From contig QPGO01000012.1 of NCBI GenBank assembly GCA_008632985.1, positions 496,001 to 560,000 of the forward strand: a stretch of 64,000 nucleotides of DNA, written 5' to 3'. The position numbers were made by a program, and so were the translations under genes. This stretch comes from Psammoneis japonica. Its lineage: Eukaryota. Within the stretch, counting starts at the first letter, position 1; the number at the start of each line of letters is the position of its first letter. Below the pieces are notes generated by a model. It saw only the letters and a program-made list of their open reading frames with translations, had not been told where the DNA came from and ran no database searches. Shown here piece after piece: positions 1 to 64,000 of this stretch.

Positions 1-3000
1 GGGTCTTCTGACGCCCAGACCGTCTGCCACGCCTTGTCCGAGCATGCGCTTGCCTCCACCCGCGCTTCCATCGAGTCCTCCACCTTGCTCACGTGCCTCA
101 CCACCGCACGTCTTGGTGATGGCACTTGGAAAGTTCCGATCCACGGGTTCATCCTTCATTGGCAAGATCAGTTGCGCAAGTGCAAGGCACTCATCCCGGC
201 CAGCGACCACTTCTCTGAAGGACAGAAGTGCGTCATGCTCGAGAATGCCGCACATCCTGTCGAGGAACTCCGCGCCGTCAAGAACCAAGCTGATCAGCAT
301 CACACGCAGAGTGGCAAGAGCCTCACATGCGATCAACATTGTGGCTTGCTCCTCTCCGCGGCGGCTCAATGCGACAGTGCGTTTCAACCCAAGACGACAC
401 CTTGAGCTCCCCGACGCACCATGTGCGCACATGACGTCTTCTCCGAGGAACCATCCGATGATGTGTTCTGTGACATCGACAGCGACATTGACGTCCTTCA
501 GGCCAACGCTGCCTGCACCCGTGGTCCCAGCCTCACCGGTGACCAATGGAAACGTCTCCCTCCCGACCACCAACAGATTTGGGATTCGTTGCCCCATTCC
601 TCCAAGGCGATCATCCTTGAGCATTCTCGTCCGCCTCCCCGCAACCCGCAAGCCAGCAACCACCATGAGTCCATTGCGGCCAACCTTCACGACCAACGAC
701 TTGGGAGTGACGGTGATGTCAACTTGTCCAACACGACTCCTGCTGACTCTGGTGACCCTGCTCCAAATGTGGGTGCCACTTCAGACAATCCCATTCTGGC
801 GCACCTCACCAAGTGCAAGCCACTGCCACCCGGTGATCTGCAACACCTGTTGTCTCCCAACCAAGCCCCCAACGCCAGTCGACCGGGCCCATCCGCCAAC
901 TCCCTCTACCTCGCCTGCTCCTGCAGATGACATGGAACTCAACGGCCGCACTTGCCGCCGCGTCAATGACCACAATGTCATTTGCTCTGCCTCCGCTCAT
1001 CGCTCCACATGCACTGGTGCTCTGGTCCATCGTGGAGCCAACGGCGGCATTGCTGGTGACGACGTTCGCGTCATTGCACGCACCTCTCGCCAAGTCGACG
1101 TTCAGGGCATTGACGACCATCAATTGGTGGACATCCCCATTGTCACTGCTGGTGCCGTCATTGAGACACAGTGTGGTCCCGTCATCGCCATCCTCCATCA
1201 GTGCACATGCACGGGAAAGGGCAAGACCATTCATTCCTGCGGCCAGCTCGAATGGTGCAAACATGATGTCAACGATCGCTCTGTCACGGTGCCCAACGGC
1301 TTGCAATGTGTCGCCACCCCTGATGGCCATGTCATCCCAATTGACATCAAGGGCGGCCTGCCTCATGTTGCCATGCGTCCCTGCACTGACGCCGAATGGG
1401 ACACCCTGCCCCATGTCATCCTCACCGGTGATGACACATGGGATCCTTCCGTCCTCGATCACTCCATCACTGATGACGACCAGTGGTGCGACGCGATCTC
1501 TGACCTGCAGGACGATCCCACTGCCAACCCATTTGACGAGTGCGGCAACTGCCGTCACCGTGTCGTTGTCAACAAGGCCATCATGTCCGCCTCCTTGTCT
1601 GCTGATCACGCGTCCATCCTCGATGACCACCTCATTCCGAATGACGACGTGTTCTGCGAGTGTCATCTACACGCGATTGACCCCAAGGACGACAACGTTC
1701 CGCCCCCGGAGCGCACTGTGCAGCCCAAGGACCCCCCCTGCGAGTCTCTTCGGCCTCACTTTGGTTTCCAACCTGCCGATGCGGTTCGTCGTACTTTCGA
1801 CTGCACCATGCAGTGCGCCCGCATGCCCGCCGGTGCACACCTTAAGAAGGCCCACAAATCGCCCAACCCCACCCTTAATGTGCACCGCCGCAACGAGCCC
1901 ATCACCACTGACACCGTTTGTGCCGACACCCCGGCCGTCGACTCTGGTTGCACCAGCGCCCAACTGTTTGTTGCCACCGAGTCTACCGTCACTGACGTCT
2001 GCGGCACCAAAACGGACAAAGAGTTTGTCAACACACTCGAGGATCAGATCCGTGAGCGTGGTGCTCCATCCAAACTCATCAGCGACCGTGCTCAAGTTGA
2101 GATCAGCAACAAGGTGCTCGGGATCCTGCGAGCCCTCTTTGTCTCCAGCTGGCAAAGTGAGCCTCACCAGCAACACCAAAACTTTGCCGAACGTCGACAC
2201 CAGACCGTGAAGCGCATGGCAAACACTGTCATGGATCGTTTCGGTTCGCCTGCCCACACATCGCTGCTGGTGCTCATGCACGTGTGCTTCATGCTCAACC
2301 ACACAGCATCCCCACGTCTCCACTGGCGCATGCCCCTCGAGACTCTCACTGGCTCCACCCCGGATGTCAGCCCATTGCTTTGCTTTCACTGGTGGGAACC
2401 CGTGCACTTCCACCTCGATGACTCCGATTGGCCGTCCGAATCCCGTGAGTTGCGTGGACGCTTTGTTGGCATTGCTGAGCACGTCGGCCACCAGATGACC
2501 TTCAAGATTCTCTCTGACGAGACTCAGAAGATCCTCTGCCGGTCCAACGTACGATCCGCTGCCACCGATCCTGCCGTTCGAAACCTGCGTCTTGATCCTC
2601 CTGATGGGGAGCCACCTGAACCCATCATCAAATCTTGCCATGACGACAACCCCGTCGATTCACCCGATGGGGAGATCAGGACACCCAAGATGCCAGTTTT
2701 CGATCCGCAAGACATCATCGGACGCACCTTCCTCATGCAGCCACAAGAGGACGGACAACGCCACAGAGCTCGCATCGTCAAGGCCTTCGAAGACCACGAA
2801 TGGAAAGTGAACGGCAACCCCGAGCTCACTAAGTTCGTCTGCTCTGTCAACAACGACGAATGCAAGGAAGTCCTGGCCCACAACGACATCATGAATCACA
2901 TTGAGCAAGAAGACAAAGACACTGCTGTTTGGAAATTTCGACGCATTGTGTCACACGAAGGACCTCTGAAGCCTCATGACCCAACCTGGAAAGGCTCAAG

Positions 3001-5240
3001 CTGCAACATTGTGCTTGAATGGGAAAGTGGGGAGATCACGTCCGAGCCTCTTGCCATCATCGCCAAGGACAACCCTGTCACCTGCACCATCCATGCACGA
3101 GAGAACGGACTTCTCGACACTGACAGCTGGAAGCGGTTCCGCACCATCGCGAGGCGCCAGAAGAAGCTGTTCCGCATGGCCAACCAAGCCAAGCTTCGCT
3201 CCTTCTGCACTGCACCTCGCTGCAAGTGCGGATGCGAAGTTCCCCGGAACTGCAAACACGCCATGTCACTGGACGAACGCAATGGCAACTGCAAATGGGG
3301 AGACGCAACTAATCTCGAGATGGGCCAACTCAATGAACACGAAGTCTTTCATGACTGCGGGCCCTCCGAGTCTTCCACTCCTCCTGCAGGACACAAGAAG
3401 ATCCAAGTGCACCTGGTGTGCGACGTGAAACACGACGGCTGCCACAAGGCACGACTCGCAGCCGATGGGCACCTCACGGACGCCCATCGACAGTGTCTGC
3501 TCCGGAGCAGTCTCCCTCCGTGGCCTTCGGCTGATGATTTTCCTGGCCGAACTCAACGAGTTGGAGACATGGGCCACTGACATTGGCAATGCCCACCTTG
3601 AAGCCACCACCAAGGAGAAGCTGTACATTGTGGCTGGACCCGAATTTGGCAAACTCGAAGGCCACATTCTTGTCATCCACAAGGCCCTGTGTGGACTGCG
3701 CAGCTCCGGCCTCCGCTGGCACGAGCGCTTCGCCGACTGCCTGCGAGCTGAAGGCTTCTTCCCCTGCCGCGCCGAACCCGACATTTGGATGCGCAGGAAC
3801 GGCGACCACTGTGAATGCATTGCCGTTTATGTGGATGACCTCGCCATTGCCATGAAGGACCCTCAATCTTTCGTCGACACTCTCACGGAAAAGCACAAGT
3901 TCAAGCTCAAGGGTGCGGGACCCATTGAGTTCCATCTGGGTTGCGACTTTTCCCGGGACCCCGACGGAACCTTGTGCCTGTCTCCGCGCAAGTACATTGA
4001 ACGCATGGTCGACAGCTGCACACGACCTTTTGGGGAGAAACCTGCCACCAACGCCCTGTCACCTCTGGAGAAGGGTGACCACCCCGAACTGGACACTTCC
4101 GAACTGCTGGGGCCCGATGGCATTCAACAGTTCCAGTCTCTTGTTGGTTCACTCCAATGGGCAGTGTCCCTTGGTCGAATTGACATTGCCACGGCCGTCA
4201 TGTCACTCTCTAGCTTCCAAGCTGCGCCCCGTCAAGGCCACTTGGATCGTGCCAAGCGCGTCTGTGGGTGCCTCTCCAAGATGCGACACGGTGCTCTCCG
4301 CGTTTGCACGGAAGAGCCCGACTGTTCAGATCTCCCTGCTCCGGCCTGTGAATGGATGCATTCCGTGTGCAGCGAAGCAGAAGAGATGATCCCGAAGGAT
4401 GCTCCACCGCCCCTTGGCAAGTTCGTCACTGCCACCCACTGTGTCAATGCAAACTTGTGCCATTGCATGCTCACCGGACGCTCTGTCATGGGAATGCTCC
4501 ACTTCCTCAACAAATTCCCGGCTGATTGGTTCTCTGAGAAGCAAGCCACCATGGAGACTGCGACCCACGGGTCTGAATTTGTTGCCGCAAGGACTTGTGT
4601 CGAGCAGATTGTCGACCTGCGCATCACCCTGCGCTGCCTCGGCGTCCCGATCCGTGACATCAGTCGCATGTTCGGTGACAACAAGTCGGTTGTAGACAGT
4701 GCCACCATCCCGCACTCCAAGTTACACAAGCAAACACACCGCACTGTCATTCCACCGTGTGTGTGAGGCAATTGCCTCTGGTTGCCTTGAGCTCCACTTC
4801 ATCGAAGGCTCCCACAACCCTGCTGACATTCTCAGCAAGCATTGGGGTTGCTCCCAAGTCTGGGACCTTCTCCGCCCCCTCATGTTCTGGAACTTCATTC
4901 CATCTGAAGTCGAATCTGTTTCTGTGACTCCTCAAGCAAACTGGGGAGTGATAGGATTTGAACAGGATTTGGGTGCGTGCGACATGTCGCGCGCTGTTTG
5001 CTTTGCCGCGCACAGTTTTGTGTGCTTTAGTTCCGCACATTCGCGCGCGATGTAGTTTGCTTTCGAGCCACAAGGCTCACAAGAATGACAACAGTGGCCC
5101 GATTGTACCAACTTGCACGTCTTTTGGCTCCTGTGACGGTCTCTGAGCGGAGACTCATCTGCCATTTAGACAGCAGTGAGGAGTTTTTGTTTGAATTCTT
5201 GCCATTTGCCTTCAATTTCTGTCATGTGATTTTGGTTTCA
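1..5240 (+). mobile_element. Ty1/copia (diatom CoDi-like) LTR retrotransposon, cut at 5' by the window edge, decayed
   Basis: gag remnant (34-405, TGA); protease-like LVHRGANGG; integrase (LISDRAQVE, SEPHQQHQNFAERR); RT (DIGNAHL, KALCGLRSSG, YVDDL) in ORF 3465-4766; RNase H (NPADILSKHWG). Frameshifts near 3480 and 4735. PPT ggggag before TG at 4949. Confidence 0.93.
4949..5240 (+). repeat. Putative 3' LTR of the copia element
   Basis: Starts TG right after the purine tract (ctggggag|TGatagg); plausible ...tttCA end at 5240. No partner LTR in the window, so the end is uncertain. Confidence 0.55.
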
Positions 5241-6302
5241 AGTGATGCACAATGCTTTCGACCAGACAATTGCATCATGGATTTTGCGTCGAACGCATCT
5301 TGACCCAACGGCCAAGCCCAAACGGGGTCATTGGAAGCCATGAGAGCTTCTCGAAATGCATGACAATCAACCCAGCTGCCCCCACGGTGGCCAACAAATC
5401 ATCGTCGGATTGCAATGGAAAAGTGTCGCAATGATCCTTGTTCCACCGGTGGCAGATGTCATTTCTGAATTCAACGACCTTCTGTCTTCCGCCCGCCAGA
5501 ATCAAACCCAGTGCAAAATTTGATGGTGTTTGCACCACGCATGGCAACAGGCTCTCACGCACGGCAATTTTGCACCGGAGCTTGCACATCCTGATGGAGT
5601 TGTAAATCCTTGAGTGGGGCCCAGCAAGGACTGAGGCGAGCGTGCGGCCACACGAAGTTGTCAGTCCCGTCTGCTTGTGACTCAGTGCATTTCTGCGGTG
5701 AAAATTGCACAGGAATCCGACGATGACAAAAACGGTCAGATGACTTCCGCCAACTGCAATGTGAAATGCACCCAGTGTGCATTCTTTGTTTGTTTGTGCT
5801 TGAGTTGACTCTTTCAGGCGTCAGATGCAGTTGCTTTGACGAGTTGGAATTTCTCCGAACGAATGACGAATCGCACGGAGCACCACAGCTTTGTACGTGA
5901 AGGCAGTGCTCAGCGTTGTTTTGGCAAGTTCAGCAAAGTGACTGCATGCAACGCCCAAAACAGTCAACTCAACTGTCAACGAACAAAGAATGTACATTGG
6001 GTGCAGCTCATGTTGCAGTTGGTGGAAGTCATCTGACCGTTTTTGTCATCGTCGGATTCCCACGCAATTTTCACCGCAGAAATGTGCTGAGTCACGAGTG
6101 GGTGGGACTGACAACTTCGTGTAGCCGCGCGCTCGCCTCAGTCCTTGCTGCATGTGCAGCACCATGCAGCACTGCATGAGCGTAGTTTCTCCACGACCCG
6201 CCCAGCACAAAGCTCAACATGGAAACAGAGAAACACGAAACACAGTGCAGTGTGCCCATTCCCCCCTTCCATCCCACAGAAATGCGGCTCGATTTTGGCA
6301 AC

Positions 6303-8876
6303 ATGTTTGTCTGGCACAAGCTTGACGACTTATCGTCGAGCAAAGTGAAAGTGAAAGATGGCGCTGATGTGGATGATCTGAAGGTCGTGACACATGAGAA
6401 ATCGCCAGAGTTGAAGGACTTTTCCGCTGCTCGCCTCAAGGTCTTCGCTGCGGGTGCCGATCCGAAACAGGGCGAACATCTCGACCCTGGCGACATCGTG
6501 TCATCTAATGCAACAAGCAGGAAACATCTGATTGTGGTCTCTCCGAAGCAAGATGGTGAGTTGAGATGTTGTTTTCATGGTTTGTGCTGGTCGAACTGGA
6601 GTTTGCTGAAAATTTGCATCATTGTGACTGCAACATCCTACTCTGAGCTCAAAGTTCACAGCCAACAATGTTTGTCGGTTTTCATGTTGCCTGCAAAATT
6701 CAGGTGCATGCGCAGCACGGAAAAAGAGACCAGGCTACGAGCAGGATCAAAGCATTGATGCACTGGCACAACGTTTGGAAGACCAGGCTTCACTGAAGCC
6801 TTCAGATTCAGAAGAGTCGGCTGCGCCTCTTCCGTTCACCAATCGGGACACAGAGATCAAGCAACTTGCCAACATCTTGCTTTCAAATTCTGCAAAACGG
6901 AAGAAGCGGCCAAAGACATCTGGTGCAATGTCGCAGAGTCGACTGGTTCTTGCAACATCAGCACAGATGCTCGGCTCCGGCAAATCAACCTTTGAGGAAA
7001 ACTTCTTGGATCGATTGAATGCTCACTGTGTCATGCAGAGAAGGCTTTGTGAGCGTCATCTGGAAGACAACGTGGGGTGGCTTCTTAGGCTCGTTTATGT
7101 TGGTGTGGATTCAAGGGCGTTGGACTTTGCCAAGCCATTCATCGTGTCTGTTCGCGATGCTCTGCTCACGGCGTTGTGGGGGGAACTATCCAAGGAACAA
7201 CAGGATGCCGCCAAGGGAATGTTTGCACAACTCGGATCGCCTCTTTCATTAAATTGTGCGTCTGTTGTACGAAAATTTGAAGAAATCACGAGATGCCACT
7301 TCTTTTTGCACCTGGACAAGGTCAGTGCTTTGGGGGCTTTCATGACGAAAGAGCAAACAGAAGTTGCACTTCTCTGCCAGATGTGGGGGGAAATCAGCGG
7401 CATTCACAACTCCACAAACTCTGAAGTTTTTTGTTCTGGTCGCTCTCCGTCCCTTTTCCTTCTTGGCAAAGGGGATGTTGGGTCAAAAGAGGGTTTGCGC
7501 TCTCCGGAGGATGTCATGTGCATTCTGTTGGACCCCTTGAAGAAGGAAAACGTGAAAGAGATCTTTGAAGTTTTCTTGGATGATGTCGATGATGAATTCA
7601 TCAGTCTGTTGCATCACGTGACAAGTGGCATTCCATGGTTCGTTTCGCACGCCGTCAACTTCTTCACAGATCGCATTGGGGTCACTGGTTTTGCCCCGAT
7701 CAACTGCAAAGAAAGGAGGACAAAGTTCTTACATGATTTGGAGCCTTTCAGCTGATGCCTCGACATGCACGCCTCAGCCGAGATGAATCCGCTTGAGGAG
7801 TTGCAGGGAGCTCGAAAGAATTTCTGTGCGGAGTTGATTCAAATTGCCGCCTTGCGCCTTCCTCTGCGAATGGACAAAACGATCGACAGAGCATGCTGGG
7901 GTCTTCCAGGCGAAGTGATGACTCTGAAAGTGTGCAGCACATTTCCGCTGCATCTGCAACGCTGGGACGGAAGCCATCATTGTTTCGTTGTCCCTCCTGC
8001 AATCTTGAACAATGTTGCCAGAGCCAGCACAGAGCCTCGGCTTCCATTTTGGAGCTCTCTGTGTAACGCATGCCCGGTTCAGGCACAGGCGCAGAATTTG
8101 GGGGACTTGCTCAAGACTGTGATCTGGCACATTCTTCGCTTGAGAGTCAGCGAGGAGCTTTTTGGCGGTCCTCGACCTCTTGGCCAGTGCCTGCCCTTCT
8201 TGGGAGGGTCAGCATCAAGAAAGACACCTTCTCATGTTCTGACTTCAAATCTTTTCCCAAAATTTCTACCGCTCCAGCATCTGGCGGCAATGATGCCCAG
8301 TTGCGTAGATTCTTTGATGACCCATCTGCCACTGGCTTCAGTGATGTTCACCCAGAGGACCTTGGAAGAGTGGTCGGCTTGCTTCAGGAGGGACATTTCT
8401 GTGTGCCTCGGCCAAAATCTTCTTCTGCCGACCTGCTTTTCAAAACTGGCAATCGTGTCATTGTCGAGGTGCAGTTCAAGAACGGAAAGCAGGGAGTGAA
8501 TTCCGCCATGATGGCCAAAGAGCTGAGGAAGTCGTGTTGCATGTCGATGCGCAAACAGGCACCTGCAGTGTTTGTGATGATCGCGCTCACAATTTCAGAG
8601 GAAAACCTGCCATTGGGCAGAGATGTCATCGACAGTGAAGGCAAGACGATTGCCAGGCGTTGCGGTGAAGGATCAACTTTTGGCAAATTTCTTGTTCCCT
8701 CCAGCTTGGAAGTGATTGTTGTGCTGGAGCCAGGCCTGGAGTCATTGCTGACTACAGAAAATGTCAAAATCCTCCGCAAGGGCGAGCTTGATTTGTGTGA
8801 CATGACTCTGGCTACGCGGTCTTCAAAGTGCTGGCTTTTTTGGAGCAAGGACGTACTGAGTCTGGGGGGCAAATGA
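6303..8876 (+). pseudogene. Crinkler (CRN)-like gene: ubiquitin-like N-terminal domain + P-loop NTPase + PD-(D/E)xK nuclease-like C-terminus, disrupted
   Basis: Header MFVWHKL...DVDDLK...LKVF...LDPGD...LIVVSP; GT donor at about 6556; Walker A QMLGSGKSTF and Walker B-like FFLHLDKV; C-terminal SADLLF...VEVQFKNG. Premature TGA at 7753-7755 and a frameshift near 8200. Confidence 0.65.
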
Positions 8877-9292
8877 AGGGACAGCATTGATTGGCCTGAC
8901 AAGGGCACAGAACAACAGCCAAGCACCCTGCCTGTTGACATTTGTTTTGCCACTGTGTCGCATTGCTTCGACCGACGCTCTTTCTTGTGTTTTTCTGAGC
9001 CAGCCTTGCTCACCGTCAAAGCACGTTGTGATGCTCCCAACGACAGATCAGCTGCACTGTGTTAGAACTTTGCATCATAAACGGAAACTTTCCCAAATGA
9101 AATGATTTCGAACAATGTTTTTCTGTCACATTTGCTTGCGGACGAAGTCAGACACAGTCGAACCTGTCTTCGTTGTTTCAGCATGTGTCCGGTCACGTGG
9201 GTGGCTCCGAGTTTGTGAAAAAAAGAAGAGGAAAAGGAGGAGGACGAGAGAACATTCGTGTGGCAGATGGCAGGGCCTCTCTCTGCTCTGCT

Positions 9293-9673
9293 CCAGTTGG
9301 TCATCCGTACAAATGCCACAATGCCATGTGTGGCATTTCTTTCTGCGGCGAAACTGGCACTGATTCTATGCAATGCCATGTAAAATGCCACATTTTGCGC
9401 ATGAAAAAAGCGTGCCGGCAATTGATTCGTGGCCCCCGACTGCGACAAACTCATTTCTTATGTTGTGCTGTACAGAAGCCTTGGAATGCCACTTCCAATC
9501 GATTTTCCCTCATGTGTTTCATGCGCCCCTGTGCCCAGCGGTGTTTGGCGCTTTGCTGTCAACAGAAAAACAATCAGGGAGCATTGGAAAAACAGTGGTG
9601 GCGTTTGGGATCAAAATGCCATGTTCATGCCACATTTGGGGCAAATGTGGCATTTGTGCGGATGACCAACTAG
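9293..9673. mobile_element. MITE / non-autonomous DNA transposon with about 28-bp TIRs
   Basis: ccagttggtcatccgtacaaatgccaca at 9293 is inverted to tgtggcatttgtgcggatgaccaactag ending at 9673 (2 mismatches). Internal aatgcca repeats. No clear TSD. Confidence 0.75.
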
Positions 9674-10449
9674 CTGGACTTAGTCTTGCAATGCATTCAA
9701 CGTGCACGCACGATGCCCAGACGATTGGCGCCGCAGCTCTCGCTCCAGTGGCGCGCTCGCTCTGCTCCACCGCGACCAGCAGAGCAAACACTCTAGCTAA
9801 AGAACAGTGACACGCCATGGGCCATCTAAGTGCAATGTCTACAGTGCTGCTTCATTGCTCACGGAAAATGCAGAAAACGCACACCCCCACAACTGACTGA
9901 CTCCACAGTCGACACGCAACAGCATGCCCGCCAAATGCTTCATCACAAATCTTCAACAGGTCCCACACTGTTCTGTCCATTTCCTCTCTACACTGAAAGT
10001 TTCAGAAACCAAATTTCCCAAAATCAACAAATGATGTCAAAAGACTTTTAAGTCACCCGGCCAAATTTCATGGCCCCAAGCATCACCAGCGGTTTGTTGT
10101 TCCTCCCTTTGCTTCTCCATTTTGCCAAGAGCAAAGCCCAGGCTGGAAGGCACACTGCCAAGTTCTCCCAAAACAATGTGGACAGTGTCACATGATGGAG
10201 ACAGTGAAGATGACACCATTGCAGAGCAGGAAGAAAGGGCCGCCACAGACCATCAGACCAGACACCTGCGCACGTCAACCAGACTCACAAAAAGAGGCTC
10301 GTGAGGCACGCGAATTTCATCAAAACGGGTCTAAATGCCAGCCAATCGCAGCACACTTGCTGGTTTGTCTTCTTTGGACAATGATGAGACTCTCTGACAA
10401 ACACCAACATCAGGAGCATCCCCGAGGCTCCGTCGCATCATTTTGTTCC

Positions 10450-13400
10450 GGCGCGCACTTTTCAGAAATTGTGACGCCCGAAAAATGGTGTGACGTGATG
10501 GTGGGTGCGAAGCTGGCTGAGGGTCTGGGACAACAGGTGGAGGAGGGGTCACCTGTTGCATGCCCAGGTCAAACAACAGTTGAGGACCAGGAGGACGCAC
10601 TGCCTGTGTGAAGTGGGCCTCGTCGTGCGTGGCATGAGGGGCAGATTTCTCACAGCCGGTGGTGGTGTCCACGCAGCGAATGTTGTTGTCAGCAGCCGAG
10701 TGTCTGATGAAAACACCATTGAACGTGTGCTGGTCTAGTTTCGCGGGGGCCTTGCCGGGGCGTAGAACACAGACTCGTGAGCCAAATGCACGAAGATGGG
10801 ACAGGTCCGGTTTCTTGCCTGTCCAAGCTTGGCAGGGAGCAGTGTCGATGGCAGAGTGCCACAACCGGTTCTTGAGATGCACCGCGTGCACCAAAGCATC
10901 GGACCAACAAGCAGCAGGAAGACCTGAGGAATGTAACAGGGATCGAACCACAACTCCAAATGTTCTGTTGAGGATTTCCACACGGCTGTTCTGCCAGGGA
11001 GCATCAGCACCAGTGGGTTCCATCACATGGCCGTGTTTCATGCAAATCTTGCAAAAATCCTTGGACTTGGCTAGTTCGCCGCCTTGGTCAGTGCACACTG
11101 TACGAAGGCCATCCTTGCGTTTGTGTTGCGCCAGGAATGCATCCACCATTTCTGTGGGCGGATTCTTGCTGGCGGTGAGGAAGACCCAGGTGCAGCGGGT
11201 GCGAGCATCCACAATCAACAAATGTGAATTGCAACCATCATGGGACTGCACTGTGCATTCCACACTGTCTTTCTCATGACATTTCTTGGTCCGCGGTTGC
11301 ATGTCAGGTCCCGAAGCACGCATGAACCCAAAGTCCACATGGAAGCACTCAGCAGGTGCTGGATCGGCATCATCGACAGGCGAGCCCATGGGAGCCCGTT
11401 TGGGGTTAGCATCGCTGCATGCCTGACAGGAGCAAAAGGGGTGTGACACAGCCTGAAGATTTGAGGGTGGACCAAATGCGTGTCGTCGAAGGTGGGTGAG
11501 CTGGTGCATGCCGGGGTGACCAAGTCGATGGTGCCACAATTCGCTGGTGGCAACATGTTGCAAGGACTGCAAAGCAGGGTCAAGCTCAACGTCGGGGGAG
11601 GGAGGAGCATCAGACGGGGCCGGTTCAGGCGATCCATCCGTGGCAGCATGTGAGTCGTCAGGAGTTGGGTCTGGAACGTCAAAGGAGCATCCGCGGTCCT
11701 GGGACATGGGTGGATGAACTGCAAGAGTGTGAAGGGCGCCCTTGAGCTTGGTGGTGTCCACAGACAAAGGGACATCGGGACGAAGACGTGGTGTAAACCA
11801 CAGCCCATTCACACGGACCATGGGAAACAATCGTTGGAGAGAATGGTTGTGATTGGCAACCGTGAGCATGCCGTGACCGGTTTCCTGGCAGTGCAAAGCA
11901 TGACATTGATTGCACCTCTCCTTGGATGAACGAACCAGATGATCCAGGGACATCACAGTTTCACCAAGTCTGGGACAATGAAACATCGGAGTGGAGCAGG
12001 CTTGGTTGCGCAGATCACGGACTGTGCACATGCCAATGCCGTGGGCCAAGACTGACTTGTCGGAGGCTGACACAGTGTTCACAGCCTTGGGGCGGGAGAA
12101 GAACTGATGGCAGTCTGAAAGGAGGTGGCGGTGGGATGTGGCACTGCAGTTGGCGCCCACATCAGCCTGACCGCAAACCTGCACTGGGGTGTCTGGAGTG
12201 AGATTGCCAATGCTCGCATGGTGGAACATGGGCAGAAGAGCCGTGTCATGTTCCAATGCCAAAGCCGCAGACAGGGTTGTCGGTGGTGGAGATGGAGGTT
12301 CCACAGGGTCCTCAGCAAGCTCTTCGACAGCCGTGGCCCATGATTCGTCTGAGATGGACAAGGAGTCATCATCAGGGATGGAGCATGACGAAGCAGAGTC
12401 CAAGTCGGTGGAGACAAGATCGGGAGGCTGGCCCAAGTGAGTCCAGTCGGGAAGTTCAGCAGGCGGAGGGATTGCAGACGCGAAAGATCGACATGTCAAA
12501 GGAGGGGTCGGTGGGTTCAGCGGAAGGCAGAGGCATGGAAGTGCCCCAATCATCTGCCCCGCTGTCATTGTGAAGCCATTCACTGTGAGTGGGAGATGGA
12601 CACAGCTGGCTCACTGAAAATCCGGGGGTGCGTTAGACTCAAACAGCATGTCGGATGCGGCCTCGTCCATCATGAAATCAAGAATCTCGTCCGACGCATC
12701 GGATGAGAAGGCTCGCACCGCAGGACGCGGTGTGTCCTTTCGGCGTTGGTTGTGCGAGCGCCACTTGGATGTGATTGAAGATGCCATGAGCAGGGCATGG
12801 CGCGCGAGCTGTGAACAATCACAGTGGCTGTGCCCGCGTGCACCACAAGCATTGCAGACAAGGTCCTTGCAATGTTGAAAGATGTGTGTCTGGCGGTCCG
12901 GAGAAGACGAGGGATGCGGGCGGTGGAAGCGGCCTCGGAATGCGTGGAGAGACCCGGCTGGATCCAAAGAGGAGGTAAGTTTTGGATCAATCTGAGTGAT
13001 CAATGAGACAAGATGGCAGGTCATGTGGCAGTGGGGAGGATTCTCCAAGTTCACGGAGGCGGTGTTTGAGGAGGGGGACCGAATCGCACAGACCGTCCGG
13101 AATTGAGTCTAGCAACTTGATGGATTTGTTCCTGTCTGAGTGCGCCGGAGGTGCAGTTGGGTCCGCCGTTGCAGCCACCACATCTGCCGCTGCAAAGAAG
13201 GTGGTAAAATTGGCCACAAGTTTGCACAGGTCACCTTTCCATGCAGGAGGTTCAGCAACTTTGCCGGCAAGGGCAGGAAGACCAATGGTGGTGAGATGAG
13301 ACAGGACAGCACAGCCATCCACAGAAGCTGCATGGATCTTCTTCCATCCATCACACAGGCAATGATCCGGAAGGACTTCATCTTGGATCAGCTTGGTGTA

Positions 13401-15486
13401 AATTTCAATGGCGTGCTTCTGGTGTTGGACAGTGCTGACGAGCATGGGGTTGCAGAAATCCGATTGATCCCGTGCAAGGGCATCTGGGTCCCACATGGGG
13501 ATGCCCGTCTGGGTGCACCGAGCATGGAAGGCCTTCAGGAACGTGGCGACATTGGATGGTTCCACAGTGCGGAGACAGGGGCCCGGGGTCTCGCGAAACG
13601 TCTTGCTGCTGCAGCACCATTCAGAGCTGGAGGAGCCAGAGGATTTTCCAGACGAGAGGAGTGAAGCCGTCGATGACCCAGAAGAGGAGGAGGCGGGAGT
13701 GGCACCAGGAAGTTGGTCGATGATGTTGTCCAAGACTGTGGTGAGTTTCACCGCTAGGGTGGGAGGAAGGCTGTCAGGATCGGGAGCACCGGTTGCATCA
13801 GACGGGTCTGGAGACGACATTGTGTGGCCCTTGGCGGAGGATGGGGTGACGGGTGGCGGTGTGGTCGCTTAAAAATTCTGGAGATCCTTCCGAATGCCCA
13901 AGACTTCACGATGAGCAGCCTCAGACACTTTGGCAGTGGTCTGAACTCGTTCCTCCTGTGATTGGATAGAGTTATTTTGGGCAATTAGCTGGGCGTTGAT
14001 GCCATCAAATTCCTTTCGAAGGGTGTCTGCAAGGTCATCCTGTGCAACATGTTGAGCCTCCAGGAGTTGAGTCGCAGAACCAGTGTCAGAGGAGGGGGAA
14101 GGGAGCAGGTTCTCACATTCATCGAGCAAGCCCGTCATGGTCGCCGCCACTTCAAGGCTGTTTTTAATGACAGTTTCGGCTGCAGCTTCAGTGGCATCCA
14201 AGCGAGCTAGGATCAGGTCAAACTCTTCTGCATGTTTGGTGACATCACCCTGTGTCCGGTTTTGAAAATTGGCACGTGCAGAACCGGCGAGTTCTCCCAG
14301 GGTGTGTGTGGCATCAGAGACTGCCGTTTCCAACACCTCAATCTGGGAAGCAGTGACAGCGGCAATGCATTGTTCTTCATCCTGGGATGTCCGTTTTGGG
14401 CGCTGCAACGCGGCAGCCTCAGAAGCATCAATCTCGTTCTTGATTTCAGCAATTTGTGGTGCAAGATTTTCATCCAGGCATTGAACAAATTGATTGTCTC
14501 GGGAGGCTTCAGCGGAATTGGCGGCATCGCCAGCCATTGCTAAAGCCTCCTCTTTGGTGGCTTGCATCTGCTGTTCCATGATTGGCGCAACACATCAATG
14601 GCACTGGTGGTCGCAACACCCGCCACATCCGCGCGGGTCTGTTCAGTCATGGCATGAAGGGACTGCATCTCATCACGAAGAGAGCAGATTTCGGCAGTGG
14701 CTGCAGTGTGCGCAGTTTGGGTGTCATGCAGTTGCACCGCAGCACTCTCCAGTTGGATCCGACAGTCCCGCAAAAGTTCCTCATTGGGGACCGGAGGAGA
14801 ATGAGGCCAATTCGGAGCCAAAGGAGGAGGCAAACGAGGTGGAGGCGATGGTGCCGGTGCGTCATGTGGCGGGGTGTGGATCGCAGGAGGAGCCATTTGT
14901 TGCATGGGTGCAGGCGGGGAAGCGACCACCATTGCATCGACTGGAGCATCAGTCGACGGATGAGGTCGCAGAGTGCCCCGAACTGCCGCTGCAACAGAAG
15001 CTCCCATTGATGGTGCACCTGCAGGAGTGGATGAAGTTTCAGGAGATGCTGCATTGGGAGAGACAGCCGCTTGAAGGTTGGACATCCGTTCCCGCCAAGA
15101 CGAGGCCGTCTTAGAGCGGGTGCTTTCTGCAGGCGCCATGGTGTTGGAGATGCGGAATTGGGGCTGCGCAGCATGGAGGGCAATGGGTGTCGGGATGTGC
15201 ACGGGAGAAAACACGTGTGCAGAGCCGGTGCCGAAAGCTGTGGCAGCAGCAGCGGACGCAAACAGCAATGGTGTAAGAATGAAACGCTTGCGGCAGAGAC
15301 GTTGCTGTCACAGTGTGTCGGCAAAAATCGCCTGCAAAGCGGTCTTTGGCAGTGTTGATGACAATGGAGAGGAGTGCACATGTCAAGTCGCAAGTTGGTA
15401 GAGGGGCCTCGTTTGCGCAAAGCGCAAATGCTGCTCACAACCTGAGATGGATCCCAACCTGAGTGGGAATGACACGCAGCCACTGA

Positions 15487-15490
<4 letters not shown>
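10450..15490 (-). mobile_element. Second Ty1/copia-type element (gag, protease, integrase), truncated before RT
   Basis: ORF 10331-12583 has ADVGAN (protease), LWHHRLGHP (GAG-pre-integrase) and integrase core FHVDFGFM...TDQGGEL...QNSRVE. Zn knuckle CNACGARGHSHCDC near 12830. Broken gag ORFs 12611-15268. Candidate short LTR at about 15366-15490. Confidence 0.85.

Positions 15491-15540
<50 letters not shown>
15488..15540 (+). repeat. (CA)n microsatellite
   Basis: Perfect CA run read directly. Confidence 0.98.
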
Positions 15541-15541
<1 letters not shown>

Positions 15542-18500
15542 CCCCAATTTTGTGTGTTGCAAATGCCTTTGCCCAGCAACGCCGATGCCGGCCAACCCAC
15601 AGTCCCAGTGCGCTGCACTCATCAGTGCAGCAGAAAGATGCCAGGGATCAGCCAGAGTCAGTGCATGCGGGAAAGCTCGCATTCCAGTCTGGCAAGCAGA
15701 CTCTTTTTTTGTTGTCCGTTCATTCTCAGTGGCTTGTTGTTGTTTCAGTGCAGCATGAGGAGCGGAGTCAGCTTTTCTTGCCTGCAGTCTTGAAAAGGCC
15801 TCTTTTTTTATGAGCTTCTCAAGGCCAACAATGCGGCTCACCACCTGCTTGTTGTGAGCTGCTCTGCTGGCTGCGCCACTCAGTCCACCAACCAACCATT
15901 TCAGGAACGGCATCACTGGATTTGGGTGCAACACATGGTGTGGCAAGTGCTGCACACCAGCGTGTCTGTCACAACCTTTTTGCTGCCACTGCAGTTGGCT
16001 GACCATCTTGTGATGCTCGCATCCATTCTCACCAACCTGTTGTTGCATTTCTGTGTCAGACACGTGTTTGATTGATGGGGAAGCAAACAGGATCTGTGAT
16101 GTTCCTTGGCATTTAGGAGAAATGTCACTTGATTTGGCTGCAATGTGTTGCACAATGTGTGTGAGGGTGAGCGCCACTTTCTGAGCCTGTCTGTCGCTGC
16201 CGTTTTTGCCACTGATGTTGTTTGCTGTGGCACCCATCTGGCGACGCTCTCATCCAGGCTTGTGAGCTTGTTGACAGATGTGCAGAGAGTGAGCCAGGTC
16301 AGTGGCATGTCCCGAGTGGCCACTGTCACCATGTTTTTTTGTCTTCATGACTTTGGCACATCAATTGCTTGTGGTGTGTCTCTCCACAACAAGCCCCATC
16401 ATTCTCAATTTTCAATCATTGCTGACTTGCACATTTCTCCCACTGTTTGTCATGTCAGTGAGTGCTGTTGGATGTGAGAATCACAGTGCTGCATGCCATG
16501 GCATGTGCATTTTCTGGCTCACCTGTCTTGTGTGGCTTTGCAGTTCACGGAGTCTCCCGTCGGCATTGAAGCACTCGCATTTCTCTCTTCCCACCCTGGG
16601 ATGCCGGCCTTTGCAAACAATGGCCTTTTCCCTTGGAGTTCAATGCAGTGCATGCAATGGTGCCCACTTTGTTTTGCAATGTTGCTGCTGTGCTGACCTC
16701 TGCTTCTTTGGTTTGCTTCCACTGCAGAGCAGGCATTGAGCATCTCCGGGCACTGCATGGGACACATTGGCACCCCCCTGACAATCACTCTCTCCTCAGT
16801 GTGACGAGCTTGCTGCAACGGGATGTCAAGAGTGTGGGGTGCCAATGGTGTGGGCCAATGCCTGTTTGGGGATGGTTGAGATGGGCTTTCATTTGCAGCT
16901 GCACCTGCTGGTGGTGCCTCATTGTTGATGTCAAGGATTTCCATGTGGACATCGCTGGAGCTGGTTGCATTTTGTTGCAACAATTTGGTTTTTGTCATGG
17001 CCTGCATGGACAATGCTTTGCTGTGTTGTTGGCATTGTTGCTGTTGTGCCTGATGGTTCTGACAATGCTGACAAGCTCATCGCCAACAACAAGAGCATGT
17101 CTGTCACTCCACTTCCCATGAGGGTGACAGTCAGAACAACAACAAGAGATGAAACATGCTTCACAATCATGAGCCGCACAAAGATTGCAACATCATTGCA
17201 AGGAACAAACGAGGTTGTCAAGCACCTGGCACATGATTTGCTTGCTCCAGTCAGTGCTGGATTTGAGTTGGCTGTAAAATCAGCAAAGGAACAGCCAGAT
17301 GACAACTGCACATTTCTGATTTCTTGAAAAGAACACCATCGCGCATTTGTGCTCTTAATGAAACAGTCTCACAATTTTGACCAACACACAAAATCTCTGC
17401 AACCAAGCACTTGGACCCTGCTTTGCACAGGGCAGCCTCTTCTCCTGCCCACATCTTGCATTTGCGCACAACTGCCACTGCCAGCAGCAAATGGCACACC
17501 GCCACCACAGCACAATGTTGCAATCTGATCACTGTTGCATCCTCTGCACATCAACAACTTTTAGATGCCAGCACCTCCTCAACATGAAGGGACACTGTCA
17601 AACATGTGCCGTTGTCTCTCTTCCCGCCACCAGCTGGCAGCTGCCTGTCTCCCACCAACCACCCTGGCTTGTCCACTGCTGCCATGGCAGCAAGAAGAAT
17701 GACAAAAGATTGACCCTTCTCAAATCCCTTGATCTGCCTCATTTGCATGCCCTGGATCACCTGTTCCCATTTGCAATCCAAAGTGGATGCTTTGGGAGGA
17801 ACAAGCTGTGCACACCTCCTCCATGGCCTGCTGATTTTTGGGGATGGTGGCCAGACTTTAAAGCAAGCAAGCCATCACAGAAACTCATGACAAGATTGCA
17901 TGTCTCTGTTGAAATGACAAGAATCATCTCTGCAGCATTGGAACTTGCACAATTGGCCATTGCTGCAGCACATCAATGTCACAATGCAAGCACGTTGACC
18001 CCGGTTTGTCTGCATTGAAATGAAAAGAATTTGCATTTTGAGCAGCACTTGCAGCACAAGTGCACAGGCACACGCATGTGTGTTGCTCAATTGATGCTTG
18101 GCTCCTTGGTTGTATGATGCTGGACACTGGCAATGAGCAAAACCATCAAATCCTTGTACAAAATCTTCCAGAAACAACAGAGACAACCGGCAGAGCCAGG
18201 TTTCTTGTGGCAAAGCTCACTTGCTGAGCTGGGATTTTCCTTCTTGCTTGCACTCTTTGAGAAGCATTTGGCTGAAGTGACAGGCAAGCAAAACCCTTTG
18301 ACCTTTGACACTGTGGTGTGGTGTGATGCCAATGATGCTCTCTTGCCTGACTTTGTGTCTTCTTTGAAAATGCCCATTTGACATGTCTTTTGCACTGCCC
18401 TTGTGCCCTTGCAGCAGACACAACGTCATTGGGACCAAAGAATGGTGATTCCTCCTCCATGGTGAATTTGCAAGCAAGTTTCTTTTTGAACAAGAGCTGA

Positions 18501-18949
18501 CAGTGTTGTGTGTTGTGCCAAGCCTCCGTTTGTCATTCTCTTTTCATGCTCATGACAGCAGCAGTGGCAAGAGCAGCAGCAATGAGGTGAGCATGGCAGT
18601 CAGCCTGGCCATTCACCCATCACACCATTTTGTTTCTTGGACCACTTTCCATCCTTTGTGTCTTTCCTCCTCTGACACAAACTCTTGTGAGTGTCACCAT
18701 TCTCCAGAAATGTGAGCTGCCACACTTGATGCAAGTTTGGACTCATGCATCAAAAAATTAAATCTCATCACTCATTTCATCTTCTTTCCAACATGACACC
18801 CAGCAATGCTCTTTGACTTCAGTTTGCAGCCCTTGGCTTTGGCGAAGCAACCAAAGAAGATGGCAAGGCTTCAAAGCTGCTCATGTGTGGTGCAAAATGT
18901 TCTGCGGCAGAGATGTCTCATTGTTGAGGAACAATCTCACACACCAATG

Positions 18950-21060
18950 TGTCATTTTTTTAGCATGAGCAGATGGGAAAATGGCACCAGTTGTGCCAAC
19001 GGTGTGTGCAGTGCCTGAGCAGCTGGAGCCATCGAAGCACTCCATCTCCACCTGGGTGCTCCAATCCATGTTCCACCAGCAGCTCAATCTGCTCCAGGAA
19101 TGAGCAGTGTTCAAGCAACAGTTGCAGATGGTCAGTTGCATTTGGAACATGAAGAGATGTCCTTCTGAGACAGTGAGCTGGAAAGGCACCGCTCAACTTG
19201 TTGTTCACCAACACAAGCTTTTCCAGCTTGACCAGATTCTCCATGTCAGTGTCCAATCCTCCCTGCAGCATGTCACCCAACAGATTGATGCAGGTCAGTT
19301 CTGTCAAAGAGCAGATCTGATTGGGAATCAAACCTTTGAGCTTGTTGTTGCAGAGACCCAACTGGTGCAACTTTGATGGGTTTCCAATCATTCCAGGAAT
19401 CATCCCTTGAGGTGGGGGGTGGTTCTTGAGAATGATGTTCTCCAGTTCGGGCAGATGACCAATTTCACATGGAACAGTTCCTTCCCCAGAGTTTTTGTCT
19501 GAAACATCAAGTGAAACATTAAGGAGTGGTTAGATGGTGGCAATGTTCAAAGAAAGAAGCACACAACGTTGCAAAAAACTTGCCAAAAACAATGGCACTA
19601 ACTTGACCAAGTCTCGTTAGAGATGTGACCAAGCCAAAAGGCTCCAGCAGACTCATCAGTGCTCTGCAGCCAATCCTTGTTGAGTCAAGCCACATCCCCA
19701 TGGGTGGAATGCCAAAGCACTGCCAAGATGACACTGAGTGACTCAATTGGGAGAATCCAGAAAGCCAACAGCTGCAAAGGATCACTGTTAGAAATCCACT
19801 GCCTTGCCAAGTTCTGCGGCGAGTTCAACATTTCCAGAAGGTTTGACTCTGACATGCCAGCAAAAAGTGTGTTGAGCTCTTTCTCTTGATTGGTCAGAGG
19901 AGGATCCACCATTTTCTCCCAACAAAGTGACCGCAATGGAAATGACAACGGCAACCACCACAAGCAAAAAGACTCCAACAAAACACAAGCGCTGCTTGCG
20001 TTTCTTGACAGGGTCCAAGGGAATGACAGCAGCACCACCTGGGCCCAGGGGAGAGCTTTGCAAAGTGCCACACGAGGTGCAAGTGGGTGGCTTGGGTCAA
20101 AAACACTTATCTGCTGAAATCACGCTCTTGTCAAACACTCCGTCATCAATGGCACAAGCCGATTTGTCTTCTGCAGAAACAACACGGTTCTCAGCCCCAG
20201 CCAAAACAGTTGGATCATCTTTGGTGTTGTGGGGATTCACCAAGCTGTCCAGTCGTCCCTGTGAGACTTGTGGGTTCTGACATTGGCGGCGCAGTTGGAG
20301 AATGCTGCACTTTTAGTCAAGTGAAAGAATCGTTCCTTTCGCGGATCAGTGAGCAGAGGATGAGATGGAAATGCTTGCGGGGGAGAGCTTGATGGACTGA
20401 ACCATCATCTTGGATTGATGCAACAACTGATGCAGTTGCTTGAGATTCAGAGTTGAGTGCATCTGATTTCTTCCTCTTCATCATCAAGCGCAAGGTGTCA
20501 ATGTTCACAACCGACATTTCCTCTTCTGCGTGTTCTTTCACTTGTCATCCTCCGTTTGACTTTCTTCGTCCGCTGCGACGGACTTTTCTGCTGGCGGCTC
20601 TTCCTCTTTGCCTTCCACTTCTGCAGACTTTTCTTCTGTTTGATCTTCTCTAGGCTGCTGCAGCCAGCCTCTTCTGCTTGGTGCTCTGGCTCTTCCTCTG
20701 CGGCAGACCAAGACTTTCCTTCTGCTTGGTCCATCTGTTCTTCTTCTTGCACCACAACAGATTTCTCTTTTGCTTGTTCCTCCACCTCATTTGCATCTGC
20801 TGCAGACTCGTCAGCCACATGTTCCTTCAGCTCTTCCTCGTCTGCTGCAGCAGCCTTCTCGTCTGCTTGCTCTTGAGGTCATTCAGGCTTTTTCTGGCTC
20901 CGCAAGGTGGGCTCTTCGTCTCGGGGTGGTTCGGCAGCCACAGGAGGTGCACTTTTAACGGGCAGATCTCTCACGCTATCGGTGTTCATTGAAACGGACT
21001 CATCCCGCAAAGAGAGATGGGACAACCGAGATGTCGTCTGCAGTCGAGCATCGCCATGGT
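18950..21060 (-). pseudogene. Decayed transmembrane leucine-rich-repeat receptor-like gene (diatom type)
   Basis: Fragments in order: charged coiled region; TM segment KKRKQRLCFVGVFLLVVVAVVISIAVTLLG; SPQNLARQWISNSDPL; LRRs (LGLCNNKLKGLIP, LVLVNNKLSGAFP). Several stops and frameshifts. Confidence 0.75.
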
Positions 21061-21568
21061 CTGCAAGAAGCAAGAAGATTGAGGGTGTCGCGCAATCGTC
21101 CAATGCCTGTGCCGTAGAATCATCCTACGGAGGAAATCAGTACGAATATTTAGTTTTCAGGGAACGATGATTTCAACTAATATGGACGTTAAAATGGGTA
21201 TTAGATATTCGTTTTTATATTTAAATTAAAATTGATGAATATTCATATTTTGATATTTAATTTCTGCTCCCATCATATGAATTTACATGATATATACATA
21301 CAGATACATTTACTAGATAAATGTTTACTGATTCCAAAGCTGTTTAGTTCTATGCAATTTTGAAATTTTTGGCAAGACACAGAACACACGACTCGCTCTT
21401 TCTGTTGCCGATTTCGCGCGCTCACAAAATGAGCAAACAAGACTTGGGGAGGGACTTGACACTCTCAATCGCGCTCTGTTCTTCGACAATCAATCAGACG
21501 ACAGTCAAGCCCCGCGAACAACACAATTTTTCGGCGGCGATAGCAGTCGCCTCTTGTCACATGGTGCC

Positions 21569-22936
21569 ATGGAACGGCTGAAAAAGCTACGCTGCGACTC
21601 CAGTAGAACCAGGGAGGATGACTTCATTCTGGAGAATACACAAACATCACGGTCACTGAGGTCTTTTTCGTCGTCTTCTCGTGGAGCTGACATGGATAGT
21701 GTGAGTTATCAAGTCCTCAAGGCACATGTTAGAGAGCGAAAGAAGCAACGAGAGCTTCGCAAGACTCGTGCACAGGTTGAAACCGCTCTGCTGTTGAAGG
21801 AGGTCAAGCAGAGCTCCTTTGACTCCCTCCTGACACGGTCCAATGTCCCTTCGCAAGAGCAGCAGTCGTTTCATAAGAAAATCGATATGAAGCCTCGATC
21901 GTACGAAAGATTTGAAGCGCAGCTCCCGGAAGCAAAGGTGCGACCACCTATTGTATCAAGCAACAGCAATGATACAGCATCGACAGCGTCATCGTCAGTG
22001 GCATCAAGCAAAAATTCAGTTGTCGCTAGTTCGCATTCGCCAGTTGCGTCACCCAGGAGCACTGGTAGGACTGGTAAGGTCAGTCCTTCATTTGTGGGTT
22101 CCAGGTCTGATTTAGAAGAGAAGATCGCGCACCTTGAGGAGCTGTGTGCTCCGATTTGTCAGGAAGAAGGTGCAATGGCATATAACGACTTGGTACTTCC
22201 CCCCCGCAAGCCTGAGAAAAAGGAGAAGATGCACAGTCACTCAGGCGCCCTTTTTGGTTTAGACGACGACGATGTTGGTACCGAAGTCGTGCTTGATTCC
22301 CACCAGTCTTCTCCAGCTCGTCACAAGTTTGCCAGGTTGAAACTGCGAAAGGACAAGAAGAGCAAAAGGAAGAAGAAGGAATATTCACTCAAGACACTCG
22401 TCATGCCCATGGATTGCGAATACGAACGTTATGCCGCGGACAAACACGAAGAAGATGATGAGATCTCACTGATTCGTCAAGAATCACCTCCCCTCCAAAG
22501 CAAAGACGTCCCCGATGACGACCTAGACCGATACTGCCTGGAGGCGGACGGAGATGAAGACGAGGCTGTGCTGGGAGCGACAGGGCTTGTGAGGACCAAT
22601 TCCAAGTTCCGTGGGGACGACGATTCCTTTTTCACCAACGATACATCCCTTCCAGATTGGTCAGAAGCCCATGCTGAATCTTTTCCTAAGGTCGTTACCC
22701 CTGACAGGAAAAAGCCAAGCCCCATGGAGTTTGAGGACTTGGGCGATGACATGTCGTGGTCACACACCGACGTAGAAAGAAAGAAGATTGATACCGTGGT
22801 CAATGACTGGGATTTGACTATACACGAGAAAGTTGAGAAGAACCTACACGTTATCGTTGATCCTGATGATATTATCTCTCTGTCCCGCGATGACAAAGTC
22901 TCTACCAATGACGAATCGCGGTACCGTTGTCTCTAG
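21569..22936 (+). CDS. Hypothetical Ser/Asp/Lys-rich protein (about 455 aa)
   Basis: Uninterrupted ORF from ATG 21569 with normal Tyr/TA usage and AT-rich upstream DNA; no recognisable domain. Confidence 0.7.
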   Translation: MERLKKLRCDSSRTREDDFILENTQTSRSLRSFSSSSRGADMDSVSYQVLKAHVRERKKQRELRKTRAQVETALLLKEVKQSSFDSLLTRSNVPSQEQQSFHKKIDMKPRSYERFEAQLPEAKVRPPIVSSNSNDTASTASSSVASSKNSVVASSHSPVASPRSTGRTGKVSPSFVGSRSDLEEKIAHLEELCAPICQEEGAMAYNDLVLPPRKPEKKEKMHSHSGALFGLDDDDVGTEVVLDSHQSSPARHKFARLKLRKDKKSKRKKKEYSLKTLVMPMDCEYERYAADKHEEDDEISLIRQESPPLQSKDVPDDDLDRYCLEADGDEDEAVLGATGLVRTNSKFRGDDDSFFTNDTSLPDWSEAHAESFPKVVTPDRKKPSPMEFEDLGDDMSWSHTDVERKKIDTVVNDWDLTIHEKVEKNLHVIVDPDDIISLSRDDKVSTNDESRYRCL

Positions 22937-24829
22937 TTCAAGAACTAGAAATTTTGCAGTCGGGTGGGGGCTTGCAGCAACGGAAAATTTCATTTTGCAT
23001 GTGTTAGTTTTAGATCCAAAATTAGTTATTAATTCAGCTACCGCACGCTAGAGTGCATCAAAGGCATCCCACTCTTCAGTTGTACCACATTCATTGCTTT
23101 GGCGAGTCTGCAATTGGAAAGGGTCAGCCCGGCAAGAACGATCTGAGCAGAAGCGGATCCACGTCATTGCCACCCATCTGCGGCTGTCCTTGGTCACAAG
23201 AACGGAACATTGCATAGACTCTTTCTAACTGTGTGGGACCCAGCTTTGCCTCCCCCAGAGATGGAGGATGCTGCTGCTCTTACATGTCGTGCTGTCATGT
23301 CTTCAAGAACATTGGAGAACAGAACGATGGCACTGCTCCCCTCGAAAGTGTCCTCACTCGAGGTGATCAGAGCTGGTGCTGAAAAGGCTCACCTGAGCAG
23401 CCGCATTGTTCTCATGCTCTTGGCACCAAGCATGACACAAGTGAAACTGGCTGCATTTCTGCTGTCTGGTTGCTGTGATCACTTGCATGACATGTGTGAA
23501 ACTGGCTGCATTTCTGCCATCTGGTTCCTGCAATTCTGTCTGGTTTGTTGTTGCAACTCAACCATCCAGCAAGAACAAAATGCAACAGAAGCTAAAAGAT
23601 CCAGCTCCACATTCAAAAGAAGATCATTGAGTGAGCTCCCAATGCAACAGAAACTGCTGGACAGGCTTGATTGTCCAAATGTGCAGAAGAACTCCAATGC
23701 ATCCTTTCTGTGCAACTTTTGTGAGTGGATGTGAACAAGCCAAACTTTTTTACTTTTTGCTCCATGAAGGCATGGATGAATTTGTCAAGTCCCACCCCCA
23801 AGCAAAGCAACATTTTCCAGCAACAATGTTTCTTTGCAGCGGCTGTCATGCTCACACACCCCGAGCAAGCTGGGGACCACATCCAATTTTGTTTGCATGC
23901 TGCAGTCACCCCACACCTCCTGTTGCAGGTCACACAGGCCAGCAGCACTGGCACAAGTGGCACAAGGTCAGAGTGTCATTTTGTTGTGCTTTGCCCATGA
24001 AACTGCCCTTGCTGTCTCCATGGTCCACCACCATTGTTGGGGGAGAGTGTGCTGAAGCCAACAGTCATGCAAAGAGAACCACAGCTTTGGGCTCAAGATG
24101 CTGGCTCAATGATGGCATTGCCACTGTGGACGTGGTTGTCAGCAACAGCTCACTTGGACATCATGGCACACACTGCAGTGACAGAGGCAGCCTGTGTCAT
24201 GGCAAGTCTTGTCCATTGCATGTGTTTGTTTTTTGTCCATGACAGACAGCCAGTTGCACAGAACATGATTTTGTCAACTGTGGTGACAGATTACAATTTT
24301 TACATGGTGGGATTTGACCTCCCCAAATGGGAAAAAATCTTTCACCATGAGAAATCTGCCTTCCTTTGTCACCATGAGAATGCCCAAAATTTGTCTCCAC
24401 AAAACCTGAAAAATGAAAGCATCTTTGTTTTCCAAGTCCTCTCTGCTTTTGACTTTAATTTTGAACAACACAATGCATTGGTGTGCACTTGGCTGGTGCC
24501 AACAATTGCTCAATCACTGCTGTGCCAGTTGCTGCTGGCTGGGGTTGACAACACAACTAAAAACAGCACTGGCAGTGACAACATGGTCAAAGACAATGTG
24601 AGTGATGATGACAAAAGGTGCTGGAGCACCCAGTTCCTTGCAAGTTAAAGTTGGCATCAATGATGGCACACACAGAGAAATCTGAGAGCAGCAAGCAGTC
24701 TCTTTTGGATGTTTTGAGCATCAGTGTTTGCAGTGTTTTGAGCATCAGCATTTGCAGTCTAGAAATGCTTGTTGGAGCTGCACTCTTGGGTTGTGGTGCA
24801 AGCAACATTTTTTCTTGTTTTGGGAACTG

Positions 24830-25360
24830 GCGCCAGCATGTGAACAATCTCACAAAGGCTTGTGCCTTGCTCTGGGAGAGGTGCTCCAAGAAGGCCACAA
24901 AGAATGAGATCCAGTCAAGGTCTGACTTTGAAAGCAAGATTGAGAATGAGCCCACATTTCTTCAATCAAGGCCATCAAAGAGCACATGCTGAATCATCAA
25001 GCACACAGGGTGCAAGATCATGGCATTCATTGCTGATTCATTGAGAGCCATGTTTGGCGCCAAGCAGAAGGAGAAGAAAAGTTTCCAAGACCAAACCAAG
25101 TGACTCTGCTGGCTTTTCTGACTAAAGTGGTCAAAGCAATGTGTGATTGTGACAGCTCCAACCCAGACACTGTCAAGAAGTGCCAACACAAGGCATTCAG
25201 TTAATCACCAGGTTGCTTGCACTTGGAGAATGTGGATGAGCAAAAACATGACTCCATTTTCTCAGCACTGAGCACCCAGAAATCACTGGGAATCAATCAA
25301 TGTCTCTAGTTTGTCACAGAAGCCAGCAGTGTGTGCTGAGCAGCCACAGGTTTGACAACA
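24830..25360 (+). mobile_element. Old gag relic related to the copia family at 37.2-42.9 kb
   Basis: NNLTKACALLWERCSK...IQSRSDFESKIENEP matches NNLVKAHALLWERCSK...IQARTEFQTKIENDP at about 37965-38070. Confidence 0.75.
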
Positions 25361-25559
25361 TCTGTCAGCCCAGGGTGCAATCCTGGAAACTGGGTGGCAT
25401 GTGCAAATGGCAAAATGAAACAAGATCTCATGCAGAGAAGGAGCAGCTCAAGGACCTCATGGCAGAGAACAAGCGGCTCACAGACCTTGACAACAAGAAC
25501 AAGAGGGACAGACACCAGTTGCTCAAGGCAGTGGCTCCTTCGTCTGCCACAAAGACAAC

Positions 25560-28300
25560 AAGCTTCACAAAATGTTGAAGACATCCAAGGTCAAATTGCC
25601 TCCACACAAATCTCTTGCAGTGAGCCAACAGCTTTTTGTTGTCCCCTTGCCTGTGCAACAACAGTGCCTTCCATGCCTTGGAAGCTTGAAGTGGCCCATG
25701 CTTTTTTTCATGCACACCATGTGCAATTCCTTGATCACTGCTGCAGAAGCTTTACAACGTCAGATTTTTTCCAAGCCCTTGTGGCTCTCTCCAAGCTTGC
25801 AACCCTGCTCAATGCAGCCTTGTCACAGTGCTCAGTTACAATGACAAATGTCTTGGCTTTCCTTTCTCAGAGTGTGCCATTTCATTCTTCACATGCCTGT
25901 CATGCTTCTTGCTCCAGATCACCTTCTCTTTTTCATCCCCAGTCTTGAGACACTTTGGCTCAGAACATGCTGTTTCTTGTGAATGCAACACCAGCTGCCA
26001 TGTTGCAGTTCCATGTTTTCTTCCCACATGCTGAGCAACCCTCTCAGCAGTCTCTTCACACTCATTGGCCTTGGCACTGTGAGCTGCAGTGGTGTGCTTG
26101 TGCCCCTTCAGCTCTTCCTTGCCAAGCTTGCTGTCTTTCATCTTAACTCATTTGCCCCTTAGAAACCAGCACTGTCTTTCCAAAGAAGAGGCCAACAATC
26201 TCTTTTCCTGTGACTCCTTCAAACAGAGCAATGAATCTGCTCCAGTCACTCCTTCAATCAGAGCAACAAGTGTGCAACAACTCTGTCAGTTTGGCAAGCT
26301 CAAGCATGTTTGCTCACACTGCCCAAGTTTCAAACATCTTTTGACTTCCCAGCACCAGCCTTTTAAGAGTGACTCCTCACGGACAATGCAGCCCCTGGAG
26401 ACTCCTGTCTGTTGCATGAACCACAAATGCAGTGTGCTCATGGGGTTGCTCTAAAAAGTGACAGAGTTTGTTCTGTGGTGCCCCACACATGCACCACATC
26501 ACACCACACATCTTTCTTCTACTTCAACTGCCAATCATCTGATTGCCATCAACACATGATGTTTTCCAACAACATCAAGGCAAATTTGTCACACCCATCA
26601 CCTCCACCAAGGGCTGTTTGGGATTTGTCAAAATCATCAAGCTGGGCAACTGGCCACCAATGCACTCCCAGCAATTCCTGCAAGTCACACAAGCCCAGCT
26701 GCAAGAACACAAAGAACATCATTTGTCAAAATGCTGTGGCTGCACTGTTCACACTTGCAGATGTCATGAAAATTTGGGTGTGGGTGTGGGCATTGGGCTG
26801 GGGGGACATTGAAAGAATTGTCCACACTGGCACAAAGAATGGGGCACCGTGCTGCCTGGTGGTCATTGTTGCCAGTTGGTCATCTCAGAGAAAACTGCAA
26901 TGCAAAGAAAGAGATCACTTGAAGCAAGCTTTGTTTGCATGTTCCTTGCCATCAACTCATCTCATGTGAAAATCTGCCTGAAAACCAACTTTTCCTCTTC
27001 TTTCCCTCTGAAAAATTTTGCTGAGACTCAGCTTGCTCTCCCTCTCCAGAGCAGCACAAAAACTCAGCTTCTCTCACACTGAAGTGGCAAACTCACCATC
27101 TGCTGATCAGCTCACCACCACAGAACAACAGCTGACTCTTCACCTGCATCATTGTTGGGCTCCCACAAGAAATTGACATCTCATCAGCTGTTTCAACACA
27201 GTGCTCATGCTCCAGGAAGTCAACAAGCACCAATGTTTTTTTTTTTTGCAAGGTCTGCTGGCTCCACAAGTCTGGCTCCTTCACCCACAGCAAAAGAGAA
27301 ACCCTTTTGACTCCCTCTAAACCTTGGCATCATGTGCACAGCCTTTGCTCACCAGGTGTGACTCCAAGGGCCAGTCAAATGCACAATCTTTCTTGCAGAG
27401 CAAACAACTTGCAATTGTCAATCATGTCAGCAATTTGACTTGCTGCTGCTCTCAGCAGAATGAGTGCAAGTTGTGTGGGTCTGCACACACCACATGCTTT
27501 TGTGTTGTGCATCTCCTGCTGTGAGAGTCCTGTGTCACAATCCATTGATGGCACATTGCCAGCTGCGAGTGGCAAAATGCATGCTGCAGAGCACCCATTT
27601 CATCATGTTGTTGGCTCATGCATGAATTGGAAATTCTGTTCCCTTCATTTGTCACAGTGCCTAAAACATGTTTTCCACCACACTTGCGTCAGTCAGCCAG
27701 ATTGCAACATTTTTTTGCTGTGACAAACAGCTCGATCAACTTGTTGAGAGCAGGTGCAAGTTTCAAAATGTGTGTGGTTGTCATGATTTTTTGTTTTTTC
27801 ATGGCTGCACACAAACTCAAAGGCTTGGGCAAAATTCATCACAAGTGTGGCAGTTTTCCCATTCCATCAAATTTTGGTTGCTTTTCACACCCCAGAGGGC
27901 TTGGCACAATGTGGGCACCAGCACAGTGCACCAGTGTGGCATTTTGGGAGGGACAAACATGTGAGATGGAGCTGCATGCACACTTGCAAAAATTGCCAAT
28001 TGAGTTCTTCAAGAGCTGGCTTTGGAGGCTCAGTCTCTTGGGAGCTTTTTTTCATTTTGATGACACAAGTTTTTGATGCTTGGAGCTGATCATTCCTGAG
28101 CAGCATCTCAGCTGTGAGCAACCAGCCAGTCTCATCTCTCCTGTGGCTGGAGCAACAATTTGCACTTTTCACTGTGAGCAATGACTGGCCCATTGAGTCC
28201 AAATGCAACCAATGTTTGAGCCTCAACTCTCTCTGTGTGCTTCTTCAAGCAAGAGTTTCAGCCATCAGCAACAGATTAACCACGCAAATGAGGAGACACC
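25560..28300 (-). mobile_element. Highly decayed retrotransposon fragments
   Basis: gag-like ELKGHK...ETAERVAQHVGRKHG (25836-26141) and pol-like LMEWEN (about 27850); heavily mutated. Confidence 0.4.
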
Positions 28301-28739
28301 AGCATGCAGTGTTCTTTCCAAAGAGGGCTCCAGTTTGTGGAGACAAAAGGGATGTGCCCTTTTCATGACCCAATTTCATGGACACTGAGCCCAATTTGTG
28401 CTCTGCACTCAATTTTGACTGAAGCACTTGCAGAGCTGCAAGCAACAAGAACAGGCTGAAACTTAAAGCACCCCTGTGCTTTTTTAATCACATTGCAGTG
28501 CATGGCTCTTAGCATTAACTGAGTTGGTGTGTCACCAAAAAAAACTGCCTTGAGATTGCACCTCCAATCACATTGCAACATCCCCCTTTTCATTGATTGA
28601 GCTGACAGTGGTGGAGCATCTTTGCCAAACAATTGCCTCGGGCATTTGCAGCAGAATCTGGTCCATTGTCAGAGACAAACCAGTTGAAACAAAAGCACCT
28701 TTTTCTCTCTCTAGTCAAAAAACTCAAGCAATGCTGTTG

Positions 28740-30200
28740 CAACAACAAGGAGGGCACTTTTGTCCCAACCCTTGTTGCATCAAACCACCCGGGGTCATGT
28801 TCCCCACACAGTTTGCTCTGAGGTGTCACCTCAACCACTGCAATGCTGCAGTGGATGAGTCCAGTTTGGCTTTGGAAGAATCTTCTTCACCTCTGCCCAT
28901 CAGGCATGTGGGCCGAGATGTTTCCTCAGACAATGGCAATGAAGAGAATGCACTCATGCAAGAGGAAACCCTTCCTGAGGGCAACTCCTTCACAACAGAC
29001 ATTGATGAGGGGGGTGACGATGCATTTCTTGGCACCCAGCACATTCAGAACATTGACAAGAGAGAGAGCGTTTCCCCTTCCACGCAACAAGGTTCATCCC
29101 CTCCCCAGCCAGAGCTTTGTTGCTCCAGAAAGATTGCCTCCAACCAAAGAGGCCAGAACAAACCACTGGCTCATTTCAATTTGGCAGAGGAAACTTGGCT
29201 TGGCCCCAACAGAGTGTCATCCGTTTCCTCTGTGGACAGGACTGTGACACAAACTGCAAAAGATGCATTCCAGCTCCAGGTGGGACTCCGCTTGACATTG
29301 GGCCCGCAGAATTCTGCATGCCAGCTGCACAGCAAAATTGTCAAGCAACAAAAATGTGAATGATCGCCAACAGAAAAAGAGGCAATTTTGTGAATGCATC
29401 TCCTCCTTCACACTTGAAGCACATCATTGACAGTTTGCCCAGGTGTGGTTCGCAGATGTCAAAGAATGCACCCGGCCCATTTTCATTCTCCTGAGTGTTG
29501 AAAATGGAAAGCCTTTGGCTTCGCAAAACAGGTGGCATATGAAACAATTTCATAGAAATTCACACGCAGATGTGTGCGTGCACGACATGTGGTGTGATGA
29601 AAAAAACTCTTGATGTCACAGCTTGGCAGTGCAAGGTCCTGCCTGGAGCTGGAGCGCATCGAAAATGCTTTGGCGCCCATTGAGTTTCTTCCTCCACCCC
29701 CTCAGATGGCAAAGAGGAGGATGACATCATTGACGAAGGTTGGGCTCAACCCCAGTGTTCTGATGCAGTTCATGACTGCTTTTTTGCCGCCTGACGACAC
29801 AGAAGAGGTTGCTTGGTTCCTCCCTCACATGGAGCTCACAACACAAATGACAATGCCTGGCTTGTCATCTGAGCCAAGGTGCAGCACACTGTTGACCCAA
29901 GTGTTGCTTTCCAAGAACGAGAAGCATTTGTCGAAACTGCTGTGCACTTGCGACAACATGCATGCTCCGAAAAGATGCTTCCGAGACGTGTTGGACTGGG
30001 CACGCAATGCCAGCGATGACCAACTCGATTTCACCTGCTTCTCGGGCGACAAAGACAAGTTCGTCAATCAGCTTCAGGGCACGTTCCGCCTGCCTCCACC
30101 CACCACCGTTTGCATCGCACAAGAACATGCTGGAGGAACGCCGCTTCATCTGCGCTCTCCGTGGACGTTGTTGTTTGGGACGCGGCATCTCAGACTGTAG
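28740..30200 (+). mobile_element. Decayed transposon-like ORF (possibly Plavaka-like N-terminus)
   Basis: Zn-finger-like CPNPCC...F...L..H and LSKLLCTCDNMHAPKRCFRDVLDWA segment; the family call is from recall only. Confidence 0.3.
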
Positions 30201-31038
30201 GACAAACAGTGGGATGACCCCCCTTAATTAAAAATGACGTAACATAGGAGTTTAAAAGCAACAATTATTGTTCGCGCGAGGTACACAGGGCACTGGTAAT
30301 GTCACGACACACACACTTCCGATGCGAACCCATCGCATCATAAATGTTCTGGAACATTTATCATTTGGTCCTTATATGCCCTAGAACATTTAACATCTAG
30401 ACCATAAATGTTCAATTCTAACCGAGTCTCAAACTATTGCCGTTTCGTGTCCGACCCGCAAATTACTCCCACAACTTTCCGTTCGATGCGAGATGTACTA
30501 AGTAGTCTTCCGTCGTATGCCTTTCAACTCTCCATTTATGTTATTCGTACGAAACTCAAACAAGAGAGGAAGCAAAGAAGAAGCAAATCAAAGCAGCTCA
30601 AGAAACAAAGAAAGAAGAGTCTGATACAAAGGTGCGTGATGCGGCGCCGACTCGGTTTGCATTGTTTGTTGATGACTTTCGTCGTGGTCAAAGGTCTCGT
30701 CCAGTCGGTTTCGACTGGTTTCACCTTGTCGTCCTGACATGATGTGCGGTCGACGGGAATGCTGTGAATTTTGCAATTTCAACCACCAGTCGGAAGAATC
30801 TTCATTTTGTTATTGTGACGGCTGCATGTGCTGTAGCACATGGTTCTCCATGCTGTGCATTGCATTGTTGTGGATTGTTTGTTGCTGTCGCCATTTCTGT
30901 TGTTGAGGGATGAGAACACTGTTTGATGATCTGAGGGGTGTTCGCATCCATTGATCTTCGCTGTGTCTGGCACTATCATACACACGCGTAACTCACTCCC
31001 AAACCTCCCACTCTCAACACCTCCTCTTTACAGCCCCG

Positions 31039-33495
31039 ATGAAGCTATCAGCATTCATCCTCGCCCTGTTCCTGTCCCTGTCGACCTGCACCTCGCAGAA
31101 GCTCATCCGCAGCTTCGACACCTGCAGCGAGATCAACAACTACTACATCAACAAAGTGTTGCCGCTTGTCGGTTCGTCTGGCCTCACCTCAACGAATGCC
31201 TACACGCAGACGCGAGAACCGACACATGCCGGGAAGGCAGGAAGACCTGGCGGTCCTGCTTGGCTGCGTCTCTACAAGCCGTTCACCGACCCTAAATTGA
31301 TCGAGTCGGGAAACATCACCTTTGGCGGTATATTCGATCCATCAGATGAAGACGAAGAAGAAGGAAAGAAGGAGGGCAAGGACTTCTCGGGCACCAACGT
31401 CCAGGTTAAGGGTGTCGACGAGGCCGACATCATCAAGACAGATGGCGAGAACGTTTACACGATCTCTGGCAGAAAGCTCTCGGTAATCAAGGTCCTCAAC
31501 AACGGAGGGGGTGGGACAGTTACTGGCTCACTCCGACTGCCCACCTACCCTGACGACATGCTGCTCGAAAAGAACTTTGTCGTTGTCATTGGTCGTGACA
31601 ACACCTACACACGCCAGGTTCACCAACGTTACCGGCGCCATCCATCGGTCGGTGAGGACTCGACTGTGTTGTACCAGATCGCTGTCAGGAGAAACGGCAA
31701 GCCGAAGCTGGTTTCAACGCTTCATCTCGAAGGAGCGTACGTCAAGGCGCGCGAAACAAAAGGCATTGCCCGCATCGTGATCAAATATAACCCGTTGAAT
31801 TCCATCTGGCTGTACACCCCCACCGACGAATTCAAATCGGATCAAACACTCAAGTGGAACAAAGAGATCATCGAATACTCACGCCCCGGAAACTGGCTAC
31901 CGACATACAAGCTTATAAAGGGGAAGCAGAAACAGGTCGGCGTGTACGCGTCATGCAGTGACCTGTACTACTCGCCAGACGTGTTTTCAGGTTTTTCCCT
32001 CCTCTTGGTGGTGACGCTGCCGCTCAACCAACTCATGACGCCAGCATCATCAGCCTCAATTATCTCGGATGCTGAAGCTTTGTACGTGACCAAGCAGTCC
32101 ATGTACGTTACGACTAGCGAGTTCCACTTTGGCGATCTGTCTGACAGCAATCTCCGCTGGGGCGAGGGCTACAAGACAAGTATCCACCGCTTCAGCCTGA
32201 GTGACGAGGGCGCGGCGTACCAGGCAAGTGGTCAAATCACAGGCAGTGTGCTCAACCGATTCAGTATGCACGAGCACCGTGGCTACTTTTTCATTGCATC
32301 GACCGTCGGTGCACCGTGGTGGAGCAGGCGGTCGCTCAGCGCGAGCAAGGTCATCTCATTCAAGATTGACGACGACAACCGCGTGCTGCAGGAGGTCGGC
32401 ATGGTTGGCAACCTTGGGCTTGGCGAGCGCATCTTCGCGGTGCGATATCACAAAGACATTGCATACGTCGTGACGTTCGAGGAGACGGATCCGCTGTACA
32501 TCATCGATCTGTCAGATCCTGAGAACCTCCGGGTCAGCGGAGAGCTCAAGATTCCTGGCTTCAGCACGTACCTTCACCGAATGGAGCCGGGCAGAGTGCT
32601 CGGTGTCGGAAAGGACGTGTCAAGTTCGGGCGCAATCTCGGGCACAAAGGTGTCGCTGTTCGACGTGAGCGATGAAACAATCCCAAAGGAAGTGGCAGTG
32701 TGGACGCTACAGGGAAGCTACTCCAACGCGGAGTGGGATAACCGGGCGTTCTTGTACTGGAGAAAGAGTAAACTCGCAATTATGCCCGTTGTGGTAACCG
32801 AAGATGGAACGGTGTTCAGCGGAGCCATTGTTCTCAAAATTGCGAAAAAGGAGATCTATGAGGTCGGGCGTATCCAGCACTTTATTCCTGGAAGCGATTA
32901 CCATCCGCGAATCCTGAGAAACATCGTGATTGAATCATTCTTGTGGTCCATGTCGACTCAGCAGCTCCAAATCAATGCGCTGGATAACATCAAACAGCAG
33001 AAAAGCACGGTTGATATTGCAGACACTGCAGTCCTGCGAGTGGCATCTCTGGAGGGGCTGCAGCTATTTTCGTCGTATACTTGGCCAGCATTGGCAAGAG
33101 ATTTGGACACCGGAACACAATTTCTCACAGAGAAGGTCGGGTACAGCTGCCCCACGGGGAACAACGGAAAATACATTAGGTTCTCAGGAGACAATACCAG
33201 TGAGGAAGGAAATGAGGATGTGACGGTATTCCTCGGAAAGGCACTTGCAGACAAGAAACTTACGGATAAAGCAGAGGTGCTGTTTAACGCAGGATGGTAT
33301 GGCCAACAGTTCAAAGGCGAGGCTACCCTAACTTTGAAGTTGGTCAAGTCATCGACTGGAAAGGTCATCAAAGGCAGTGAATTAATGCTTCCGATCAACC
33401 CAGGAGCGCAAAGTGGTTGTTCGAACACGCTGGTGGCGACGCTTACAGTCGAGCTCGGATCTGACGACGTCACGCTCACTTTGAGAAACACATAA
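31039..33495 (+). CDS. Secreted beta-propeller-domain protein (Beta_propel / COG4880 type) with extra C-terminal domain
   Basis: 818-aa intronless ORF; signal peptide MKLSAFILALFLSL; motifs FSGTNVQVKGVDEADIIKTDG, GERIFAVRY, VVTFEETDPL, GELKIPGFSTYLH. Confidence 0.9.
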   Translation: MKLSAFILALFLSLSTCTSQKLIRSFDTCSEINNYYINKVLPLVGSSGLTSTNAYTQTREPTHAGKAGRPGGPAWLRLYKPFTDPKLIESGNITFGGIFDPSDEDEEEGKKEGKDFSGTNVQVKGVDEADIIKTDGENVYTISGRKLSVIKVLNNGGGGTVTGSLRLPTYPDDMLLEKNFVVVIGRDNTYTRQVHQRYRRHPSVGEDSTVLYQIAVRRNGKPKLVSTLHLEGAYVKARETKGIARIVIKYNPLNSIWLYTPTDEFKSDQTLKWNKEIIEYSRPGNWLPTYKLIKGKQKQVGVYASCSDLYYSPDVFSGFSLLLVVTLPLNQLMTPASSASIISDAEALYVTKQSMYVTTSEFHFGDLSDSNLRWGEGYKTSIHRFSLSDEGAAYQASGQITGSVLNRFSMHEHRGYFFIASTVGAPWWSRRSLSASKVISFKIDDDNRVLQEVGMVGNLGLGERIFAVRYHKDIAYVVTFEETDPLYIIDLSDPENLRVSGELKIPGFSTYLHRMEPGRVLGVGKDVSSSGAISGTKVSLFDVSDETIPKEVAVWTLQGSYSNAEWDNRAFLYWRKSKLAIMPVVVTEDGTVFSGAIVLKIAKKEIYEVGRIQHFIPGSDYHPRILRNIVIESFLWSMSTQQLQINALDNIKQQKSTVDIADTAVLRVASLEGLQLFSSYTWPALARDLDTGTQFLTEKVGYSCPTGNNGKYIRFSGDNTSEEGNEDVTVFLGKALADKKLTDKAEVLFNAGWYGQQFKGEATLTLKLVKSSTGKVIKGSELMLPINPGAQSGCSNTLVATLTVELGSDDVTLTLRNT

Positions 33496-34127
33496 ACAGC
33501 TTGAAAGCCTGCAGATGTTTCGCGTTCTGCGTCAAGACATCAAAATCCGAATAAATATCAAACATGTGAGGCAGGACGAGTTTTAGAAGTAGTTTTTTTA
33601 CACGTACATAGATCACAATTAAAGCAACGAGACTTTGTAAATTACCCCAAAGACTTGGACGTACCCAGAGATCAATCTAGATTTGCGCATTCTGTTCATA
33701 TATCTTTTCTGAAAAGACAATGCAAAATCGGCTTTTTGGATTCGTCTGTAGATTCGGGCACGAGAAGCAATTTGACGGGAATTTAGAAATGTCACGCGAG
33801 GTCCAGCTACAGTGCATAGTTTAGAAGAACGAGCATGTCGCTCAGCGGGTCAATTCATTACAATCCACAATCGACACCGTCACCAATTGCTGAGGATGCG
33901 TGATGTGGCATTACGGTGCTTGTTCGCATGTTCCTCAAGAATGCAACGATCTGGCACCACATCGCTTCGACCATGTTGATTCTCATCAAAACCCATCTTT
34001 AACACAAAGAAAGCTCACCTGCCACGAGTGACATTGTCTCAAACCTGAATCTCCTGAAGATCTCGTAGCGGATTCATTGTTTCATGCATCCAGCCCAACA
34101 AAATGTAGCCGCTCACGACATCTTGAA

Positions 34128-34355
34128 TGACTTGTGCCAACGTGAGTGCACTCCACCCTCGAGTCGTTCCATTGTTTGACAACACTTTTCAAAATGCGCG
34201 TCACATTGAAGCGACGAGCGACATCCAACATGGTGAGCCAACAGGTGTCGGCGTGTTTGGTGTTTTCTTCCAAGGCCCACTTGAGTGCAACATGAGTTGG
34301 ACCCACACCGGCAGCCTTCCACACCTCAATGAGATGCTTCCAAATCTCCGCCCAT
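34128..34355 (-). pseudogene. Fragment of a eukaryotic/archaeal-type tyrosyl-tRNA synthetase gene
   Basis: After an AG acceptor: MGGDL...KHLIEVWKAAG...DTCWLTMLDVARRFNVTRI..KCCQTMERLEG..LTLAQV, matching TyrRS MGGDL..YLIEVWKA...YW...DIAR....RI..CCQIMGR...LTAAQ; contains indels. Confidence 0.7.
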
Positions 34356-35059
34356 CTGCACACAGTGGAGACACACACAGCATGTTGGAAAATGAAATGA
34401 GAGGAAATCACAACAATGCAACAATGCGTTTCATTTTCTTTTTTTGTTCATTTCGTTTTACCTCACCATGCATGAGAGCGCACTGGTCGGCAACCCAAAA
34501 AGCAAAGGTCGAGTTGGTTCCATTCTGCGGTGCATCAAAGCATGCTTCGCTGGCCCAACTGGTTGCAATTTTCTCTCATCATTGCTTGTGGCAGGTGTGG
34601 CGGTGTTGCTGTGTAACAGCAGCTAGCTGGCAGTCCAGGTCTTACAAGGCGTTGGATGCATTGCACCGGCATGCAGTCTACGTGTTTTTTTGTGCGTGCA
34701 AATTGCAGTGGGATCAACCCCAAACGCGACGCACTGGCGATCAGACCGCCTTCGACGATCTCACTGCGCTGCCAAAGACCCCCCCCCAAGCCAAGTTGCT
34801 GGCTGAAGAATCTTGGCGTGATGGAATTTGCACTGGAAGAGTCTGTTAATCTGTGCGTTGTGGTGGGGGGTTTTGGTGAACGCAGGACAGAATCGACGTC
34901 TTTTACGTGCGTAAAAATTGCACTGGCAAAACCCCCAAATGCACTGACAGGCAGACTTTTTCCAGCCAGCAGCTGCTGGCTGGAGACGTCCCCCCAGGTG
35001 ACGTCCCCCCAGATCGTCGGCATCTCTGGGGCATTCGATCGCACAAGGAAGCGGTCAGC

Positions 35060-35180
35060 AAGACAGCCCTTGCTTGCTCCTTTGGGCTTTGGGGTCACAG
35101 CCCTCGCTTGCTCCTTTGGGCTTTGGGGTCACAAACGGCACAGCTCCTCCTGCAGCCAACCAGCCCTTGCTTGCTCCTTC
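35060..35180 (+). repeat. About 34-bp tandem repeat (cagcccttgcttgctcctttgggctttgggg), resumed at 43669-43720
   Basis: Units at about 35063, 35097 and 35161; the last is interrupted by the LTR element and continues after it. Confidence 0.8.
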
Positions 35181-35873
35181 TGTTGGAAATGGCGAATTAA
35201 AAGTTCAAACACCAAAGTTAGACAGCGTGAAGAAGACGTACGCTTCAGTGCTCATGTGCTCCACGTGAAGCACCAAAACAGCCGATGGAAGCAGTCGTTG
35301 TTCTCTTTTGACTCTTGGAAAGTGTTGTGACAACAAGCTTGTCTATTTTGGCCTCAGGATCAGACCTCAGAGGACTGAGGTGGCTCTGGAATGGTCGCCA
35401 GAAGGACAAACCACAACAGTTAAAAGAGAACAATCCAGCCAAGAGCTGTGAAAAGAAAGTGAGAAAGAAAAGAGTCGTTCTCACAGTGTGCAAGACATTT
35501 TGCTGCTTTGCCTTTTTGTCACAAGTGGAAGAGGCAGAGGTGGAACTGGCAACAGAAGCCAAGGAAGAGGACCCTCAGGAAGGGGAAACAAGAGTGGCAA
35601 GCAAAGCCACAAGGGCATCAATGATTGTGTGTGCTGTGTTGGAAGTGCCAAGCAAGCATCTGATTTTCAGATTGCTGCTGAGTTCATCATCAACTGCATC
35701 AAGAAGACTTGTGAGTTTGGAAACGACATTGCAACTGCACTCAACACTTGCACTCCATGTGACATGAGTTCTAAAAAGCCGACTTTGCAGGTGAGCTTGA
35801 CTGGAGATGACAAGGTGGGCATGCAATTGAACAAACCGCATGAAATTGAGTTCAAGAAAGAATTTGATGCTCA

Positions 35874-37232
35874 TGCATGCATCGTGAATCGTGCACGCAC
35901 TTCTGCCGTGTTCGCTGCGTGGGGGTCCGCCGGGCCCACCAAGCCTTCAGGGTGCGCCGTGATCTCCGTGGCCATCCCGGCGTCATCCGAGAGTCCTGCC
36001 ATGGGCACATGCGTGGGTGCCTTTGCAAATTACCCTGATCTTCCCGCCTTCTGGCAGTGGAACGCATGCCATTGCAATGACAAGCCGGGGGTCGCAACAT
36101 CCTGCAGTCTGACCCCCAACTCAGTGACAGAGAGGCGTTTCCTCGGCAACTTTGATGCTCCACCCAGTGTTGCCCATGAGTTTGAAGGGAGGTCACTCAT
36201 GCATCTTCGGCAATGCACGTCTCGTCAGGAAGGCCTGTGCACACACAGGTGGACCTCAGACACGAGTTCAGGACATCCACGCAGTGACTGTCGTCTGTGT
36301 CATCCTCCTCCACGTCCTCAAACTCAGCGCACTCAGCGGCCAAAGTTCTTGGTCAGGACAAATGCACCAGCGGCGGCAAGGCCCATCTCTTCCGGAGGGT
36401 ACGGTGCCACCGCAACTGGTTGGCGACCAGGTCCCCGGCTCTGGGGCATGGGCATTTCCGTCCCAAGGCTGAGCGGGTCCAATGACGGTGGCAGGGTGGG
36501 TTGAAACGCGATGGTGCACTTGAACCGTCCCTTCATCCGGCGCGCCCTGCACATGGCTGCGGCGTGTTAACGCCATCGGTGCATTGTGCTCGGATGCCGC
36601 AGACACCCTCTGCGCCAGGGCTTGTGGGTTGTGGCATGATGGGCCTTGCACACGGGCAGCAAAATCAATCATGGGCTCAGCATGGACTCCTTGGTGTGGG
36701 TCCTTGTTGTTTGCCATGAAGTGATCGTGGTGCGTCCTGAGGTTTCCCTGTTGTGGGACCTGGGCTGTGCCGGCTTGCTGTGCTGGTTGGGCAGCTGCCT
36801 GTGGCTGTGTGCCCGGCACCCCTTGTGGCGCTTGGCCCGTGGGTGCACCCAGTGGTGGCTGGGCCGGTTGTCCTGCTGGTGGCACAGGGTGCACCGGCAG
36901 AGGCGGCATGTTCGACGGTGGTTGTGGTGGTTGCCCGGCCGGGCGGTTGCCCGCCCCCTTGGTTCACGGCGTTTGGTGGCTGGTTGTTCACACTGCGTGT
37001 TGCGTCGACTTCTTTCTGTGACAGGGCAAAGACGGCGGAGGTGTCCTGCATCGCGGTCTTATGGCGATTAAACTGTGCTGACAACAGCGGCTTGTCTTTG
37101 TCAATCTTGAAAGAATGAGACAAGCCAGTGATCGAGGAAAAACAACAACCCAACCTTTGCAGCACGTTCAACGTGCGTGCGTGGTTCAACAGGTGATGGG
37201 TCTTCTCCCCGATTCTGGCACTGGATGAGGAC
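35874..37232 (-). other. Foreign 1.36-kb insert with a Pro/Gln/Ala-rich ORF remnant inside the outer element
   Basis: No similarity to the inner element. Minus-strand ORF 36268-36909 continues in other frames. Junctions at ...gatgctca| and |agtcggcagtgtc. Confidence 0.6.
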
Positions 37233-37245
37233 AGTCGGCAGTGTC

Positions 37246-40200
37246 TGTTGGAAATGGTGAATTAAAAGTTCAAACACCAAAATTAGATGGCGTAAAGAAG
37301 ACGTACGCGTCAGCGCTCATGTGCTCCACGTGAAGCAACAACCACAGCCGATGGAAGCAGTCATTGTTCTCTTTTAACTCCCAGAAAGCATTGTGATGAC
37401 AAGCTTGTCTATTTTGGCCTCAGGATCAGACCTTGGAGGACTGAGGTGGCTCTGGAACAGTCACCAGAAGGATGAATTGCAACAGTTAAAAGAGAACAAT
37501 CCAGCTGAGAGCTGTGAAAAGAAAGCAAGAAAGAAAAGAGTCATTCTCACGGTGTGTGAGACATTTTGCTGCTTTGCCTTTTTGTCATGAGTGGAAGAGG
37601 CAGAGGTGGAACTGGCGACAGAAGCCAAGGAAGAGGACCCTCAGGAAGGGGAAACAAGAGTGGCAAGCAAAGCCACAAGGGCATCAATGATTGTGTCCAC
37701 TGTGTTGGAAGTGCCAAGCAAGCATCTGATTTTCAGATTGCTGCTGAGTTCATCATCAACTACATCAAGAAGACTTGTGAGTTTGGAAATGACATTGCAG
37801 CTGCACTCAACACTTGCACTCCATGTGACATGAGTTCTAAGAAGCCGACTTTGCAGGTCAGCTTGACTGGAGATGACAAGGTGGACGTGCCATTGAACAA
37901 ACAGCATGAAATTGAGTTCAAGACAGAATTTGATGCTCACATTAAGAGGGCCCAAACTTGTGAGAACAACCTTGTCAAGGCTCATGCTTTGCTCTGGGAG
38001 AGATGCTCCAAGGCCATGAAGAACAAGATTCAAGCAAGAACCGAGTTCCAAACCAAAATTGAAAACGATCCCATCGAATTGCTCAAGGCCATTAAGGAGC
38101 ATGCATTGAACTGCCAAGAGCACAGGTGTGACATGGCTGTCATCTCAGATTCAATGAGAGCGGTGCTGGAAACCAAGCAGAAGGAGAAGGAGAGTCTCCA
38201 AGATTGCACCAAGAGATTCAGGGTTGCAAGGGACATCATGAAGTCTCACATTGGAGGACCAATTGTCCTCACCAAGGCAGTGCAAGGCATGTCACAATGC
38301 GACGAGCACAATGCGGATTCTATCAAGAAGTGTCAAGAAAAGGCGTTCAGCCAATTGATGGGTTACATGCACTTGGAGAATGCAGACCAGCGCAAGTGCG
38401 GATCAATTCTAACAGGATTGAACACTCAGCAGTCCCTCAAGAACGACCAATGTCCCAAGTCCATTACGGAAGCCAACACGGTGTTGAGCAACCACAGTTT
38501 TGACTGCGTTGGTCAGCCTGACAACTGCCGCAACAGGAACAATCAAAACAACAACTCTGACTCCAAGAAACAAGAAGAAAACCAAGAAATCACACTGTCC
38601 TTTGCTCAGCTAGAAGGCAAGTGTTGCTGCTGTGGCAAGGCCGGACACAATTCCAACAAGTGCTGGGAAAGGCAAGGAAAACCTCAAGCAGAATGGGCCA
38701 TCAACAAGGCCAAAGCTGAGCAAGAAGCAAGCAATGCTCAGGCGAGTGAAGATGCCAGTGCAGCCAACTCTTCTGCCAAAGAATCCACTGGAACAAAATC
38801 CACTGTTTCAGGATGGGCTGGCATGCACATCGATGCATCTCTCTGCCAGGATCAACATGGCAGCATGAGAGACTGGATTTTATTGAACAACCAGTCCACA
38901 ACCACAATCTTGTGCAATGAGAAGCTCGTTGCAGACATCTGTCCATCGGATGAAGCCATGCATTTGCACACCAATGGCGGAGTCCCAGTCATGACACACA
39001 AGGCTGCGGCGCCAGGGTTTGGTGAGACTTGGTTTAACCCAGATGCAATCACCAACATTTTTGCTCATTCTGACATGAAGAAGAAACACAGAATCACAAG
39101 TGATTCTAAGCAAGACAATGCATTCACCGTTCATCTCCCCAACAAGAAGGTCAGGTTCGAGGAGGACGGAAAAGGGCTGCACGTTTGCAAGCCCAAGACA
39201 AATGACACTGGAATTCAGCTCCAATTTGTGCAGAGTGTGGAAGAGAACAAGAAGTTCTACACTCCACGACAGTTCGAGAAAGTCAAGAGGGCCAGGGAAT
39301 TGTTGCATGCGTTGGGAAACCCAACCGTGAACGATCTGAAGGCCATCATTTGCATGAACAGCATCAAGAACAATCCCGTCACAATGGAGGATGTAGATTT
39401 GGCCGAGAAGATTTTTGGACCAGACATTGGAAGTCTAAAAGGCAAGGTCACAAGGCAGAAGCCGGCACCAGTTGTAGAAGACTGCGTGGAGATCCCGAAG
39501 GAGCTCATTGCAGCGCAACACAAGGTCACTCTTTGCCTGGACGGTCTCAAGGTGAATGGATTGCCATTCCTCACCACAGTGTCACGAAACATTTTTTATC
39601 GCATGGCACAACCGCTCAAGGACTTGACCCAACCCACTCATCAAGAAGCTCTGGAAGATGTGCTGCGAGTCTACAACAAGGCCGATTTGAAGGTCACACG
39701 CATTCGTTGCGACAACGAATTCAGGCCCATTGGGAGTGCACTAAAAGACAAGTTTGATCTCAAGATGAACTGCGCAAATGCTCAAGAGCATGTCCCAGAA
39801 GCTGAAAGAAACAACCGAGTTGTTCAAGAACGTGCCAGGGCCGTCTGTCATCAGCTGCCGTTCAAGCATCTGCCAAAACTCATGGTCGAAGTCATGGTCA
39901 CCGAAGCTGCTGAGAAGCTCAATTATTTTCCAGCCAAGCACGGCGTTTCCAAACATTGCAGTCCGAGAATGATTCTCCATCAAAAGAATCTAGACTGTGA
40001 CAAGAGCTGCAAGATCACGTTCGGCACTTGTGTGCAAGCTCACAATGACCCGGACCCCAAGAACACCCAAGAGTCACGGACCTTGGATTGCATTCATTTG
40101 CACCCCACCGACAGCAACCAGATTGGACATGAGTTGCTGCACTTGCAAACTGGCAAGAAGATCACTCGTCGCAAGGTCACCCTTGTGCCCATCACTCCCG

Positions 40201-42880
40201 CCATCACAAAGCAGGTTCATTGTTTGGCTGAAATGAACAAGATGCCCAACGGCCTCAAGATTCAGAACCACACTGGAACTGTTTTGTGCGACAGTGCTTG
40301 GCTTGCAGGAGTGGATTGTGATGAAGATCAATTTGAAGACAAAGATTGTGATCTAGAAGAAGACACTGAAACTGAAGACGATGAGGAAGAAGAGCCAGAC
40401 TGGGGAGACTGCGACAGAGTTAGTCAAGAAGAGCTGCAAGACATAACTCAAGAACAAGAATTGGATGAAGAAGCCAGCTGCATCAGCGAAGAACAAGACG
40501 AGACTCAAGAAGAAACCTCCAATGATGAGGATCTCGGAGACAATGACAAAGTTGGTTCTCAACCGTCAGACGGCAGCGGAATTTCACAAGAAATCGACGA
40601 CATGATTGACCACATTGATGAACAACAGAGGCTGGAACAAGAGAAGGAACACTCTTCGGAAGTGCAAGAGATCATCGACGAAATGAAAGACCTGGAATCT
40701 GATGACGAATCTGGAGAGGAGCAGAGTGAAACCGAAGAAAGTGTTCAAGAAGAGCCTGTTGCTGCGTCCAGGGCAGGAAGGACTCTGAAACCTCCAGTTA
40801 GATTGGGAGACCACCAATGCCATCTACAGACTCAAGCTCATTCACAAGAAGAAGAGTGCAGCTTAGAAACGGCCAGAATCATGGCCGCGACAATGTGTCA
40901 GTGGAACGAGAAGGTCAGCACGATTTCCACTGATGAAGAAGCACATCATTTCATTCAGACTTGCAGCTTGGCACGAGGACTCCAGAAGTTTGGAGAAGAA
41001 GGCCACAAGTCGGCAGTGTCAGAGCTGAAGCAAATCCATGTAGAGTGGTTTTCAAACCCATTCACATCAATGACATGACTCCTCTGGAGAGGAAGAGAGC
41101 CATGGAGAGCCTCATGTTTCTCACAGAGAAGAGAGATGGACGAATCAAGTCAAGGTTGTGTGCAAACGGAAGCACGCAACGAGAGCACATGGACCAAGAC
41201 CAAGCCGCCAGTCCGACAGCATCCACAGAATCTGTTCTCGTTGCAGGAGTGATTGATGCCAAGCAAGGCAGAGACGTTGTGACAGCGGACATCCCGAACG
41301 CATTTGTGCAAACGGACATCGAGGTCAAGGATGAAAAGATCATCATGAAGATCCGTGGAAGGATGGTGGACATGTTGCTGGAATTGGATCCAGACACTTG
41401 CCAGGACTGCATCGTGTGTGAAGGCAAACACAAGGTTCTCTACGTTGAAATGTTGAAGGCGCTCTGCGGAATGCTGGTGTCCTCCATTCTTTGTCACAAG
41501 AAGTTCCGCAGAGACATCGAAGGAATCGGATTTGAGGTTGATCCTTGTGATCCATGTGTCGCCAACCGCATCGTGAATGGAAAACAACACACGGTGACAT
41601 GGCATGTGGACGATTTAAAGTCCAGTCACGTTGGCAGCAAGGTCAACGATGAATTCAAGATTTGGTTGGACAAAACTCACGCGGATGAGATCGGAAAGGT
41701 CAAATGCACGCGTGGAAAGAGGCACGACTGTCTAGCCACGACTCTAGATTGCTCCATTCCAGGAGCACTGCAAGTTGACATGGTGCTTTATGTGCAAGGA
41801 ATGGCCAAGGAATTCTTCAAGGAATTCCCAGAAGAATTGTCGGGTGACGTGGATTGCCCGTGGAGCGAGAAGCTCAACAAGGTGGATGAGACAGCCAAGA
41901 AATTAGATCTCAAGCATGCTCGAGCATTTTGCACTTTTGTGATGAAGGGCATGTTTGTGTGCAAGAGAGCCAGACAGGACATTCAGCCTGGCATTGCTTT
42001 TCTCTCCACCAGGGTCAAGGATCCGAACGAATCGGATTGGCCAAAGCTGGTGAGGCTCATGAATTTCCTCAAGACAACCCAGCTTGATGTCACAGTCATG
42101 TTGGCTGGAGACAAAGTCATCATCGAGTGGCACACGGATGCCGCATTCGCAGTCCATCCGGACTGTAAAAGTCACACAGGTTCTGCCATGACCCTTGGAA
42201 AAGGTGTCATTACATCAGTCAGCACGAAGCAGAAGATCAACACCAGGAGTTCTACAGAAGCAGAGATCGTCGCAGGAGATGATGTTTTGGCAAAGGTCCT
42301 TTGGACCACGCATTTTGTTGAAGCTCAAGGTTTTGAAGTCGAGCGCAACATCATGCATCGAGACAATCAAAGTTGCATGAAACTAGAACAAAATGGAAAG
42401 GCCAGCTCGGGCAAACGCACGAGACATTTCAACATCAAGTGTTTTTACATCACTGACCTCATCAAGCCAGGAGAACTTGAGATCAAGTTCTGCCCAACGG
42501 ACAAGATGATGGCAGATTACATGACCAAACCAGTGGTTGGTAAAAAGTTCATTGTTGATCGTCAAGCCATCATGAACATCCAAGTGCCTGAGATGGTCAA
42601 ATTTGGAAATGGCAAGAATCTTGTCATTGGTCAGCAGGAGTGTGTTGGAAATGGTGAATTAAAAATTCAAACACCAAAATTAGATGGCGTGAAGAAGACG
42701 TACGCGTCAGCGCTCATGTGCTCCACGTGAAGCAACAAAACAGCCGATGAAAGCAGTCATCATTCTCTTTTAACTCTTAGAAAGTATTGTGATAACAAGC
42801 TTGTCTATTTTAGCCTCAGGATCAGACCTTAGAGGACTGAGGTGGCTCTGGAATAGTCGCCAGAAGGATGAATTACAACA
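37246..42880 (+). mobile_element. Inner full-length Ty1/copia (CoDi-like) element nested in the same family, TSD GTGTC
   Basis: LTRs 37246-37484 and 42643-42880; GTGTC on both sides; gag-Zn knuckle-protease-integrase ORF 37566-41078 (RCDNEF, HVPEAERNNR); RT/RNase H ORF 40961-42730 (DIPNAF, WHVDDL, TRSSTEAE); 1-nt deletion frameshift near 41040; PPT agcaggag. Confidence 0.96.
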
Positions 42881-44448
42881 GTGTCAGAGCTGAAGCAAAT
42901 CCATGACAGAGTGGTTTTCAAACCCATTCACATCAATGACATGACTCCTCTGGAGAGGAAGAGAGCCATGGAGAGCCTCATGTTTCTCACAGAGAAGAGA
43001 GATGGACGAATCAAGTCAAGGTTGTGTGCAAACGGAAGCACGCAACGAGAGTGCATGGACCGAGACGAAACCGCCAGTCCGACAGCATCCACAGAATCCA
43101 TTCTCATTGCAGGCAAGGTTTTGAAGTCGAGCGTAACATCATGCATCGAGACAACCAAAGTTGCATGAAACCAGAACAAAATGGAAAGGCCAGCTCGGGC
43201 AAACGCACGAGACATTTCAACATCAAGCATTTTTACATCACTGACCTCATCAAGCGAGGAGAACTTGAGATTAAGTTCTGCCCAACAGACAAGATGATGG
43301 CAGATTACATGACCAAACCAGCGGTTGGTAAAAAGTTCATTGTTGATCGTCAAGCCATCATGAACATCCAAGTGCCTAAGATGGTCAAATTTGGAAATGG
43401 CAAGAATCTTGTCATTGGTCAGCAGGAGTGTGTTGGAAATGGTGAATTAAAAGTTCAAACACCAAAATTAGATAGCGTGAAGAAGACGTACGCGTCAGCG
43501 CTCATGTGCTCCACGTGAAGCAACAAAACAGCCGATGGAAGCCGTCATTATTCTCTTTTAACTCTTAGAAAGTATTGTGATAACAAGCTTGTCTATTTTA
43601 GCCTCAGGATCAGACCTTAGAGGACTGAGGTGGCTCTGGAACAGTCACCAGAAGGATAAATTACAACACCTTCGGGCTTTGGCAACCAGCCCTTGCTTGC
43701 TCCTTTGGGCTTTGGGGCAGCAACAAGCATCATGTGCGAGTGCTTGGCTTTGACAAATCCCGTCAACTGTGCCCAGAAGAGCAACAGGAGCTGCGCAGAC
43801 AATTGTGGTCAATTGCCCGGAAGCCTTGTCAAGTGTGGCCCAATCAGAAAAATGATCAGAACAACTTGCCTTTGGCTTTGACAAGTCCCATCAACTGCAG
43901 TGGTCTACTCAGCAGAGACAGTTGTGGTGGTTCCCAACACAACTGCCAGGAAGCCAGACAAGTGTGATCAGAAGTTCAACAAGAAAAATGATCAGAACAA
44001 CTGCCACCGACTTTTTGCTCTTCGAGGTCCTGAGATGAGCATTTCTTTTGTTACAAAAGTGTGATGAGTCACAGAGCGTACACTCTTGTTGAGCAATTGG
44101 CAGTGCCAGACAACTCCCAAATGTGCCCATTGGGCTCAGTGTGCAAGAAGAAGGAGGAGTCCATGCAGATCCCAGGGAAAAGAGTCTAATCTTCCAAGCA
44201 TTGCTGACATTGAGTGGCAACAGCAGGCATGTCAGCATGCTTACAGGAAGTTCTGATGTTCGAGCCTTTAAGAAAAACTCTTTGTGAGCTTCCGGACTTG
44301 TCAAAAACATGATTTCAAAATTTTCAAGAGATCAACAGAGTGCTCAGAATGCCAGGGGTTGGAATTGGGGGGGGGGGGGGGGAATGGCCCTCTCAAAATC
44401 TTCAGGAGTCCCAAAATTAGATGCAGAACCTGAAAATAGTCAAGCTGA

Positions 44449-45297
44449 GGCTCGGTCTACAGGTGAACCGAGCCGGATCGGATCGCCGGATCGACTCCTT
44501 CATAACCCATTAAAATGTTAGTCCATCGAGTCAAAAAGTCGATCCGTGGCCTTCGTGGGACTGATCCGCCATCTCGGATCGGACGGTCTTCGGAGCAAAA
44601 TATTTTGCTCCGAAGACCGTCCGATCCGAAAATCCGGATCGGATGTCGGATCCAATTTTGAAGATTCCGTGCCGTCATCACGACAATAGCACAACATCAC
44701 ACGATTATGACACAGAACGGCATAAGATTCAGCCATAAGGGCAAGGAACATTCTGAGCATTATAGTCAAAGTCTTCCCATGCTCGAAATGACGATGAGAA
44801 AGGTCGCATGGCAATAGAATAGCTTGTCAAACCGATAATGCCGTATAGATTTGTTGGAGAAACATTGAATAAGCAAAATAACAAGTATTTATTATTGAAT
44901 TCGAAATTTCAATACGAAAACATTTGCATTAGTTTCCTAATTACAAAAGTGATAGCTTTTTCTTCCTTAGCGTTGCTGCGAACACTGAGTGACAACGATT
45001 CTCAATGATGCGGTCTCATATGTATGTATAGCAGTAATAACAGTATGGTTCTGTCGTCATATCGTCACGTTATGACAAGATGTGAAGCATCATGGCCACA
45101 CTTCTTGTTGTTCGCTGTTGTCAGCGCTTTGTTGTTCTTGGGAGTTTGGAATCTTGAAACTTATGTCGTTTTGCGACTCACATCAAAATGTCGAATCCGA
45201 TCCGCGATCCGATCCGGTTCCACCTGTCGACTAACGGAATTCTGACGCGATCCGATCCGTCGATCCGATCCGGCGCGGTTCACCTGTAGACCGAGCC
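44449..45297. mobile_element. PIF/Harbinger (Tourist-like) MITE, 849 bp, 3-bp TSD TGA
   Basis: TIR ggctcggtctacaggtgaaccg / cggttcacctgtagaccgagcc; TGA on both flanks; subterminal GATCC/GGATC repeats; no coding capacity. Confidence 0.85.
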
Positions 45298-45712
45298 TGA
45301 AAGCAGAGGTACATTTACAATGGCCATGATTGCTTCTTGCTCATTTTAAAGCTGCACCAATTCCAGAAATGCATCCCTTAAATCAACTTTTCATGTGCAT
45401 TTTCAGTTCTTTTATTTTCATCTCTCGTGTGCACAAATTATCCATTTTTAGCACTTTATGAATGCATTTTGTTCACTGCTTTGAAGCAGCACCAATTCTT
45501 TTCATGCGTTCTTTGATTTGCATCTGTCAAATGCGTTTGTTTATAATCACTTTAGCCAATAAAATGGCTGTCACACCTTTGCTGTAAAGGGTTCAAAGGC
45601 CATGGTCCAGGTGACGGCAAGGTGTTTTTGTGCGTCGCTCGCTTCGTCTTGGAGTTTTTTCATCTGTCATATCTTTGTTGTTTTTATCTCTCAAACATGC
45701 AAATTATCTTTT

Positions 45713-45962
45713 ACATGCAAATTATCAGCACCAATTCCATCAAAATTACAAATAGAAGGATAATTATGATCGACTTTTCATGCAAATTTTCGGTTCTTTG
45801 AATTTTATCTCTCGCACGCCCAAATTAGCCTTTTTCAGTCACATGCAAATTAGCAGCACCAATTCCAGCAAAATTACAAATAGAAGGATAATTATGATCG
45901 ACTTTTTGTGCAAATTTTCGGTTCTTTGAATTTTGTCTCTCGCACACACAAATTAGCTTTTT
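45713..45962 (+). repeat. Tandem duplication, period 128 bp
   Basis: acatgcaaatta..cagcaccaattcca..aaaattacaaatagaaggataattatgatcgac starts at 45713 and at 45841. Confidence 0.9.
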
Positions 45963-48900
45963 CTTTAGTGCTTTCATCAAATTAACTCTTTACGAACATT
46001 ATTACAAATCTATTTTTTATGCAAATTATTTCTAACCCTAACCCTAACCTTAATAAAAGGTGCAAGCTCCAACAAGCTCTCATATTTTCATAACGCATGA
46101 ACAACCAAAGATGAGCATTATACGAGTTTCTTATAACATATGAGCTTTCATATAAATTGTTTCGGTCGTACCCGTACCACCATTGTAGCTCCTGCTATGG
46201 ATTGGACCCAATGTCTGAGGTACTAATTATCAGCTTAAGGCCGCAAACCCCGTTCTGTTTTTAGCTCAAATCAGACCTAAATAGTCCGTGATTCTTGGGC
46301 AAAAATGTATTCGCTGCAAAGCCCTTTGTTTTTTAGCTCGAATCTTACCCCCGTGATTTCCAGCCAAAATGTTATTCGCCGCACTTACAGTGCGACAGCC
46401 ATGGCGACTTTAAATGATCCAGGCTAGTGCATTGGAGACGGGACGGCCTTCTCTCTTTGGTGTAGCATTTCTGTTGCAAATGCGTACAAGGCCGCCCCAC
46501 TACATTTTCAAGAATAAGCCATAAGTTAAATGTTCTTTTTTTTATAAAAGATATTCAGACAAGGCAAAGAAACACTACAAAAACTCAAGAAACTTCTTTC
46601 CTGAACCTATCAGTATTTCAGAATTATCACAAGACAGCAATTCAAAGCATAGAGTGAAGTATTTCCGATTGTTGTAGCAAGGTAGATTGCGAACTGTTCA
46701 AATCAGAATACTTCTGTCTAAAAATCAAGGCACCTTTCTGTGAATTATTGGCATAATACGAATCATTGTCAAGTGCCATTACTATTTTAAATGAGCAGGA
46801 ACACTCTGGAAAAAGGTCGCTCATTATATTTCTCCAAGAGCGCGCGCATATTGTGTAATCTTGCTCCATCCTTAATAAAGTATTGCTCTTTCAGTGTGCG
46901 GTGTAAACACGTTATCACACAAAAGTGTCATTCTGTTGCTTTCTTTCTACTTGATGCCATTGTTTTCCCATTGTATTTGTCGCATGTATATTGCTGACTA
47001 CAAAAAATAATGCGAGAAAAATGCTGACTAGCCAATCTGTCAAATCAGCCTAAGATGGGTATTTTCGGATTATTATACTCTTTAGTCTGCCAATTCTTTG
47101 TGCTGACGCAATATTCGGTTATTAGACTGTGTAGGCGTGTGTGCGTGTGAGGTGTAAGTAGAATATGTAGAATTACCACTGAGTGAGCTCAAACGTGCGA
47201 AATTGATGCTACCGGTGCGAAACCGCCGTGCAGTACCGGCCTACTGTACAGCACATGCTGTACGTACTACGACTACTACTTTCACTGTATGTAGGTATCA
47301 GTACAAAGTAAATCCAACGGAAATAAGGTGTTCATAGCCGTTTGCGACAAACAACACAATCGCAACCATCGCACCATGGTGACACTAACGACGATTTCTC
47401 TACGACAATACTTTCAATAAACCCAATATTCTAATGAAAGACATATGATGCAAACTTATACACGAAAATGATGAAAGTTCCAGCGGAATAGGCTTGGGGG
47501 GGGGGGGGGNGGGGTGCGGGGACTAACAAGGAACAGTGTCATGCAACAACATTTTGTCTTTTGTTGATATGTGCTATAATATTAACATTTATTGTTCCAA
47601 GCCAAAAATGCGTCGAACGGATCATCAGCAAGTGCCGGCATTAGACCATCTTTATGTTGTCGTCACTCGTCACAGCGCCGTGCGTGGTCGTGCCAACACG
47701 GATTTTTTGTTTTTTGTACATGTTTGAGCAATTGCTCAAACTTGAGCAATCTCGAATTGAGCATTTGCTCAAAGTTGCGGCAACCAAGTTTGAGCAAATG
47801 GTGGATGCAAGTTCGAGCAATTGCTCAAACTTTCGGTTGGAAAAGCCAAGACTGGAACTCTCAATCATGACCGTTCGCTCAGCTATCCGTTGTGATTGCG
47901 CTCATGCGCGCGTTTGAGCAGTTTTCCCGCATGCTGCTGGCAACACCAGCACCACCTATTTCATTACCATCAAACGAGTGTTGAGCAACTTTGACAGTGG
48001 GGCAACACTGAGAGCAAAAACAAGCAAATCATCTATTCGAAGGGCCAGACAACGAGTTGTGATCATAATATGGTACAGGTAGAAAATTAATGCAAAAGAA
48101 AAAAAGCTTTCTGAGAGATTTTGTTTGTGTCATGACCACTGCTAAATTTCCCAATAAATACCACCTTTTACCGTCCGCACAACCACAAAAAAATGAGCGC
48201 AGTCATGTGGACAACACGTGTTAGAGGAATAAAGTTGTAAGAAGAAGCCGGCATCAGAACAGGGCCGCACCGCACTGTCTGAATTCCCAGTGCTAATGCA
48301 ACCGATTTTTGAAACTACTGTGTCCTTACAAAGCAAGAAACAAAAGCTAAACAGAAGAATGAGCAATGAAGATACTTACATGCTTGCCTTGGCTAAGTGC
48401 AACTAATTCATTGCAAGATTCTAACTTGTTATACTGATGAAAGGTCGTTTTCGACGCTACATCCCCCATGGGGCATTTTTTTGTACCAAGCGACAGTTGT
48501 TTGACAACTGAAGATGCCTTTTAAGACAATTTACGATTTTCTGAAGATGAGTAGGCGATTTTCTGAAGATGGTTCGGTGACAGTCGTACAATGATCAGCG
48601 AACCCGCAATAGCTGTGCGTATGCGGAATTTTGGAATGTATTGTTTTTATAGTTGACGCCAATTGTTACTTGCTGACATCCTCTCGCTCCAGTTGTATGT
48701 GGGACAGCTGTCCTTGCTCGTGAAAGCGTGGTCACGGGGCAGTTCCTGGACTCTTGACATTATCCACTTTACGGGGAATTTTTGGCTGTCCTTCTCTTTT
48801 TTGCGAAATGTCTAACTTAAGCACTTTTTCAGTTCTAATCTTATTATTATTTTTTGCTTTTTTCGCTGTGAGGATTGAAAGGTTGCTTTGCAATACACCT

Positions 48901-49299
48901 CGAGAATTTGAGAAAGCTCTTTTGAAAATTGGAGTGTCGTGGGACCATCGAGCAGCGATTCGAGTTCTGGATACAGAATGGCAAGTAGAGGGGAAGAATC
49001 ATAGTCCAATTGACATGAGGTAGTGTCAAAGATACTTTTACAATTGCCATGCTTGTCCTATCCGAGGAAAGCATGGAGTTGGGCCTCAACGGTTGCCCAA
49101 ACCCAAACCGAAAACCGCGAAGGCGCGTACTTTTTAACTGTACCGCTAACCATGTTCTATGTTCGTTTTCCTTTTATCTCTCTCCGTTGTTAGCACGAGA
49201 TCTGGTCCTCTCTAGCCAGAGGAAATTTCAGAAATCTGGTCCCGTGATGTACTGGCAGCATAGACCAGATGGAGAACGTTTGGCATTTTTAGGTGGGAC

Positions 49300-52200
49300 T
49301 TATTGATATTTGTTTTTGCGGTTCATACACGGGCCTTTCAAACGTCTTCCGGCACATTGATAGCGCAACAGAACATACTCAAGAATGACGAGCCCGATGA
49401 ACCATGTAGAGAGAACAACTAGGGCCAACTTCTCCGAGGATGTTGGCGCGAAACCGAGGTAGCGCGAAATGAAAGACCCGTCAGAAGCGATACATGAGAT
49501 GGCATCTATGCAGAAGTTCTCATGGCTGCGGTGCCCAAGTTGGTTGAGTGCGGCTCCTGAAATGGCCCAAAACGTGAAGGAGATGATGTACAACCACGAC
49601 AGCCCCGGTGGGAGTTTGCGAGTTGAAACCAGGAGCCCACCAAAGAGGAAGCTCAAGAAAATGTAAACGGAGTAGAATTTTGAAAATTTTCGGTAGTCTC
49701 CACGGAAACAAACACAGAGCATTCTTCCGCACTGGAGAGCCACAAGAAGATGTACTGCAGAGAAGAGTATTTGCACTGACAGAGTCGACAGAGACCATCC
49801 CAGGACCGCATAGCCAACTAGATGAGCCATGATAACCGAAAGGATGGGAATTGAGAAAGAGAAGGTCTGCGAAGACAATTGGTAGGAGAGCAAGGATATT
49901 CTTCCATCATCAAGTTCAAGCCGATGGGCCGTCCACATCTTGCAGGAGAGATGGATCTTGTGCCGGAACAAGTTGACAGGAATGCCAATGTAGAATGTGC
50001 TCACAAGAACTACTTGGACTGGTGAGTGATCATCAAATCGCAGGACCATTGCGAAGAGGGCGAAAACAATCGGAAGTGTGATAAGATCGAGAAGATCCGA
50101 CTTGTAATTGCAGTGAAGCCGCCGGCAAAGAAATGCCATCTCCCTCAGCTTTTTAGCAAGGTGTAACCGACCGCAGAAAACAGTTCTCGTGTCTTCTCTC
50201 TGCCATGTGCCGACTGTTGTCGGACTTCCGTTTGCCATTTTCTCCGAGTGGGACTCTTCATTCGAGCCTTGTCGCATTGCATTTGTCTGTGCTGGGCACA
50301 GACCAAACTCTACTTCACGCGGCAAAATATCTGAGCTGGGACTTTGTCTACTCTCATCAGTTTCCGAATCTGAAAGGTTTTCTTTCACTGATTGCAAAGT
50401 TTTAGATGATAGCACGCTGCTGTTGCTGTCACTTTGATCATCAGAATCCTTTGGTGGTGGGATTGTTGCTTCGTTTTCAGATCCCTCGTCGAATAGCCAT
50501 TGGTCGTTGTTGCGACTGCTGTCATCATGCAGCAGCAGCATTCGGGTCGATTGGCGAACATATGATGAAAGAAGGCTGTCGAGCTCTTTTGCTAGGACCC
50601 TTGACGACCGATGGGCAGAACGGTATTCGTCCCTTGCCAGAGTCCCGCTTTCGAGTACGATGACCCTGTCAAAGAAATCCAGGATGAAATGCGACGGCTG
50701 GTGAAGTGTCATGACAATAGTAAATCCATGCTGAGTTGACAAGTACTCAACAAACTTCATGATCAAAGAAGAGGTAGCACTGTCGATGCCGCTGAGTGGC
50801 TCGTCCAGGAGCACAAGTCTTGGTGACATTAGAAGAGCCGCTGCAAGGGCCAAAATTCTCCTTTGCCCACCACTTAGGTTTCTTATTTTCACGTCATAAA
50901 AGGGGTTTATCTCTGCCGCTGGCGCTTCCTCAGCCCTAGCAGGAGGATAGCGGTCTTCCACCATCGATTCCTCATCCTCAGAAGGTTGCCCAGGGGCTGG
51001 TGCTCGAGAAAACAGATCTCGAACGAACCGAACACACTCATCTGTTCTATTTCTCTCAGTTCCATAAATCGATCCAGTAAGGAGAAGATACTCGCAAGGC
51101 TTCATGTTTTCCATCTTAACGGAATCCCCTTGACGAAGGTAGGCCGTTTCTTCTTCTTTTATATCGCTCGAAAGATCGCGAGCTGACACTGTCAAGCCTT
51201 GTAGTCGTTTCTGGCTCAGGAAGTTCAGCAGGGTCGACTTACCACTGCCACTCCTTCCCATTATTGCATTGACGGAACATGCGTGCAGTTTCAAATCAAT
51301 ATCCTTCAGAATGGGTTTACCTGTTGCCGCGTGGTATACATTCAAGCCCTGGACTGACGCCACTTCTTTTCGATTTTGGATAAGTTTGTGTCTTCGCCCT
51401 AGCTTTATTTCCTCGTTTTCTGAAGTGCTCGCCTCTGCACCATGTATCATTTCTTCTCCATTCGATCCAAAACTTCTACCCACTCCCCGAAGTGCCGTCG
51501 AAAGGATGATCAACACGAGCATCGAGTACCATATTCCCTCGAATAATGTTGGAATGGTGACAAATGTTTCTTCCAACTCAATCAACGACTGGCATTGGTT
51601 GGAAGCTTCAGAGTCCGCATTGCAGTTTGGTCCATGGCACCGATCCACAAATACCCGTATGTGTTCCGACTTGCTTATGTCGTTTGGAAAGCTGAGACCA
51701 CTCTCGACTTTGTCGTGAGCAACAATAAACGCCGAAACAATTTCTCGTACAGTGAATCCTTGAACTGTCGCAAGGTTCCACGTATCTGTTGAAAGCCACA
51801 GAGTAAGTCCCATTGCAACCAATTCCAGGGATGTCCGAACACCGACGGCATCATCTCGGCATACTACATCATATTCCTTGTCTTGGAAATTCCCATAGGA
51901 ACAAGCCTGATGCAGCAGCTCAATGGACGGGACAAAGAAACCATGAGTGACGCATGACGAAACTATCCAGTGGACTCTAGGTCCGAGCTTCGGGGTCAGT
52001 GCTTCGAAGGCTGCGGATGTTTCGAGTGGACGAACAATCCGAGATCCAGCTACTTCAGCAACATTCCAAATCTTGCTTATAACGTCTGAAAAGCTCTCCT
52101 GACCATGTCCTTGGTCTACACTGTCATAAATAGAGAATGGATCATATGATGAATCGAAAAGTACGACGTCTTGGGACGGTGCTGATAGTGGTCCTTCCAC

Positions 52201-53103
52201 TGTTGGGTCACCTGACCCAAGTATCTTGGCCAAGTCGTCATCGTGGCGGAGCATGCAATGTGTTGACAAACAACATGGTAAGTCAGTCACCTGATTGTAT
52301 AGTTCCGAATAATAGTTCTTTGTATCACACAAAGGATGTTCCGTAAAATCAACGTAGGTGTCCATAGCTTCCGTTAAGTTCTTGTTATCGTGACGATCGC
52401 TCAGCGATGCGGAGTCCAAAATGTACAATACCGACAACAACCCCATAGTTTGGGCCACCAGTTGGATGGATCTGATGTGATTCATGACCCCAATGGCTCC
52501 GGCGCTGGTTCCGACAATGGCAAGATGTTCCACCTGCTGCTGTCCGTTCGAAACCGTCTCTCGCCAATGATCAATGACTTGAGTGAAAAGAGCTGATCCA
52601 GACGCAACGAAACCTCCGATTTTCCCTTTCTTGATGTCTCCGAGATAGAGGTCCTGTGTACAGTAGGGTACCAACCACTTTGTGTGGTTCTGAAAGGGGT
52701 TCCTTGACATTTCGTCTTCAGCGAGAATCGTATCACCACGGATTTCCTCCGGAAGAGTTGAAGAAGTGAACTTGTATGGCTCTGACTTGAATTCATTGAG
52801 ACAGTCTTCAGGCGAAGTGCAGACTCCTCCCCCCATGAAAACAATCACATGCTTGGTTTCATCTATAAAAGGTTGCTCACGGCTCGATCTTTCGAGGTAG
52901 AAGTTCGAGTAAATTCCTGCAGGACTTCCATCAGCACAGGGAAGATTGGATTCGAAGGGCCGAAAGGTGAGCGATGCTTCCACAGTCCAACATGTTGTGA
53001 GTATGGAAGCACCAACGAGCAGTTTCTTCCATGTTTGATTCAAGGTGCCAACAGTACGACGAGCTGGCAGCCACTTCCAGGATGACTTTGAGTTGATGAT
53101 CAT
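49300..53103 (-). CDS. ABCG half-transporter fused to an N-terminal pectin-acetylesterase/NOTUM-like domain
   Basis: Signal-like KKLLVGASILTTCWTVEA; PAE motifs CADGSPAGIY, FMGGGVC, VPYCTQDLYLG, GTSAGAIG; TM helix; Walker A GRSGSGKST, LSGGQ, LLDEP, TLHQP; C-terminal multi-TM domain. One open ORF. Confidence 0.88.
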   Translation of the reverse strand: MIINSKSSWKWLPARRTVGTLNQTWKKLLVGASILTTCWTVEASLTFRPFESNLPCADGSPAGIYSNFYLERSSREQPFIDETKHVIVFMGGGVCTSPEDCLNEFKSEPYKFTSSTLPEEIRGDTILAEDEMSRNPFQNHTKWLVPYCTQDLYLGDIKKGKIGGFVASGSALFTQVIDHWRETVSNGQQQVEHLAIVGTSAGAIGVMNHIRSIQLVAQTMGLLSVLYILDSASLSDRHDNKNLTEAMDTYVDFTEHPLCDTKNYYSELYNQVTDLPCCLSTHCMLRHDDDLAKILGSGDPTVEGPLSAPSQDVVLFDSSYDPFSIYDSVDQGHGQESFSDVISKIWNVAEVAGSRIVRPLETSAAFEALTPKLGPRVHWIVSSCVTHGFFVPSIELLHQACSYGNFQDKEYDVVCRDDAVGVRTSLELVAMGLTLWLSTDTWNLATVQGFTVREIVSAFIVAHDKVESGLSFPNDISKSEHIRVFVDRCHGPNCNADSEASNQCQSLIELEETFVTIPTLFEGIWYSMLVLIILSTALRGVGRSFGSNGEEMIHGAEASTSENEEIKLGRRHKLIQNRKEVASVQGLNVYHAATGKPILKDIDLKLHACSVNAIMGRSGSGKSTLLNFLSQKRLQGLTVSARDLSSDIKEEETAYLRQGDSVKMENMKPCEYLLLTGSIYGTERNRTDECVRFVRDLFSRAPAPGQPSEDEESMVEDRYPPARAEEAPAAEINPFYDVKIRNLSGGQRRILALAAALLMSPRLVLLDEPLSGIDSATSSLIMKFVEYLSTQHGFTIVMTLHQPSHFILDFFDRVIVLESGTLARDEYRSAHRSSRVLAKELDSLLSSYVRQSTRMLLLHDDSSRNNDQWLFDEGSENEATIPPPKDSDDQSDSNSSVLSSKTLQSVKENLSDSETDESRQSPSSDILPREVEFGLCPAQTNAMRQGSNEESHSEKMANGSPTTVGTWQREDTRTVFCGRLHLAKKLREMAFLCRRLHCNYKSDLLDLITLPIVFALFAMVLRFDDHSPVQVVLVSTFYIGIPVNLFRHKIHLSCKMWTAHRLELDDGRISLLSYQLSSQTFSFSIPILSVIMAHLVGYAVLGWSLSTLSVQILFSAVHLLVALQCGRMLCVCFRGDYRKFSKFYSVYIFLSFLFGGLLVSTRKLPPGLSWLYIISFTFWAISGAALNQLGHRSHENFCIDAISCIASDGSFISRYLGFAPTSSEKLALVVLSTWFIGLVILEYVLLRYQCAGRRLKGPCMNRKNKYQ

Positions 53104-53754
53104 CGTCACAGTCTGAGTCTAGAGTGAGAACTCTGTGAGCCGCCGTGGATTCTTCACATTCAACATGGTGCGAGTTTTTTAGCGGTATTACGTCGAGTTC
53201 TCCCTCAAATGAATAATTATTGTTTACTTGTAGGTGCCACACAGGCTCACAAATCTGAGACTGTGGTGTCAATTCACTCAGTAGTGATTCTACGTATTTT
53301 CTACCTACTGGTATTGATATACTGTACCACTTTATCTTTAACACAACATCTGGTTATTCTCTTGAAGTTCCTCCTTTTTTCTGCTTACAGGACGAATATG
53401 AGTGTATGATCATCGTAATAGTGAGAACTCTGTGAGAATATCCACGAGTTTTTTAGCTTGATCTACATGGTAGTGCTCGGTAGTGATTCTACGTCCGTAT
53501 TTACTGGTATTCATCTATGACTTCATTACTGTATCTTTCTCAAGTCTGTATAAAAATTTTCTTTAAGTTCTTTCTCTTTTTTCTTTACCGGTACACTTAT
53601 AACGTCTTCACAATGAGAGAGGGGAAAGAGCAAGGAAAAGAACATCACAACGGGGCGAACATGTATTCATACGGTATGTAGAAATAGGCTAATAGAAGAC
53701 TTCTGTTCTGACAAGGAACCTCCGAACTGGGCAGTCCTCCCCAACCCATCTCGC

Positions 53755-55480
53755 ATGTTTCTAGAAAATTTGAATCTCCGAGGCACGCATCCTTTCTGCG
53801 ACGAACGATTTGAAGAGGATGCCACATACGAAGACCAGAGATTGGAAACTTTCCCAAATGTCGAACTTGGTAATACAGTAGCAACGGTGATGGCATTTTT
53901 CCTTATGGCGCTTCCATCCCTTGTTGCTTTGGTTGAGATAATGGTGAGGCTCGTAGCAACCTTCCTTTCTCCGATCGGAATCGTCAATCTCGCATGGGAT
54001 GCGGTTGTCCTTCGAAGAAAGATAGAGACAACAGACAAAGTCAAGAAGAGACGGCGGATCTCAACCCGTTGCGTTCTTGTCTCTGCTTCATCGGCTGTTC
54101 TAGTGTCGGACAGTTTATTCGTTATGGAACACGGGGTGGGTTGTGGGATCATGATGCTAGCTCTGTCGCTCGCGATTAGTTTTTCCTTTTGCCTTCATCA
54201 CCAATGGTACCAGAAAGCTATGTTGCGGTGTCTCATCGTGACTGTGATAATATTGTATTTCTACAATAGTGAGTTAAACCCGCTCGCAGCAGAGATTCGC
54301 AGAATTCATTTGGACCTCGAAGAAGGACTCTACTATGATCACTCCAGCCAATTTATGTCCAGTATTGTTGACCACTGGTCTCAGTTTCACTATTCCTATT
54401 CTTTCAGAGGCACTGGTGCTACTCTATGGACGCTCTCTGGAGACTGGCGAACCCTTGTCCCCTTCTTGGTCAACTCGGTACCGAAGCCTCCTATATCACG
54501 TGTCTGGCTTCCCGTGGAAGATGGTGAAGTTGTGGCCCTCGACATTAGTTTCCCAAGGGAAGGACACAACTCATCGAATCCAATATTCATGGTACTACAC
54601 GGATTGAACGGAGGATCAGATGATCAGTATGTCAAGGATTTCACGTGGAGAAGGATCACAGAAGGCTCCACAGTTGTGGTGATGGTTGCAAGAGGGTACA
54701 TGGACTTGCCGGTTCGTGGTTTTGAAGTGTTCCATGCGGCCAGATGGCGGGATGCTCACCTTTCATCGAAATTGCTGCGAAAAGGTCTCGCTCAGGGGCA
54801 ACTCCTGATTGGAGTGGGATACTCGATGGGAGCCACGATAATGAACAACATGGTAGCGCATGCCGGAAGTGACTGTGCGTTGGATGCTGCGATAACATTC
54901 TCTGGAGGTCTTGATATGCGATTGGCATCATCCTGCTCTCGCGCAAAGAGGCTGTGGCATCCCATTCTTGCAGCAAAGTTCCGCGATTCCATGATTTTGG
55001 GGAGATGGGGAGAGCAGGCACGTCGGCGGCTAACCAAAGAACAAATGCAGGCTTTGGCGCGTGCTCGAGACTTTGAGAAGGTTGACGAGGCCGCTGTTGT
55101 CCCCTATCACGGGTTCAAAGATGTGCAGCATTACTACGTACTCGGAAATGAGTGTCCTTGGGGACATATCGTTGAACAACTACACGCAAGCAGAGGTGAC
55201 ACCGAAACTGAAGATTTCTAATATATCTATTCCTTTGTGTGTTGTCCATGCCATGGATGATCCCATCGTGTCGTGGCGAAGTGTAGCTTCAAGTAAAGGT
55301 TTCATGCATCCTAATAACCTAACAAAGGCAGGTAATAGCGCTCTCATGGTATTACTGACGAAGCGTGGGGGTCACGTTGGTTGGCCTCTTGGGTTGTTTC
55401 CCCAGAACCAGAGATGGAAATGGATGAACGACGTAGCGGCAGGCTTTGCAGAGGCCATTGGTACTGCATACCAGCGCTGA
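53755..55480 (+). CDS. Membrane-anchored alpha/beta hydrolase, ABHD1/2/3 (YheT) family; frameshifted at 55138-55141
   Basis: N-terminal TMs; LHGLNGGS; nucleophile GYSMG; AMDDP and GGHVGW in the second frame. Removing 4 nt restores QHYYSEMS. Confidence 0.85.
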
Positions 55481-56315
55481 ATATTAAATCGAACAGTCCC
55501 TTATGGCTGATGTCTATAACCTCGTCGTGATTGGGCAAGCAGCATCGTTTAGCGATGTTCAAAGTAGCTTTGTTTTAAAAATATTTATGTGGCACAAGAC
55601 GACATACTTTTTCGTGCTGTAGTATTGCTCTAGCGCATGTGCGCTGGAAGAGCGAAAATGGTTAATGGTTGATCCGAACAAGTTGCCGCACGTTGCGTTA
55701 CCTCCAGGCATCATGAATCGCAAAACGCCATGCATTCAAAAAGCCCAGTACATAAATCCATCGAAATCTCTCGTCATACGACAACGCAAACAAAACTAAT
55801 CAATGGATCTCACCGACACGTCCTTTCCTGTTCGTTCTGTCGACACCTTTGGAAATGCAGCATATCAGGCTGAAAAAAGAAGGAACGGGAACGCCAAATG
55901 AAATTTTTTTGAAGAATGCCTTCAACACGGCGACCGATTTGTGTTTAATCACAAATTCTGTCAGTCCGCATCCTTCCAGCGTGGGAGGACATGCTGACCC
56001 AGAAAGCCGCCGACGGAGATTCTCATCGCCCCACAGATCCGTCAACTTCTCACCTCATGTGGACGTGTACGAAAGTATGGTACAGAGTCGGTCTTGAAGA
56101 ACGTGGTGACGACTCGACTCGAACTTTTTCAACGGGCAACTCTTGGATTATAGCAATCTCGGCAAATCAGGTGAGTATGTATGTTGGGAATTGCATTTTT
56201 CTTGACAAGCTATTCTCGGTAGTACATAACTGCGGTGGCAAAGAGCAGCATGCAAAGAGAAACCACAACGTTTCGTCGCTGTTTATGAAACTACTAAAGT
56301 TCTCTCATCTACTTT

Positions 56316-58460
56316 CTATCGCGTCGTGGAGCTCATAAGAAACGTGAGAAGCTCGTCAAAGTTGTCACCAATAAGGTCGTACGCATGCACAACCTTGGAA
56401 AGCTCAAATCCATTCATCACCAACTCTTGTACCGTCTGAGGATACTCATCTTGAGGCTGCAACGGCTGTGCGTGTGCCGCGGCAGAGGCAACAGAGGCCA
56501 CAGGTGCATGCGCCGAGGCGTGTGTGGAACTCATGGCACTGGACGAGGGAAACGTGGATGGAGTTTCGTTCCGAGTCTGTACGCGAAAGAAGCGAAAACA
56601 AAAAAAGTCATGATTAGCATCAAGAACTTAACGTATAATTGTAAGCCACGTCGGCCTTGGACTCACTCTTGCTTCTCGTGATGAACTGTCCCCGCTGGAA
56701 CATGATGGTTTCCTTCCCAATTCGTTATGATTGTATGATTCTAAAGAGCTCACAAGTGCCTGTTGAAGAATCGAAATACAATCAGCATTAGTGGCCGGCA
56801 CCGCTGAAAACAAAAGAGAAAGCCTTGACGTATCAACTTACCGCCTGTTCCAGGTCAATCTCTGTCGCTTCCAAATCAGAAAGAACCATGGCCTTTTCCT
56901 TGTACATCTATACAAAGGAGACACTGGTTGAACAAAGCGTAGTACTCACAACACCCATTGTACAAGGTTCTACTTACCCAATCCACAGACGACTCGCTTT
57001 CCTTGAGCGCCCTTTGGAGCTCATCATTGCGAGATGCTTCCCTCGCCTTTTCTAGTTCTGCTTCATCCGCCATCTTGTCCGACTCTTCCACCGCCTGCGC
57101 CATTTGCATGCGGTCGGCTAGGCCAGGCTCCAAGCCGGGCAAGCCGAGTCCAAGACCTGCCGTTGGGCAAACCGGGTCAATCACAGCATTGTAATGACTG
57201 CCGTCATGGTAACTGAGACGGATCGGAGCGTCGCTCGTCTTGTACTCTTCATGGAAAATGTTGAGTGGTTGTGCTGCAATATGCAACAAGAATTGGATAA
57301 GTACAAGAGTTTAAAGACACGAGCCAAAGCTACACGGTCGCTCTGACTATACCTACCTCCGTTTTCCGGAACAAAAACTTCAACCGGTCGGTTGAAAAGC
57401 TCACTGATCGCTTGAATCTCTGGGTTGTTGCCATGAACTCCGTCATTGCGCTTTCTCCGAATATAGTCTTGAAAAGGCTCGTCCGTCACAAACTGTGAAA
57501 AGTGTTCTTGGTCTCGAGCCTGCAATTCGTGAAAGGAACGCGTTAGCATCGAGATTTTATAAACAGCGAGAAAACAAAACAAAGTTCACGCACCATGAAA
57601 TCCAGGCATCTCCTTCGTACTTCGGCATGAGACGAAGCGTCACCGTAAATCTGTAGGCTCACGGCACGAAAGAGGCAATTTCCATCACCCTCTTGTTCTC
57701 GAATCTCGAGTCCACGCGTTTTGAGTGCCGCCTCGAATTGCGCATACTCATCCTCATTCTTGAGGAGTGCTGCCGGACTGTCTTCCTTAAAGGCCGTGGC
57801 CGGATTGTTCTCTTGGAACGCCGAAGCTGGGGTGTTTTCTCGCATGTTGCGAGACGCGTTGGTATCATGCGCCGAGTCGTCGCCTTGTGCTTGTTCGTTG
57901 TCCTCCTCATCTCGCCGGGGAATGTGTTCCACCATGGTTGATGCTTCCTTTTTTTGTCTTGGGCGTGAAGCAAAAAGAGAATCACTTGATGTGTCGCTCT
58001 GCTTTTGTCTCTTTGCAGTAGTTTCCAACACGGGGATAGGACTCGGTTTTCGATCTAGAAAGGGCGAGTCGGCTTTGCGCTTGAGGATCGGGCTATCAAC
58101 AGCAGTCTCCACGGATTTCAATACGTCTGAAGCTTCAGAGGACTCGTTCTCGGGACCTTGTGCTAAAGGAACTTGAGTGGTTGGTTCTTGATGACTTGTT
58201 GGTGTTTGATTGAGTCGCTCCGCGTTTGAATCCGACTCGGTTCGTACAGAATTCTCAAAAGTCGATTCAACGACTTTCGCGGAATTAATTTGGGATTTAG
58301 CAGTAACCGAATTACCGCAATCAACCCGTTCGCTTTCCTTTGAATTATTATCCTCTGTTTCAATACAGTCAGGAGATGGTTCCGCGGCAGCAGATGATGG
58401 GCTCGATGGAGGAGAATTCTGTTTTGCTGCTTGATTCTTGAGTGGAAGTAAAACCCGCAT
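56316..58460 (-). CDS. OTU-domain deubiquitinase (OTUD5-like) with UIM-like and C-terminal UBA-like regions, multi-exon
   Basis: GDGNCLFRAVS, HGNNPEIQAISELFNRP, IRLSYHDGSHYNAV, QELVMNGFELSKVVHAY. GT-AG intron at 57520-57593 and further introns. Start codon uncertain. Confidence 0.88.
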
Positions 58461-58699
58461 AATCCAGAACGGCGACAAACAACTGGGAAGCGAATTGAGC
58501 GCTTCTCTTTTCGCTTTTCAATGACTCAAATGAATGAACAAACGGAATACCCAATCTGAACTGAGATAGAGACTGTCTCAGTCGCTTTCTTTGTTATATA
58601 ACAAGAACAACACTAGCACAGCGATGACACTCCGCACGCACTGCGGCAAATAATAAGACACAACAAAACAAACCCGGCAATGCGCGCGCGCTTGAAGCA

Positions 58700-60930
58700 G
58701 CCAGCACGCAGAGGCTTGCGAGGTAAATCTTCACGCACATTGCAACCACGCCTCGCCAAGAGACAGACAGCTCCACATGTGCATTTTTCAGATGACTCTG
58801 TCTCTTGAGAGCAGGCCCAAAAAAGCTCATGCATGGCATCTTGCTCTGTGCAAAGAATGCCTTGTGTAAAAAGTGAGACTGCGTGAGAGTGTTGTGCAGA
58901 TTGTGCAAAATGTGACATGAAGAGGTCAAAAACTGCGGTGCAAGAATCTCTCTCCTCTTCTCTCTTGACAAAGGAAACTTCGAGAGCACAGAAGGAGAAA
59001 TTTCCAAAACAGATTGCTTCAAACACATGTGCCAAGTGAACACCAGCCCTCAAGCAATGACTTGCTTTGCACAGGTGTGCCAAGCCCTCATCTTGCAGCT
59101 CCTCTTGACTCTTGTTTGTGCTGGCCAGTCATCGCACAAATCAAGAAGGGTGTCACCTTGGAGCACAAAATTCAAAAACGTTGCTGGCCAGCTTTCTTTC
59201 CAAAGACAACATGCCAAAAACTTCTGGGAATAACTTGCTTTTTCTTGCTGGGCACTTGCTTTCAGCATTGATGTTCTGCATGGCATCTGGCTGTGGGAGA
59301 GAAGAGATTGTCGCAGTGCAAGGAGAAGAGTGTGCATGAGTCTGTCTCTTTGCATGCAAATTTGTCTTGAAATTGCAGAGTGTTGTTGTGGCAATCTGCA
59401 ATCTGGCCTGTGTCTGACCAACACAAAACACAGATCTGGAAAAAAGCAGTGCCAGGCGAGAGAATGACACTGGCTTCAACAGAAAGGGCCACCCCCTTCA
59501 TCAGAAAAAACATTTTAGGTTTTGGAAATGCCACCTGAGAGAAAATGGCAAGCAGCCATGACAATGGGGCTGCTTTTAGAGTTTTGAGCACATTGCCAAA
59601 TTCACAAGAAAGCATGCATTGTCAGGGACAGCAGGCACTGTTGCATTTGCAAAGATCAGCTTGTCAAAAGTGCAAAATGTGGGCATGGGATGGACATTGT
59701 GGTGTGAGAGATGACAGCACAATGTTTTGTCATTTTTTGTGAGAACAAGAAGAGAATAATTGGGCCAACATCAACCACTGCCAGGCTCTGACAGGAGCTG
59801 CACTTCTGCCAATGATGAGCCCAAAAGAGAGTTTGGCAAGACAGCAGCAGTTCAGTTGATGTTGATTCTGGCTTTAGTTTGGATGACAAGTGTGGCTCAT
59901 TGCTGGAAGAGTGGCTGATTTTGTGCCAAGAATCTCTGTTGAGAAGAAAGTGTCCACAAAGCAGGCAGACGGGCTTGGATCATCATGTGGACAACTTCAG
60001 AGTGCAGTGAGTGTCTTCCTTCAACTTTCCAGCAGGTGTGCAAAACAAGAAATTTTGCCTTGTTTGCATGTTGGCATTTTTGATTTTTGTGTGTGTGCCA
60101 TTGTGGGGTTGTGTGAGGAGGAGCACTGCTGTGCAGCGGTTTTGCAGTGCCCTCCAATGGCTTGTCACCACAAGCTGTCATTGAAGTGCAGTTGGTGGTG
60201 CAATGAAAATGGGTGTGGCCAGCATCTCATTAGAAAGTTTTATCTGATCAACAGGTTGCATCCATGAACCATCATGCACAACAATCTGGTGCATGCCGCA
60301 TGCCATGACGGAAAGAGCAGTGACACAGGGTTGGTGGATGATGGCTGTGTGTGTGTGTCACCCATTGAGTTCATGTTGGCAGTGGGCATTTTAAACTGTG
60401 CTGTTGACATGTCACCTTCTTTTGTTCATAAGATGACTCAATGCACCACAACTTGGCTGTCCCAGCAGTTGAAGTTTAAACTTGGAGACAAGTTCGGCAA
60501 ACGATTCGCCAAGCCTTTTGCATGGCTGCTGGCGGGATGGTGCACACCCCGTTTGTTGTTGTCTCCTTGGGGTTGTTGCACCAGAACTGTGCCCATTGTT
60601 GAAAAAGTCAGTTTTCTCCCTAGACATTGCAATGGCACATCTTTTAAATGACCCTGCAAGGAAAAAGCAACCCGCTGGAGCTCGCCCTGGTTGTTTTGCC
60701 CTCCTGCCAAGAAGAAGATTTTGGGGGTGCACAGTGTGCACAGCAAAGGCAGGTGAAACATTTAACACCTGCCCAACACACATAAGTGGTCCCGTCTTAA
60801 TGACGTGTTGACACCACAACAAGGTCACAACAAACGACCTGTGCACATGGCAACACATCCGTGTTCAGCTGCAATCGATCCACGTGTTCATTCGTTTGTT
60901 GGTCTTTCGCTGTGGGTGATTGGTCCCCGA
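58700..60930. other. Decayed repeat-like island depleted of both TpA and CpG
   Basis: TG/CA-rich, no credible ORF, sharp edges between two intact genes; origin not identifiable. Confidence 0.6.
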
Positions 60931-61443
60931 ATGTTGCTAGTCGTAAGAAGAATCCCGCGAGAGTCATTCCACGATTTACTACGACCGGGCATTAAGTATA
61001 ATTAACGGCTAGTTGTTAAATGACATTTATTCTACCTATGTATTTGATCATAATATTTATAGATCTCCAGTCGTTTATGGCAAGCGACTCCGCTCGAGAG
61101 AGCTTCCACGCGCTTCACCATCAACGTGTTTCTGTGTGTTGTGTTGTGTTGTGTGTGTTGTTTGTTTGCTCGAGGTGTCATGTCATCGCGGATGCTGTCA
61201 AAAAGATTTGGGGCATAACCGTTCCTTCGACGTCCTCACGTGCTTTGTGGCTATAGGTCTTAACCTCCTTGAGTGCCTATTTCTCCGTACGTGAGAGCCT
61301 TGAGAGGCAAGTGGAGAGGTGCTTTTCTGCGAAATAGAAAACACTCCGGCTCTGGGTTGCTGCAGTTCACTCTAAATAGAAGACTGAGATACAGATAGCA
61401 TCGAAAGTTATCCCGGTTAGCTTGAGTGCGTTGAAGACTCATC

Positions 61444-63858
61444 ATGGATGGCTCGACAGGAAAGCCGGCAGAAGAGTCGTCGTCAGGCGAAAACCCAGCT
61501 TCCCAAGCTCCCAACAGCTCCCCGCCAAATGTACCGATAGTTCCAGACGTTAGGGGCAATCCTTTTTTGAACGCTTTTCCCGGGCACTACCCGCACAGAT
61601 TCCACCAAATCGATGAACTTACCATCCCACCACCAGGATTCCCAATGCCTTCTCTAGACGGCATTCCTATGGAGAATATACGCACTCCTCACCCCAATGA
61701 TGTCCTCTGCGGTCGGGGTGGAGGTAAGCTTTGCTCCTGCCGGACATACTGTACTTTGGGTGCCGTTTACCTAAGCTGTTTCTGTTACTTGTCCTCTCTT
61801 TCACAGGAACAAATAATCATCCTGGTAAGCTTTGTGTTCCGGTCTGAAATGCTAGGGGCATCATTCATCTTAATTGGTTCTGCTTTGTTTGCCCTTTTGT
61901 AGGCAACGAGAAGTTCAGATTGTTGGTGAGCAAGCACAAGTTGGATTACCTTAATTCTTCGAAGCGAGACAAGCCGCACATTTCTCGCGGAATTGTCCGT
62001 GCTGTGAGAGCCCAGAACCCACCCGGAAGGTTTTTACAGAAGGACGAAAAGACTGGCATGTACTATGATATTTCAGACCACAAAGCTCGCGAAAAGACAA
62101 GCCAAGCGCTACGAGAAGGTGCACCCGACATTCGAAAAGAAATCACCGGCGCCACCCCGAATATCCCGTTTCCGCTCTACAATATGCAATCGCACCCCAT
62201 GGCTCCGGATATCGTCGCGACTTACAACCAAGACTCGAATTCGGGAGGAAGTAAATCAGGGAAGAAAACTGATCTGGCAAGACAAGTTGAGCAATGTTTG
62301 AGTATGAGAAATGCTCTTGTATCGGAGCAACAAGCAAAGAGCGACACTGTGACCCCAGCATCAGCAGACGCATCTTCGACGGGAGCAAACTCTACATCTG
62401 TCCAACCATCGCAGGCGCCTTTGGCGGGCACAATTTCTACCTCGGCCCAGCAACCGCAGTCGCAGACATTTGCCGGATTTCCCAACGGCCAAGCGGTGCA
62501 ATTCCAAAAGGCAATGGCACCGGGTGCTTCAGCAGGTCTATCTTTTCCACAGATGCAGCAGATGAATCAAACAGCCCTGATGACAGGCGCCACGGTATGT
62601 TCAGTCCAACTTGTCGTCGTTCTTGAATGGTTTGTTTTTGATTGATTGCTTACATTCATTCGTGCTTTCACATTTGTGAACACTGAAGCCTAACTTCATG
62701 AACCCAGCATTGATGGGTGCGTCCAACCCTGTCGCGTCTATGGCGTCGGGTTCTACAGCTCCAACTGGCATCGCTGCTAATACACTTGGCCCTCCTGCCA
62801 CGTCCATGGCTGCAAACGCCACAAATAATGGACTTAATCTCACGTCGAGTTCTGCAGCTCCGACAGGCCTTAATCCTAATAATCTTGGAGCCCCAGCCGC
62901 GCCCATGCCTGCAAATGTCACAAATAATGGGTTCCATTTTAATTCTTTTGGTGCTCCAAACTCCTTCATGCCTTATCTCCCCGGAATGGGGCTTCCTACT
63001 TCGGCGCTTCCGGGTTCAAGCATGCCACGCCCCGGTAGTTCTGGTTTTGGTACTCCAGCTTCTCATACCCCAGGTGTTTCGTCAACTGCTGATGGTCTGA
63101 GTGCCGCCACTGCTAGCACCCAGAATCCGAACTTGGCTGGCAATTTTTATAACGGACGCGCAATGGGAGGCATTACACAAGCACCCCAACCTGTCGTCAT
63201 GACAAACATCCTTCAGTCCAGCTCTGACTCGCAACAGCGTCAGTCATCTTCCGGTGAATCGAATGGTCCTCCTCCGCCGCCGCCCTTGACGCCGGATATG
63301 GCTCTTCGTTTGGTTTTCGCTGAAACCATTTCTCAACAGACTGCTAAAGGGAATGCCAGTGCTAATATTTTGGCTGCCGAGAAGAGTTTCGATTTCCATT
63401 TAGAGGCAGGACTATTGGGGATCAATCCTAACACGATGGTCAAGTGTTTAGCTGAGGGATACTCGGAGAATAGCATACTGAAGCGGTACAAAGGGTATGT
63501 GGCTGAAGCGGCGGTTGAGCAACAAGAAAAGGAAGACGTGTCACCGCAAAATGCTGATGGCGACGAATCAATCGCAGAAAAAGAAGGCGAGGACGATCAC
63601 GATAGCGGGGAAAGCAAAAAAGGAAGCGAGAAGGAAAGTAACTCCGAGGATGAGGGTAGTGCTTCAAAGAATCATGAAGTGGAGAATGGAGCAGCGACGG
63701 AAAAGAAACGCGAAGCGCCAGCCAACGACGATGAAAAGCCATTGAAAAAGTCAAAGTATGAGGTGTGGGTACCAGAGCTATCGCGGCGTCTTCAAAATCC
63801 AATTGAACGCAAAGTTGTCGACGCTCTTATCTGTATTGGTGCGATCGACAGATCGTAA
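61444..63858 (+). CDS. DUF6824-type domain protein with low-complexity tail; exons 61444-61723, 61807-61824, 61903-62594, 62689-63858
   Basis: Spliced product reads DVLCGRGG-GTNNHP-GNEKFRLLV...PPGRFLQKD...KAREKTSQALRE; GT-AG introns keep the frame. Confidence 0.9.
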
Positions 63859-64000
63859 AATAGGTATCGAGGGGAAACGACGACAAGTACTCTGGAGAGG
63901 ATTCACGTAGCTCTCTCTTCAAGTTAAGCAGTAAGAGAAGCGCTGTATTAAAGAATCTCTATGCATTTTACCTCTGGTCCCACTTTGTCTTTTCCATTGG

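What the first reader, a model, noticed from the sequence alone, without database searches (positions are those of the whole stretch)
1..44448. Candidate genome-defence system: repeat-targeted TpA->TpG/CpA hypermutation (inverse of RIP)
Seen: transposon-rich blocks have lost nearly every TA dinucleotide while neighbouring genes keep normal TA. Conserved copia tyrosines read as Cys or His: KALYG->KALCG (two elements), GNAYL->GNAHL, TATYGSE->TATHGSE, LRYLG->LRCLG, HWGY->HWGC, NPYDPC->DPCDPC, CYCCG->CCCCG. TAY->TGY or CAY is A->G at TpA on either strand. Known: fungal RIP and 5mC decay run C->T; RIP in particular creates TpA, the reverse of this. Inference: a DNA-level process marks repeats or heterochromatin and converts A:T to G:C at TpA. 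Candidate mechanisms are a TadA-like adenine deaminase acting on DNA, deamination of a modified adenine, or Pol-eta-like error-prone synthesis at TA. I know of no described system with this signature, but could not check the literature.
Basis: partly seen in the sequence, partly recalled or inferred. Interest (0 to 1): 0.96.

Follow-up and report, generated by a model that had tools for sequence, protein, structure and literature searches.

The report
TpA-erasing hypermutation of transposon blocks
Large transposon-filled stretches of this algal genome have had nearly every TA step rewritten to TG or CA while the genes between them are untouched, the mark of a little-known DNA-mutating defence so far reported in only one other alga.

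Summary
Four blocks (1-20,900; 23,400-29,950; 34,001-42,500; 58,900-60,500; 37.5 kb) hold 203 TA against 2,244 expected (o/e 0.09). Gene islands have o/e 0.57. The borders are cliffs of about 100-650 bp.

The direction of change is established.
- In two copia-type families, 43 of 56 Tyr columns conserved in intact relatives now read Cys (TGY) or His (CAY), and 6 stay Tyr. Other conserved residues are kept 70-100%.
- A flanked host gene keeps 18 of 18 conserved Tyr.
- A-to-G at conserved first-base-A codons is 14 of 19 after T and 9 of 222 otherwise.
- LTR copies show TA in some copies and TG or CA in others at the same sites.
- Relatives' DNA has TA o/e 0.62-0.79.
- Contigs built independently from a public run reproduce the TA-less sequence.

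This is a DNA-level mutator specific to TpA and confined to defined regions. Survivors indicate a T-A-T > T-A-C > T-A-R preference.

The signature is not undescribed. A 2026 preprint shows it arising live in Bigelowiella natans. This window puts it in a second lineage, probably a diatom, at saturation in retrotransposon blocks. The enzyme is unknown; a TadA/ADAT2-like adenine deaminase is the leading guess.

The parts
1..20900 (.). TA-depleted block. In 1-15,500 TA is lost but CpG o/e stays 0.5-1.0 ('class A'). In 15,500-20,900 both TA and CpG are lost ('class B').
   Evidence: 500-bp bins hold 0-7 TA each against 10-43 in genic bins. The cliff lies between TA 20977 and the dense run starting at 21115.
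3429..4763 (+). Reverse-transcriptase reading frame of copia-type element 1, hypermutated.
   Evidence: Pfam RVT_2 E=5e-20. TA o/e 0.10. Carries KALCG, GNAHL, TATHGSE and LRCLG. Translation.
10334..12610 (-). gag/integrase reading frame of copia-type element 2, hypermutated.
   Evidence: Pfam gag_pre-integrs and SH3_retrovirus. 6 of 6 conserved Tyr columns read His (4) or Cys (2), while 84 of 93 other conserved columns are kept. TA o/e 0.06.
21001..23300 (.). Spared gene island (ORF 21,332-22,936 +).
   Evidence: TA o/e 0.35-0.69 and CpG 0.45-1.25 in 500-bp bins. TA positions.
23400..29950 (.). TA- and CpG-depleted block (class B). It holds an old, decayed relative of element 3 at about 24,840-25,370.
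   Evidence: TA 0-4 and CG 0-9 per 500 bp up to 29,500 (CG 16 in 29,501-30,000), TG+CA o/e 1.6-2.1. 68-70% DNA match to 37,961-38,518. tblastn hits. Single-copy depth of 70-92 over 28,000-29,200 in run X1.
30000..34000 (+). Spared gene island: beta-propeller gene (ORF 30,955-33,495).
   Evidence: Pfam Beta_propel E=2e-120. 18 of 18 conserved Tyr kept. TA o/e 0.31-0.66.
34001..42500 (.). TA-depleted block (class A) holding element 3 and an extra LTR+gag fragment.
   Evidence: TA 1-9 per 500 bp.
37246..42882 (+). Copia-type LTR retrotransposon (element 3). The polyprotein frame is 37,626-42,577, with one frameshift near 41,040 and no stop codon in 1,650 codons.
   Evidence: 48-64% identity over residues 12-1647 of intact ~1,640-aa polyproteins. 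Tyr 0.6% against 4.1-4.5%, Cys 3.9% against about 1%. Of 50 conserved Tyr columns, 6 are Tyr, 24 Cys, 13 His.
35179..35873 (+). Extra copy of the LTR plus gag start of the element-3 family, mutated independently of the copy at 37,244-37,939.
   Evidence: 92.4% identity over 696 nt, with 13 adjacent TG/CA double differences. Lost 12 of 16 ancestral-TA columns.
37246..37486 (+). Upstream LTR copy of element 3, heavily mutated.
   Evidence: 10 of 16 ancestral-TA columns lost against 2 of 207 private changes at other columns.
42643..42882 (+). Downstream LTR copy, little mutated (keeps 12 of 16 TA columns).
   Evidence: 12 TA between 42,660 and 42,874.
43431..43668 (+). Further LTR copy in a 788-bp tandem duplication, least mutated (keeps 14 of 16 TA columns).
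42500..44447 (.). Partly depleted edge zone (TA o/e 0.24-0.35).
44448..45298 (.). TIR-bounded, MITE-like repeat at the edge of the depleted block. High copy number but normal TA. A counter-example to simple repeat targeting.
   Evidence: 46-nt inverted ends. Summed depth of 978 and 1,487 in the two bins spanning 44,227-45,428, against about 55-66 for single-copy contigs. TA o/e 0.51-0.61.
58900..60500 (.).
   Evidence: TA 1-5 and CG 1-4 per 500 bp.

Best explanation
Transposon-filled regions of this nuclear genome are subject to a DNA-level mutator confined to those regions. It turns TpA into TpG or CpA, which is an A:T-to-G:C transition at the A of 5'-TA-3' on either strand. It runs until almost no TA is left and stops within a few hundred bases of host genes. 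It is far faster than background substitution and clearly faster than CpG decay. It favours 5'-T-A-T > T-A-C > T-A-A ~ T-A-G. It wipes out Tyr codons (to Cys or His), and by inference TATA-type and AATAAA-type signals, without creating new stop codons, so dead elements keep long open frames. It is the same process as the TpA hypermutation seen arising live in Bigelowiella natans.

Shown here: the direction of change, the TpA specificity, products on both strands, independence between copies, sparing of genes, and that the sequence is real.

Inferred: that it acts in place on chromatin-marked regions as a genome defence, and that the catalyst is a TadA/ADAT2-type adenine deaminase working on DNA. 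My odds for that enzyme are about 0.35-0.4. It would inherit a requirement for T/U at position -1 from the invariant U33-A34 of its tRNA substrate (recalled).
For: Depletion: 203 TA against 2,244 expected in 37,552 bp; genic DNA 928 against 1,628.

Mass balance per kb, depleted minus genic: TA -34.9, CG -18.6, TG+CA +56.6. AA, TT and AT are not depleted in that way.

Polarity from proteins: in element 3, of 50 Tyr columns conserved in at least 6 of 8 intact homologues, 6 are Tyr, 24 TGY-Cys, 13 CAY-His and 7 other. All 19 other residue types are kept 70-100%. In element 2, 6 of 6 Tyr columns read His or Cys against 84 of 93 other columns kept. Control: host beta-propeller 18 of 18 Tyr kept; ABC gene 16 of 22.

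TpA specificity away from Tyr: at conserved I/M/T/N/K codons the first base is now G in 14 of 19 when preceded by T and in 9 of 222 otherwise (Fisher p=4.5e-13). T-to-C at codon position 2 of conserved I/V/L/F/M columns is 3 of 242 (from the table).

Polarity from DNA copies: in 16 ancestral-TA columns of a 240-nt LTR, four copies lost 12, 10, 4 and 2. At several columns one copy reads TG and another CA while others keep TA. Private changes at other columns number 7, 2, 2 and 1 of 207.

Native state: 7 of 7 related loci in metagenome contigs have TA o/e 0.62-0.79 against 0.13 for element 3. 95 of 96 related proteins have Tyr of 2.5% or more.

Context: a four-parameter per-strand model fits all 10 NTAN survivor counts with either baseline, giving rates T-A-T 2.5-2.9, T-A-C 1.2, T-A-G 0.54-0.59, T-A-A 0.45-0.81.

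Reality of the sequence: contigs of run X1 at single-copy depth (about 55-66) lie on 28,000-29,317, 29,503-32,209 and 32,346-34,757 (gaps between pieces), and on 35,907-36,484 and 43,688-44,382, with 0-2 other letters each.

Precedent: in B. natans mutation-accumulation lines, 230 of 231 mutations in two integrated viral regions are A->G or T->C. The GC-biased ones all fall on TpA, at about 1000x the genome rate (preprint 10.64898/2026.01.13.699255, Results read).
Against: No enzyme, modification or chromatin mark could be examined, because no genome is held. Action in place, as opposed to editing of each copy before integration, rests on indirect arguments. These are products on both strands within one element, unequal loss among LTR copies of one tandem array, depletion of stretches that are now low-copy or unannotated, and cliffs at gene edges. 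The LTRs sit in a rearranged tandem array, so they are not a clean 5'/3' pair of a single insertion. Pfam recognised transposon domains in only three elements, and 144 of 149 further frames had no hit (5 had only weak, non-transposon hits), so 'all depleted DNA is transposon' is not shown. The context preference rests on survivors compared with a baseline, not on polarised events. The small polarised sets only lean the same way: in the LTR, 12 of 14 against 9 of 16 (my count from the table); for the base preceding His against Cys outcomes, A or G in 7 of 13 against 8 of 24. Neither is significant. Run X1 is probably the sample the window was assembled from and its library type is not on record, so it excludes an assembly error but does not formally exclude a read-level artefact. 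The T-A-T preference differs from the 3' neighbours recalled for TadA (UACG), fungal TAD2/3 editing and ADAR (3' G).
Confidence: 0.8

Rival explanations
1. The same DNA-level process, but centred on the thymine. A TET/JBP-type dioxygenase marks T at TpA in silenced transposon DNA as 5-hydroxymethyl- or 5-formyl-uracil. The oxidised base mispairs with G at replication, or is repaired wrongly, giving T-to-C. On the palindromic TA step this cannot be told apart from A-to-G.
For: TA is self-complementary, so every observation here reads equally well as T->C with a strict 3' A and a 5' preference A > G > C ~ T. In dinoflagellates a TET/JBP enzyme makes 5hmU, most 5hmU lies on repeat elements, and older work found preferential replacement of T in TA and TC (PMC11572971: search listing and passages only). 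Two TTA->CCA double changes in LTR copies would fit TA followed by TC targeting.
Against: General T->C outside TpA is rare: 3 of 242 conserved I/V/L/F/M second positions. TpC is therefore not a notable target. That 5hmU or 5fU causes T->C at such efficiency is recalled, not tested. No TET/JBP gene could be looked for.
Confidence: 0.13
2. Editing before integration. Each retroelement copy was hypermutated as RNA (ADAR-like) or as cDNA during reverse transcription, then inserted already TA-poor.
For: The clearly annotated targets are retrotransposons. Independent TG/CA patterns in different copies would also arise from separately edited intermediates.
Against: Both A->G and T->C (sense strand) occur side by side within one element: 24 Cys and 13 His at Tyr columns. 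RNA editing of the sense strand predicts A->G only. The 3' preference is T, not the G recalled for ADAR. LTR copies of one array differ strongly in loss: 10 against 4 and 2 of 16. Depletion also covers stretches between and beyond the elements and blocks with no recognisable element. In B. natans the same signature arises in resident single-copy DNA.
Confidence: 0.04
3. Biased error-prone synthesis or biased mismatch repair in heterochromatin (for example a Pol-eta-like WA signature, or strand-blind T:G-to-C:G correction) rather than an enzyme that chemically alters a base.
For: A:T->G:C at TA is one component of the Pol-eta spectrum (recalled). Restriction to particular regions could follow from repair pathways tied to chromatin state.
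Against: AA/TT are not depleted: 72.8 and 70.3 per kb against 81.4 and 81.6. A->G outside TpA is 9 of 222. Near-complete, saturating loss is hard to reach through repair errors.
Confidence: 0.02
4. Artefact or native composition. Either the TA-less sequence is a sequencing or assembly error at modified bases, or these elements are natively TA-poor.
For: Systematic miscalls at modified bases are known for some long-read chemistries (recalled). The library type of run X1 is not on record.
Against: Independent k-mer contigs at about 55-66x reproduce the sequence with 0-2 other letters. A strand-mixed miscall would also give CG and leave TA, whereas class B has neither. Relatives have TA o/e 0.62-0.79 and 4% Tyr. 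Loss of conserved Tyr is not compatible with a native, functional state.
Confidence: 0.01

Closest known systems
TpA hypermutation of integrated viral DNA in Bigelowiella natans (Mettrop et al., bioRxiv 10.64898/2026.01.13.699255, April 2026; abstract, Results and Discussion read, supplements not available)
   Same: Exclusively A:T->G:C at TpA, giving TpG and CpA. Confined to foreign or integrated DNA while the rest of the genome is spared. The long-term footprint is low TpA with high CpA+TpG. The low-TpA coding sequences there are enriched for reverse transcriptase and DDE domains. The enzyme is unknown, with ADAT2-like adenine deaminase proposed.
   Different: A different lineage: here probably a diatom, possibly a red alga, against a chlorarachniophyte. 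Here the targets are LTR retrotransposon blocks driven to saturation (o/e 0.09 over 37.5 kb), whereas the viral region there is still at rho 0.45. This window adds a 3'-neighbour preference, cliff-like borders beside genes, and co-occurrence with CpG decay in older blocks. A term search found no trinucleotide context in the main text of that preprint. No live mutation data exist here.
Repeat-induced point mutation (RIP) of ascomycete fungi
   Same: A DNA-level, dinucleotide-specific transition mutator that ruins transposons and leaves neighbouring genes intact. It produces a strong, diagnostic dinucleotide skew.
   Different: The chemistry and direction are opposite: RIP is C->T at CpA and creates TpA. 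RIP makes stop codons, whereas this process cannot make new ones. RIP depends on duplication, whereas here a roughly 20-copy repeat is untouched and low-copy DNA is affected. This lineage is not fungal.
CpG decay by 5-methylcytosine deamination
   Same: It also yields TG/CA, and it is evidently at work in the older blocks (CpG o/e 0.04-0.3).
   Different: It cannot remove TA. Blocks 1-15,500 and 34,000-42,500 have lost TA while keeping CpG o/e mostly 0.5-1.0 (lower, 0.15-0.47, in parts of 37,500-40,500). Conserved Tyr (TAY), not Arg (CGY), is the main source of the new Cys/His (Arg 40 of 51 kept).
ADAR hyper-editing of repeat-derived double-stranded RNA, and A-to-I mRNA editing by fungal TAD2/TAD3
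   Same: A-to-G with a preference for U/T at position -1 (recalled, and quoted in the preprint's Discussion).
   Different: Those act on RNA and leave the genome unchanged. They affect the sense strand only if copied back, and a 3' G is preferred. Here the change is in the genome, on both strands, with a 3' T preference.
5-hydroxymethyluracil marking of transposons in dinoflagellates (PMC11572971; passages read)
   Same: A base-level mark on transposon DNA, with a reported preference for the TA step, in another member of the SAR group.
   Different: It is an epigenetic mark, with no reported hypermutation. No evidence for modified thymine could be sought here.

Membership tests
B. natans-type TpA hypermutation | Changes are A:T->G:C transitions confined to the TpA step. 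| tested here: met
   Tyr columns: 43 of 56 are TGY or CAY. A->G is 14 of 19 after T against 9 of 222 otherwise. LTR columns show TA alongside TG and CA.
B. natans-type TpA hypermutation | Both products (TpG and CpA) occur, meaning both strands are hit. | tested here: met
   24 Cys and 13 His in element 3; 2 Cys and 4 His in element 2. TG and CA occur at the same column in different LTR copies.
B. natans-type TpA hypermutation | Restricted to foreign or integrated DNA, with host genes spared. | tested here: met
   Cliffs at about 21.1, 23.2, 30.0-30.2, 34.0 and 44.45 kb. Host gene keeps 18 of 18 Tyr.
B. natans-type TpA hypermutation | Arises de novo in resident DNA at about 1000x the background rate. 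| not testable with these tools
   No re-sequenced lines are available. The only indirect figure is 10 of 16 TA columns lost against 2 of 207 other columns changed in one LTR copy.
B. natans-type TpA hypermutation | Same (unknown) enzyme as in B. natans. | not testable with these tools
   No genome is held. The enzyme is not identified in B. natans either.
Fungal RIP | C:G->T:A transitions, mostly CpA->TpA, so TpA is enriched. | tested here: not met
   TpA is depleted ten-fold and CpA/TpG are enriched. The polarity is TA->TG/CA.
Fungal RIP | Targets duplicated sequence as such. | tested here: inconclusive
   The high-copy TIR element at 44,448-45,298 is not depleted. DNA at single-copy depth (28,000-29,200) is depleted, but it may be an old repeat.
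ADAR-type RNA editing fixed by retrotransposition | A->G on the sense strand only, with a 3' G preference. | tested here: not met
   Sense-strand T->C gives 13 of 37 Tyr losses in element 3. The 3' preference is T > C > G ~ A.
CpG methylation decay | Loss of CpG to TpG/CpA. | tested here: met
   Met in class B blocks (CpG o/e 0.04-0.3). It is a separate, slower process that does not account for the TA loss.
Pol-eta (WA) signature | A->G at both TA and AA. | tested here: not met
   AA and TT are near genic density. Non-TpA A->G is 9 of 222.
Ty1/copia LTR retrotransposons (the targets) | gag-integrase-RT-RNase H order, RVT_2 reverse transcriptase, flanking LTRs. | tested here: met
   RVT_2, gag_pre-integrs and SH3_retrovirus hits. 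Full-length match to ~1,640-aa RVT_2 polyproteins. 240-nt LTR copies with TG...CA ends and a purine-rich tract before the downstream copies.

The most novel reading that the evidence does not exclude
An ancient genome-defence system aimed at particular regions and shared at least across the SAR supergroup (Rhizaria: Bigelowiella; Stramenopiles: this probable diatom). A DNA-acting adenine deaminase descended from the tRNA A34 deaminase, recruited to silenced transposon and viral DNA, erases every TpA. This abolishes Tyr codons and TA-based promoter and poly(A) signals while never creating stop codons. It would be the first natural double-strand-DNA adenine 'base editor' used as immunity, and a mirror image of fungal RIP.
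Probability: 0.3. Interest if true: 0.93.

Novelty: new member of a known kind. Interest (0 to 1): 0.8.

Why it matters
Until 2026, RIP and APOBEC-type C-to-T editing were the only known ways cells mutate invading DNA to death. One preprint has now shown an A:T-to-G:C, TpA-specific counterpart in a single chlorarachniophyte, with no mechanism. This window shows the same signature, driven to saturation, in retrotransposon blocks of a different algal lineage, so the system is neither a curiosity of one species nor limited to viral inserts. That makes the enzyme findable by comparing genomes that do and do not show the footprint, in a group (diatoms) that has genetic tools. The work also yields a simple genomic diagnostic (TA o/e below 0.2 with a TG+CA excess, and Tyr replaced by Cys or His in open but dead reading frames) and a target motif (T-A-Y) to test in vitro. 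A natural DNA adenine deaminase, if that is what it is, would interest the base-editing field. There is also a practical caution for annotation. Such elements keep very long stop-free frames in several phases and largely escape Pfam: 144 of 149 frames had no hit and 5 had only weak, non-transposon hits. They can therefore be miscalled as genes or missed as transposons.

Tried and rejected
- Whole genome: none is held. No genome-wide profile and no search for deaminase, TET/JBP or polymerase genes was possible.
- Earlier scan notes: nothing for this genome or for similar sequence. The 41 notes holding 'TpA' (8 shown) concern phages and unrelated operons and were not used.
- Pfam on 149 further frames of at least 90 aa in the depleted blocks: 144 had no hit. 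The 5 weak hits (LRR_8 at 18,963-19,529 minus strand, E=1.4e-5; four others at E above 1e-3) do not identify transposons.
- TG/CA double differences between two copies (13 in 696 nt) were first taken as proof of ancestral TA. I rejected them as ambiguous on their own, because CpG decay gives the same pattern. They count only where another copy still has TA.
- Strand bias: TG and CA counts on the sense strands of three elements give no interpretable asymmetry without the ancestral sequence. Cys against His outcomes, 26 against 17 overall, are not significant.
- Preceding-base test of the context model on Tyr codons: it leans the right way but is not significant.
- TpC as a second target, suggested by two TTA->CCA changes: not supported, with T->C in 3 of 242 conserved second positions.
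- Host identity: the two protein-atlas look-ups were uninformative. Named relatives point to red algae for one gene and to diatoms for another gene and for the transposon, so the lineage is left as 'probably diatom'.
- Expression: no RNA holder is listed for the stretch. Run X2 has no contigs over most of the depleted blocks. This is no evidence either way.
- Tandem repeat scan: nothing relevant.
- Literature: five searches found no report of this signature in diatoms, red algae or any organism other than B. natans. The library lacks most subscription journals, and the preprint's supplements (mutation tables) could not be read, so an extended sequence context may already be recorded there.

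Full report
**What is in the window.** The 64-kb window is nuclear DNA of a eukaryote with long intron-poor genes.
- A beta-propeller gene (30,955-33,495) has its best named relatives in red algae at 43-44% identity. Unnamed hits reach 74%.
- A pectinacetylesterase-ABC fusion gene (49,300-53,118, minus strand) has its only close named relatives in the diatom Seminavis robusta, at 44-45% with the same fusion.
- The best-preserved retrotransposon is 48-64% identical to intact ~1,640-aa polyproteins whose named members are all diatoms.

I take the host to be a diatom, probably, with a red alga not excluded. No genome is held for the window.

**The observation.** In 2-kb windows TA obs/exp is 0.04-0.16 over most of 1-20,000, 23,000-29,000, 34,000-42,000 and 59,000-60,000. 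It is 0.46-0.76 in gene-bearing DNA. TG+CA climbs to 1.4-1.96 where TA is lost.

| Compartment | Length | TA observed | TA expected | o/e |
|---|---|---|---|---|
| Depleted blocks, pooled | 37,552 bp | 203 | 2,244 | 0.09 |
| Genic DNA | 23,000 bp | 928 | 1,628 | 0.57 |

The per-kb budget closes. TA falls by 34.9 and CG by 18.6, while TG+CA rises by 56.6. AA, TT and AT stay close to genic values.

The borders are abrupt. TA positions run 20,651, 20,956, 20,977 and then 32 sites between 21,115 and 21,351. The pattern is similar at about 23.1-23.3, 30.2, 34.0-34.1 and 44.45 kb.

The depleted blocks fall into two classes:
- In 1-15,500 and 34,000-42,500 TA is lost but CpG o/e is mostly 0.5-1.0.
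- In 15,500-20,900, 23,400-29,950 and 59,000-60,500 CpG is also gone (0.04-0.3).

**Direction of change, from proteins.** Element 3 (37,246-42,882) encodes a 1,650-codon polyprotein frame with one frameshift and no stop codon. It has only 0.6% Tyr against 4.1-4.5% in four intact relatives. Cys is 3.9% against about 1%, and His 3.8% against 2.3-3.1%.
- Of 50 columns where at least 6 of 8 intact relatives have Tyr, the window has Tyr 6, Cys (TGY) 24, His (CAY) 13 and other 7. Every other conserved residue type is kept at 70-100%.
- A second family (integrase frame 10,334-12,610, minus strand) was compared with 150 representatives. All 6 conserved Tyr columns read His (4) or Cys (2), while 84 of 93 other conserved columns are kept.
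- The host beta-propeller gene, which lies between two depleted blocks, keeps 18 of 18 conserved Tyr. The ABC gene keeps 16 of 22, but its columns were defined from only 4-6 relatives.
- A second test does not involve Tyr. At conserved Ile/Met/Thr/Asn/Lys codons, whose first base was A, that base is now G in 14 of 19 cases when the preceding base is T and in 9 of 222 otherwise (p=4.5e-13).
- T-to-C at the second position of conserved Ile/Val/Leu/Phe/Met columns is 3 of 242.

So the change is A:T to G:C, and it is specific to TpA.

**Direction of change, from DNA copies.** Four copies of a 240-nt LTR lie at 35,179, 37,246, 42,643 and 43,431. In 16 columns where at least one copy has TA and the rest have TA, TG or CA, the copies have lost 12, 10, 4 and 2 TAs. 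At several columns one copy reads TG, another CA, and the two edge copies read TA. Only an ancestral TA explains that in single steps. Private changes at the other 207 columns number 7, 2, 2 and 1.

Loss at TA is therefore tens of times faster than background, and it happened separately in each copy. One caution applies. TG/CA double differences on their own (13 between two 696-nt copies) would also arise from CpG decay, so I count only columns where a TA survives in some copy. The copies sit in a rearranged tandem array, so they are not a clean pair from one insertion.

**Native state of the family, and reality of the sequence.** Seven related loci recovered from metagenome contigs have TA o/e 0.62-0.79 (56-81 per kb). 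Element 3 has 0.13 (8.3 per kb). Of 96 related proteins, 95 have Tyr of 2.5% or more. One, from another public assembly (P0200), shows the same signature: Tyr 0.4%, Cys 4.8%, His 4.4%, and 0 of 16 conserved Tyr kept.

Contigs built independently from public run X1 lie on 28,000-29,317, 29,503-32,209 and 32,346-34,757 (with gaps between the pieces), and on 35,907-36,484 and 43,688-44,382. Their single-copy word depth is about 55-66, and each has 0-2 differing letters. The TA-less sequence is therefore in the reads. X1 is probably the source sample, and its library type is not on record.

**What the anatomy says about how it works.**
- *Both strands are hit.* Both products occur within one element, so both strands are targets. 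This argues against editing of the sense RNA.
- *Sequence context.* Survivors are strongly biased by context. ATAT and ATAC survive at 0.3-0.9% of baseline density and ATAA/ATAG at 3-7%, whereas CTAG, CTAA and TTAA survive at 18-40%. A four-parameter model, in which each strand's A in 5'-T-A-N is lost independently, fits all ten classes with either baseline. The rates are T-A-T 2.5-2.9, T-A-C 1.2, T-A-G about 0.55 and T-A-A 0.45-0.8. This rests on survivors, and the small polarised sets only lean the same way.
- *Speed.* TA loss is complete where CpG decay is still partial, so it is the faster process.
- *Targeting.* It is not simply by copy number. The TIR-bounded element at 44,448-45,298 has summed depth 978-1,487 but normal TA. 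Stretches at single-copy depth (28,000-29,200) are depleted.
- *Consequences for the element.* TA->TG/CA cannot create a new stop codon. That explains why the blocks carry many long stop-free frames: 193 of at least 90 aa. It also explains why dead elements look open.

**Comparison with what is known.** The signature is the reverse of RIP and is not CpG decay, ADAR editing or a Pol-eta spectrum (see the membership table).

It matches one report, a 2026 preprint on Bigelowiella natans. I read the abstract, both parts of Results and the Discussion. Its supplements are closed.
- In mutation-accumulation lines two integrated viral regions mutate about 1000-fold faster than the rest of the genome.
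- 230 of 231 changes are A->G or T->C, and the GC-biased ones all fall on TpA.
- 324 low-TpA coding sequences are enriched for reverse transcriptase and DDE domains.
- The authors suggest an ADAT2-like adenine deaminase.
- The preprint does not mention diatoms, red algae or a trinucleotide context.

Five literature searches found no other report.

A thymine-centred alternative cannot be separated from adenine deamination on a palindromic step. It has a partial precedent in dinoflagellates, where a TET/JBP enzyme puts 5hmU on transposons and T in TA and TC is preferentially replaced (PMC11572971, passages only).

**Verdict.** It is not unprecedented, but it is a second, independent and much more saturated instance in another algal lineage. 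It adds retrotransposon targets, a defined flanking preference and sharp gene-side borders. The enzyme, the targeting signal and the timing are inferred, not shown.

Noticed in passing
window 44448-45298: An 850-bp element bounded by 46-nt inverted ends, CpG-rich (o/e 1.2-1.45) with normal TA. Summed contig depth is 978-1,487 against about 55-66 for single-copy DNA. It looks like a young MITE-like DNA transposon sitting exactly at the edge of the TA-depleted block.
   Followed up: partly
window 32951-34273: One contig of run X2 lies in three pieces (32951-33146, 33264-33526, 34019-34273). This looks like a spliced transcript of the beta-propeller gene, with two introns near its 3' end. Its last piece lies in the first 300 bp of the TA-poor zone (2 TA in 255 bp). 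The run's type is only guessed.
   Followed up: no
window 35170-37495 (alignment A1, columns 157-160 and 254-257): Twice, in different LTR copies, TTA became CCA: an extra T-to-C immediately 5' of the converted TA. General T-to-C outside TpA is rare, so this may reflect local clustering of events. Unexplained.
   Followed up: partly
window 18963-19529 (minus strand): A leucine-rich-repeat-like frame (LRR_8, E=1.4e-5) inside a block that has lost both TA and CpG. It may be a former host gene or a captured fragment swallowed by the mutated region.
   Followed up: no
protein P0200 (from a public metagenome assembly): A 747-aa relative of element 3 from another public data set carries the same Tyr-to-Cys/His signature plus Arg-to-Cys/His (CpG decay). 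The process therefore leaves its mark in at least one other sample. Its DNA could not be fetched.
   Followed up: partly
window 49300-53118 (minus strand): A single 1,272-codon frame fuses a pectinacetylesterase domain to an ABCG-type transporter. The same fusion occurs in several Seminavis robusta proteins, so it is an unusual lineage-specific architecture.
   Followed up: no
window 32415-32497: Contigs of both runs include a form lacking 81 bp inside the beta-propeller gene. This is an in-frame length variant, allelic or a repeat-number difference.
   Followed up: no
window 29202-29802: Summed contig depth jumps to about 40,000 in this 600-bp bin, with several short skips in the laid contigs. 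No tandem repeat was reported there by TRF. The nature of this very high-copy piece is unknown.
   Followed up: partly

Follow-up and report, generated by a model that had tools for sequence, protein, structure and literature searches.

Near-saturating loss of TpA without new stop codons in copia retrotransposons and neighbouring DNA of a probable diatom

Copia elements and TA-poor domains in the window

The window, i.e. the whole stretch of 64,000 nucleotides that was analysed, holds host genes and several domains from which the TA dinucleotide has nearly disappeared (Table 1). TA-poor DNA makes up 73 of its 128 bins of 500 bp, with observed/expected ratios (o/e) near saturation (0.02-0.1) in young LTR retrotransposons, and TA is mildly low in host DNA of the window too (o/e 0.4-0.8).

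Table 1. Features of the window (positions from its first letter).
Feature	Position	Strand	Remarks
TA-poor domain holding the copia copy at 930-4900	1-20900		TA o/e 0.02-0.22 per kb
Ty1/copia LTR retrotransposon, 3' part	1-5224	+	full element ~7.1 kb
gag region	1-898	+	frame +1; CpG-type stop at 403-405
pol region ahead of the reverse transcriptase (RT)	899-3481	+	frame +2; Tyr 0; conserved Tyr columns are Cys or His
RT and C-terminal part	3483-4914	+	RVT_2 in frame +3 to ~4733, then frame +1; 3 Tyr remain
3' LTR	4949-5224	+	276 bp, TG...CA; 88.8% identity to its own 5' LTR
Single-copy TA-stripped pseudogene	6200-8900	+	TA o/e 0.10
Second, older copia	10331-12610	-	gag_pre-integrs and SH3_retrovirus matches; Tyr 0; TA o/e 0.07
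Second TA-poor domain	23200-30100		CG nearly lost in most parts, o/e 0.04-0.07
Third TA-poor domain, with another copia	34000-44000		TA o/e 0.08-0.29
Host genes (control)	44500-58500		ordinary TA (o/e 0.4-0.8) and CG
Short block poor in TA and CG, flanked by host genes	58800-60600		

A dinucleotide count between 930 and 4900 yielded 14 TA against 181 expected (o/e 0.08), together with near-normal CG (269 against 319, o/e 0.84) and ratios of 1.67 for TG and 1.34 for CA, which bears out the first-pass annotation of this copia as still CpG-rich with few surviving TA. Over the entire element, TG or CA occupies 211 of 248 TA-type sites. Akin to other Ty1/copia elements, it combines an RT of the RVT_2 family (Pfam match, E 5e-20) with two 276-bp LTRs of the TG...CA type and a 5-bp target duplication (TGTGA at 5225-5229, the same 5 bp standing ahead of the 5' LTR ~1.6-1.9 kb upstream of the window start); such duplications are exact for 10 of 15 LTR pairs of copia copies, the rest being one base off or absent. 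No Pfam family was found in the ORF preceding the RT, where the order of parts follows RVT_2-bearing homologues of 39-64% identity, and a phage search with the RT returned no match. The closest relative of the older copia at 10331-12610 is 82% identical and likewise TA-stripped.

The element had also been described as largely open-framed. It does contain long ORFs, but the frame changes three times, a CpG-derived stop interrupts gag (TGA at 403-405, where 11 of 14 copies read CGA), and the 1178-aa ORF at 44-3580 is a chimera whose bases 44-898 lie outside the gag frame (27 of 28 homologue matches are in frame +1). This chimeric ORF stays open because TAA and TAG are scarce, at ~1 per kb each as compared with 7-8 in host DNA. 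One-base differences from other copies near 898, 3483 and 4733 may be assembly errors, since public contigs also differ from the assembly by 1-bp indels in single-copy DNA.

Rate, spectrum and reach of the TA changes

The best 30 of 36 scored copia copies, among 511 candidates, were used to set TA loss against CG loss and non-TA divergence, as the first-pass annotation had proposed. Mean loss per copy was 0.77 for TA, 0.14 for CG and 0.010 for other columns; put differently, 77% of cells at TA-type sites read TG or CA, as opposed to 14% loss at CG sites and ~1% elsewhere. The ratio of TA to CG hazard was 9.5 for the pooled copies and ranged from 3.7 to 16.6 in single ones; a worst-case recount lowered it to 4.5. 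The TA process thus runs ~10 times as fast as CpG decay (4.5 times at worst) and exceeds background some 100-500-fold per base, an order-of-magnitude and purely relative estimate. TpA loss thus outruns both methyl-CpG decay and neutral drift, as had been surmised, with high TA loss at ~1% background. Scaling of TA loss with overall divergence was ruled out by its lack of correlation with background divergence (Spearman -0.04, p=0.83; 0.21, p=0.27 when taken on private changes) across the 30 best copies. CpG decay is itself fast here (~12-50 times background, a rough estimate), and the two losses covary across copies (rho 0.73).

The spectrum is nearly pure. At 106 TA-type sites in the same best 30 of 36 copies, 2421 of 2434 changed cells were TG (1446) or CA (975) and 13 were something else; both kinds were mixed within every copy, and A>G outside TpA remained at background level (0.008-0.012). 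The differences within 15 LTR pairs comprised 123 TA-class, 55 CG-class and 22 other units (each LTR has 17 TA-type and 22 CG sites), so that 89% were TA- or CG-class. Because the two LTRs of one copy differ at TA-type sites, the process acts on integrated DNA; it hits both strands, site by site, with almost only transitions. The concordance of TG and CA between copies (0.659, 0.669 expected) indicates independent events, and no strand runs within copies (0.559 as compared with 0.558 under permutation, p=0.46) and no per-copy strand bias (p=0.42) were detected. Strand-processive bursts were accordingly not seen. Part of the TA changes may be inherited between copies, since concordance was slightly higher in the closest copy pairs (rho -0.24, with pairs that are not independent).

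Site hazard depended on the base following the A: it was 1.06-1.09 before C or T as compared with 0.39-0.42 before A or G (p=3.5e-14). The preferred target is therefore T-A-pyrimidine (TAY), which changes about twice as fast as TA followed by a purine, and YTAR accounts for 94 of 194 surviving TA as against 151 of 868 TA in host DNA. Several TAY sites are strongly protected, a protection for which no cause was found. Hazard was independent of distance to CG (rho 0.05) and of CG density or local GC, and was weakly correlated between sites less than 15 bp apart (rho 0.24). One LTR can escape where its partner is hit (TA kept 15 vs 5, 13 vs 6 and 4 vs 13); in some copies the spared one is the 5' LTR, but a general trend of this kind lacked significance in a test of 14 (Wilcoxon p=0.14).

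The process leaks 200-300 bp into the flanks of copia copies, together with CG loss. TA-normal DNA was reached in 8 of 29 long flanks, and over the first 400 bp of these 8 the TA o/e rose from 0.12 through 0.19 and 0.37 to 0.48, with CG o/e at 0.61, 0.53, 0.65 and 0.91. Beyond mobile elements, the pseudogene at 6200-8900 lies at single-copy depth and has no relative above 77%; its best paralogues, partial matches of 65-77% identity, have mostly normal TA and carry Tyr where it has Cys or His. A close second copy is thus unnecessary for TA stripping, and as flanks and a single-copy gene are affected alongside CG loss, targeting would follow putatively silent chromatin rather than homology. In related copia elements from other samples the median TA o/e is 0.73, and some of them show strong CG loss (L105, CG 0.10 and TA 0.58; L140, L141, L131 and L106 alike). 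Since these CG-poor relatives keep their TA, CG methylation does not in general bring the process with it. The pattern of TA loss is present in the independent records P0079 and L170.

The proteins bear the mark of this preference. The earlier claim of a tyrosine purge holds for the ORFs at 44-3580 and 10331-12583 (750 aa), both of which have no Tyr, but not for the RT frame at 3429-4766, which retains three, one of them in its YVDD motif. By comparison, Tyr amounts to 0.6-4.1% in seven host-like ORFs of the window and to a median of 4.0% in 120 copia homologues. Among 35 conserved Tyr columns, 28 have turned into Cys (19) or His (9), while F, W, L, H and C columns are kept; Tyr counts per copy range from 3 to 35 in the best 30 of 36 copies. 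Because TAC and TAT are the favoured target, Tyr becomes Cys (change on the sense strand) or His (antisense), which probably inactivates the retrotransposon proteins. The anticipated change of ATA, GTA, CTA and TTA codons does occur, but such codons form a small part of the target: 17 of 103 coding sites are of this kind, as compared with 49 of Tyr type. None of 25 stops stems from the TA process, as had been predicted, and 17 are CGA>TGA, the work of CpG decay; that the TA process adds no stops follows from the genetic code itself and is no sign of design. The process also fills repeats with long false ORFs and hides domains from Pfam, and it inflates LTR-based insertion ages many-fold, given that 89% of LTR differences are TA- or CG-class.

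Candidate mechanism and rival explanations

Our main reading, to which we assign a probability of roughly 0.6, is that a host mutator acting on silenced, probably CG-methylated domains turns TpA into TpG on either strand. Such a mutator would be recruited to silent chromatin, where the adenine of TpA would be deaminated to hypoxanthine and fixed as G upon replication, possibly by a TadA/ADAT-type or other zinc deaminase; weak repair may help the change persist. The resulting Tyr to Cys or His replacements should cripple retrotransposon proteins without adding stops, and the process may serve genome defence. A search of the genome for the AAG/MPG family returned no match; EndoV is present, which counts against deamination. 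Two genes encode candidate enzymes. One is ADAT2-like (HAE, PC and 'CRNDRFGG'); ADAT2 is a housekeeping tRNA enzyme that also occurs in organisms without TA loss. The other encodes an APOBEC-fold protein with 10 relatives at E<=1e-10 (pLDDT 39 for a first fold made without an alignment), whose membership of the cytidine-deaminase fold counts against a role on adenine. At the sequence level, an A>G change looks the same as T>C on the opposite strand.

Of the alternatives, we consider unlikely both a two-step route, in which methylation (6mA) or some other adduct on the adenine of TpA in repeats precedes its deamination or miscopying, and the misreading of the T in TpA within heterochromatin, by an error-prone polymerase or in a repair patch. 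Unclustered, site-by-site events and the weak correlation between neighbouring sites suit such a standing mark or slow leak better than a processive enzyme, but A>G stays at background outside TpA, and 13 changes other than TG or CA among 2434 are too clean for what is generally expected of an error-prone polymerase. A search for MT-A70 gave no match, which is uninformative as its controls were blank as well. Quite unlikely, in our view, is a lesion on the thymine, i.e. a modified T in TpA that pairs with G and yields T>C, as the known lesions 5-formyluracil (here via a TET/JBP-type enzyme) and O4-methylthymine (via a stray methyltransferase) do. The symmetric, transition-only spectrum fits this equally well, C5-methyltransferase genes are present (at least 5 long ones among 27 matches) and the reach of TA loss coincides with that of CG loss; against it stand the CG-poor relatives that retain TA. 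A Tet_JBP search had no match either, but as all of its controls were blank too, it is uninformative.

A homology-triggered process of the RIP kind, in which duplicates are paired and mutated with the chemistry reversed, would account for the prevalence of repeats among the targets and for the leakage into flanks, and the accessible text of PMC9998398 attributes to diatoms DNMT4 enzymes related to RID. We nevertheless hold it to be very improbable, as the stripped pseudogene is single-copy (a twin since lost being possible), the two LTRs of a copy can differ in how much TA they keep, and strand runs are absent. That the pattern arises from base-calling or assembly at modified bases, or from selection or composition bias against TA, is hardly credible: there are some 1-bp indels between the assembly and public contigs, and TA is mildly low throughout, but contigs of run X1, which may share its sample with the assembly, agree with it within TA-poor DNA (2 other letters and 2 gaps in the 3111 bp of 6119-9229, where TA is 20 against 193 expected; 0-3 differences in each of 8 listed pieces), independent records show the same pattern, and the median TA o/e of related copia argues against a general bias. 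Among the differences listed between contig and assembly in low-copy DNA, 12 of 13 are of the CG/TG or CG/CA type, the remaining one being TG/CA; as none involves TA, activity at the present day can only be surmised. Editing of element RNA or cDNA during retrotransposition, by an ADAR- or APOBEC-like enzyme, receives virtually no credence from us: a U or T ahead of the edited A is an ADAR preference according to the text of the Bigelowiella preprint discussed below (10.64898/2026.01.13.699255), but both strands are changed in every copy, the two LTRs of a copy differ, and flanks and a non-mobile gene are affected too, which refutes such editing as the main source.

Going beyond our main reading of a host mutator, we tentatively propose, at a little under even odds, a dedicated natural DNA adenine deaminase, steered to methylated or silent chromatin, that erases TAY quickly enough to disable a retrotransposon burst through Tyr>Cys/His before neutral divergence exceeds ~0.5%. 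This would be a defence with chemistry opposite to that of RIP, shared with or convergent on that of Bigelowiella, and might offer an adenine editor for double-stranded chromatin.

Comparison with known systems

To our knowledge, the known repeat-mutating systems all deaminate cytosine. RIP of ascomycete fungi converts C to T in strand-coordinated runs within a copy, creates TpA and stop codons, lowers GC, requires homology and depends on RID/DNMT4, with premeiotic timing. The process described here resembles RIP in that dinucleotide-specific transitions saturate integrated repeats and leak into flanks; it differs in its A:T to G:C excess, with TpA removed, no stops made and GC raised, in the stripping of single-copy DNA at 6200-8900 (a lost twin being possible), and in the absence of strand runs. 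Editing during retrotransposition of the ADAR or APOBEC type concerns one strand and the element only, neither of which holds here.

TadA prefers a T before the A, and engineered TadA proteins serve as base editors; we know of no natural, genome-wide, chromatin-targeted DNA role shown for TadA or ADAT2. Amphioxus ADAT2 can deaminate DNA adenine, with a preference for hairpin loops, TCG and GAA as reported in the available part of PMC10354150, unlike the TAY found here. Deamination of 5mCpG, in the DNMT5-methylated diatom transposons treated in the accessible text of PMC9998398, leaves the same TG and CA products and runs in parallel here in the same domains, but it has another substrate, is ~10 times slower here and occurs without TA loss in related copia.

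A search for A-to-G hypermutation in Phytophthora found nothing, and a literature search, most subscription papers being outside its scope, found no report of TpA hypermutation in diatoms. The one published case of a TpA-specific A>G process that we found is a 2026 preprint on the rhizarian alga Bigelowiella natans (Mettrop et al., bioRxiv 10.64898/2026.01.13.699255), the accessible text of which describes how integrated NCLDV and virophage DNA undergoes TpA hypermutation that continues in culture and varies between lines. Mutation-accumulation lines gave ~6e-7 per site per generation there, the rate is ~1000 times that of the rest of the genome, and ADAT2 is proposed as the enzyme but unproven. 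The likeness extends to almost exclusive TpA>TpG and TpA>CpA change (here 2421/2434), to action on both strands of genomic DNA (here seen in LTR pairs and in the mix of TG and CA per copy), to foreign or silent DNA as the target, a single-copy region among it (putatively silent here), and to transposon domains, in which the TpA-poor clusters of B. natans are enriched (here LTR retrotransposons). As opposed to that alga, in which regional TpA falls to 0.45 only, our probable diatom reaches 0.02-0.1, and with it a second supergroup shows a TpA-specific process, here at saturation. None of the words diatom, CpG, tyrosine, LTR and trinucleotide appears in the main text of the preprint (10.64898/2026.01.13.699255); judged by that text, the TAY preference, the spreading into flanks, the spared LTRs, the coupling to CG loss and the Tyr purge are particular to the present case. 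What is added to the B. natans study is thus the speed relative to CpG decay, the sequence preference, the boundaries and the effect on proteins, which together provide a fingerprint for the hunt for an enzyme that would be a natural DNA adenine editor.

Rate and specificity of TpA loss

The element at window 1-5224 is a copia retrotransposon, with an RVT_2 match and LTRs of 276 bp flanked by a 5-bp target duplication; one of its homologues comes from Fistulifera solaris, a diatom, and the host is accordingly a probable diatom. Across window 930-4900 we counted 14 TA dinucleotides against 181 expected and 269 CG against 319 expected, with an excess of TG and CA. For the rate analysis, 36 of 511 candidate copies were scored and the best 30 loci (93-95% identity) compared, yielding 106 TA-type sites (copies reading TA, TG or CA), 317 CG sites and 90 ambiguous ones. 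Cells at TA-type sites read TG 1446 times, CA 975, TA 734 and otherwise 13, while 85% of CG sites were still CG and the remaining columns held 0.65% transitions and 0.36% transversions. The TA:CG hazard ratio was 9.5 pooled (mean of copies 10.1, range 3.7-16.6) and 4.5 in the worst case, with the 62 ambiguous sites showing any CG counted as CG, bearing out the first-pass annotation, which had TA loss outrunning methyl-CpG decay. Loss was 68% at the 76 sites where TA is kept in at least two copies. By our estimate, the per-base rate exceeds that of background transitions ∼100-500-fold for TA change and ∼12-50-fold for CpG decay. The true TA loss is probably higher than measured, because sites changed alike in all copies cannot be seen. 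Per copy, TA loss varied strongly (0.35-0.90; p=1e-50), and in the per-copy comparison that the annotation had proposed as a check, run on the 30 copies, it showed no correlation with background divergence (rho -0.04 and 0.21; private background change, 0.24% per copy) but correlated with CG loss (rho 0.73). We conclude that the TA loss is real, large and specific, and that the kinetic claim holds.

An assembly or base-calling artefact was rejected: contigs from a public run agreed with the assembly in TA-poor, low-copy DNA (0-3 differences per listed piece), and the pattern occurs in other records. Twelve of the 13 listed contig-assembly differences in low-copy DNA were CpG-type and none involved TA, which counts against current activity; the same absence is expected if the substrate in low-copy DNA is already spent. 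Among 120 homologues, one protein (P0079) had the pattern: of 22 columns with conserved Tyr, 17 read Cys or His. One of 80 metagenomic copia loci (median TA observed/expected ratio, o/e, 0.73) did so too (L170: TA 0.16, Tyr 0.5%), another was intermediate (L148: TA 0.30), and several had lost CG and kept TA. These three copia relatives from other public records point to further carriers. With the pattern in few relatives and CG loss without TA loss in several, the TA process is thus, on sequence comparison, lineage-restricted and distinct from CpG decay.

Consequences for the encoded proteins

As the annotation had stated, Tyr is absent from ORFs 44-3580 and 10331-12583. Tyr is conserved (in at least 60% of homologues) at 35 columns, which in the window copy hold Cys (19), His (9), Phe (3), Trp (1) or Tyr (3). 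Columns conserved for Phe, Trp, Leu, His or Cys are unchanged, and Val occupies 10 of 49 conserved Ile positions. The number of Tyr left in the corresponding frames ranges from 3 to 35 among copies. The YVDD Tyr of reverse transcriptase (RT) is intact in the window copy; of the 29 copies reading TA, TG or CA there, 23 keep it. None of the 25 stops in the 30 copies arose by the TA process (17 are CGA>TGA), which upholds the proposal that Tyr is removed without creating stops; the proposed inactivation of the proteins is likely.

The view of the element as largely open-framed holds only in part. Long frames like the 1178-aa ORF are expected because TAA and TAG are gone, and its initial 285 codons lie outside the gag frame. 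The window copy is broken: TGA stands at 403-405 (CGA in 11 of 14 copies), and one-base differences from other copies near 898, 3483 and 4733 may be assembly errors. Assembly and public contigs also differ by one-base indels at window 5307, 8209, 9161 and 10020, and frame breaks in the assembly therefore call for caution. An inverted duplication adjoins the copy directly upstream of the window.

Coordinates of features (L-numbers, retrieved loci; G000:C, contigs of the genome searched)
Feature	Position	Strand	Remarks
Copia element	window 1-5224	+	3' LTR 4949-5224
Inverted duplication, part of 5' LTR + leader	L031:4-546 and 851-1391		∼90% identical
Single-copy pseudogene	window 6186-8876		P-loop-like motif, nuclease-like C-terminus
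Third copia	window 35179-43668		duplicated segments 90-97% identical
APOBEC-fold deaminase, 320 aa, intact, single-copy	L096:1105-2067 = G000:C2 near 247.4 kb	-	HAE, SRAPCxxC
TadA-like deaminase + DIOX_N + 2OG-FeII_Oxy in one frame	L054:319-1791 = G000:C79 near 88 kb	-

Context, timing and target

An LTR pair is identical when the element inserts. In 15 pairs, differences comprised 123 TA-class, 55 CG-class and 22 other units, and the process therefore acts on integrated DNA. TG and CA outcomes were intermixed along each copy, without runs or per-copy strand bias, and their between-copy concordance was about that predicted by site frequencies (slightly higher in the closest pairs). The rate was ∼2.6-fold higher with a pyrimidine following the A (p=3.5e-14) and lower with T three bases upstream of it; YTAR made up 48% of surviving sites against 17% in host DNA, and A>G following A, C or G was at background level. 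At window 3310, 3624, 3828, 3993, 4693 and 4723, 22-30 of the 30 copies retain TA. At several of these sites, the YVDD Tyr codon among them, the context is TAY and a hit would be expected; weak protection by T at -3 accounts for the retained sites only in part.

In the window, 73 of 128 500-bp bins have TA o/e below 0.25, forming sharp-edged blocks between host genes at 0.4-0.8. At 16000-20000, 23200-29000 and 59000-60000 both TA and CG are nearly absent (CG o/e down to 0.04; TG/CA up to 1.9), likely the end state of the TA process plus CpG decay. TA in the third copia is intermediate (0.1-0.3), with its maximum close to host genes.

Homology pairing and a chromatin domain were weighed as targets. 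Window 6200-8900 is stripped of TA at single-copy depth, and a genome search found no relatives above 77% identity; of the six paralogues with the longest matches, five (L072-L076) show TA 0.33-0.45 and CG near 1, and the sixth, L078, is also stripped. That a single-copy segment is stripped and most paralogues are not therefore favours, from sequence, a chromatin domain over homology pairing. The pseudogene here has no Pfam match; its motifs presumably recall Crinkler-type proteins. In 8 long flanks (of 29) reaching TA-normal DNA, TA recovered over 200-400 bp with CG in step; the halo was absent in the sole copy with a spared 3' LTR. Four copies kept most TA in the 5' LTR and leader and lost it from the body, but general 5' LTR sparing was not significant across copies. 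Stretches of several hundred bases with most TA preserved in otherwise stripped copies (L039, L044, L047 and L033, 5' LTR and leader; L048, 3' LTR) are perhaps open or promoter chromatin. According to PMC9998398, CG methylation of diatom transposons depends on DNMT5.

Candidate enzymes and known systems

Adenine deamination would best fit the clean A:T>G:C transitions at T-A-Y; a lesion on T, or methylated A, is a possible alternative. Under adenine deamination, the candidates in the genome are an ADAT2-like gene (with Asn, on motif reading, where TadA has D108), a second TadA-like gene and the 320-aa deaminase. A structural model of the last (pLDDT 73.5) resembles APOBEC3 structures (E 2e-9). 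This protein is rare, with only 10 relatives at E≤1e-10 in a set of 1.8 billion representatives, and could bear on fast CpG decay or the TA process. The TadA-like/dioxygenase fusion probably serves nucleobase metabolism. Endonuclease V is present, and AAG/MPG alkyladenine glycosylase (PF02245) was not found in the genome by a search that detected 4 of 14 controls; this combination may affect hypoxanthine repair. C5 DNA-methyltransferase copies (L061-L063, L067 and L070, on contigs C301, C297 and C28) lie in TA-poor DNA (o/e 0.03-0.11), are themselves almost Tyr-free and are possibly cargo of mobile elements.

The TA process differs from RIP, and our literature search, within the text it covered, found no report of TpA-type hypermutation in diatoms. 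In a preprint on Bigelowiella natans lines (Mettrop et al., 10.64898/2026.01.13.699255), two integrated viral regions carried 231 mutations, of which 230 were AT>GC, every one at TpA, at ∼1000 times the background rate, with ADAT2 as candidate enzyme. The present case resembles that system in how it works and shares its sequence features; it is a variant of a kind described once before, in that preprint.

Follow-up and report, generated by a model that had tools for sequence, protein, structure and literature searches.

Probable transposon-targeted change of TpA to TpG or CpA in integrated Ty1/copia elements of Psammoneis japonica

LTR retrotransposons in a 64,000-nucleotide stretch of Psammoneis japonica DNA (referred to here as the window) are depleted in the dinucleotide TA, and copies of the same LTR differ mainly at TA sites, where TG or CA is found instead. 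The explanation that we consider probable is a post-integration, DNA-level mutation of TpA to TpG or CpA, which is targeted to transposons, affects both strands, and is similar to RIP but opposite in direction. Such a process would act on the chromosomal DNA of integrated LTR retrotransposons, with its activity limited to transposon-type blocks, and an A:T-to-G:C change at either base pair of the TpA step would give TpG or CpA. Tyrosine codons would become Cys or His codons, and signals containing TA would be erased. TAA and TAG stops would never be made, and so long but dead ORFs would persist.

Two nested Ty1/copia elements

The four LTR copies in the window are two true pairs which belong to nested Ty1/copia elements, an outer element E1 (LTR1 and LTR4) and an inner element E2 (LTR2 and LTR3; Table 1). 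All four are direct and read TGTTGG...ACAACA, with TG...CA ends. Each pair has its own 5-bp target-site duplication, therefore the two members of a pair were identical at insertion. E2 is inserted within the pol of E1, and the E1 pol sequence resumes beyond it; the target sequence GTGTC is also present in E2's own pol, near 41014-41018. The first internal part of E1 (35419-35880) has 92% identity to E2 37485-37939, or 98.7% in purine/pyrimidine space, and in the 3' remnant of E1, which carries an internal deletion when compared with E2, a piece of the RT start is fused to the end of RNase H. The GC-rich stretch at 35881-37240 is without any Pfam family match, and its depth in the public run X1 is around one to three times single-copy. 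Self-comparison of the window in ordinary and purine/pyrimidine space gave no further LTR pairs, and when the two ends of block 2 were aligned locally, the score of 97 fell short of shuffled controls (mean 105.6, maximum 132).

On their sequence features, E1 and E2 are Ty1/copia LTR retrotransposons of the diatom CoDi-like type. Both an RVT_2-type reverse transcriptase (RT), with integrase upstream of it, and LTR ends with 5-bp duplications are present. The RVT_2 score of E2 (29.9 bits) is slightly below the Pfam cut-off of 31.6 because this copy is mutated, and no Pfam integrase match was obtained for E2 itself. Among 8000 candidates scored, 1921 homologues of the E2 RT were found at E <= 0.001; most of the best 120 of these carry PF07727, with identity of up to 66%. 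A longer homologue (P0011) also aligns upstream of the RT, across 39975-41039. The nearest named RT homologues among those listed come from Nitzschia, Epithemia and Attheya (55-60% identity), and the nearest named homologues of a host ABC/pectinacetylesterase gene come from Seminavis robusta (46% identity). The window is probably part of a diatom-like nuclear genome.

Table 1. Features of the nested elements and TA-poor blocks, in positions of the window
Feature	Position	Strand	Remarks
E1 left target-site duplication, CCTTC	35176..35180	+	Direct reading; same 5 bases after LTR4
LTR1, E1 5' LTR	35181..35418	+	11/15 ancestral TA sites lost (6 to TG, 5 to CA); TA o/e 0.24
E1 5' internal remnant, leader and gag start	35419..35880	+	TA o/e 0.06
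GC-rich stretch in place of most of E1 interior	35881..37240	.	TA o/e 0.10
E2 left target-site duplication, GTGTC	37241..37245	+	Repeated at 42881-42885
LTR2, E2 5' LTR	37246..37484	+	10/15 ancestral TA sites lost (7 to TG, 3 to CA)
E2 interior	37485..42642	+	gag-protease-integrase ORF 37587-41078; RT-RNase H ORF 41075-42640; TA o/e 0.13
LTR3, E2 3' LTR	42643..42880	+	3/15 TA sites lost; TA o/e 0.61
Right GTGTC copy (42881-42885), then E1 3' internal remnant	42881..43430	+	TA o/e 0.16
LTR4, E1 3' LTR	43431..43668	+	1/15 TA sites lost; TA o/e 0.71
E1 right target-site duplication, CCTTC	43669..43673	+	Direct reading
TA-poor block 1	1..21100	.	TA o/e 0.086; other copia remnants
TA-poor block 2	23101..30200	+	TA o/e 0.066; degenerate E2 relative (gag similarity 24837-25373)
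TA-poor block 3	33901..44500	.	TA o/e 0.169; E1/E2 nest and TA-poor flanks
TA-poor block 4	58601..60900	.	TA o/e 0.125; CG o/e 0.10 in kilobase 59001-60000

TA sites in the LTRs and the direction of change

Alignment of the four LTR copies with MAFFT gave 239 columns, of which 35 are variable, and 21 of these 35 lie inside the 32 TA-site columns (binomial P = 1.6e-10; Fisher P = 2e-13), in a sample of one locus and two LTR pairs. This is the comparison of differences at ancestral TpA with expectation that an initial annotation of this DNA had proposed, here run on the four LTRs. TA occurs in at least one copy at 16 dinucleotide columns, with nine showing TA, TG and CA, three showing TA and TG, and four being invariant TA. 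Column 48 (TA/TG) is probably a gain of TA from TG in LTR2 and was set aside, which gives 15 ancestral TA sites, their ancestry being assigned by parsimony over the four copies with no outgroup LTR. The annotation had described about 12 variable TA sites, in agreement with the nine three-state and three TA/TG sites counted in the alignment, and the seven examples that it quoted were all found (columns 43, 120, 144, 152, 189, 213 and 228). As it had also noted, CG is present at none of the 12 variable sites in any of the four copies, and at six genuine CG sites the four are identical.

The pairs defined by target-site duplications bear out the claim that the changes arose after integration. LTR1 and LTR4 differ at 12/30 TA-site columns, compared with 6/22 CG-site columns and 3/187 others, and LTR2 and LTR3 differ at 9/30, 1/22 and 6/187, respectively. 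Per column, substitution at TA sites is approximately 10-25 times as frequent as in the background, and faster than CpG decay at this locus. Both TG and CA are found in each 5' LTR, with an LTR total of 15 TG to 10 CA (P = 0.42), which supports the claim that both strands are affected; the 7 Cys and 5 His seen in the RT (see below) likewise show the two strands to be struck about equally. Judged by eye, the outcomes follow each other along LTR1, LTR2 and the RT in a seemingly random strand order.

A different origin for the TG and CA states would be ancestral methylated CG, with ordinary CpG decay producing TG or CA by a single deamination and TA by a double one. CpG decay is indeed active here. 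Where they overlap, E1 and E2 have 92.4-96.8% identity, or 98.7-99.6% in purine/pyrimidine space, and their differences over 1486 columns include 14 CG/TG or CG/CA, alongside 16 CA/TG doublets, 12 TA/TG or TA/CA, 10 other transitions and 11 transversions. CG o/e is as low as 0.04-0.27 per kb in some blocks, and other genomic copies have CG in place of the window's TG or CA at 4/40 of the best-supported variant positions. However, the lack of CG at the variable TA sites and the invariance of the true CG sites argue against this origin, and the TA in the least-mutated LTRs would have to be the product of two hits at around 12 sites each, without single-hit intermediates. Between 1 and 4 kb of the window, TA o/e is 0.02-0.12 yet CG o/e is 0.83-0.95; because this region kept CG while losing TA, TA loss is independent of CpG decay.

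An outgroup test of direction is provided by comparison of the E2 coding part with 60 homologues, in columns with conserved Tyr (17) or Arg (20). Of the conserved Tyr (TAY) columns, 7/17 are now Cys (TGY) and 5/17 are now His (CAY) in E2, whereas 0/20 of the conserved Arg columns, which would include CGY, have become Cys or His (12/17 vs 0/20, Fisher P = 3e-6). Since Tyr and not Arg is found at the Cys/His columns, the ancestral state was TA rather than CG, and descent from CG appears largely refuted for the coding part. CG in an outgroup was the finding on which the initial annotation said its claim would turn; such CG is not seen in the coding part, and for the LTR sites the same answer comes by four-copy parsimony. 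Independent change of TA to TG or CA is supported by the nine three-state sites, their freedom from CG and the Tyr columns, and we regard ordinary CpG decay as extremely improbable.

Changes could also have been made before integration, through A-to-I hyper-editing of double-stranded transposon RNA or deamination of cDNA during reverse transcription. LTR2 and LTR3 have derived TG in common at columns 43 and 228, and the E2 parent may have carried some of the changes. The E2 interior is also more mutated than the E2 3' LTR, and retroviral cDNA-editing gradients can give a superficially similar picture. Both LTRs of an element are made from one template, yet the partners differ at the 12 and 9 TA-site columns given above. 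RNA editing predicts A-to-G on one strand, sense RNA alone being reverse-transcribed, whereas the outcomes in the LTRs and the RT fall on both. Under the strand-transfer scheme, late single-strand exposure would be expected to leave the 3' LTR with more hits, but it is the 5' LTRs that are mutated, and the flanks outside the element are TA-poor too. Pre-integration editing is therefore quite improbable in our judgement.

Of the TA sites in the 3' LTRs, 4/30 have been lost, compared with 21/30 in the 5' LTRs (P = 1.6e-5), and the DNA flanking each 3' LTR is TA-poor on both sides. The sparing of the 3' LTRs is not expected of a process that acts uniformly along the chromosome, and leaves room for gene conversion, short-read polishing toward the family consensus, or a position effect. 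A regional gradient was rejected as the cause, as the DNA between and beyond the 3' LTRs is TA-poor. A cause at the stage of reverse transcription was also rejected, by reasoning from the strand symmetry and the wrong expected direction. Because the two LTRs of one element differ around tenfold in TA loss, post-integration mutation of TpA may have come in local bursts and not at a steady, clock-like pace.

TA depletion across the window

Four TA-poor blocks make up 41.1 kb of the 64-kb window, with TA o/e of 0.066-0.169 and edges that are sharp to around 100 bp, and copia protein or sequence matches are found in 3/4 of them. The 41 kb affected, its limitation to these blocks and the large sparing of the 3' LTRs go beyond what the initial annotation described. 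The copia remnants of block 1 include RVT_2 at 3429-4766 (+) and integrase-type domains at 10331-12610 (-), and an ORF of 1192 codons at 2-3580 has zero Tyr. Block 2 has a CG o/e of 0.04-0.07 over 24-29 kb. Pfam gave no identity for block 4, and 22 further ORFs of the TA-poor blocks gave weak sub-threshold LRR and LETM2_N matches only.

In the blocks, CA/TG is enriched (1.6) and TA depleted (o/e 0.07-0.17), and GC content is higher with TA loss (50.9% vs 46.6%). Tyr makes up 0-0.8% of six transposon ORFs vs 1.5-4.1% of five host ORFs. In the two E2 ORFs it stands at 0.5% and 0.8%, with Cys and His at 2.9-4.0% each, and it is at least 2.6% in all 120 of the best homologues listed. The preferred target is a TA with a 5' purine and/or a 3' pyrimidine, chiefly A and T, and Y-TA-R survives. 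Among the 264 TA that survive in the 41.1 kb, ATAC is found 0 times, ATAT once and GTAT three times, and TTAA 44, TTAG 37 and CTAG 21 times (the last 2.35-fold enriched).

Outside the blocks, TA o/e is 0.54 in host-gene DNA, 0.61 in three pooled introns (24 TA in 528 bp), and 0.67 and 0.59 in the ORF-free stretches 45486-49299 and 55222-57542. TA is under-represented in this host DNA too (0.54-0.67), and low-copy stretches in and beside the nest are TA-poor, as would be expected if TpA were hypermutable genome-wide and without targeting, with genes keeping TA by selection and the blocks being old neutral DNA. A milder form of this explanation is a by-product of chromatin state with no defence role. 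However, the introns and ORF-free stretches, which are presumably neutral, retain TA at levels within the range of related elements. In 78/78 related copia loci from metagenomes, TA o/e was 0.40-0.91 (median 0.67) compared with 0.163 in E2, this control being selected by conserved peptides, so that heavily mutated relatives could be missed. The LTR pairs are also young (1.6-3.2% background divergence), yet 67-73% of the TA sites in the 5' LTRs have been lost, and LTRs of the same age are around tenfold apart (11/15 vs 1/15). Together with the sharp block edges, this makes an untargeted bias unlikely.

Contigs were also built from exact 31-letter words of run X1, which may be the assembly's own sample. 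At depths of around 55-80, these agreed with host DNA at every one of 2079, 656 and 2412 bases, and over the TA-poor stretch 35907-36666, at single-copy depth (50.5 and 41.6), there were 3 differences. Comparison of X1 contigs with the window over the transposon gave 167 transitions and 25 transversions, the best-supported of these differences including four CA-to-TG doublets. This implies that the copy-specific transposon sequence in X1 is real and stable. A sequencing or assembly artefact, in which a long-read basecaller wrongly reads modified TpA bases in transposons as G or C, randomly in each copy, would mimic confinement to blocks, sharp edges, random TG or CA and apparent Tyr loss, and polishing could have produced the near-consensus LTR3 and LTR4. 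The exact host contigs, the close match over the TA-poor stretch, and the many contigs that represent variant transposon copies differing by transitions, including CA-to-TG doublets, make an artefact very unlikely.

In X1 the E1/E2 family is at approximately 13-35 times single-copy depth. TA-poor DNA at 43669-44417 is at single-copy depth, and a high-copy repeat at 44418-45485 is undepleted (TA o/e 0.57). The low-copy, TA-poor stretches at 43669-44417 and 35881-37240 indicate that present-day repetitiveness is not the mark of a target; they may be old transposon remnants. Run X2 has intron-like joints on the neighbouring host DNA and hardly any depth over the transposon.

Comparison with known systems and implications

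RIP of Neurospora and other fungi depends on RID/DIM-2 and changes CpA/TpG to TpA (C:G to T:A), with a gain in AT content and new stop codons. To our knowledge, the well-described systems of transposon point mutation (RIP, methyl-CpG decay and APOBEC) all involve cytosine deamination and work toward A:T. The process proposed here would share with RIP its action on integrated DNA and not RNA, its restriction to repeats or transposons with sharp edges, and its dinucleotide-specific transitions on both strands, as well as a very high local rate, dead copies and seemingly episodic action. In contrast to RIP, TpA is the substrate, GC content goes up and no TAA or TAG stops are made; the TpA excess that is a hallmark of RIP is absent, with TA depleted in the direction of TG/CA. 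RIP is restricted to duplications, and the E1/E2 family is multicopy, yet low-copy stretches are TA-poor and the neighbouring repeat is undepleted. A deaminating enzyme of the cytosine methyltransferase type, as in RIP, cannot account for A:T-to-G:C changes. Diatom DNMT4 is described as a RID relative without an assigned function, and diatom transposons as CpG-methylated (PMC9998398).

Methyl-CpG decay also acts on either strand of a self-complementary pyrimidine-purine dinucleotide to leave TG or CA, and co-occurs in some blocks. It differs in its substrate, with TA lost here where CG is intact, and faster than CG in the LTR pairs. ADAR-type enzymes change A to G with a preference for a 5' U/T. 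Editing of retroelements is described both for APOBEC3 acting on cDNA and for ADAR hyper-editing RNA (PMC4866542). Both are similar to the present case in being enzymatic, with clustered, context-dependent transitions that inactivate retroelements, but they act before integration, on one strand, and leave the same edits in both LTRs. Such shared and strand-biased edits are absent here, where partners differ and both strands are struck. Very-short-patch repair in Escherichia coli turns T:G mismatches into C:G and is probably responsible for a shortage of CTAG. It illustrates how repair tuned to the products of methyl-cytosine deamination can fix T-to-C changes at TpA words, but its bias is genome-wide, slow and confined to one tetranucleotide, whereas CTAG is among the best survivors here.

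In the natural target of the tRNA deaminase TadA, U precedes the edited A, and engineered adenine base editors derived from TadA deaminate adenine in DNA to give A:T-to-G:C changes. Among natural enzymes, we know of none that deaminates DNA adenine in transposons. Adenine deamination in DNA is nevertheless feasible, and deaminases exist in stramenopiles, where uncharacterised members with SAM and Tudor domains are predicted (PMC3239186). Our preferred chemistry, which takes about one third of the confidence we have in the overall reading, is that a putative DNA-acting deaminase turns the adenine of 5'-TA-3', on either strand, into inosine, which is then read as G. The main chemical alternative, inseparable from it by sequence, would be oxidation of thymine at TpA to 5-hydroxymethyl- or 5-formyluracil, which mispairs with G.

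In the literature searched, mostly at the level of abstracts and outside subscription journals, we found no description of TpA-specific transposon hypermutation. Removal of TpA from transposons, if true, would be a new chemical route to their inactivation, and would imply an undescribed diatom enzyme or DNA modification, for example a deaminase of adenine or an oxidase of thymine that acts at TpA. We infer that the process may be a genome defence like fungal RIP, or a by-product of one, working in the opposite chemical direction. It would explain why these elements escape domain and repeat finders, as with the RVT_2 score of E2. In such genomes, stop-free dead ORFs would be mis-annotated as genes and dating by LTR divergence would be badly biased; purine/pyrimidine recoding, in which copies are 98.7-99.6% identical, would be a simple aid to finding them.

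A more specific suggestion, which we put forward as tentative and rather doubtful, is that this lineage or diatoms in general have a natural adenine-deaminating DNA mutator at 5'-TA-3', guided by chromatin or homology, a form of 'reverse RIP'. If true, this would kill elements through the loss of Tyr codons and TA-containing signals, raising GC content without making stops. It would be the first natural genome defence based on DNA adenine editing, and a possible source of a context-specific DNA adenine deaminase for duplex or transiently opened DNA.

Nested elements and the differences among their LTRs

The four LTRs form the ends of two nested Ty1/copia elements, an inner E2 lying within pol of an older E1. 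CCTTC is found on the outer sides of LTR1 (35176–35180) and LTR4 (43669–43673), the 5' and 3' LTRs of E1, and GTGTC on those of LTR2 (37241–37245) and LTR3 (42881–42885), the 5' and 3' LTRs of E2; E1 pol resumes 3' of LTR3, and therefore E2 sits inside it. Among 8000 candidates scored, 1921 are homologues of the RT ORF at E <= 0.001. RVT_2 occurs in most of the 120 best listed, the closest named of which come from the diatoms Nitzschia, Epithemia and Attheya, and the nearest relative of the adjacent host gene (pectinacetylesterase and ABC transporter) is from Seminavis robusta (46% identity). The host is accordingly taken, provisionally, as a diatom and probably a raphid pennate one.

Features of the window (o/e, observed/expected dinucleotide frequency)
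Feature	Position	Strand	Remarks
TA-poor block 1	1–21100		TA o/e 0.086
RVT_2	3429–4766	+	copia match, block 1
Integrase-type domains	10331–12610	-	copia match, block 1
TA-poor block 2	23101–30200	+	TA o/e 0.066
gag relative	24837–25373	+	copia match, block 2
TA-poor block 3	33901–44500		TA o/e 0.169
LTR1	35181–35418	+	238–239-bp LTR family, TGTTGG...ACAACA
E1 5' piece	35419–35880	+	one of three remaining E1 interior parts
E1 GC-rich replacement	35881–37240		fills E1 interior; unrelated sequence
LTR2	37246–37484	+	238–239-bp LTR family, TGTTGG...ACAACA
E2, full-length inner element	37246–42880	+	ORFs 37587–41078 and 41075–42640
LTR3	42643–42880	+	238–239-bp LTR family, TGTTGG...ACAACA
E1 3' piece	42886–43430	+	internal deletion; from sequence comparison with E2
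LTR4	43431–43668	+	238–239-bp LTR family, TGTTGG...ACAACA
TA-poor block 4	58601–60900		TA o/e 0.125

The GC-rich replacement stands in place of about 3 kb of E1 interior and has a GC content of 60%, a TA o/e of 0.10 and a depth of about 1–3x single-copy in the public sequencing run X1. A Pfam search of it found no family, and it includes a proline-rich frame (36268–36963, minus strand). The target of E1 was a short tandem array with a roughly 30-bp unit (...cccttgcttgctcctttgggctttgggg...), which resumes on each side of the element (35040–35180 and 43674–43720).

When the four LTRs are aligned, 35 of 239 columns are variable. TA is present in at least one copy at 16 dinucleotide columns, nine of which show TA, TG and CA, three TA and TG only, and four invariant TA. 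These TA-site columns (32) hold 21 of the 35 variable columns (binomial P = 1.6e-10), and the six genuine CG sites are invariant. The initial annotation had described TA sites resolved to TG or CA among the sister LTRs and never to CG; the alignment bears this out, with CG absent from all four copies at the 16 columns and all seven quoted examples (e.g. gaTAgc/gaTGgc/gaCAgc) located. TTA has become CCA in one copy each at LTR columns 136–138 (37381–37383 region) and 232–234 (35411–35413 region), the T preceding the mutated TA likewise now being C, which hints that changes cluster over short tracts.

Both LTRs of an insertion derive from a single template and are identical at the start. Because the partners now differ at TA sites, the changes there postdate integration, as had been proposed. 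In the E1 pair, differences occupy 12/30 TA-site, 6/22 CG-site and 3/187 other columns, and in the E2 pair 9/30, 1/22 and 6/187 respectively; TA sites thus change at about 10–25x background per column, and at this locus they outpace CpG. The further claim that both strands are affected also holds, since TG and CA occur together within single LTRs (6 TG and 5 CA in LTR1, 7 TG and 3 CA in LTR2), the pooled 15:10 showing no departure from 1:1 (P = 0.42).

Direction and sequence context of the change

In the genetic code TAY specifies Tyr, TGY Cys, CAY His and CGY Arg. The RT ORF was aligned with 60 homologues, a Tyr column being one with Tyr in at least 60% of them. At 17 conserved Tyr columns the window has Cys (7), His (5), Tyr (4) or Phe (1), versus Arg in 18 and Cys or His in none of 20 conserved Arg columns (change to Cys/His, 12/17 against 0/20, Fisher P = 3e-6). 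Judged by this alignment, in which Tyr gave way to Cys/His and Arg was spared, the ancestral state at the RT coding sites is TA. An ancestral CG, with TA arising by double deamination, was the alternative raised in the initial annotation; it is ruled out at these sites because conserved Tyr, not Arg, gave Cys/His. Of three such Tyr codons common to E1 and E2 and read by eye, two have become Cys in one element and His in the other.

Overlaps between E1 and E2 are 92.4%, 95.7% and 96.8% identical, rising to 98.7–99.6% in purine/pyrimidine space. Their 1486 aligned columns contain 16 CA/TG doublets, 12 TA/TG or TA/CA and 14 CG/TG or CG/CA differences, 10 other transitions, 11 transversions and 2 gap columns, and therefore no excess of transitions outside TA and CG. 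Outcomes are opposite at 10 of the 13 TA sites lost in both elements (P = 0.09).

Sequence context affects which TAs are lost. Among the 264 that survive in the TA-poor blocks, ATAC (0), ATAT (1) and GTAT (3) are rare, and TTAA (44), TTAG (37), CTAA (23) and CTAG (21) are frequent; elsewhere in the window all seven contexts are about equally frequent. TA with a 5' A and/or 3' T therefore goes first, and Y-TA-R persists. All four changes in LTR3 and LTR4 are in the favoured context. The flanking base has no predictive value for the strand affected in the LTR alignment, which fits a motif read to both sides of the edited base.

TA depletion across the window and its exceptions

TA o/e is 0.295 for the whole window and bimodally distributed, the four TA-poor blocks summing to 41.1 kb and the other 22.9 kb having an o/e of 0.58. 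Block borders are resolved to about 100 bp; near 30200, TA counts per 100 bp run 0, 0, 0, 0, 0, 1, then 8, 7, 6, 5. Copia matches lie in three of the four blocks (1–3), and GC content is 50.9% within the blocks versus 46.6%. Six transposon ORFs have 0–0.8% Tyr and about 3–6% each of Cys and His; Tyr is 1.5–4.1% in five host ORFs. Presumably neutral DNA beyond the blocks retains TA, both in three introns defined by spliced contigs (24 TA in 528 bp, o/e 0.61) and in ORF-free stretches (0.59 and 0.67). TA can be lost without CpG, the two being uncoupled: at 1–4 kb CG o/e is 0.83–0.95 and TA o/e 0.02–0.12, and at 24–29 kb each is below 0.1.

Several local features accompany this pattern. TA and CG are both gone at 16001–20000, 24001–29000 and 59001–60000 (CG o/e 0.04–0.27). 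A 529-bp segment of block 1 (5622–6150) matches its own reverse complement at 77%, or 92% in purine/pyrimidine space, and is a large decayed palindrome. A weak LRR_8 match on the minus strand (18960–19529; 25.2 bits, cut-off 27), where TA and CG are low, could be a piece of a mutated host gene or due to chance. Within 32951–34601, four contig joints from a second public run, X2, skip 33147–33263, 33527–33664, 33746–34018 and 34356–34461, with CT..AC ends equivalent to GT..AG introns of a minus-strand gene. Its upstream exons fall within the TA-poor, partly repeated E1 flank, as does its last intron, which has 1 TA over 106 bp, and the TA process may here be spilling over into transcribed host sequence. 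The only N of the window is at 47510.

Beyond the window, TA o/e ranges over 0.40–0.91 (median 0.67) at 78 related copia loci taken from metagenomes, none approaching the 0.163 of E2, and Tyr is at least 2.6% in 120/120 listed homologues; both controls were picked via conserved peptides, by which strongly mutated relatives were possibly missed. X1 contains 51% of sampled words from the window. Its contigs show 0 differences from host DNA over 2079, 656 and 2412 bases (depth about 55–80) and 3 over TA-poor 35907–36666 (depths 50.5 and 41.6); X1 may, however, come from the assembly's own sample, and no library type is recorded for it. Across most of E2 the depth is about 700–2000, and therefore some 13–35 copies exist. 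The 16 kb compared yield 167 transitions and 25 transversions between X1 and the window; in the 40 variant places with the best support there are 4 CA->TG doublets, and the window's TG/CA is TA in 3 and CG in 4. That X1 reproduces host and TA-poor DNA, with variant copies differing mainly by transitions, argues against a long-read basecalling artefact as the source of the TG/CA calls.

The 3' LTRs do not fit the general pattern. TA sites lost number 11/15 in LTR1 and 10/15 in LTR2 versus 3/15 in LTR3 and 1/15 in LTR4 (21/30 vs 4/30, P = 1.6e-5), so that LTR3 and LTR4 (TA o/e 0.61 and 0.71; 5' LTRs 0.24 and 0.35) are TA-normal islands in TA-poor surroundings. A regional gradient is rejected because the DNA between them (0.16) and beyond (0.12) is TA-poor. 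The sparing could be chance, given n = 2 elements, or young copies may have acted as donors in gene conversion; polishing toward the family consensus and real biology are further candidates. LTR3 has two derived TG states in common with LTR2 and is therefore not a simple overwrite. A high-copy repeat at 44418–45485 (X1 depth about 1000–1180, also in X2; TA o/e 0.57, CG o/e 1.32) has escaped the TA process. It contains a 78-bp palindrome (44563–44640) and adjoins 128-bp tandem repeats (45704–45959).

Possible mechanism and relation to known systems

Integrated transposon DNA is thus subject to a dinucleotide-specific A:T->G:C process that has sharp borders and affects both strands. We infer that it is RIP-like in targeting and consequence, without possible use of RIP chemistry. 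RIP proper has a similar logic but the opposite direction of change, CpG decay has the wrong substrate (here TA, not CG), and ADAR/APOBEC-type editing ahead of integration is rejected as LTR partners differ and both strands are mutated.

The process erases Tyr codons and TA-containing signals and raises GC content, and dead ORFs stay long because TAA/TAG can never arise from it. Stop-free frames at 2–3580 (plus strand) and 10331–12610 (minus strand), of 1192 and 759 codons, have zero Tyr, 4.2–4.4% Cys and 5.0–6.1% His. They are dead transposon DNA that gene finders would call as genes, misled because the process removes TAA/TAG and cannot make them.

Two routes can be envisaged, in which adenine might be deaminated at 5'-TA-3' or thymine at TpA oxidised to a G-mispairing base. 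tRNA-type adenine deaminases read U/T ahead of the target base, and adenine deamination is the favoured candidate partly for this reason. The other reason is that uncharacterised deaminases bearing SAM and Tudor domains are reported from stramenopiles (PMC3239186). Diatom DNMT4 is described as a RID-like enzyme without assigned function (PMC9998398); of the changes seen here it could explain no more than the CpG component. Searches of the literature outside subscription journals found TpA-specific hypermutation of transposons described neither for diatoms nor for any other organism. All conclusions here come from a single 64-kb window with its two LTR pairs. Within that scope the process is rated as belonging with transposon-directed point mutation, and the enzyme behind it has a real chance of being categorically new.

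Follow-up and report, generated by a model that had tools for sequence, protein, structure and literature searches.

Directional loss of TpA to TpG and CpA in the transposon islands of a diatom genomic window

The locus described here raises the question of why duplicated parts of one retrotransposon carry histidine in one copy where the other copy carries cysteine. The window, meaning the whole analysed stretch of 64,000 nucleotides from Psammoneis japonica (contig QPGO01000012.1, positions 496,001 to 560,000 of the forward strand, assembly GCA_008632985.1), contains an array of element copies with the following parts and internal duplicates, given in window positions.

35179..35418, + strand: LTR copy a; TA remains at 4 of at least 16 sites
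35419..35873, + strand: gag fragment of a truncated copy upstream; its partner is 37485-37939
37244..37484, + strand: LTR copy b, on the 5' side of the complete element; TA remains at 6 sites
37560..41078, + strand: ORF1, gag-protease-integrase part of a copia-type (CoDi-like) LTR retrotransposon, 1172 open codons
40937..42730, + strand: ORF2, RT-RNase H part, 597 codons
42641..42880, + strand: LTR copy c, on the 3' side of the complete element and overlapping the end of pol; TA remains at 12 sites
42879..43417, + strand: second copy, internally deleted, with an RT fragment (equivalent to 41014-41247) fused to an RNase H fragment (equivalent to 42326-42629)
43429..43668, + strand: LTR copy d; TA remains at 14 sites
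35179-35873 / 37244-37939: LTR-gag duplicate, 92.4% identity
41014-41247 / 42879-43113: RT duplicate, 95.7% identity
42326-42880 / 43114-43668: RNase H-LTR duplicate, 96.8% identity

The element is a Ty1/copia-type LTR retrotransposon of diatoms (CoDi-like), with a collinear polyprotein, a match to RVT_2, and flanking direct LTRs (four direct copies of approximately 240 bp each). A total of 96 homologues were found. The best relatives of ORF1 (E = 0) are diatom retrotransposon polyproteins of 1600-1650 aa, with those of Fragilaria crotonensis, Epithemia, Nitzschia, and Skeletonema among them, and the polyproteins of this size with PF07727 span 75-98% of ORF1. A 1-bp deletion at 41040/41041 separates ORF1 from ORF2. 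The latter scores 29.7 bits against RVT_2, under the cut-off of 31.6, as expected from damage. ORF1 encodes 0.51% Tyr, 4.0% Cys, and 3.9% His.

A preliminary description of this DNA had pointed out four codon pairs in its duplicated stretches and traced them to Tyr codons that became His or Cys. The duplicated stretches are real, and all four pairs were found:

41186-41188, + strand: RT Tyr column, cac (His, QRE-H-MD); partner tgc (Cys, QRE-C-MD) at 43052-43054
42440-42442, + strand: RNase H Tyr column, tgt (Cys, NIK-C-FY); partner cat (His, NIK-H-FY) at 43228-43230
37698-37700, + strand: first gag column, CAC (His, NDCV-H-CVG); partner TGC (Cys, NDCV-C-CVG) at 35632-35634
37761-37763, + strand: second gag column, TAC kept (IINYIKK); partner TGC (IINCIKK) at 35695-35697

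Intact homologues bear out the proposed ancestor, Tyr (TAY), and the direction TA>TG/CA. An alignment of 30 out of 46 full-length homologues has mostly Tyr at three of the four sites, namely the RT column (Y 25, W 4), the RNase H column (Y 25, F 2, H 2, L 1), and the first gag column (Y 24, F 6); the second gag column has H 18 and Y 8. Arg, the residue expected if the codons had come from CGY, is present in 0 of 30 at every one of the four columns.

The same alignment can be read across the whole element. At the 59 Tyr-majority columns, the window has Cys at 30 (all TGY), His at 13 (all CAY), and Tyr at 8; each of these 8 retained Tyr codons is preceded by a pyrimidine. For the 48 columns where 70% or more of the homologues have Tyr, the corresponding numbers are 23 Cys, 12 His, and 7 Tyr. 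Retention is therefore 7/48 at conserved Tyr columns versus 630/746 at the other conserved columns (Fisher p = 3e-24). Conserved Arg columns were retained in 38 of 45 cases, with Cys at none and His at one. Thirteen Tyr-majority columns are covered by two window copies, and these comprise three His/Cys discordances, five columns with the same derived residue, two with Tyr/Tyr, and three with Phe/Phe. The Cys:His ratio of 30:13 belongs to this element, and other elements are without a consistent sense-strand bias. No same-strand tracts were detected along the Cys/His columns (25 runs in the series versus a shuffle mean of 19.2). Modelling the Cys excess from strand and 3' neighbour gave trends in the expected direction that were non-significant (Fisher p = 0.29 and 0.23).

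The LTRs provide the direction of change without any protein argument. Over 241 aligned columns, variation among the four copies comprises 12 TA-class sites, 4 of CG class, and 11 further columns. At the TA-class sites, TA survives in at least one copy and the others have TG or CA, with both products present at 9 of the 12. Because TA survives in sister copies, the direction is TA>TG/CA independently of the Tyr columns, with which it agrees. Copies c and d differ from each other at 4 TA-class sites. Their TA observed/expected ratios (o/e) are host-like, at 0.59 and 0.69 respectively, and the abutting coding DNA has 0.0-0.25. Such host-like LTRs beside depleted coding DNA are not predicted by a uniform process acting in situ.

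Differences between the duplicates show that copies were hit independently after duplication, and on both strands. Adjacent double mismatches that are exactly CA in one copy and TG in the other number 10, 1, and 2 in the three duplicate pairs (1 in the pair that includes 42326-42880). As a null model, an equal number of random substitutions was placed in each duplicate pair in 20000 simulations. The observed 10 compares with a simulated mean of 0.55 and was reached in 0/20000, the observed 2 with a mean of 0.04 (6/20000), and the observed 1 with a mean of 0.07 (1405/20000). The segmental duplicates 42326-42880 and 43114-43668 are separated by 17 difference events, including 8 of TA class and the one CA/TG double. 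CG-class differences between duplicate copies amount to 14.

The effect was originally described for the duplicated element. This element is indeed affected, but the limit was too narrow, as all transposon islands in the window show TpA loss. The islands, listed without strand, are:

1..21000: TpA-depleted; further copia-type remnants are present (RVT_2 at 3429-4766 and, on the - strand, integrase parts at 10331-12610); CpG is lost too from about 15501
23501..30000: nearly without TpA and CpG (o/e 0.00-0.12 each over most of its length)
34001..44500: TpA-depleted, with the element array; TA o/e 0.03-0.35 per 500 bp, borders within about 100 bp either side of 34000 and 44500
59001..60500: small, with TpA and CpG both depleted

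Together they occupy approximately 39.5 kb of the 64-kb window and have sharp borders. The TpA o/e is 0.10 in the islands versus 0.57 in host-gene DNA, TG/CA is 1.60 versus 1.18, and CG is 0.53 versus 0.96. The remaining seven strand-symmetric dinucleotide classes differ by at most 0.10 between islands and host DNA; AA/TT, at 1.20 versus 1.15, is unchanged. The loss is specific to this dinucleotide and restricted to transposon islands. A 500-bp map of TA is bimodal, and the spacing of TA switches abruptly at the island borders, a sharpness that fits mutation before integration and targeted mutation in situ equally well. CpG follows a course of its own: it is still at 0.5-0.9 in islands 1-15500 and 34001-44500, where TA is gone, and falls to 0.0-0.1 in some islands. 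Inside the island at 23501..30000, positions 24839-25370 carry an older sequence related to the gag of the element, approximately 70% identical to 37961-38518. The islands have a GC content of 0.51, higher than the 0.47 of host DNA and the 0.39-0.49 of the related loci in other assemblies.

Survival of TA depends on its neighbours. The survival index is lowest for ATAT (0.01), ATAC (0.01), and GTAC (0.08), and highest for CTAG (0.22), CTAA (0.29), and TTAA (0.43), which is a preference for RTAY and a sparing of YTAR; on the 3' side, the preference is T>C>G>A. Lost TA sites occur roughly once per 18 bp.

The best explanation, to which we assign a probability of roughly 0.6, is a process confined to transposable-element DNA that acts repeatedly on resident copies and turns TpA into TpG or CpA. 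Comparisons among the copies suggest that it acts in situ at the DNA level. TpA being palindromic, each event would be an A:T>G:C transition affecting the adenine on one strand or the other. Resident copies would be struck repeatedly, and the same ancestral TA could be lost independently, to TG in one sister and to CA in the other; in coding DNA, Tyr (TAY) would become Cys (TGY) or His (CAY). The process would halt within approximately 100 bp of the island borders and leave adjoining host genes untouched, with ordinary CpG>TpG/CpA decay running in parallel. By analogy with what has been proposed for Bigelowiella natans, the agent may be an adenine-deaminating enzyme acting on DNA (ADAT2/TadA-like), which would serve in genome defence by being targeted to the chromatin of transposons or to repeats. 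Since TpA>TpG/CpA makes no stop codon, ruined elements would retain kilobase-long open frames.

Some of the same facts could arise from editing in the retrotransposition cycle, in which a deaminase would act on element RNA (A>G in the sense strand) and on minus-strand cDNA (T>C), and new insertions would inherit the changes. Depletion that stops sharply at island borders is compatible with this, and so is the 30:13 excess of Cys over His as the sense-strand product. The TA-normal LTRs c and d beside TA-poor coding DNA would fit lineages that transpose in trans with their LTRs under selection, and contigs from sequencing run X1 with few differences from the window copy also point this way. We nevertheless consider it unlikely. 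Positions 42879-43668 lack what lies downstream of LTRs a and b and form an internally deleted tandem duplicate, hence a DNA-level rearrangement, yet this stretch and its partner diverged mainly at TA sites, with changes in both copies. The TA-class differences between LTRs c and d also speak against it, and the same signature is found in single-copy integrated DNA-virus sequence of B. natans, according to the part of the preprint compared here (bioRxiv 10.64898/2026.01.13.699255). Moreover, both products occur in non-coding and degenerate fragments of several families and orientations. Error-prone patch repair is considerably less probable. A polymerase-eta-like enzyme would be engaged repeatedly at methylated transposon chromatin, e.g., after deamination of 5mC, and misinsert G opposite T at WA. 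Polymerase eta has a WA/TA hotspot in immunoglobulin hypermutation, and CpG decay does occur in the same islands; however, the enzyme also targets AA and produces many transversions, whereas here AA/TT is unchanged and transversions are few, and CpG persists in two islands (1-15500 and 34001-44500) from which TA has gone. Just as improbable is a base modification at TpA in silenced DNA, on thymine or adenine (e.g., of the 5-hydroxymethyluracil type), that mispairs at replication and leads to T>C. A palindromic target and chromatin-like confinement to islands would suit such a modification, and dinoflagellate thymine hydroxylation prefers TpA, but a literature search gave no diatom report of it.

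Methylation-driven CpG decay acting on Arg codons (CGY>TGY/CAY) gives the same TpG/CpA products in the same islands, but starts from CpG. It is certainly active here, as seen from the 14 CG-class differences and the near-complete CpG loss of some islands, and some Tyr-poor database homologues have Arg>Cys/His as well. As the source of the four pairs it is refuted by the lack of Arg in the homologues at these sites, and the retained Arg columns and the persistence of TA in sister LTR copies at 12 sites tell against it more generally; explaining neither the Tyr columns nor these LTR sites, it has a negligible probability as the origin of the Cys/His pairs. The caution of the preliminary description about direction was sensible, because this decay is also at work and would yield the same Cys and His from CGY. 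An artefact, in which long reads report modified TpA as TG or CA or the assembly is in error, is highly improbable. If one strand of a palindromic site were miscalled, TG or CA would indeed result at random. However, X1 contigs built independently by another pipeline contain 0.48 of the exact 31-mers of the stretch despite its dense lost TA sites, and 374 of 1226 contigs are at least 99% alike, in a run that may be the window's own sample; the longest X1 contig, of 315 kb, suggests accurate reads. Survival of TA is also dependent on context, and the same Tyr>Cys/His pattern is present in Tyr-poor homologous proteins encoded in Logan, ENA, and JGI assemblies (P0241 at 8/10 Tyr columns, P0105 at 10/14, and P0106 at 11/17). 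Sequencing runs X2 and X3 contain next to none of the stretch. Some short X1 contigs have only 2-6 differences per 137-258 bp from the window copy, so several copies may share derived states and mutated sequence may have been copied onward.

Related loci from other assemblies supply a baseline. Three came from metagenome contigs and three from genome contigs via an alignment of intact homologues, and 6 of 6 have a TA o/e of 0.58-0.75, a value to be read as a baseline only, given that the peptide patterns searched with contain Tyr or other undamaged motifs and so miss mutated relatives. Genome contigs searched with the window's own damaged protein gave no related locus, and none was found in viral contigs.

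Several known systems resemble the process proposed here. Repeat-induced point mutation (RIP) of filamentous fungi changes C:G to T:A, mainly CpA to TpA, so that TpA and stop codons arise and GC falls. It is alike in its restriction to repeats and transposons, its dinucleotide preference, its action on both strands, and the ruin of elements copy by copy. In contrast, TpA is destroyed in the window, no stops are possible, and GC is raised; RIP itself was rejected, as the islands bear the opposite signature (TpA 0.10, TpG/CpA 1.60). ADAR/APOBEC editing fixed on retrotransposition likewise piles up deaminase-type transitions in retroelements, but leaves strand-coordinated clusters on one strand, and ADAR prefers a 3' G. 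Here, both strands are changed site by site without runs, and the 3' preference is a different one. RNA hyperediting of the ADAR type was rejected on these grounds, with 13 of 43 changes being T>C on the sense strand and 25 runs exceeding the shuffled 19.2. A 5' U is favoured by ADAR according to the Discussion of the B. natans preprint (bioRxiv 10.64898/2026.01.13.699255).

The closest likeness is to B. natans, for which TpA-specific A:T>G:C hypermutation has been reported in the DNA of integrated giant viruses and virophages (Mettrop et al., bioRxiv 10.64898/2026.01.13.699255). In the parts of that preprint compared here, only TpA is targeted, the products are TpG and CpA, foreign or mobile DNA alone is affected, and TpA depletion is accompanied by CpA and TpG enrichment; de novo TpA>TpG/CpA mutations were directly observed in mutation-accumulation lines, and reverse transcriptase and DDE domains are overrepresented among TpA-poor CDS. 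In the window, too, transitions are confined to TpA, both products are present, and host genes are spared. The hosts differ, a diatom (stramenopile) versus a chlorarachniophyte (rhizarian), as do the targets, LTR retrotransposons here versus integrated viral DNA according to the same parts of the preprint. The footprint is near saturation here (o/e 0.10, down to 0.00-0.05) versus the 0.45 given there for the NCLDV region, and it is known from footprints alone whereas de novo events are documented in B. natans. A tetranucleotide preference of RTAY over YTAR was measured here, and none was noticed in the compared parts of the preprint. No account of TpA-directed hypermutation in diatoms emerged from our literature search. 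Mutational genome defence that looks like this has so far been described, as far as these sources go, only in one unrelated alga.

If the pattern is genome-wide, a second, phylogenetically distant lineage would have TpA-only A:T>G:C hypermutation of mobile DNA, and the one-species curiosity of a 2026 preprint would become a candidate for a widespread eukaryotic defence with a testable enzyme question. Diatoms are ecologically dominant and some species are genetically tractable, and the footprint (o/e 0.1 with the RTAY preference) is strong enough to define enzyme specificity. More tentatively, and with less than an even chance of being right, we propose that diatoms possess a dedicated genome defence in which the adenines of TpA are deaminated within chromosomal transposon DNA, an A:T>G:C mirror of fungal RIP that would be shared with Rhizaria and possibly ancient in SAR. 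Without stops, it would leave long Tyr-less pseudo-proteins rich in Cys and His, a higher local GC, and mutated elements that may be copied in trans. Tyr-less "proteins" of hypermutated elements are already present in public protein collections, fall under Pfam cut-offs, and skew composition-based analyses. As TAA and TAG vanish and no stop can be created, long spurious ORFs result from hypermutated elements. The window has 37 ORFs with a length of 200 aa or more, of which 30 lie inside islands, and island ORFs contain 0-0.9% Tyr versus 2.6-4.1% in the host ORFs with Pfam domains (the three longest).

The Cys/His codon pairs are best regarded, from the composition of the whole stretch, as a small visible part of a TpA>TpG/CpA hypermutation that is close to saturation and restricted to transposons in this diatom. 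They lie in an array of copia-type sequences with four direct LTR copies, here called a to d.

35179-35873, plus strand: truncated upstream copy, LTR a (35179-35418) and gag up to 35873
37244-42880, plus strand: copia-type LTR retrotransposon, recognised from its ORFs, homologues and LTRs, with LTR b (37244-37484) and LTR c (42641-42880)
37560-41078, plus strand: ORF1, gag-protease-integrase, a 1172-codon open frame
40937-42730, plus strand: ORF2, RT-RNase H
42879-43668: internally deleted downstream duplicate, in which an RT piece, an RNase H piece and LTR d (43429-43668) are joined

A 1-bp deletion at 41040/41041 divides the polyprotein into the frames of ORF1 and ORF2. The extra A is retained in the duplicate (at about 42905) and in some contigs of X1, a public sequencing run of the same organism whose separately built contigs were compared with the window. 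Polyproteins of 1600-1650 amino acids are homologues of the element at E = 0, and the named ones come from the diatoms Fragilaria crotonensis, Epithemia, Nitzschia, and Skeletonema. Going by these names and by those of the relatives of a host gene (PAE-ABC, below), the eukaryotic host is inferred to be a diatom.

The preliminary description held that the same tyrosine codon had become histidine in one copy and cysteine in the other. All four quoted codon pairs stand at the quoted positions, and a tyrosine ancestor at these columns is supported; arginine (CGY), the competing ancestral state, occurs in 0 of 30 full-length homologues at each of the four. These 30 are the first by id among 46 homologues of 1500-1800 amino acids, from 96 in all, and they carry Y 25 and W 4 at the RT column, Y 25, F 2, H 2 and L 1 at the RNase H column, Y 24 and F 6 at the first gag column, and H 18 and Y 8 at the gag column of the motif IINYIKK. 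Double mismatches of CA versus TG number 10, 1, and 2 in the three duplicated stretches. Random-substitution simulations gave means of 0.55, 0.07, and 0.04, and attained the observed counts in 0, 1405, and 6 of 20000 runs.

The loss of tyrosine extends over both ORFs. Tyrosine makes up 0.51% and 0.84% of the two ORFs compared to 4.0 +/- 0.49% in the 46 full-length homologues, and cysteine 4.0% and 3.5% compared to 1.23%. Only 7 of 48 conserved Tyr columns are kept (the rest are Cys 23, His 12, Phe 2, Leu 2, Ser 1, and Pro 1), whereas 630 of 746 conserved non-Tyr columns are kept (p = 3e-24; 794 conserved columns in total). Conserved Arg columns are kept in 38 of 45 cases, with Cys in none and His in one. 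At 59 Tyr-majority columns, the codons in the window are TGT 15, TGC 15, CAC 8, CAT 5, TAC 6, TAT 2, and other 8.

The LTRs give the direction of change independently of protein inference. The 241 columns of the four aligned copies include 12 dinucleotide sites at which one or more copies still read TA while others read TG or CA, and 9 of these sites show both products; the other variation consists of 4 CG-class sites and 11 otherwise variable columns. Because TA in some copies stands beside TG or CA in others, TA must be the original state, altered by A>G changes on either strand. The proposed direction, TA to TG/CA, is thus upheld by tyrosine in the homologue columns and by TA remaining in sister LTRs (4 TA in copy a, 6 in b, 12 in c, and 14 in d).

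TpA loss is a feature of transposon islands rather than of one element. The main features outside the array are as follows.

3429-4766: copia-type RVT_2 remains, in island 1-21000
10331-12610, minus strand: integrase domains of copia-type remains, in island 1-21000
30955-33495: intron-less beta-propeller host gene, PF09826 (E = 2e-120)
49300-53118, minus strand: fusion of a pectinacetylesterase-like domain and an ABC transporter (ATPase and ABC-2 membrane part), PAE-ABC, one 1272-codon ORF

In 500-bp windows, the observed/expected ratio (o/e) of TpA is 0.00-0.35 in 1-21000, 23501-30000, 34001-44500, and 59001-60500, and mostly 0.3-1.0 elsewhere. TA spacing shifts within about 100 bp at the island borders; just beyond one border lies a run of about 19 G (about 44365-44383). 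Pooled ratios for the islands versus the rest of the window are 0.10 and 0.57 for TA, 1.60 and 1.18 for TG/CA, and 0.53 and 0.96 for CG; the seven remaining dinucleotide classes differ by at most 0.10, and GC is 0.51 and 0.47. ORFs in the islands contain 0-0.9% Tyr and 3-9% Cys/His, and host ORFs (beta-propeller, PAE-ABC, and hydrolase-like) 2.6-4.1% Tyr. In the second family (3429-4766), homologue tyrosines stand opposite Cys 20, His 22, and Tyr 21 times, among 109 aligned positions summed over 11 HSPs. Related loci in other assemblies, found with search patterns able to catch undamaged relatives only, have a TA o/e of 0.58-0.75 and a GC of 0.39-0.49 in all six cases.

CpG decay is a separate process that co-occurs with TpA loss. 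In islands 15501-20500, 23501-29500, and 59001-60500, CpG o/e is also reduced to 0.0-0.3 and TpG/CpA reaches 2.1, whereas other islands have lost TA and kept CpG at 0.5-0.9, so the two decays are separable. The difference between the two kinds of island perhaps comes from age or methylation state. A 529-bp palindrome (5622-6150) has arms that are 77% alike, and their differences include 8 CA/TG doubles and 11 of the CG class.

Survival of TA, indexed by tetranucleotide as island TA relative to host DNA, depends on the neighbouring bases. It is lowest in ATAT and ATAC/GTAT (0.01), intermediate in ATAA, ATAG, GTAC, and CTAC (0.07-0.09) and GTAA (0.16), and highest in CTAG (0.22), CTAA/TTAG (0.29), and TTAA (0.43). 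By the base 3' of the adenine, it is 0.04 for T, 0.08 for C, 0.16 for G, and 0.22 for A. A pyrimidine precedes all eight retained Tyr codons. Both strands are hit, with Cys:His at 30:13 in the Tyr-majority columns (binomial p = 0.014). The surplus of Cys is in keeping with the neighbour preference, but the split by preceding base (22:7 after pyrimidine, 8:6 after purine) is not significant (p = 0.29; a second small test, p = 0.23). The window's other elements, which include one on the minus strand, showed no consistent Cys excess, and no same-strand tracts were found in the Cys/His series (25 runs, shuffle mean 19.2).

By the genetic code, a change of TA to TG or CA cannot create a stop codon, and TAA and TAG vanish. 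This explains how a ruined gene retains a 1172-codon open frame, and why 30 of the window's 37 ORFs of at least 200 amino acids, many overlapping on both strands, are within islands. On both island strands together, stop triplets number TAA 200, TAG 143, and TGA 1812, so TGA alone closes frames. Gene finders would predict many false proteins in the TA-depleted islands (1-21000, 23501-30000, and 34001-44500).

The best-supported mechanism, judged from sequence patterns, would be a targeted A:T>G:C process at TpA that works on chromosomal transposon DNA; its simplest chemistry would be adenine deamination on either strand. Action on resident DNA is suggested because the tandem, internally deleted duplicate and its partner diverge at TA sites in both copies, and because 4 TA-class sites distinguish LTR c from LTR d. 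Three observations keep editing of RNA or cDNA before integration alive as an alternative. LTRs c (42630-42882) and d (43418-43668) have host-like TA o/e values of 0.59 and 0.69 beside coding DNA at 0.0-0.25 on both sides, and the other two LTRs have 0.24 and 0.34. Sequence context, selection on LTRs of still-copied lineages, or gene conversion are possible reasons for the TA-normal pair. Of the 10 sites at which LTRs a and b have both lost TA, 8 show TG in one copy and CA in the other, and the very few differences between some X1 contigs and the window copy hint that already-mutated sequence was copied on.

Run X1 backs the base calls, yet it may be the window's own sample rather than an independent organism. 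A fraction of 0.48 of the stretch's 31-mers is present in its contigs, of which 1226 match at 90% likeness or more and 374 at 99% or more. Contigs and stretch differ at 138 places, 118 of them transitions (A>G 25, T>C 27, C>T 31, and G>A 35).

Independent support for the sequence comes from database homologues. Among 245 of them, 12 have less than 2% Tyr and 6 less than 1%; the Tyr-poor ones traced to a source come from Logan, ENA, and JGI assemblies. Six predicted 'proteins' in public collections (P0241, P0105, P0080, P0191, P0209, and P0106) contain 0-1.3% Tyr and raised Cys/His. Cys or His occupies conserved Tyr columns in 8 of 10 cases in P0241, 10 of 14 in P0105, 9 of 16 in P0080, and 11 of 17 in P0106; among the intact controls, P0099 keeps Tyr in 30 of 32. 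The six are hypermutated relatives of the window element, so the TpA footprint already sits unrecognised in public protein sets.

A full-text literature search retrieved no diatom report of this signature in the text it covered, and the sole matching description was a 2026 preprint on Bigelowiella natans (bioRxiv 10.64898/2026.01.13.699255). According to that preprint, two regions of integrated viral DNA gained 231 de novo mutations, of which 230 were A>G or T>C and lay without exception at TpA. Reverse-transcriptase and DDE domains were over-represented among its TpA-poor CDS, and its authors propose an ADAT2-like deaminase. On that basis, the diatom case is a further one of a kind so far known from this preprint. 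Fungal RIP is a functional analogue, but its chemistry and dinucleotide outcome are opposite. In work on the DNA methyltransferases of diatoms, DNMT4, a protein of unknown function, is described as related to the fungal RIP enzyme RID (PMC9998398), a kinship that is relevant to the CpG component and not to TpA.

The nearest named relatives of the PF09826 gene are the red algae Gracilaria, Gracilariopsis, and Pyropia (40-49% identity), followed by Actinobacteria. The gene may have arrived by an old transfer. For PAE-ABC they are Seminavis robusta, Pseudo-nitzschia, and Amphora, with the same fusion in S. robusta at 46% identity. A 128-bp tandem duplication, 91% identical, is located at 45704-45959.
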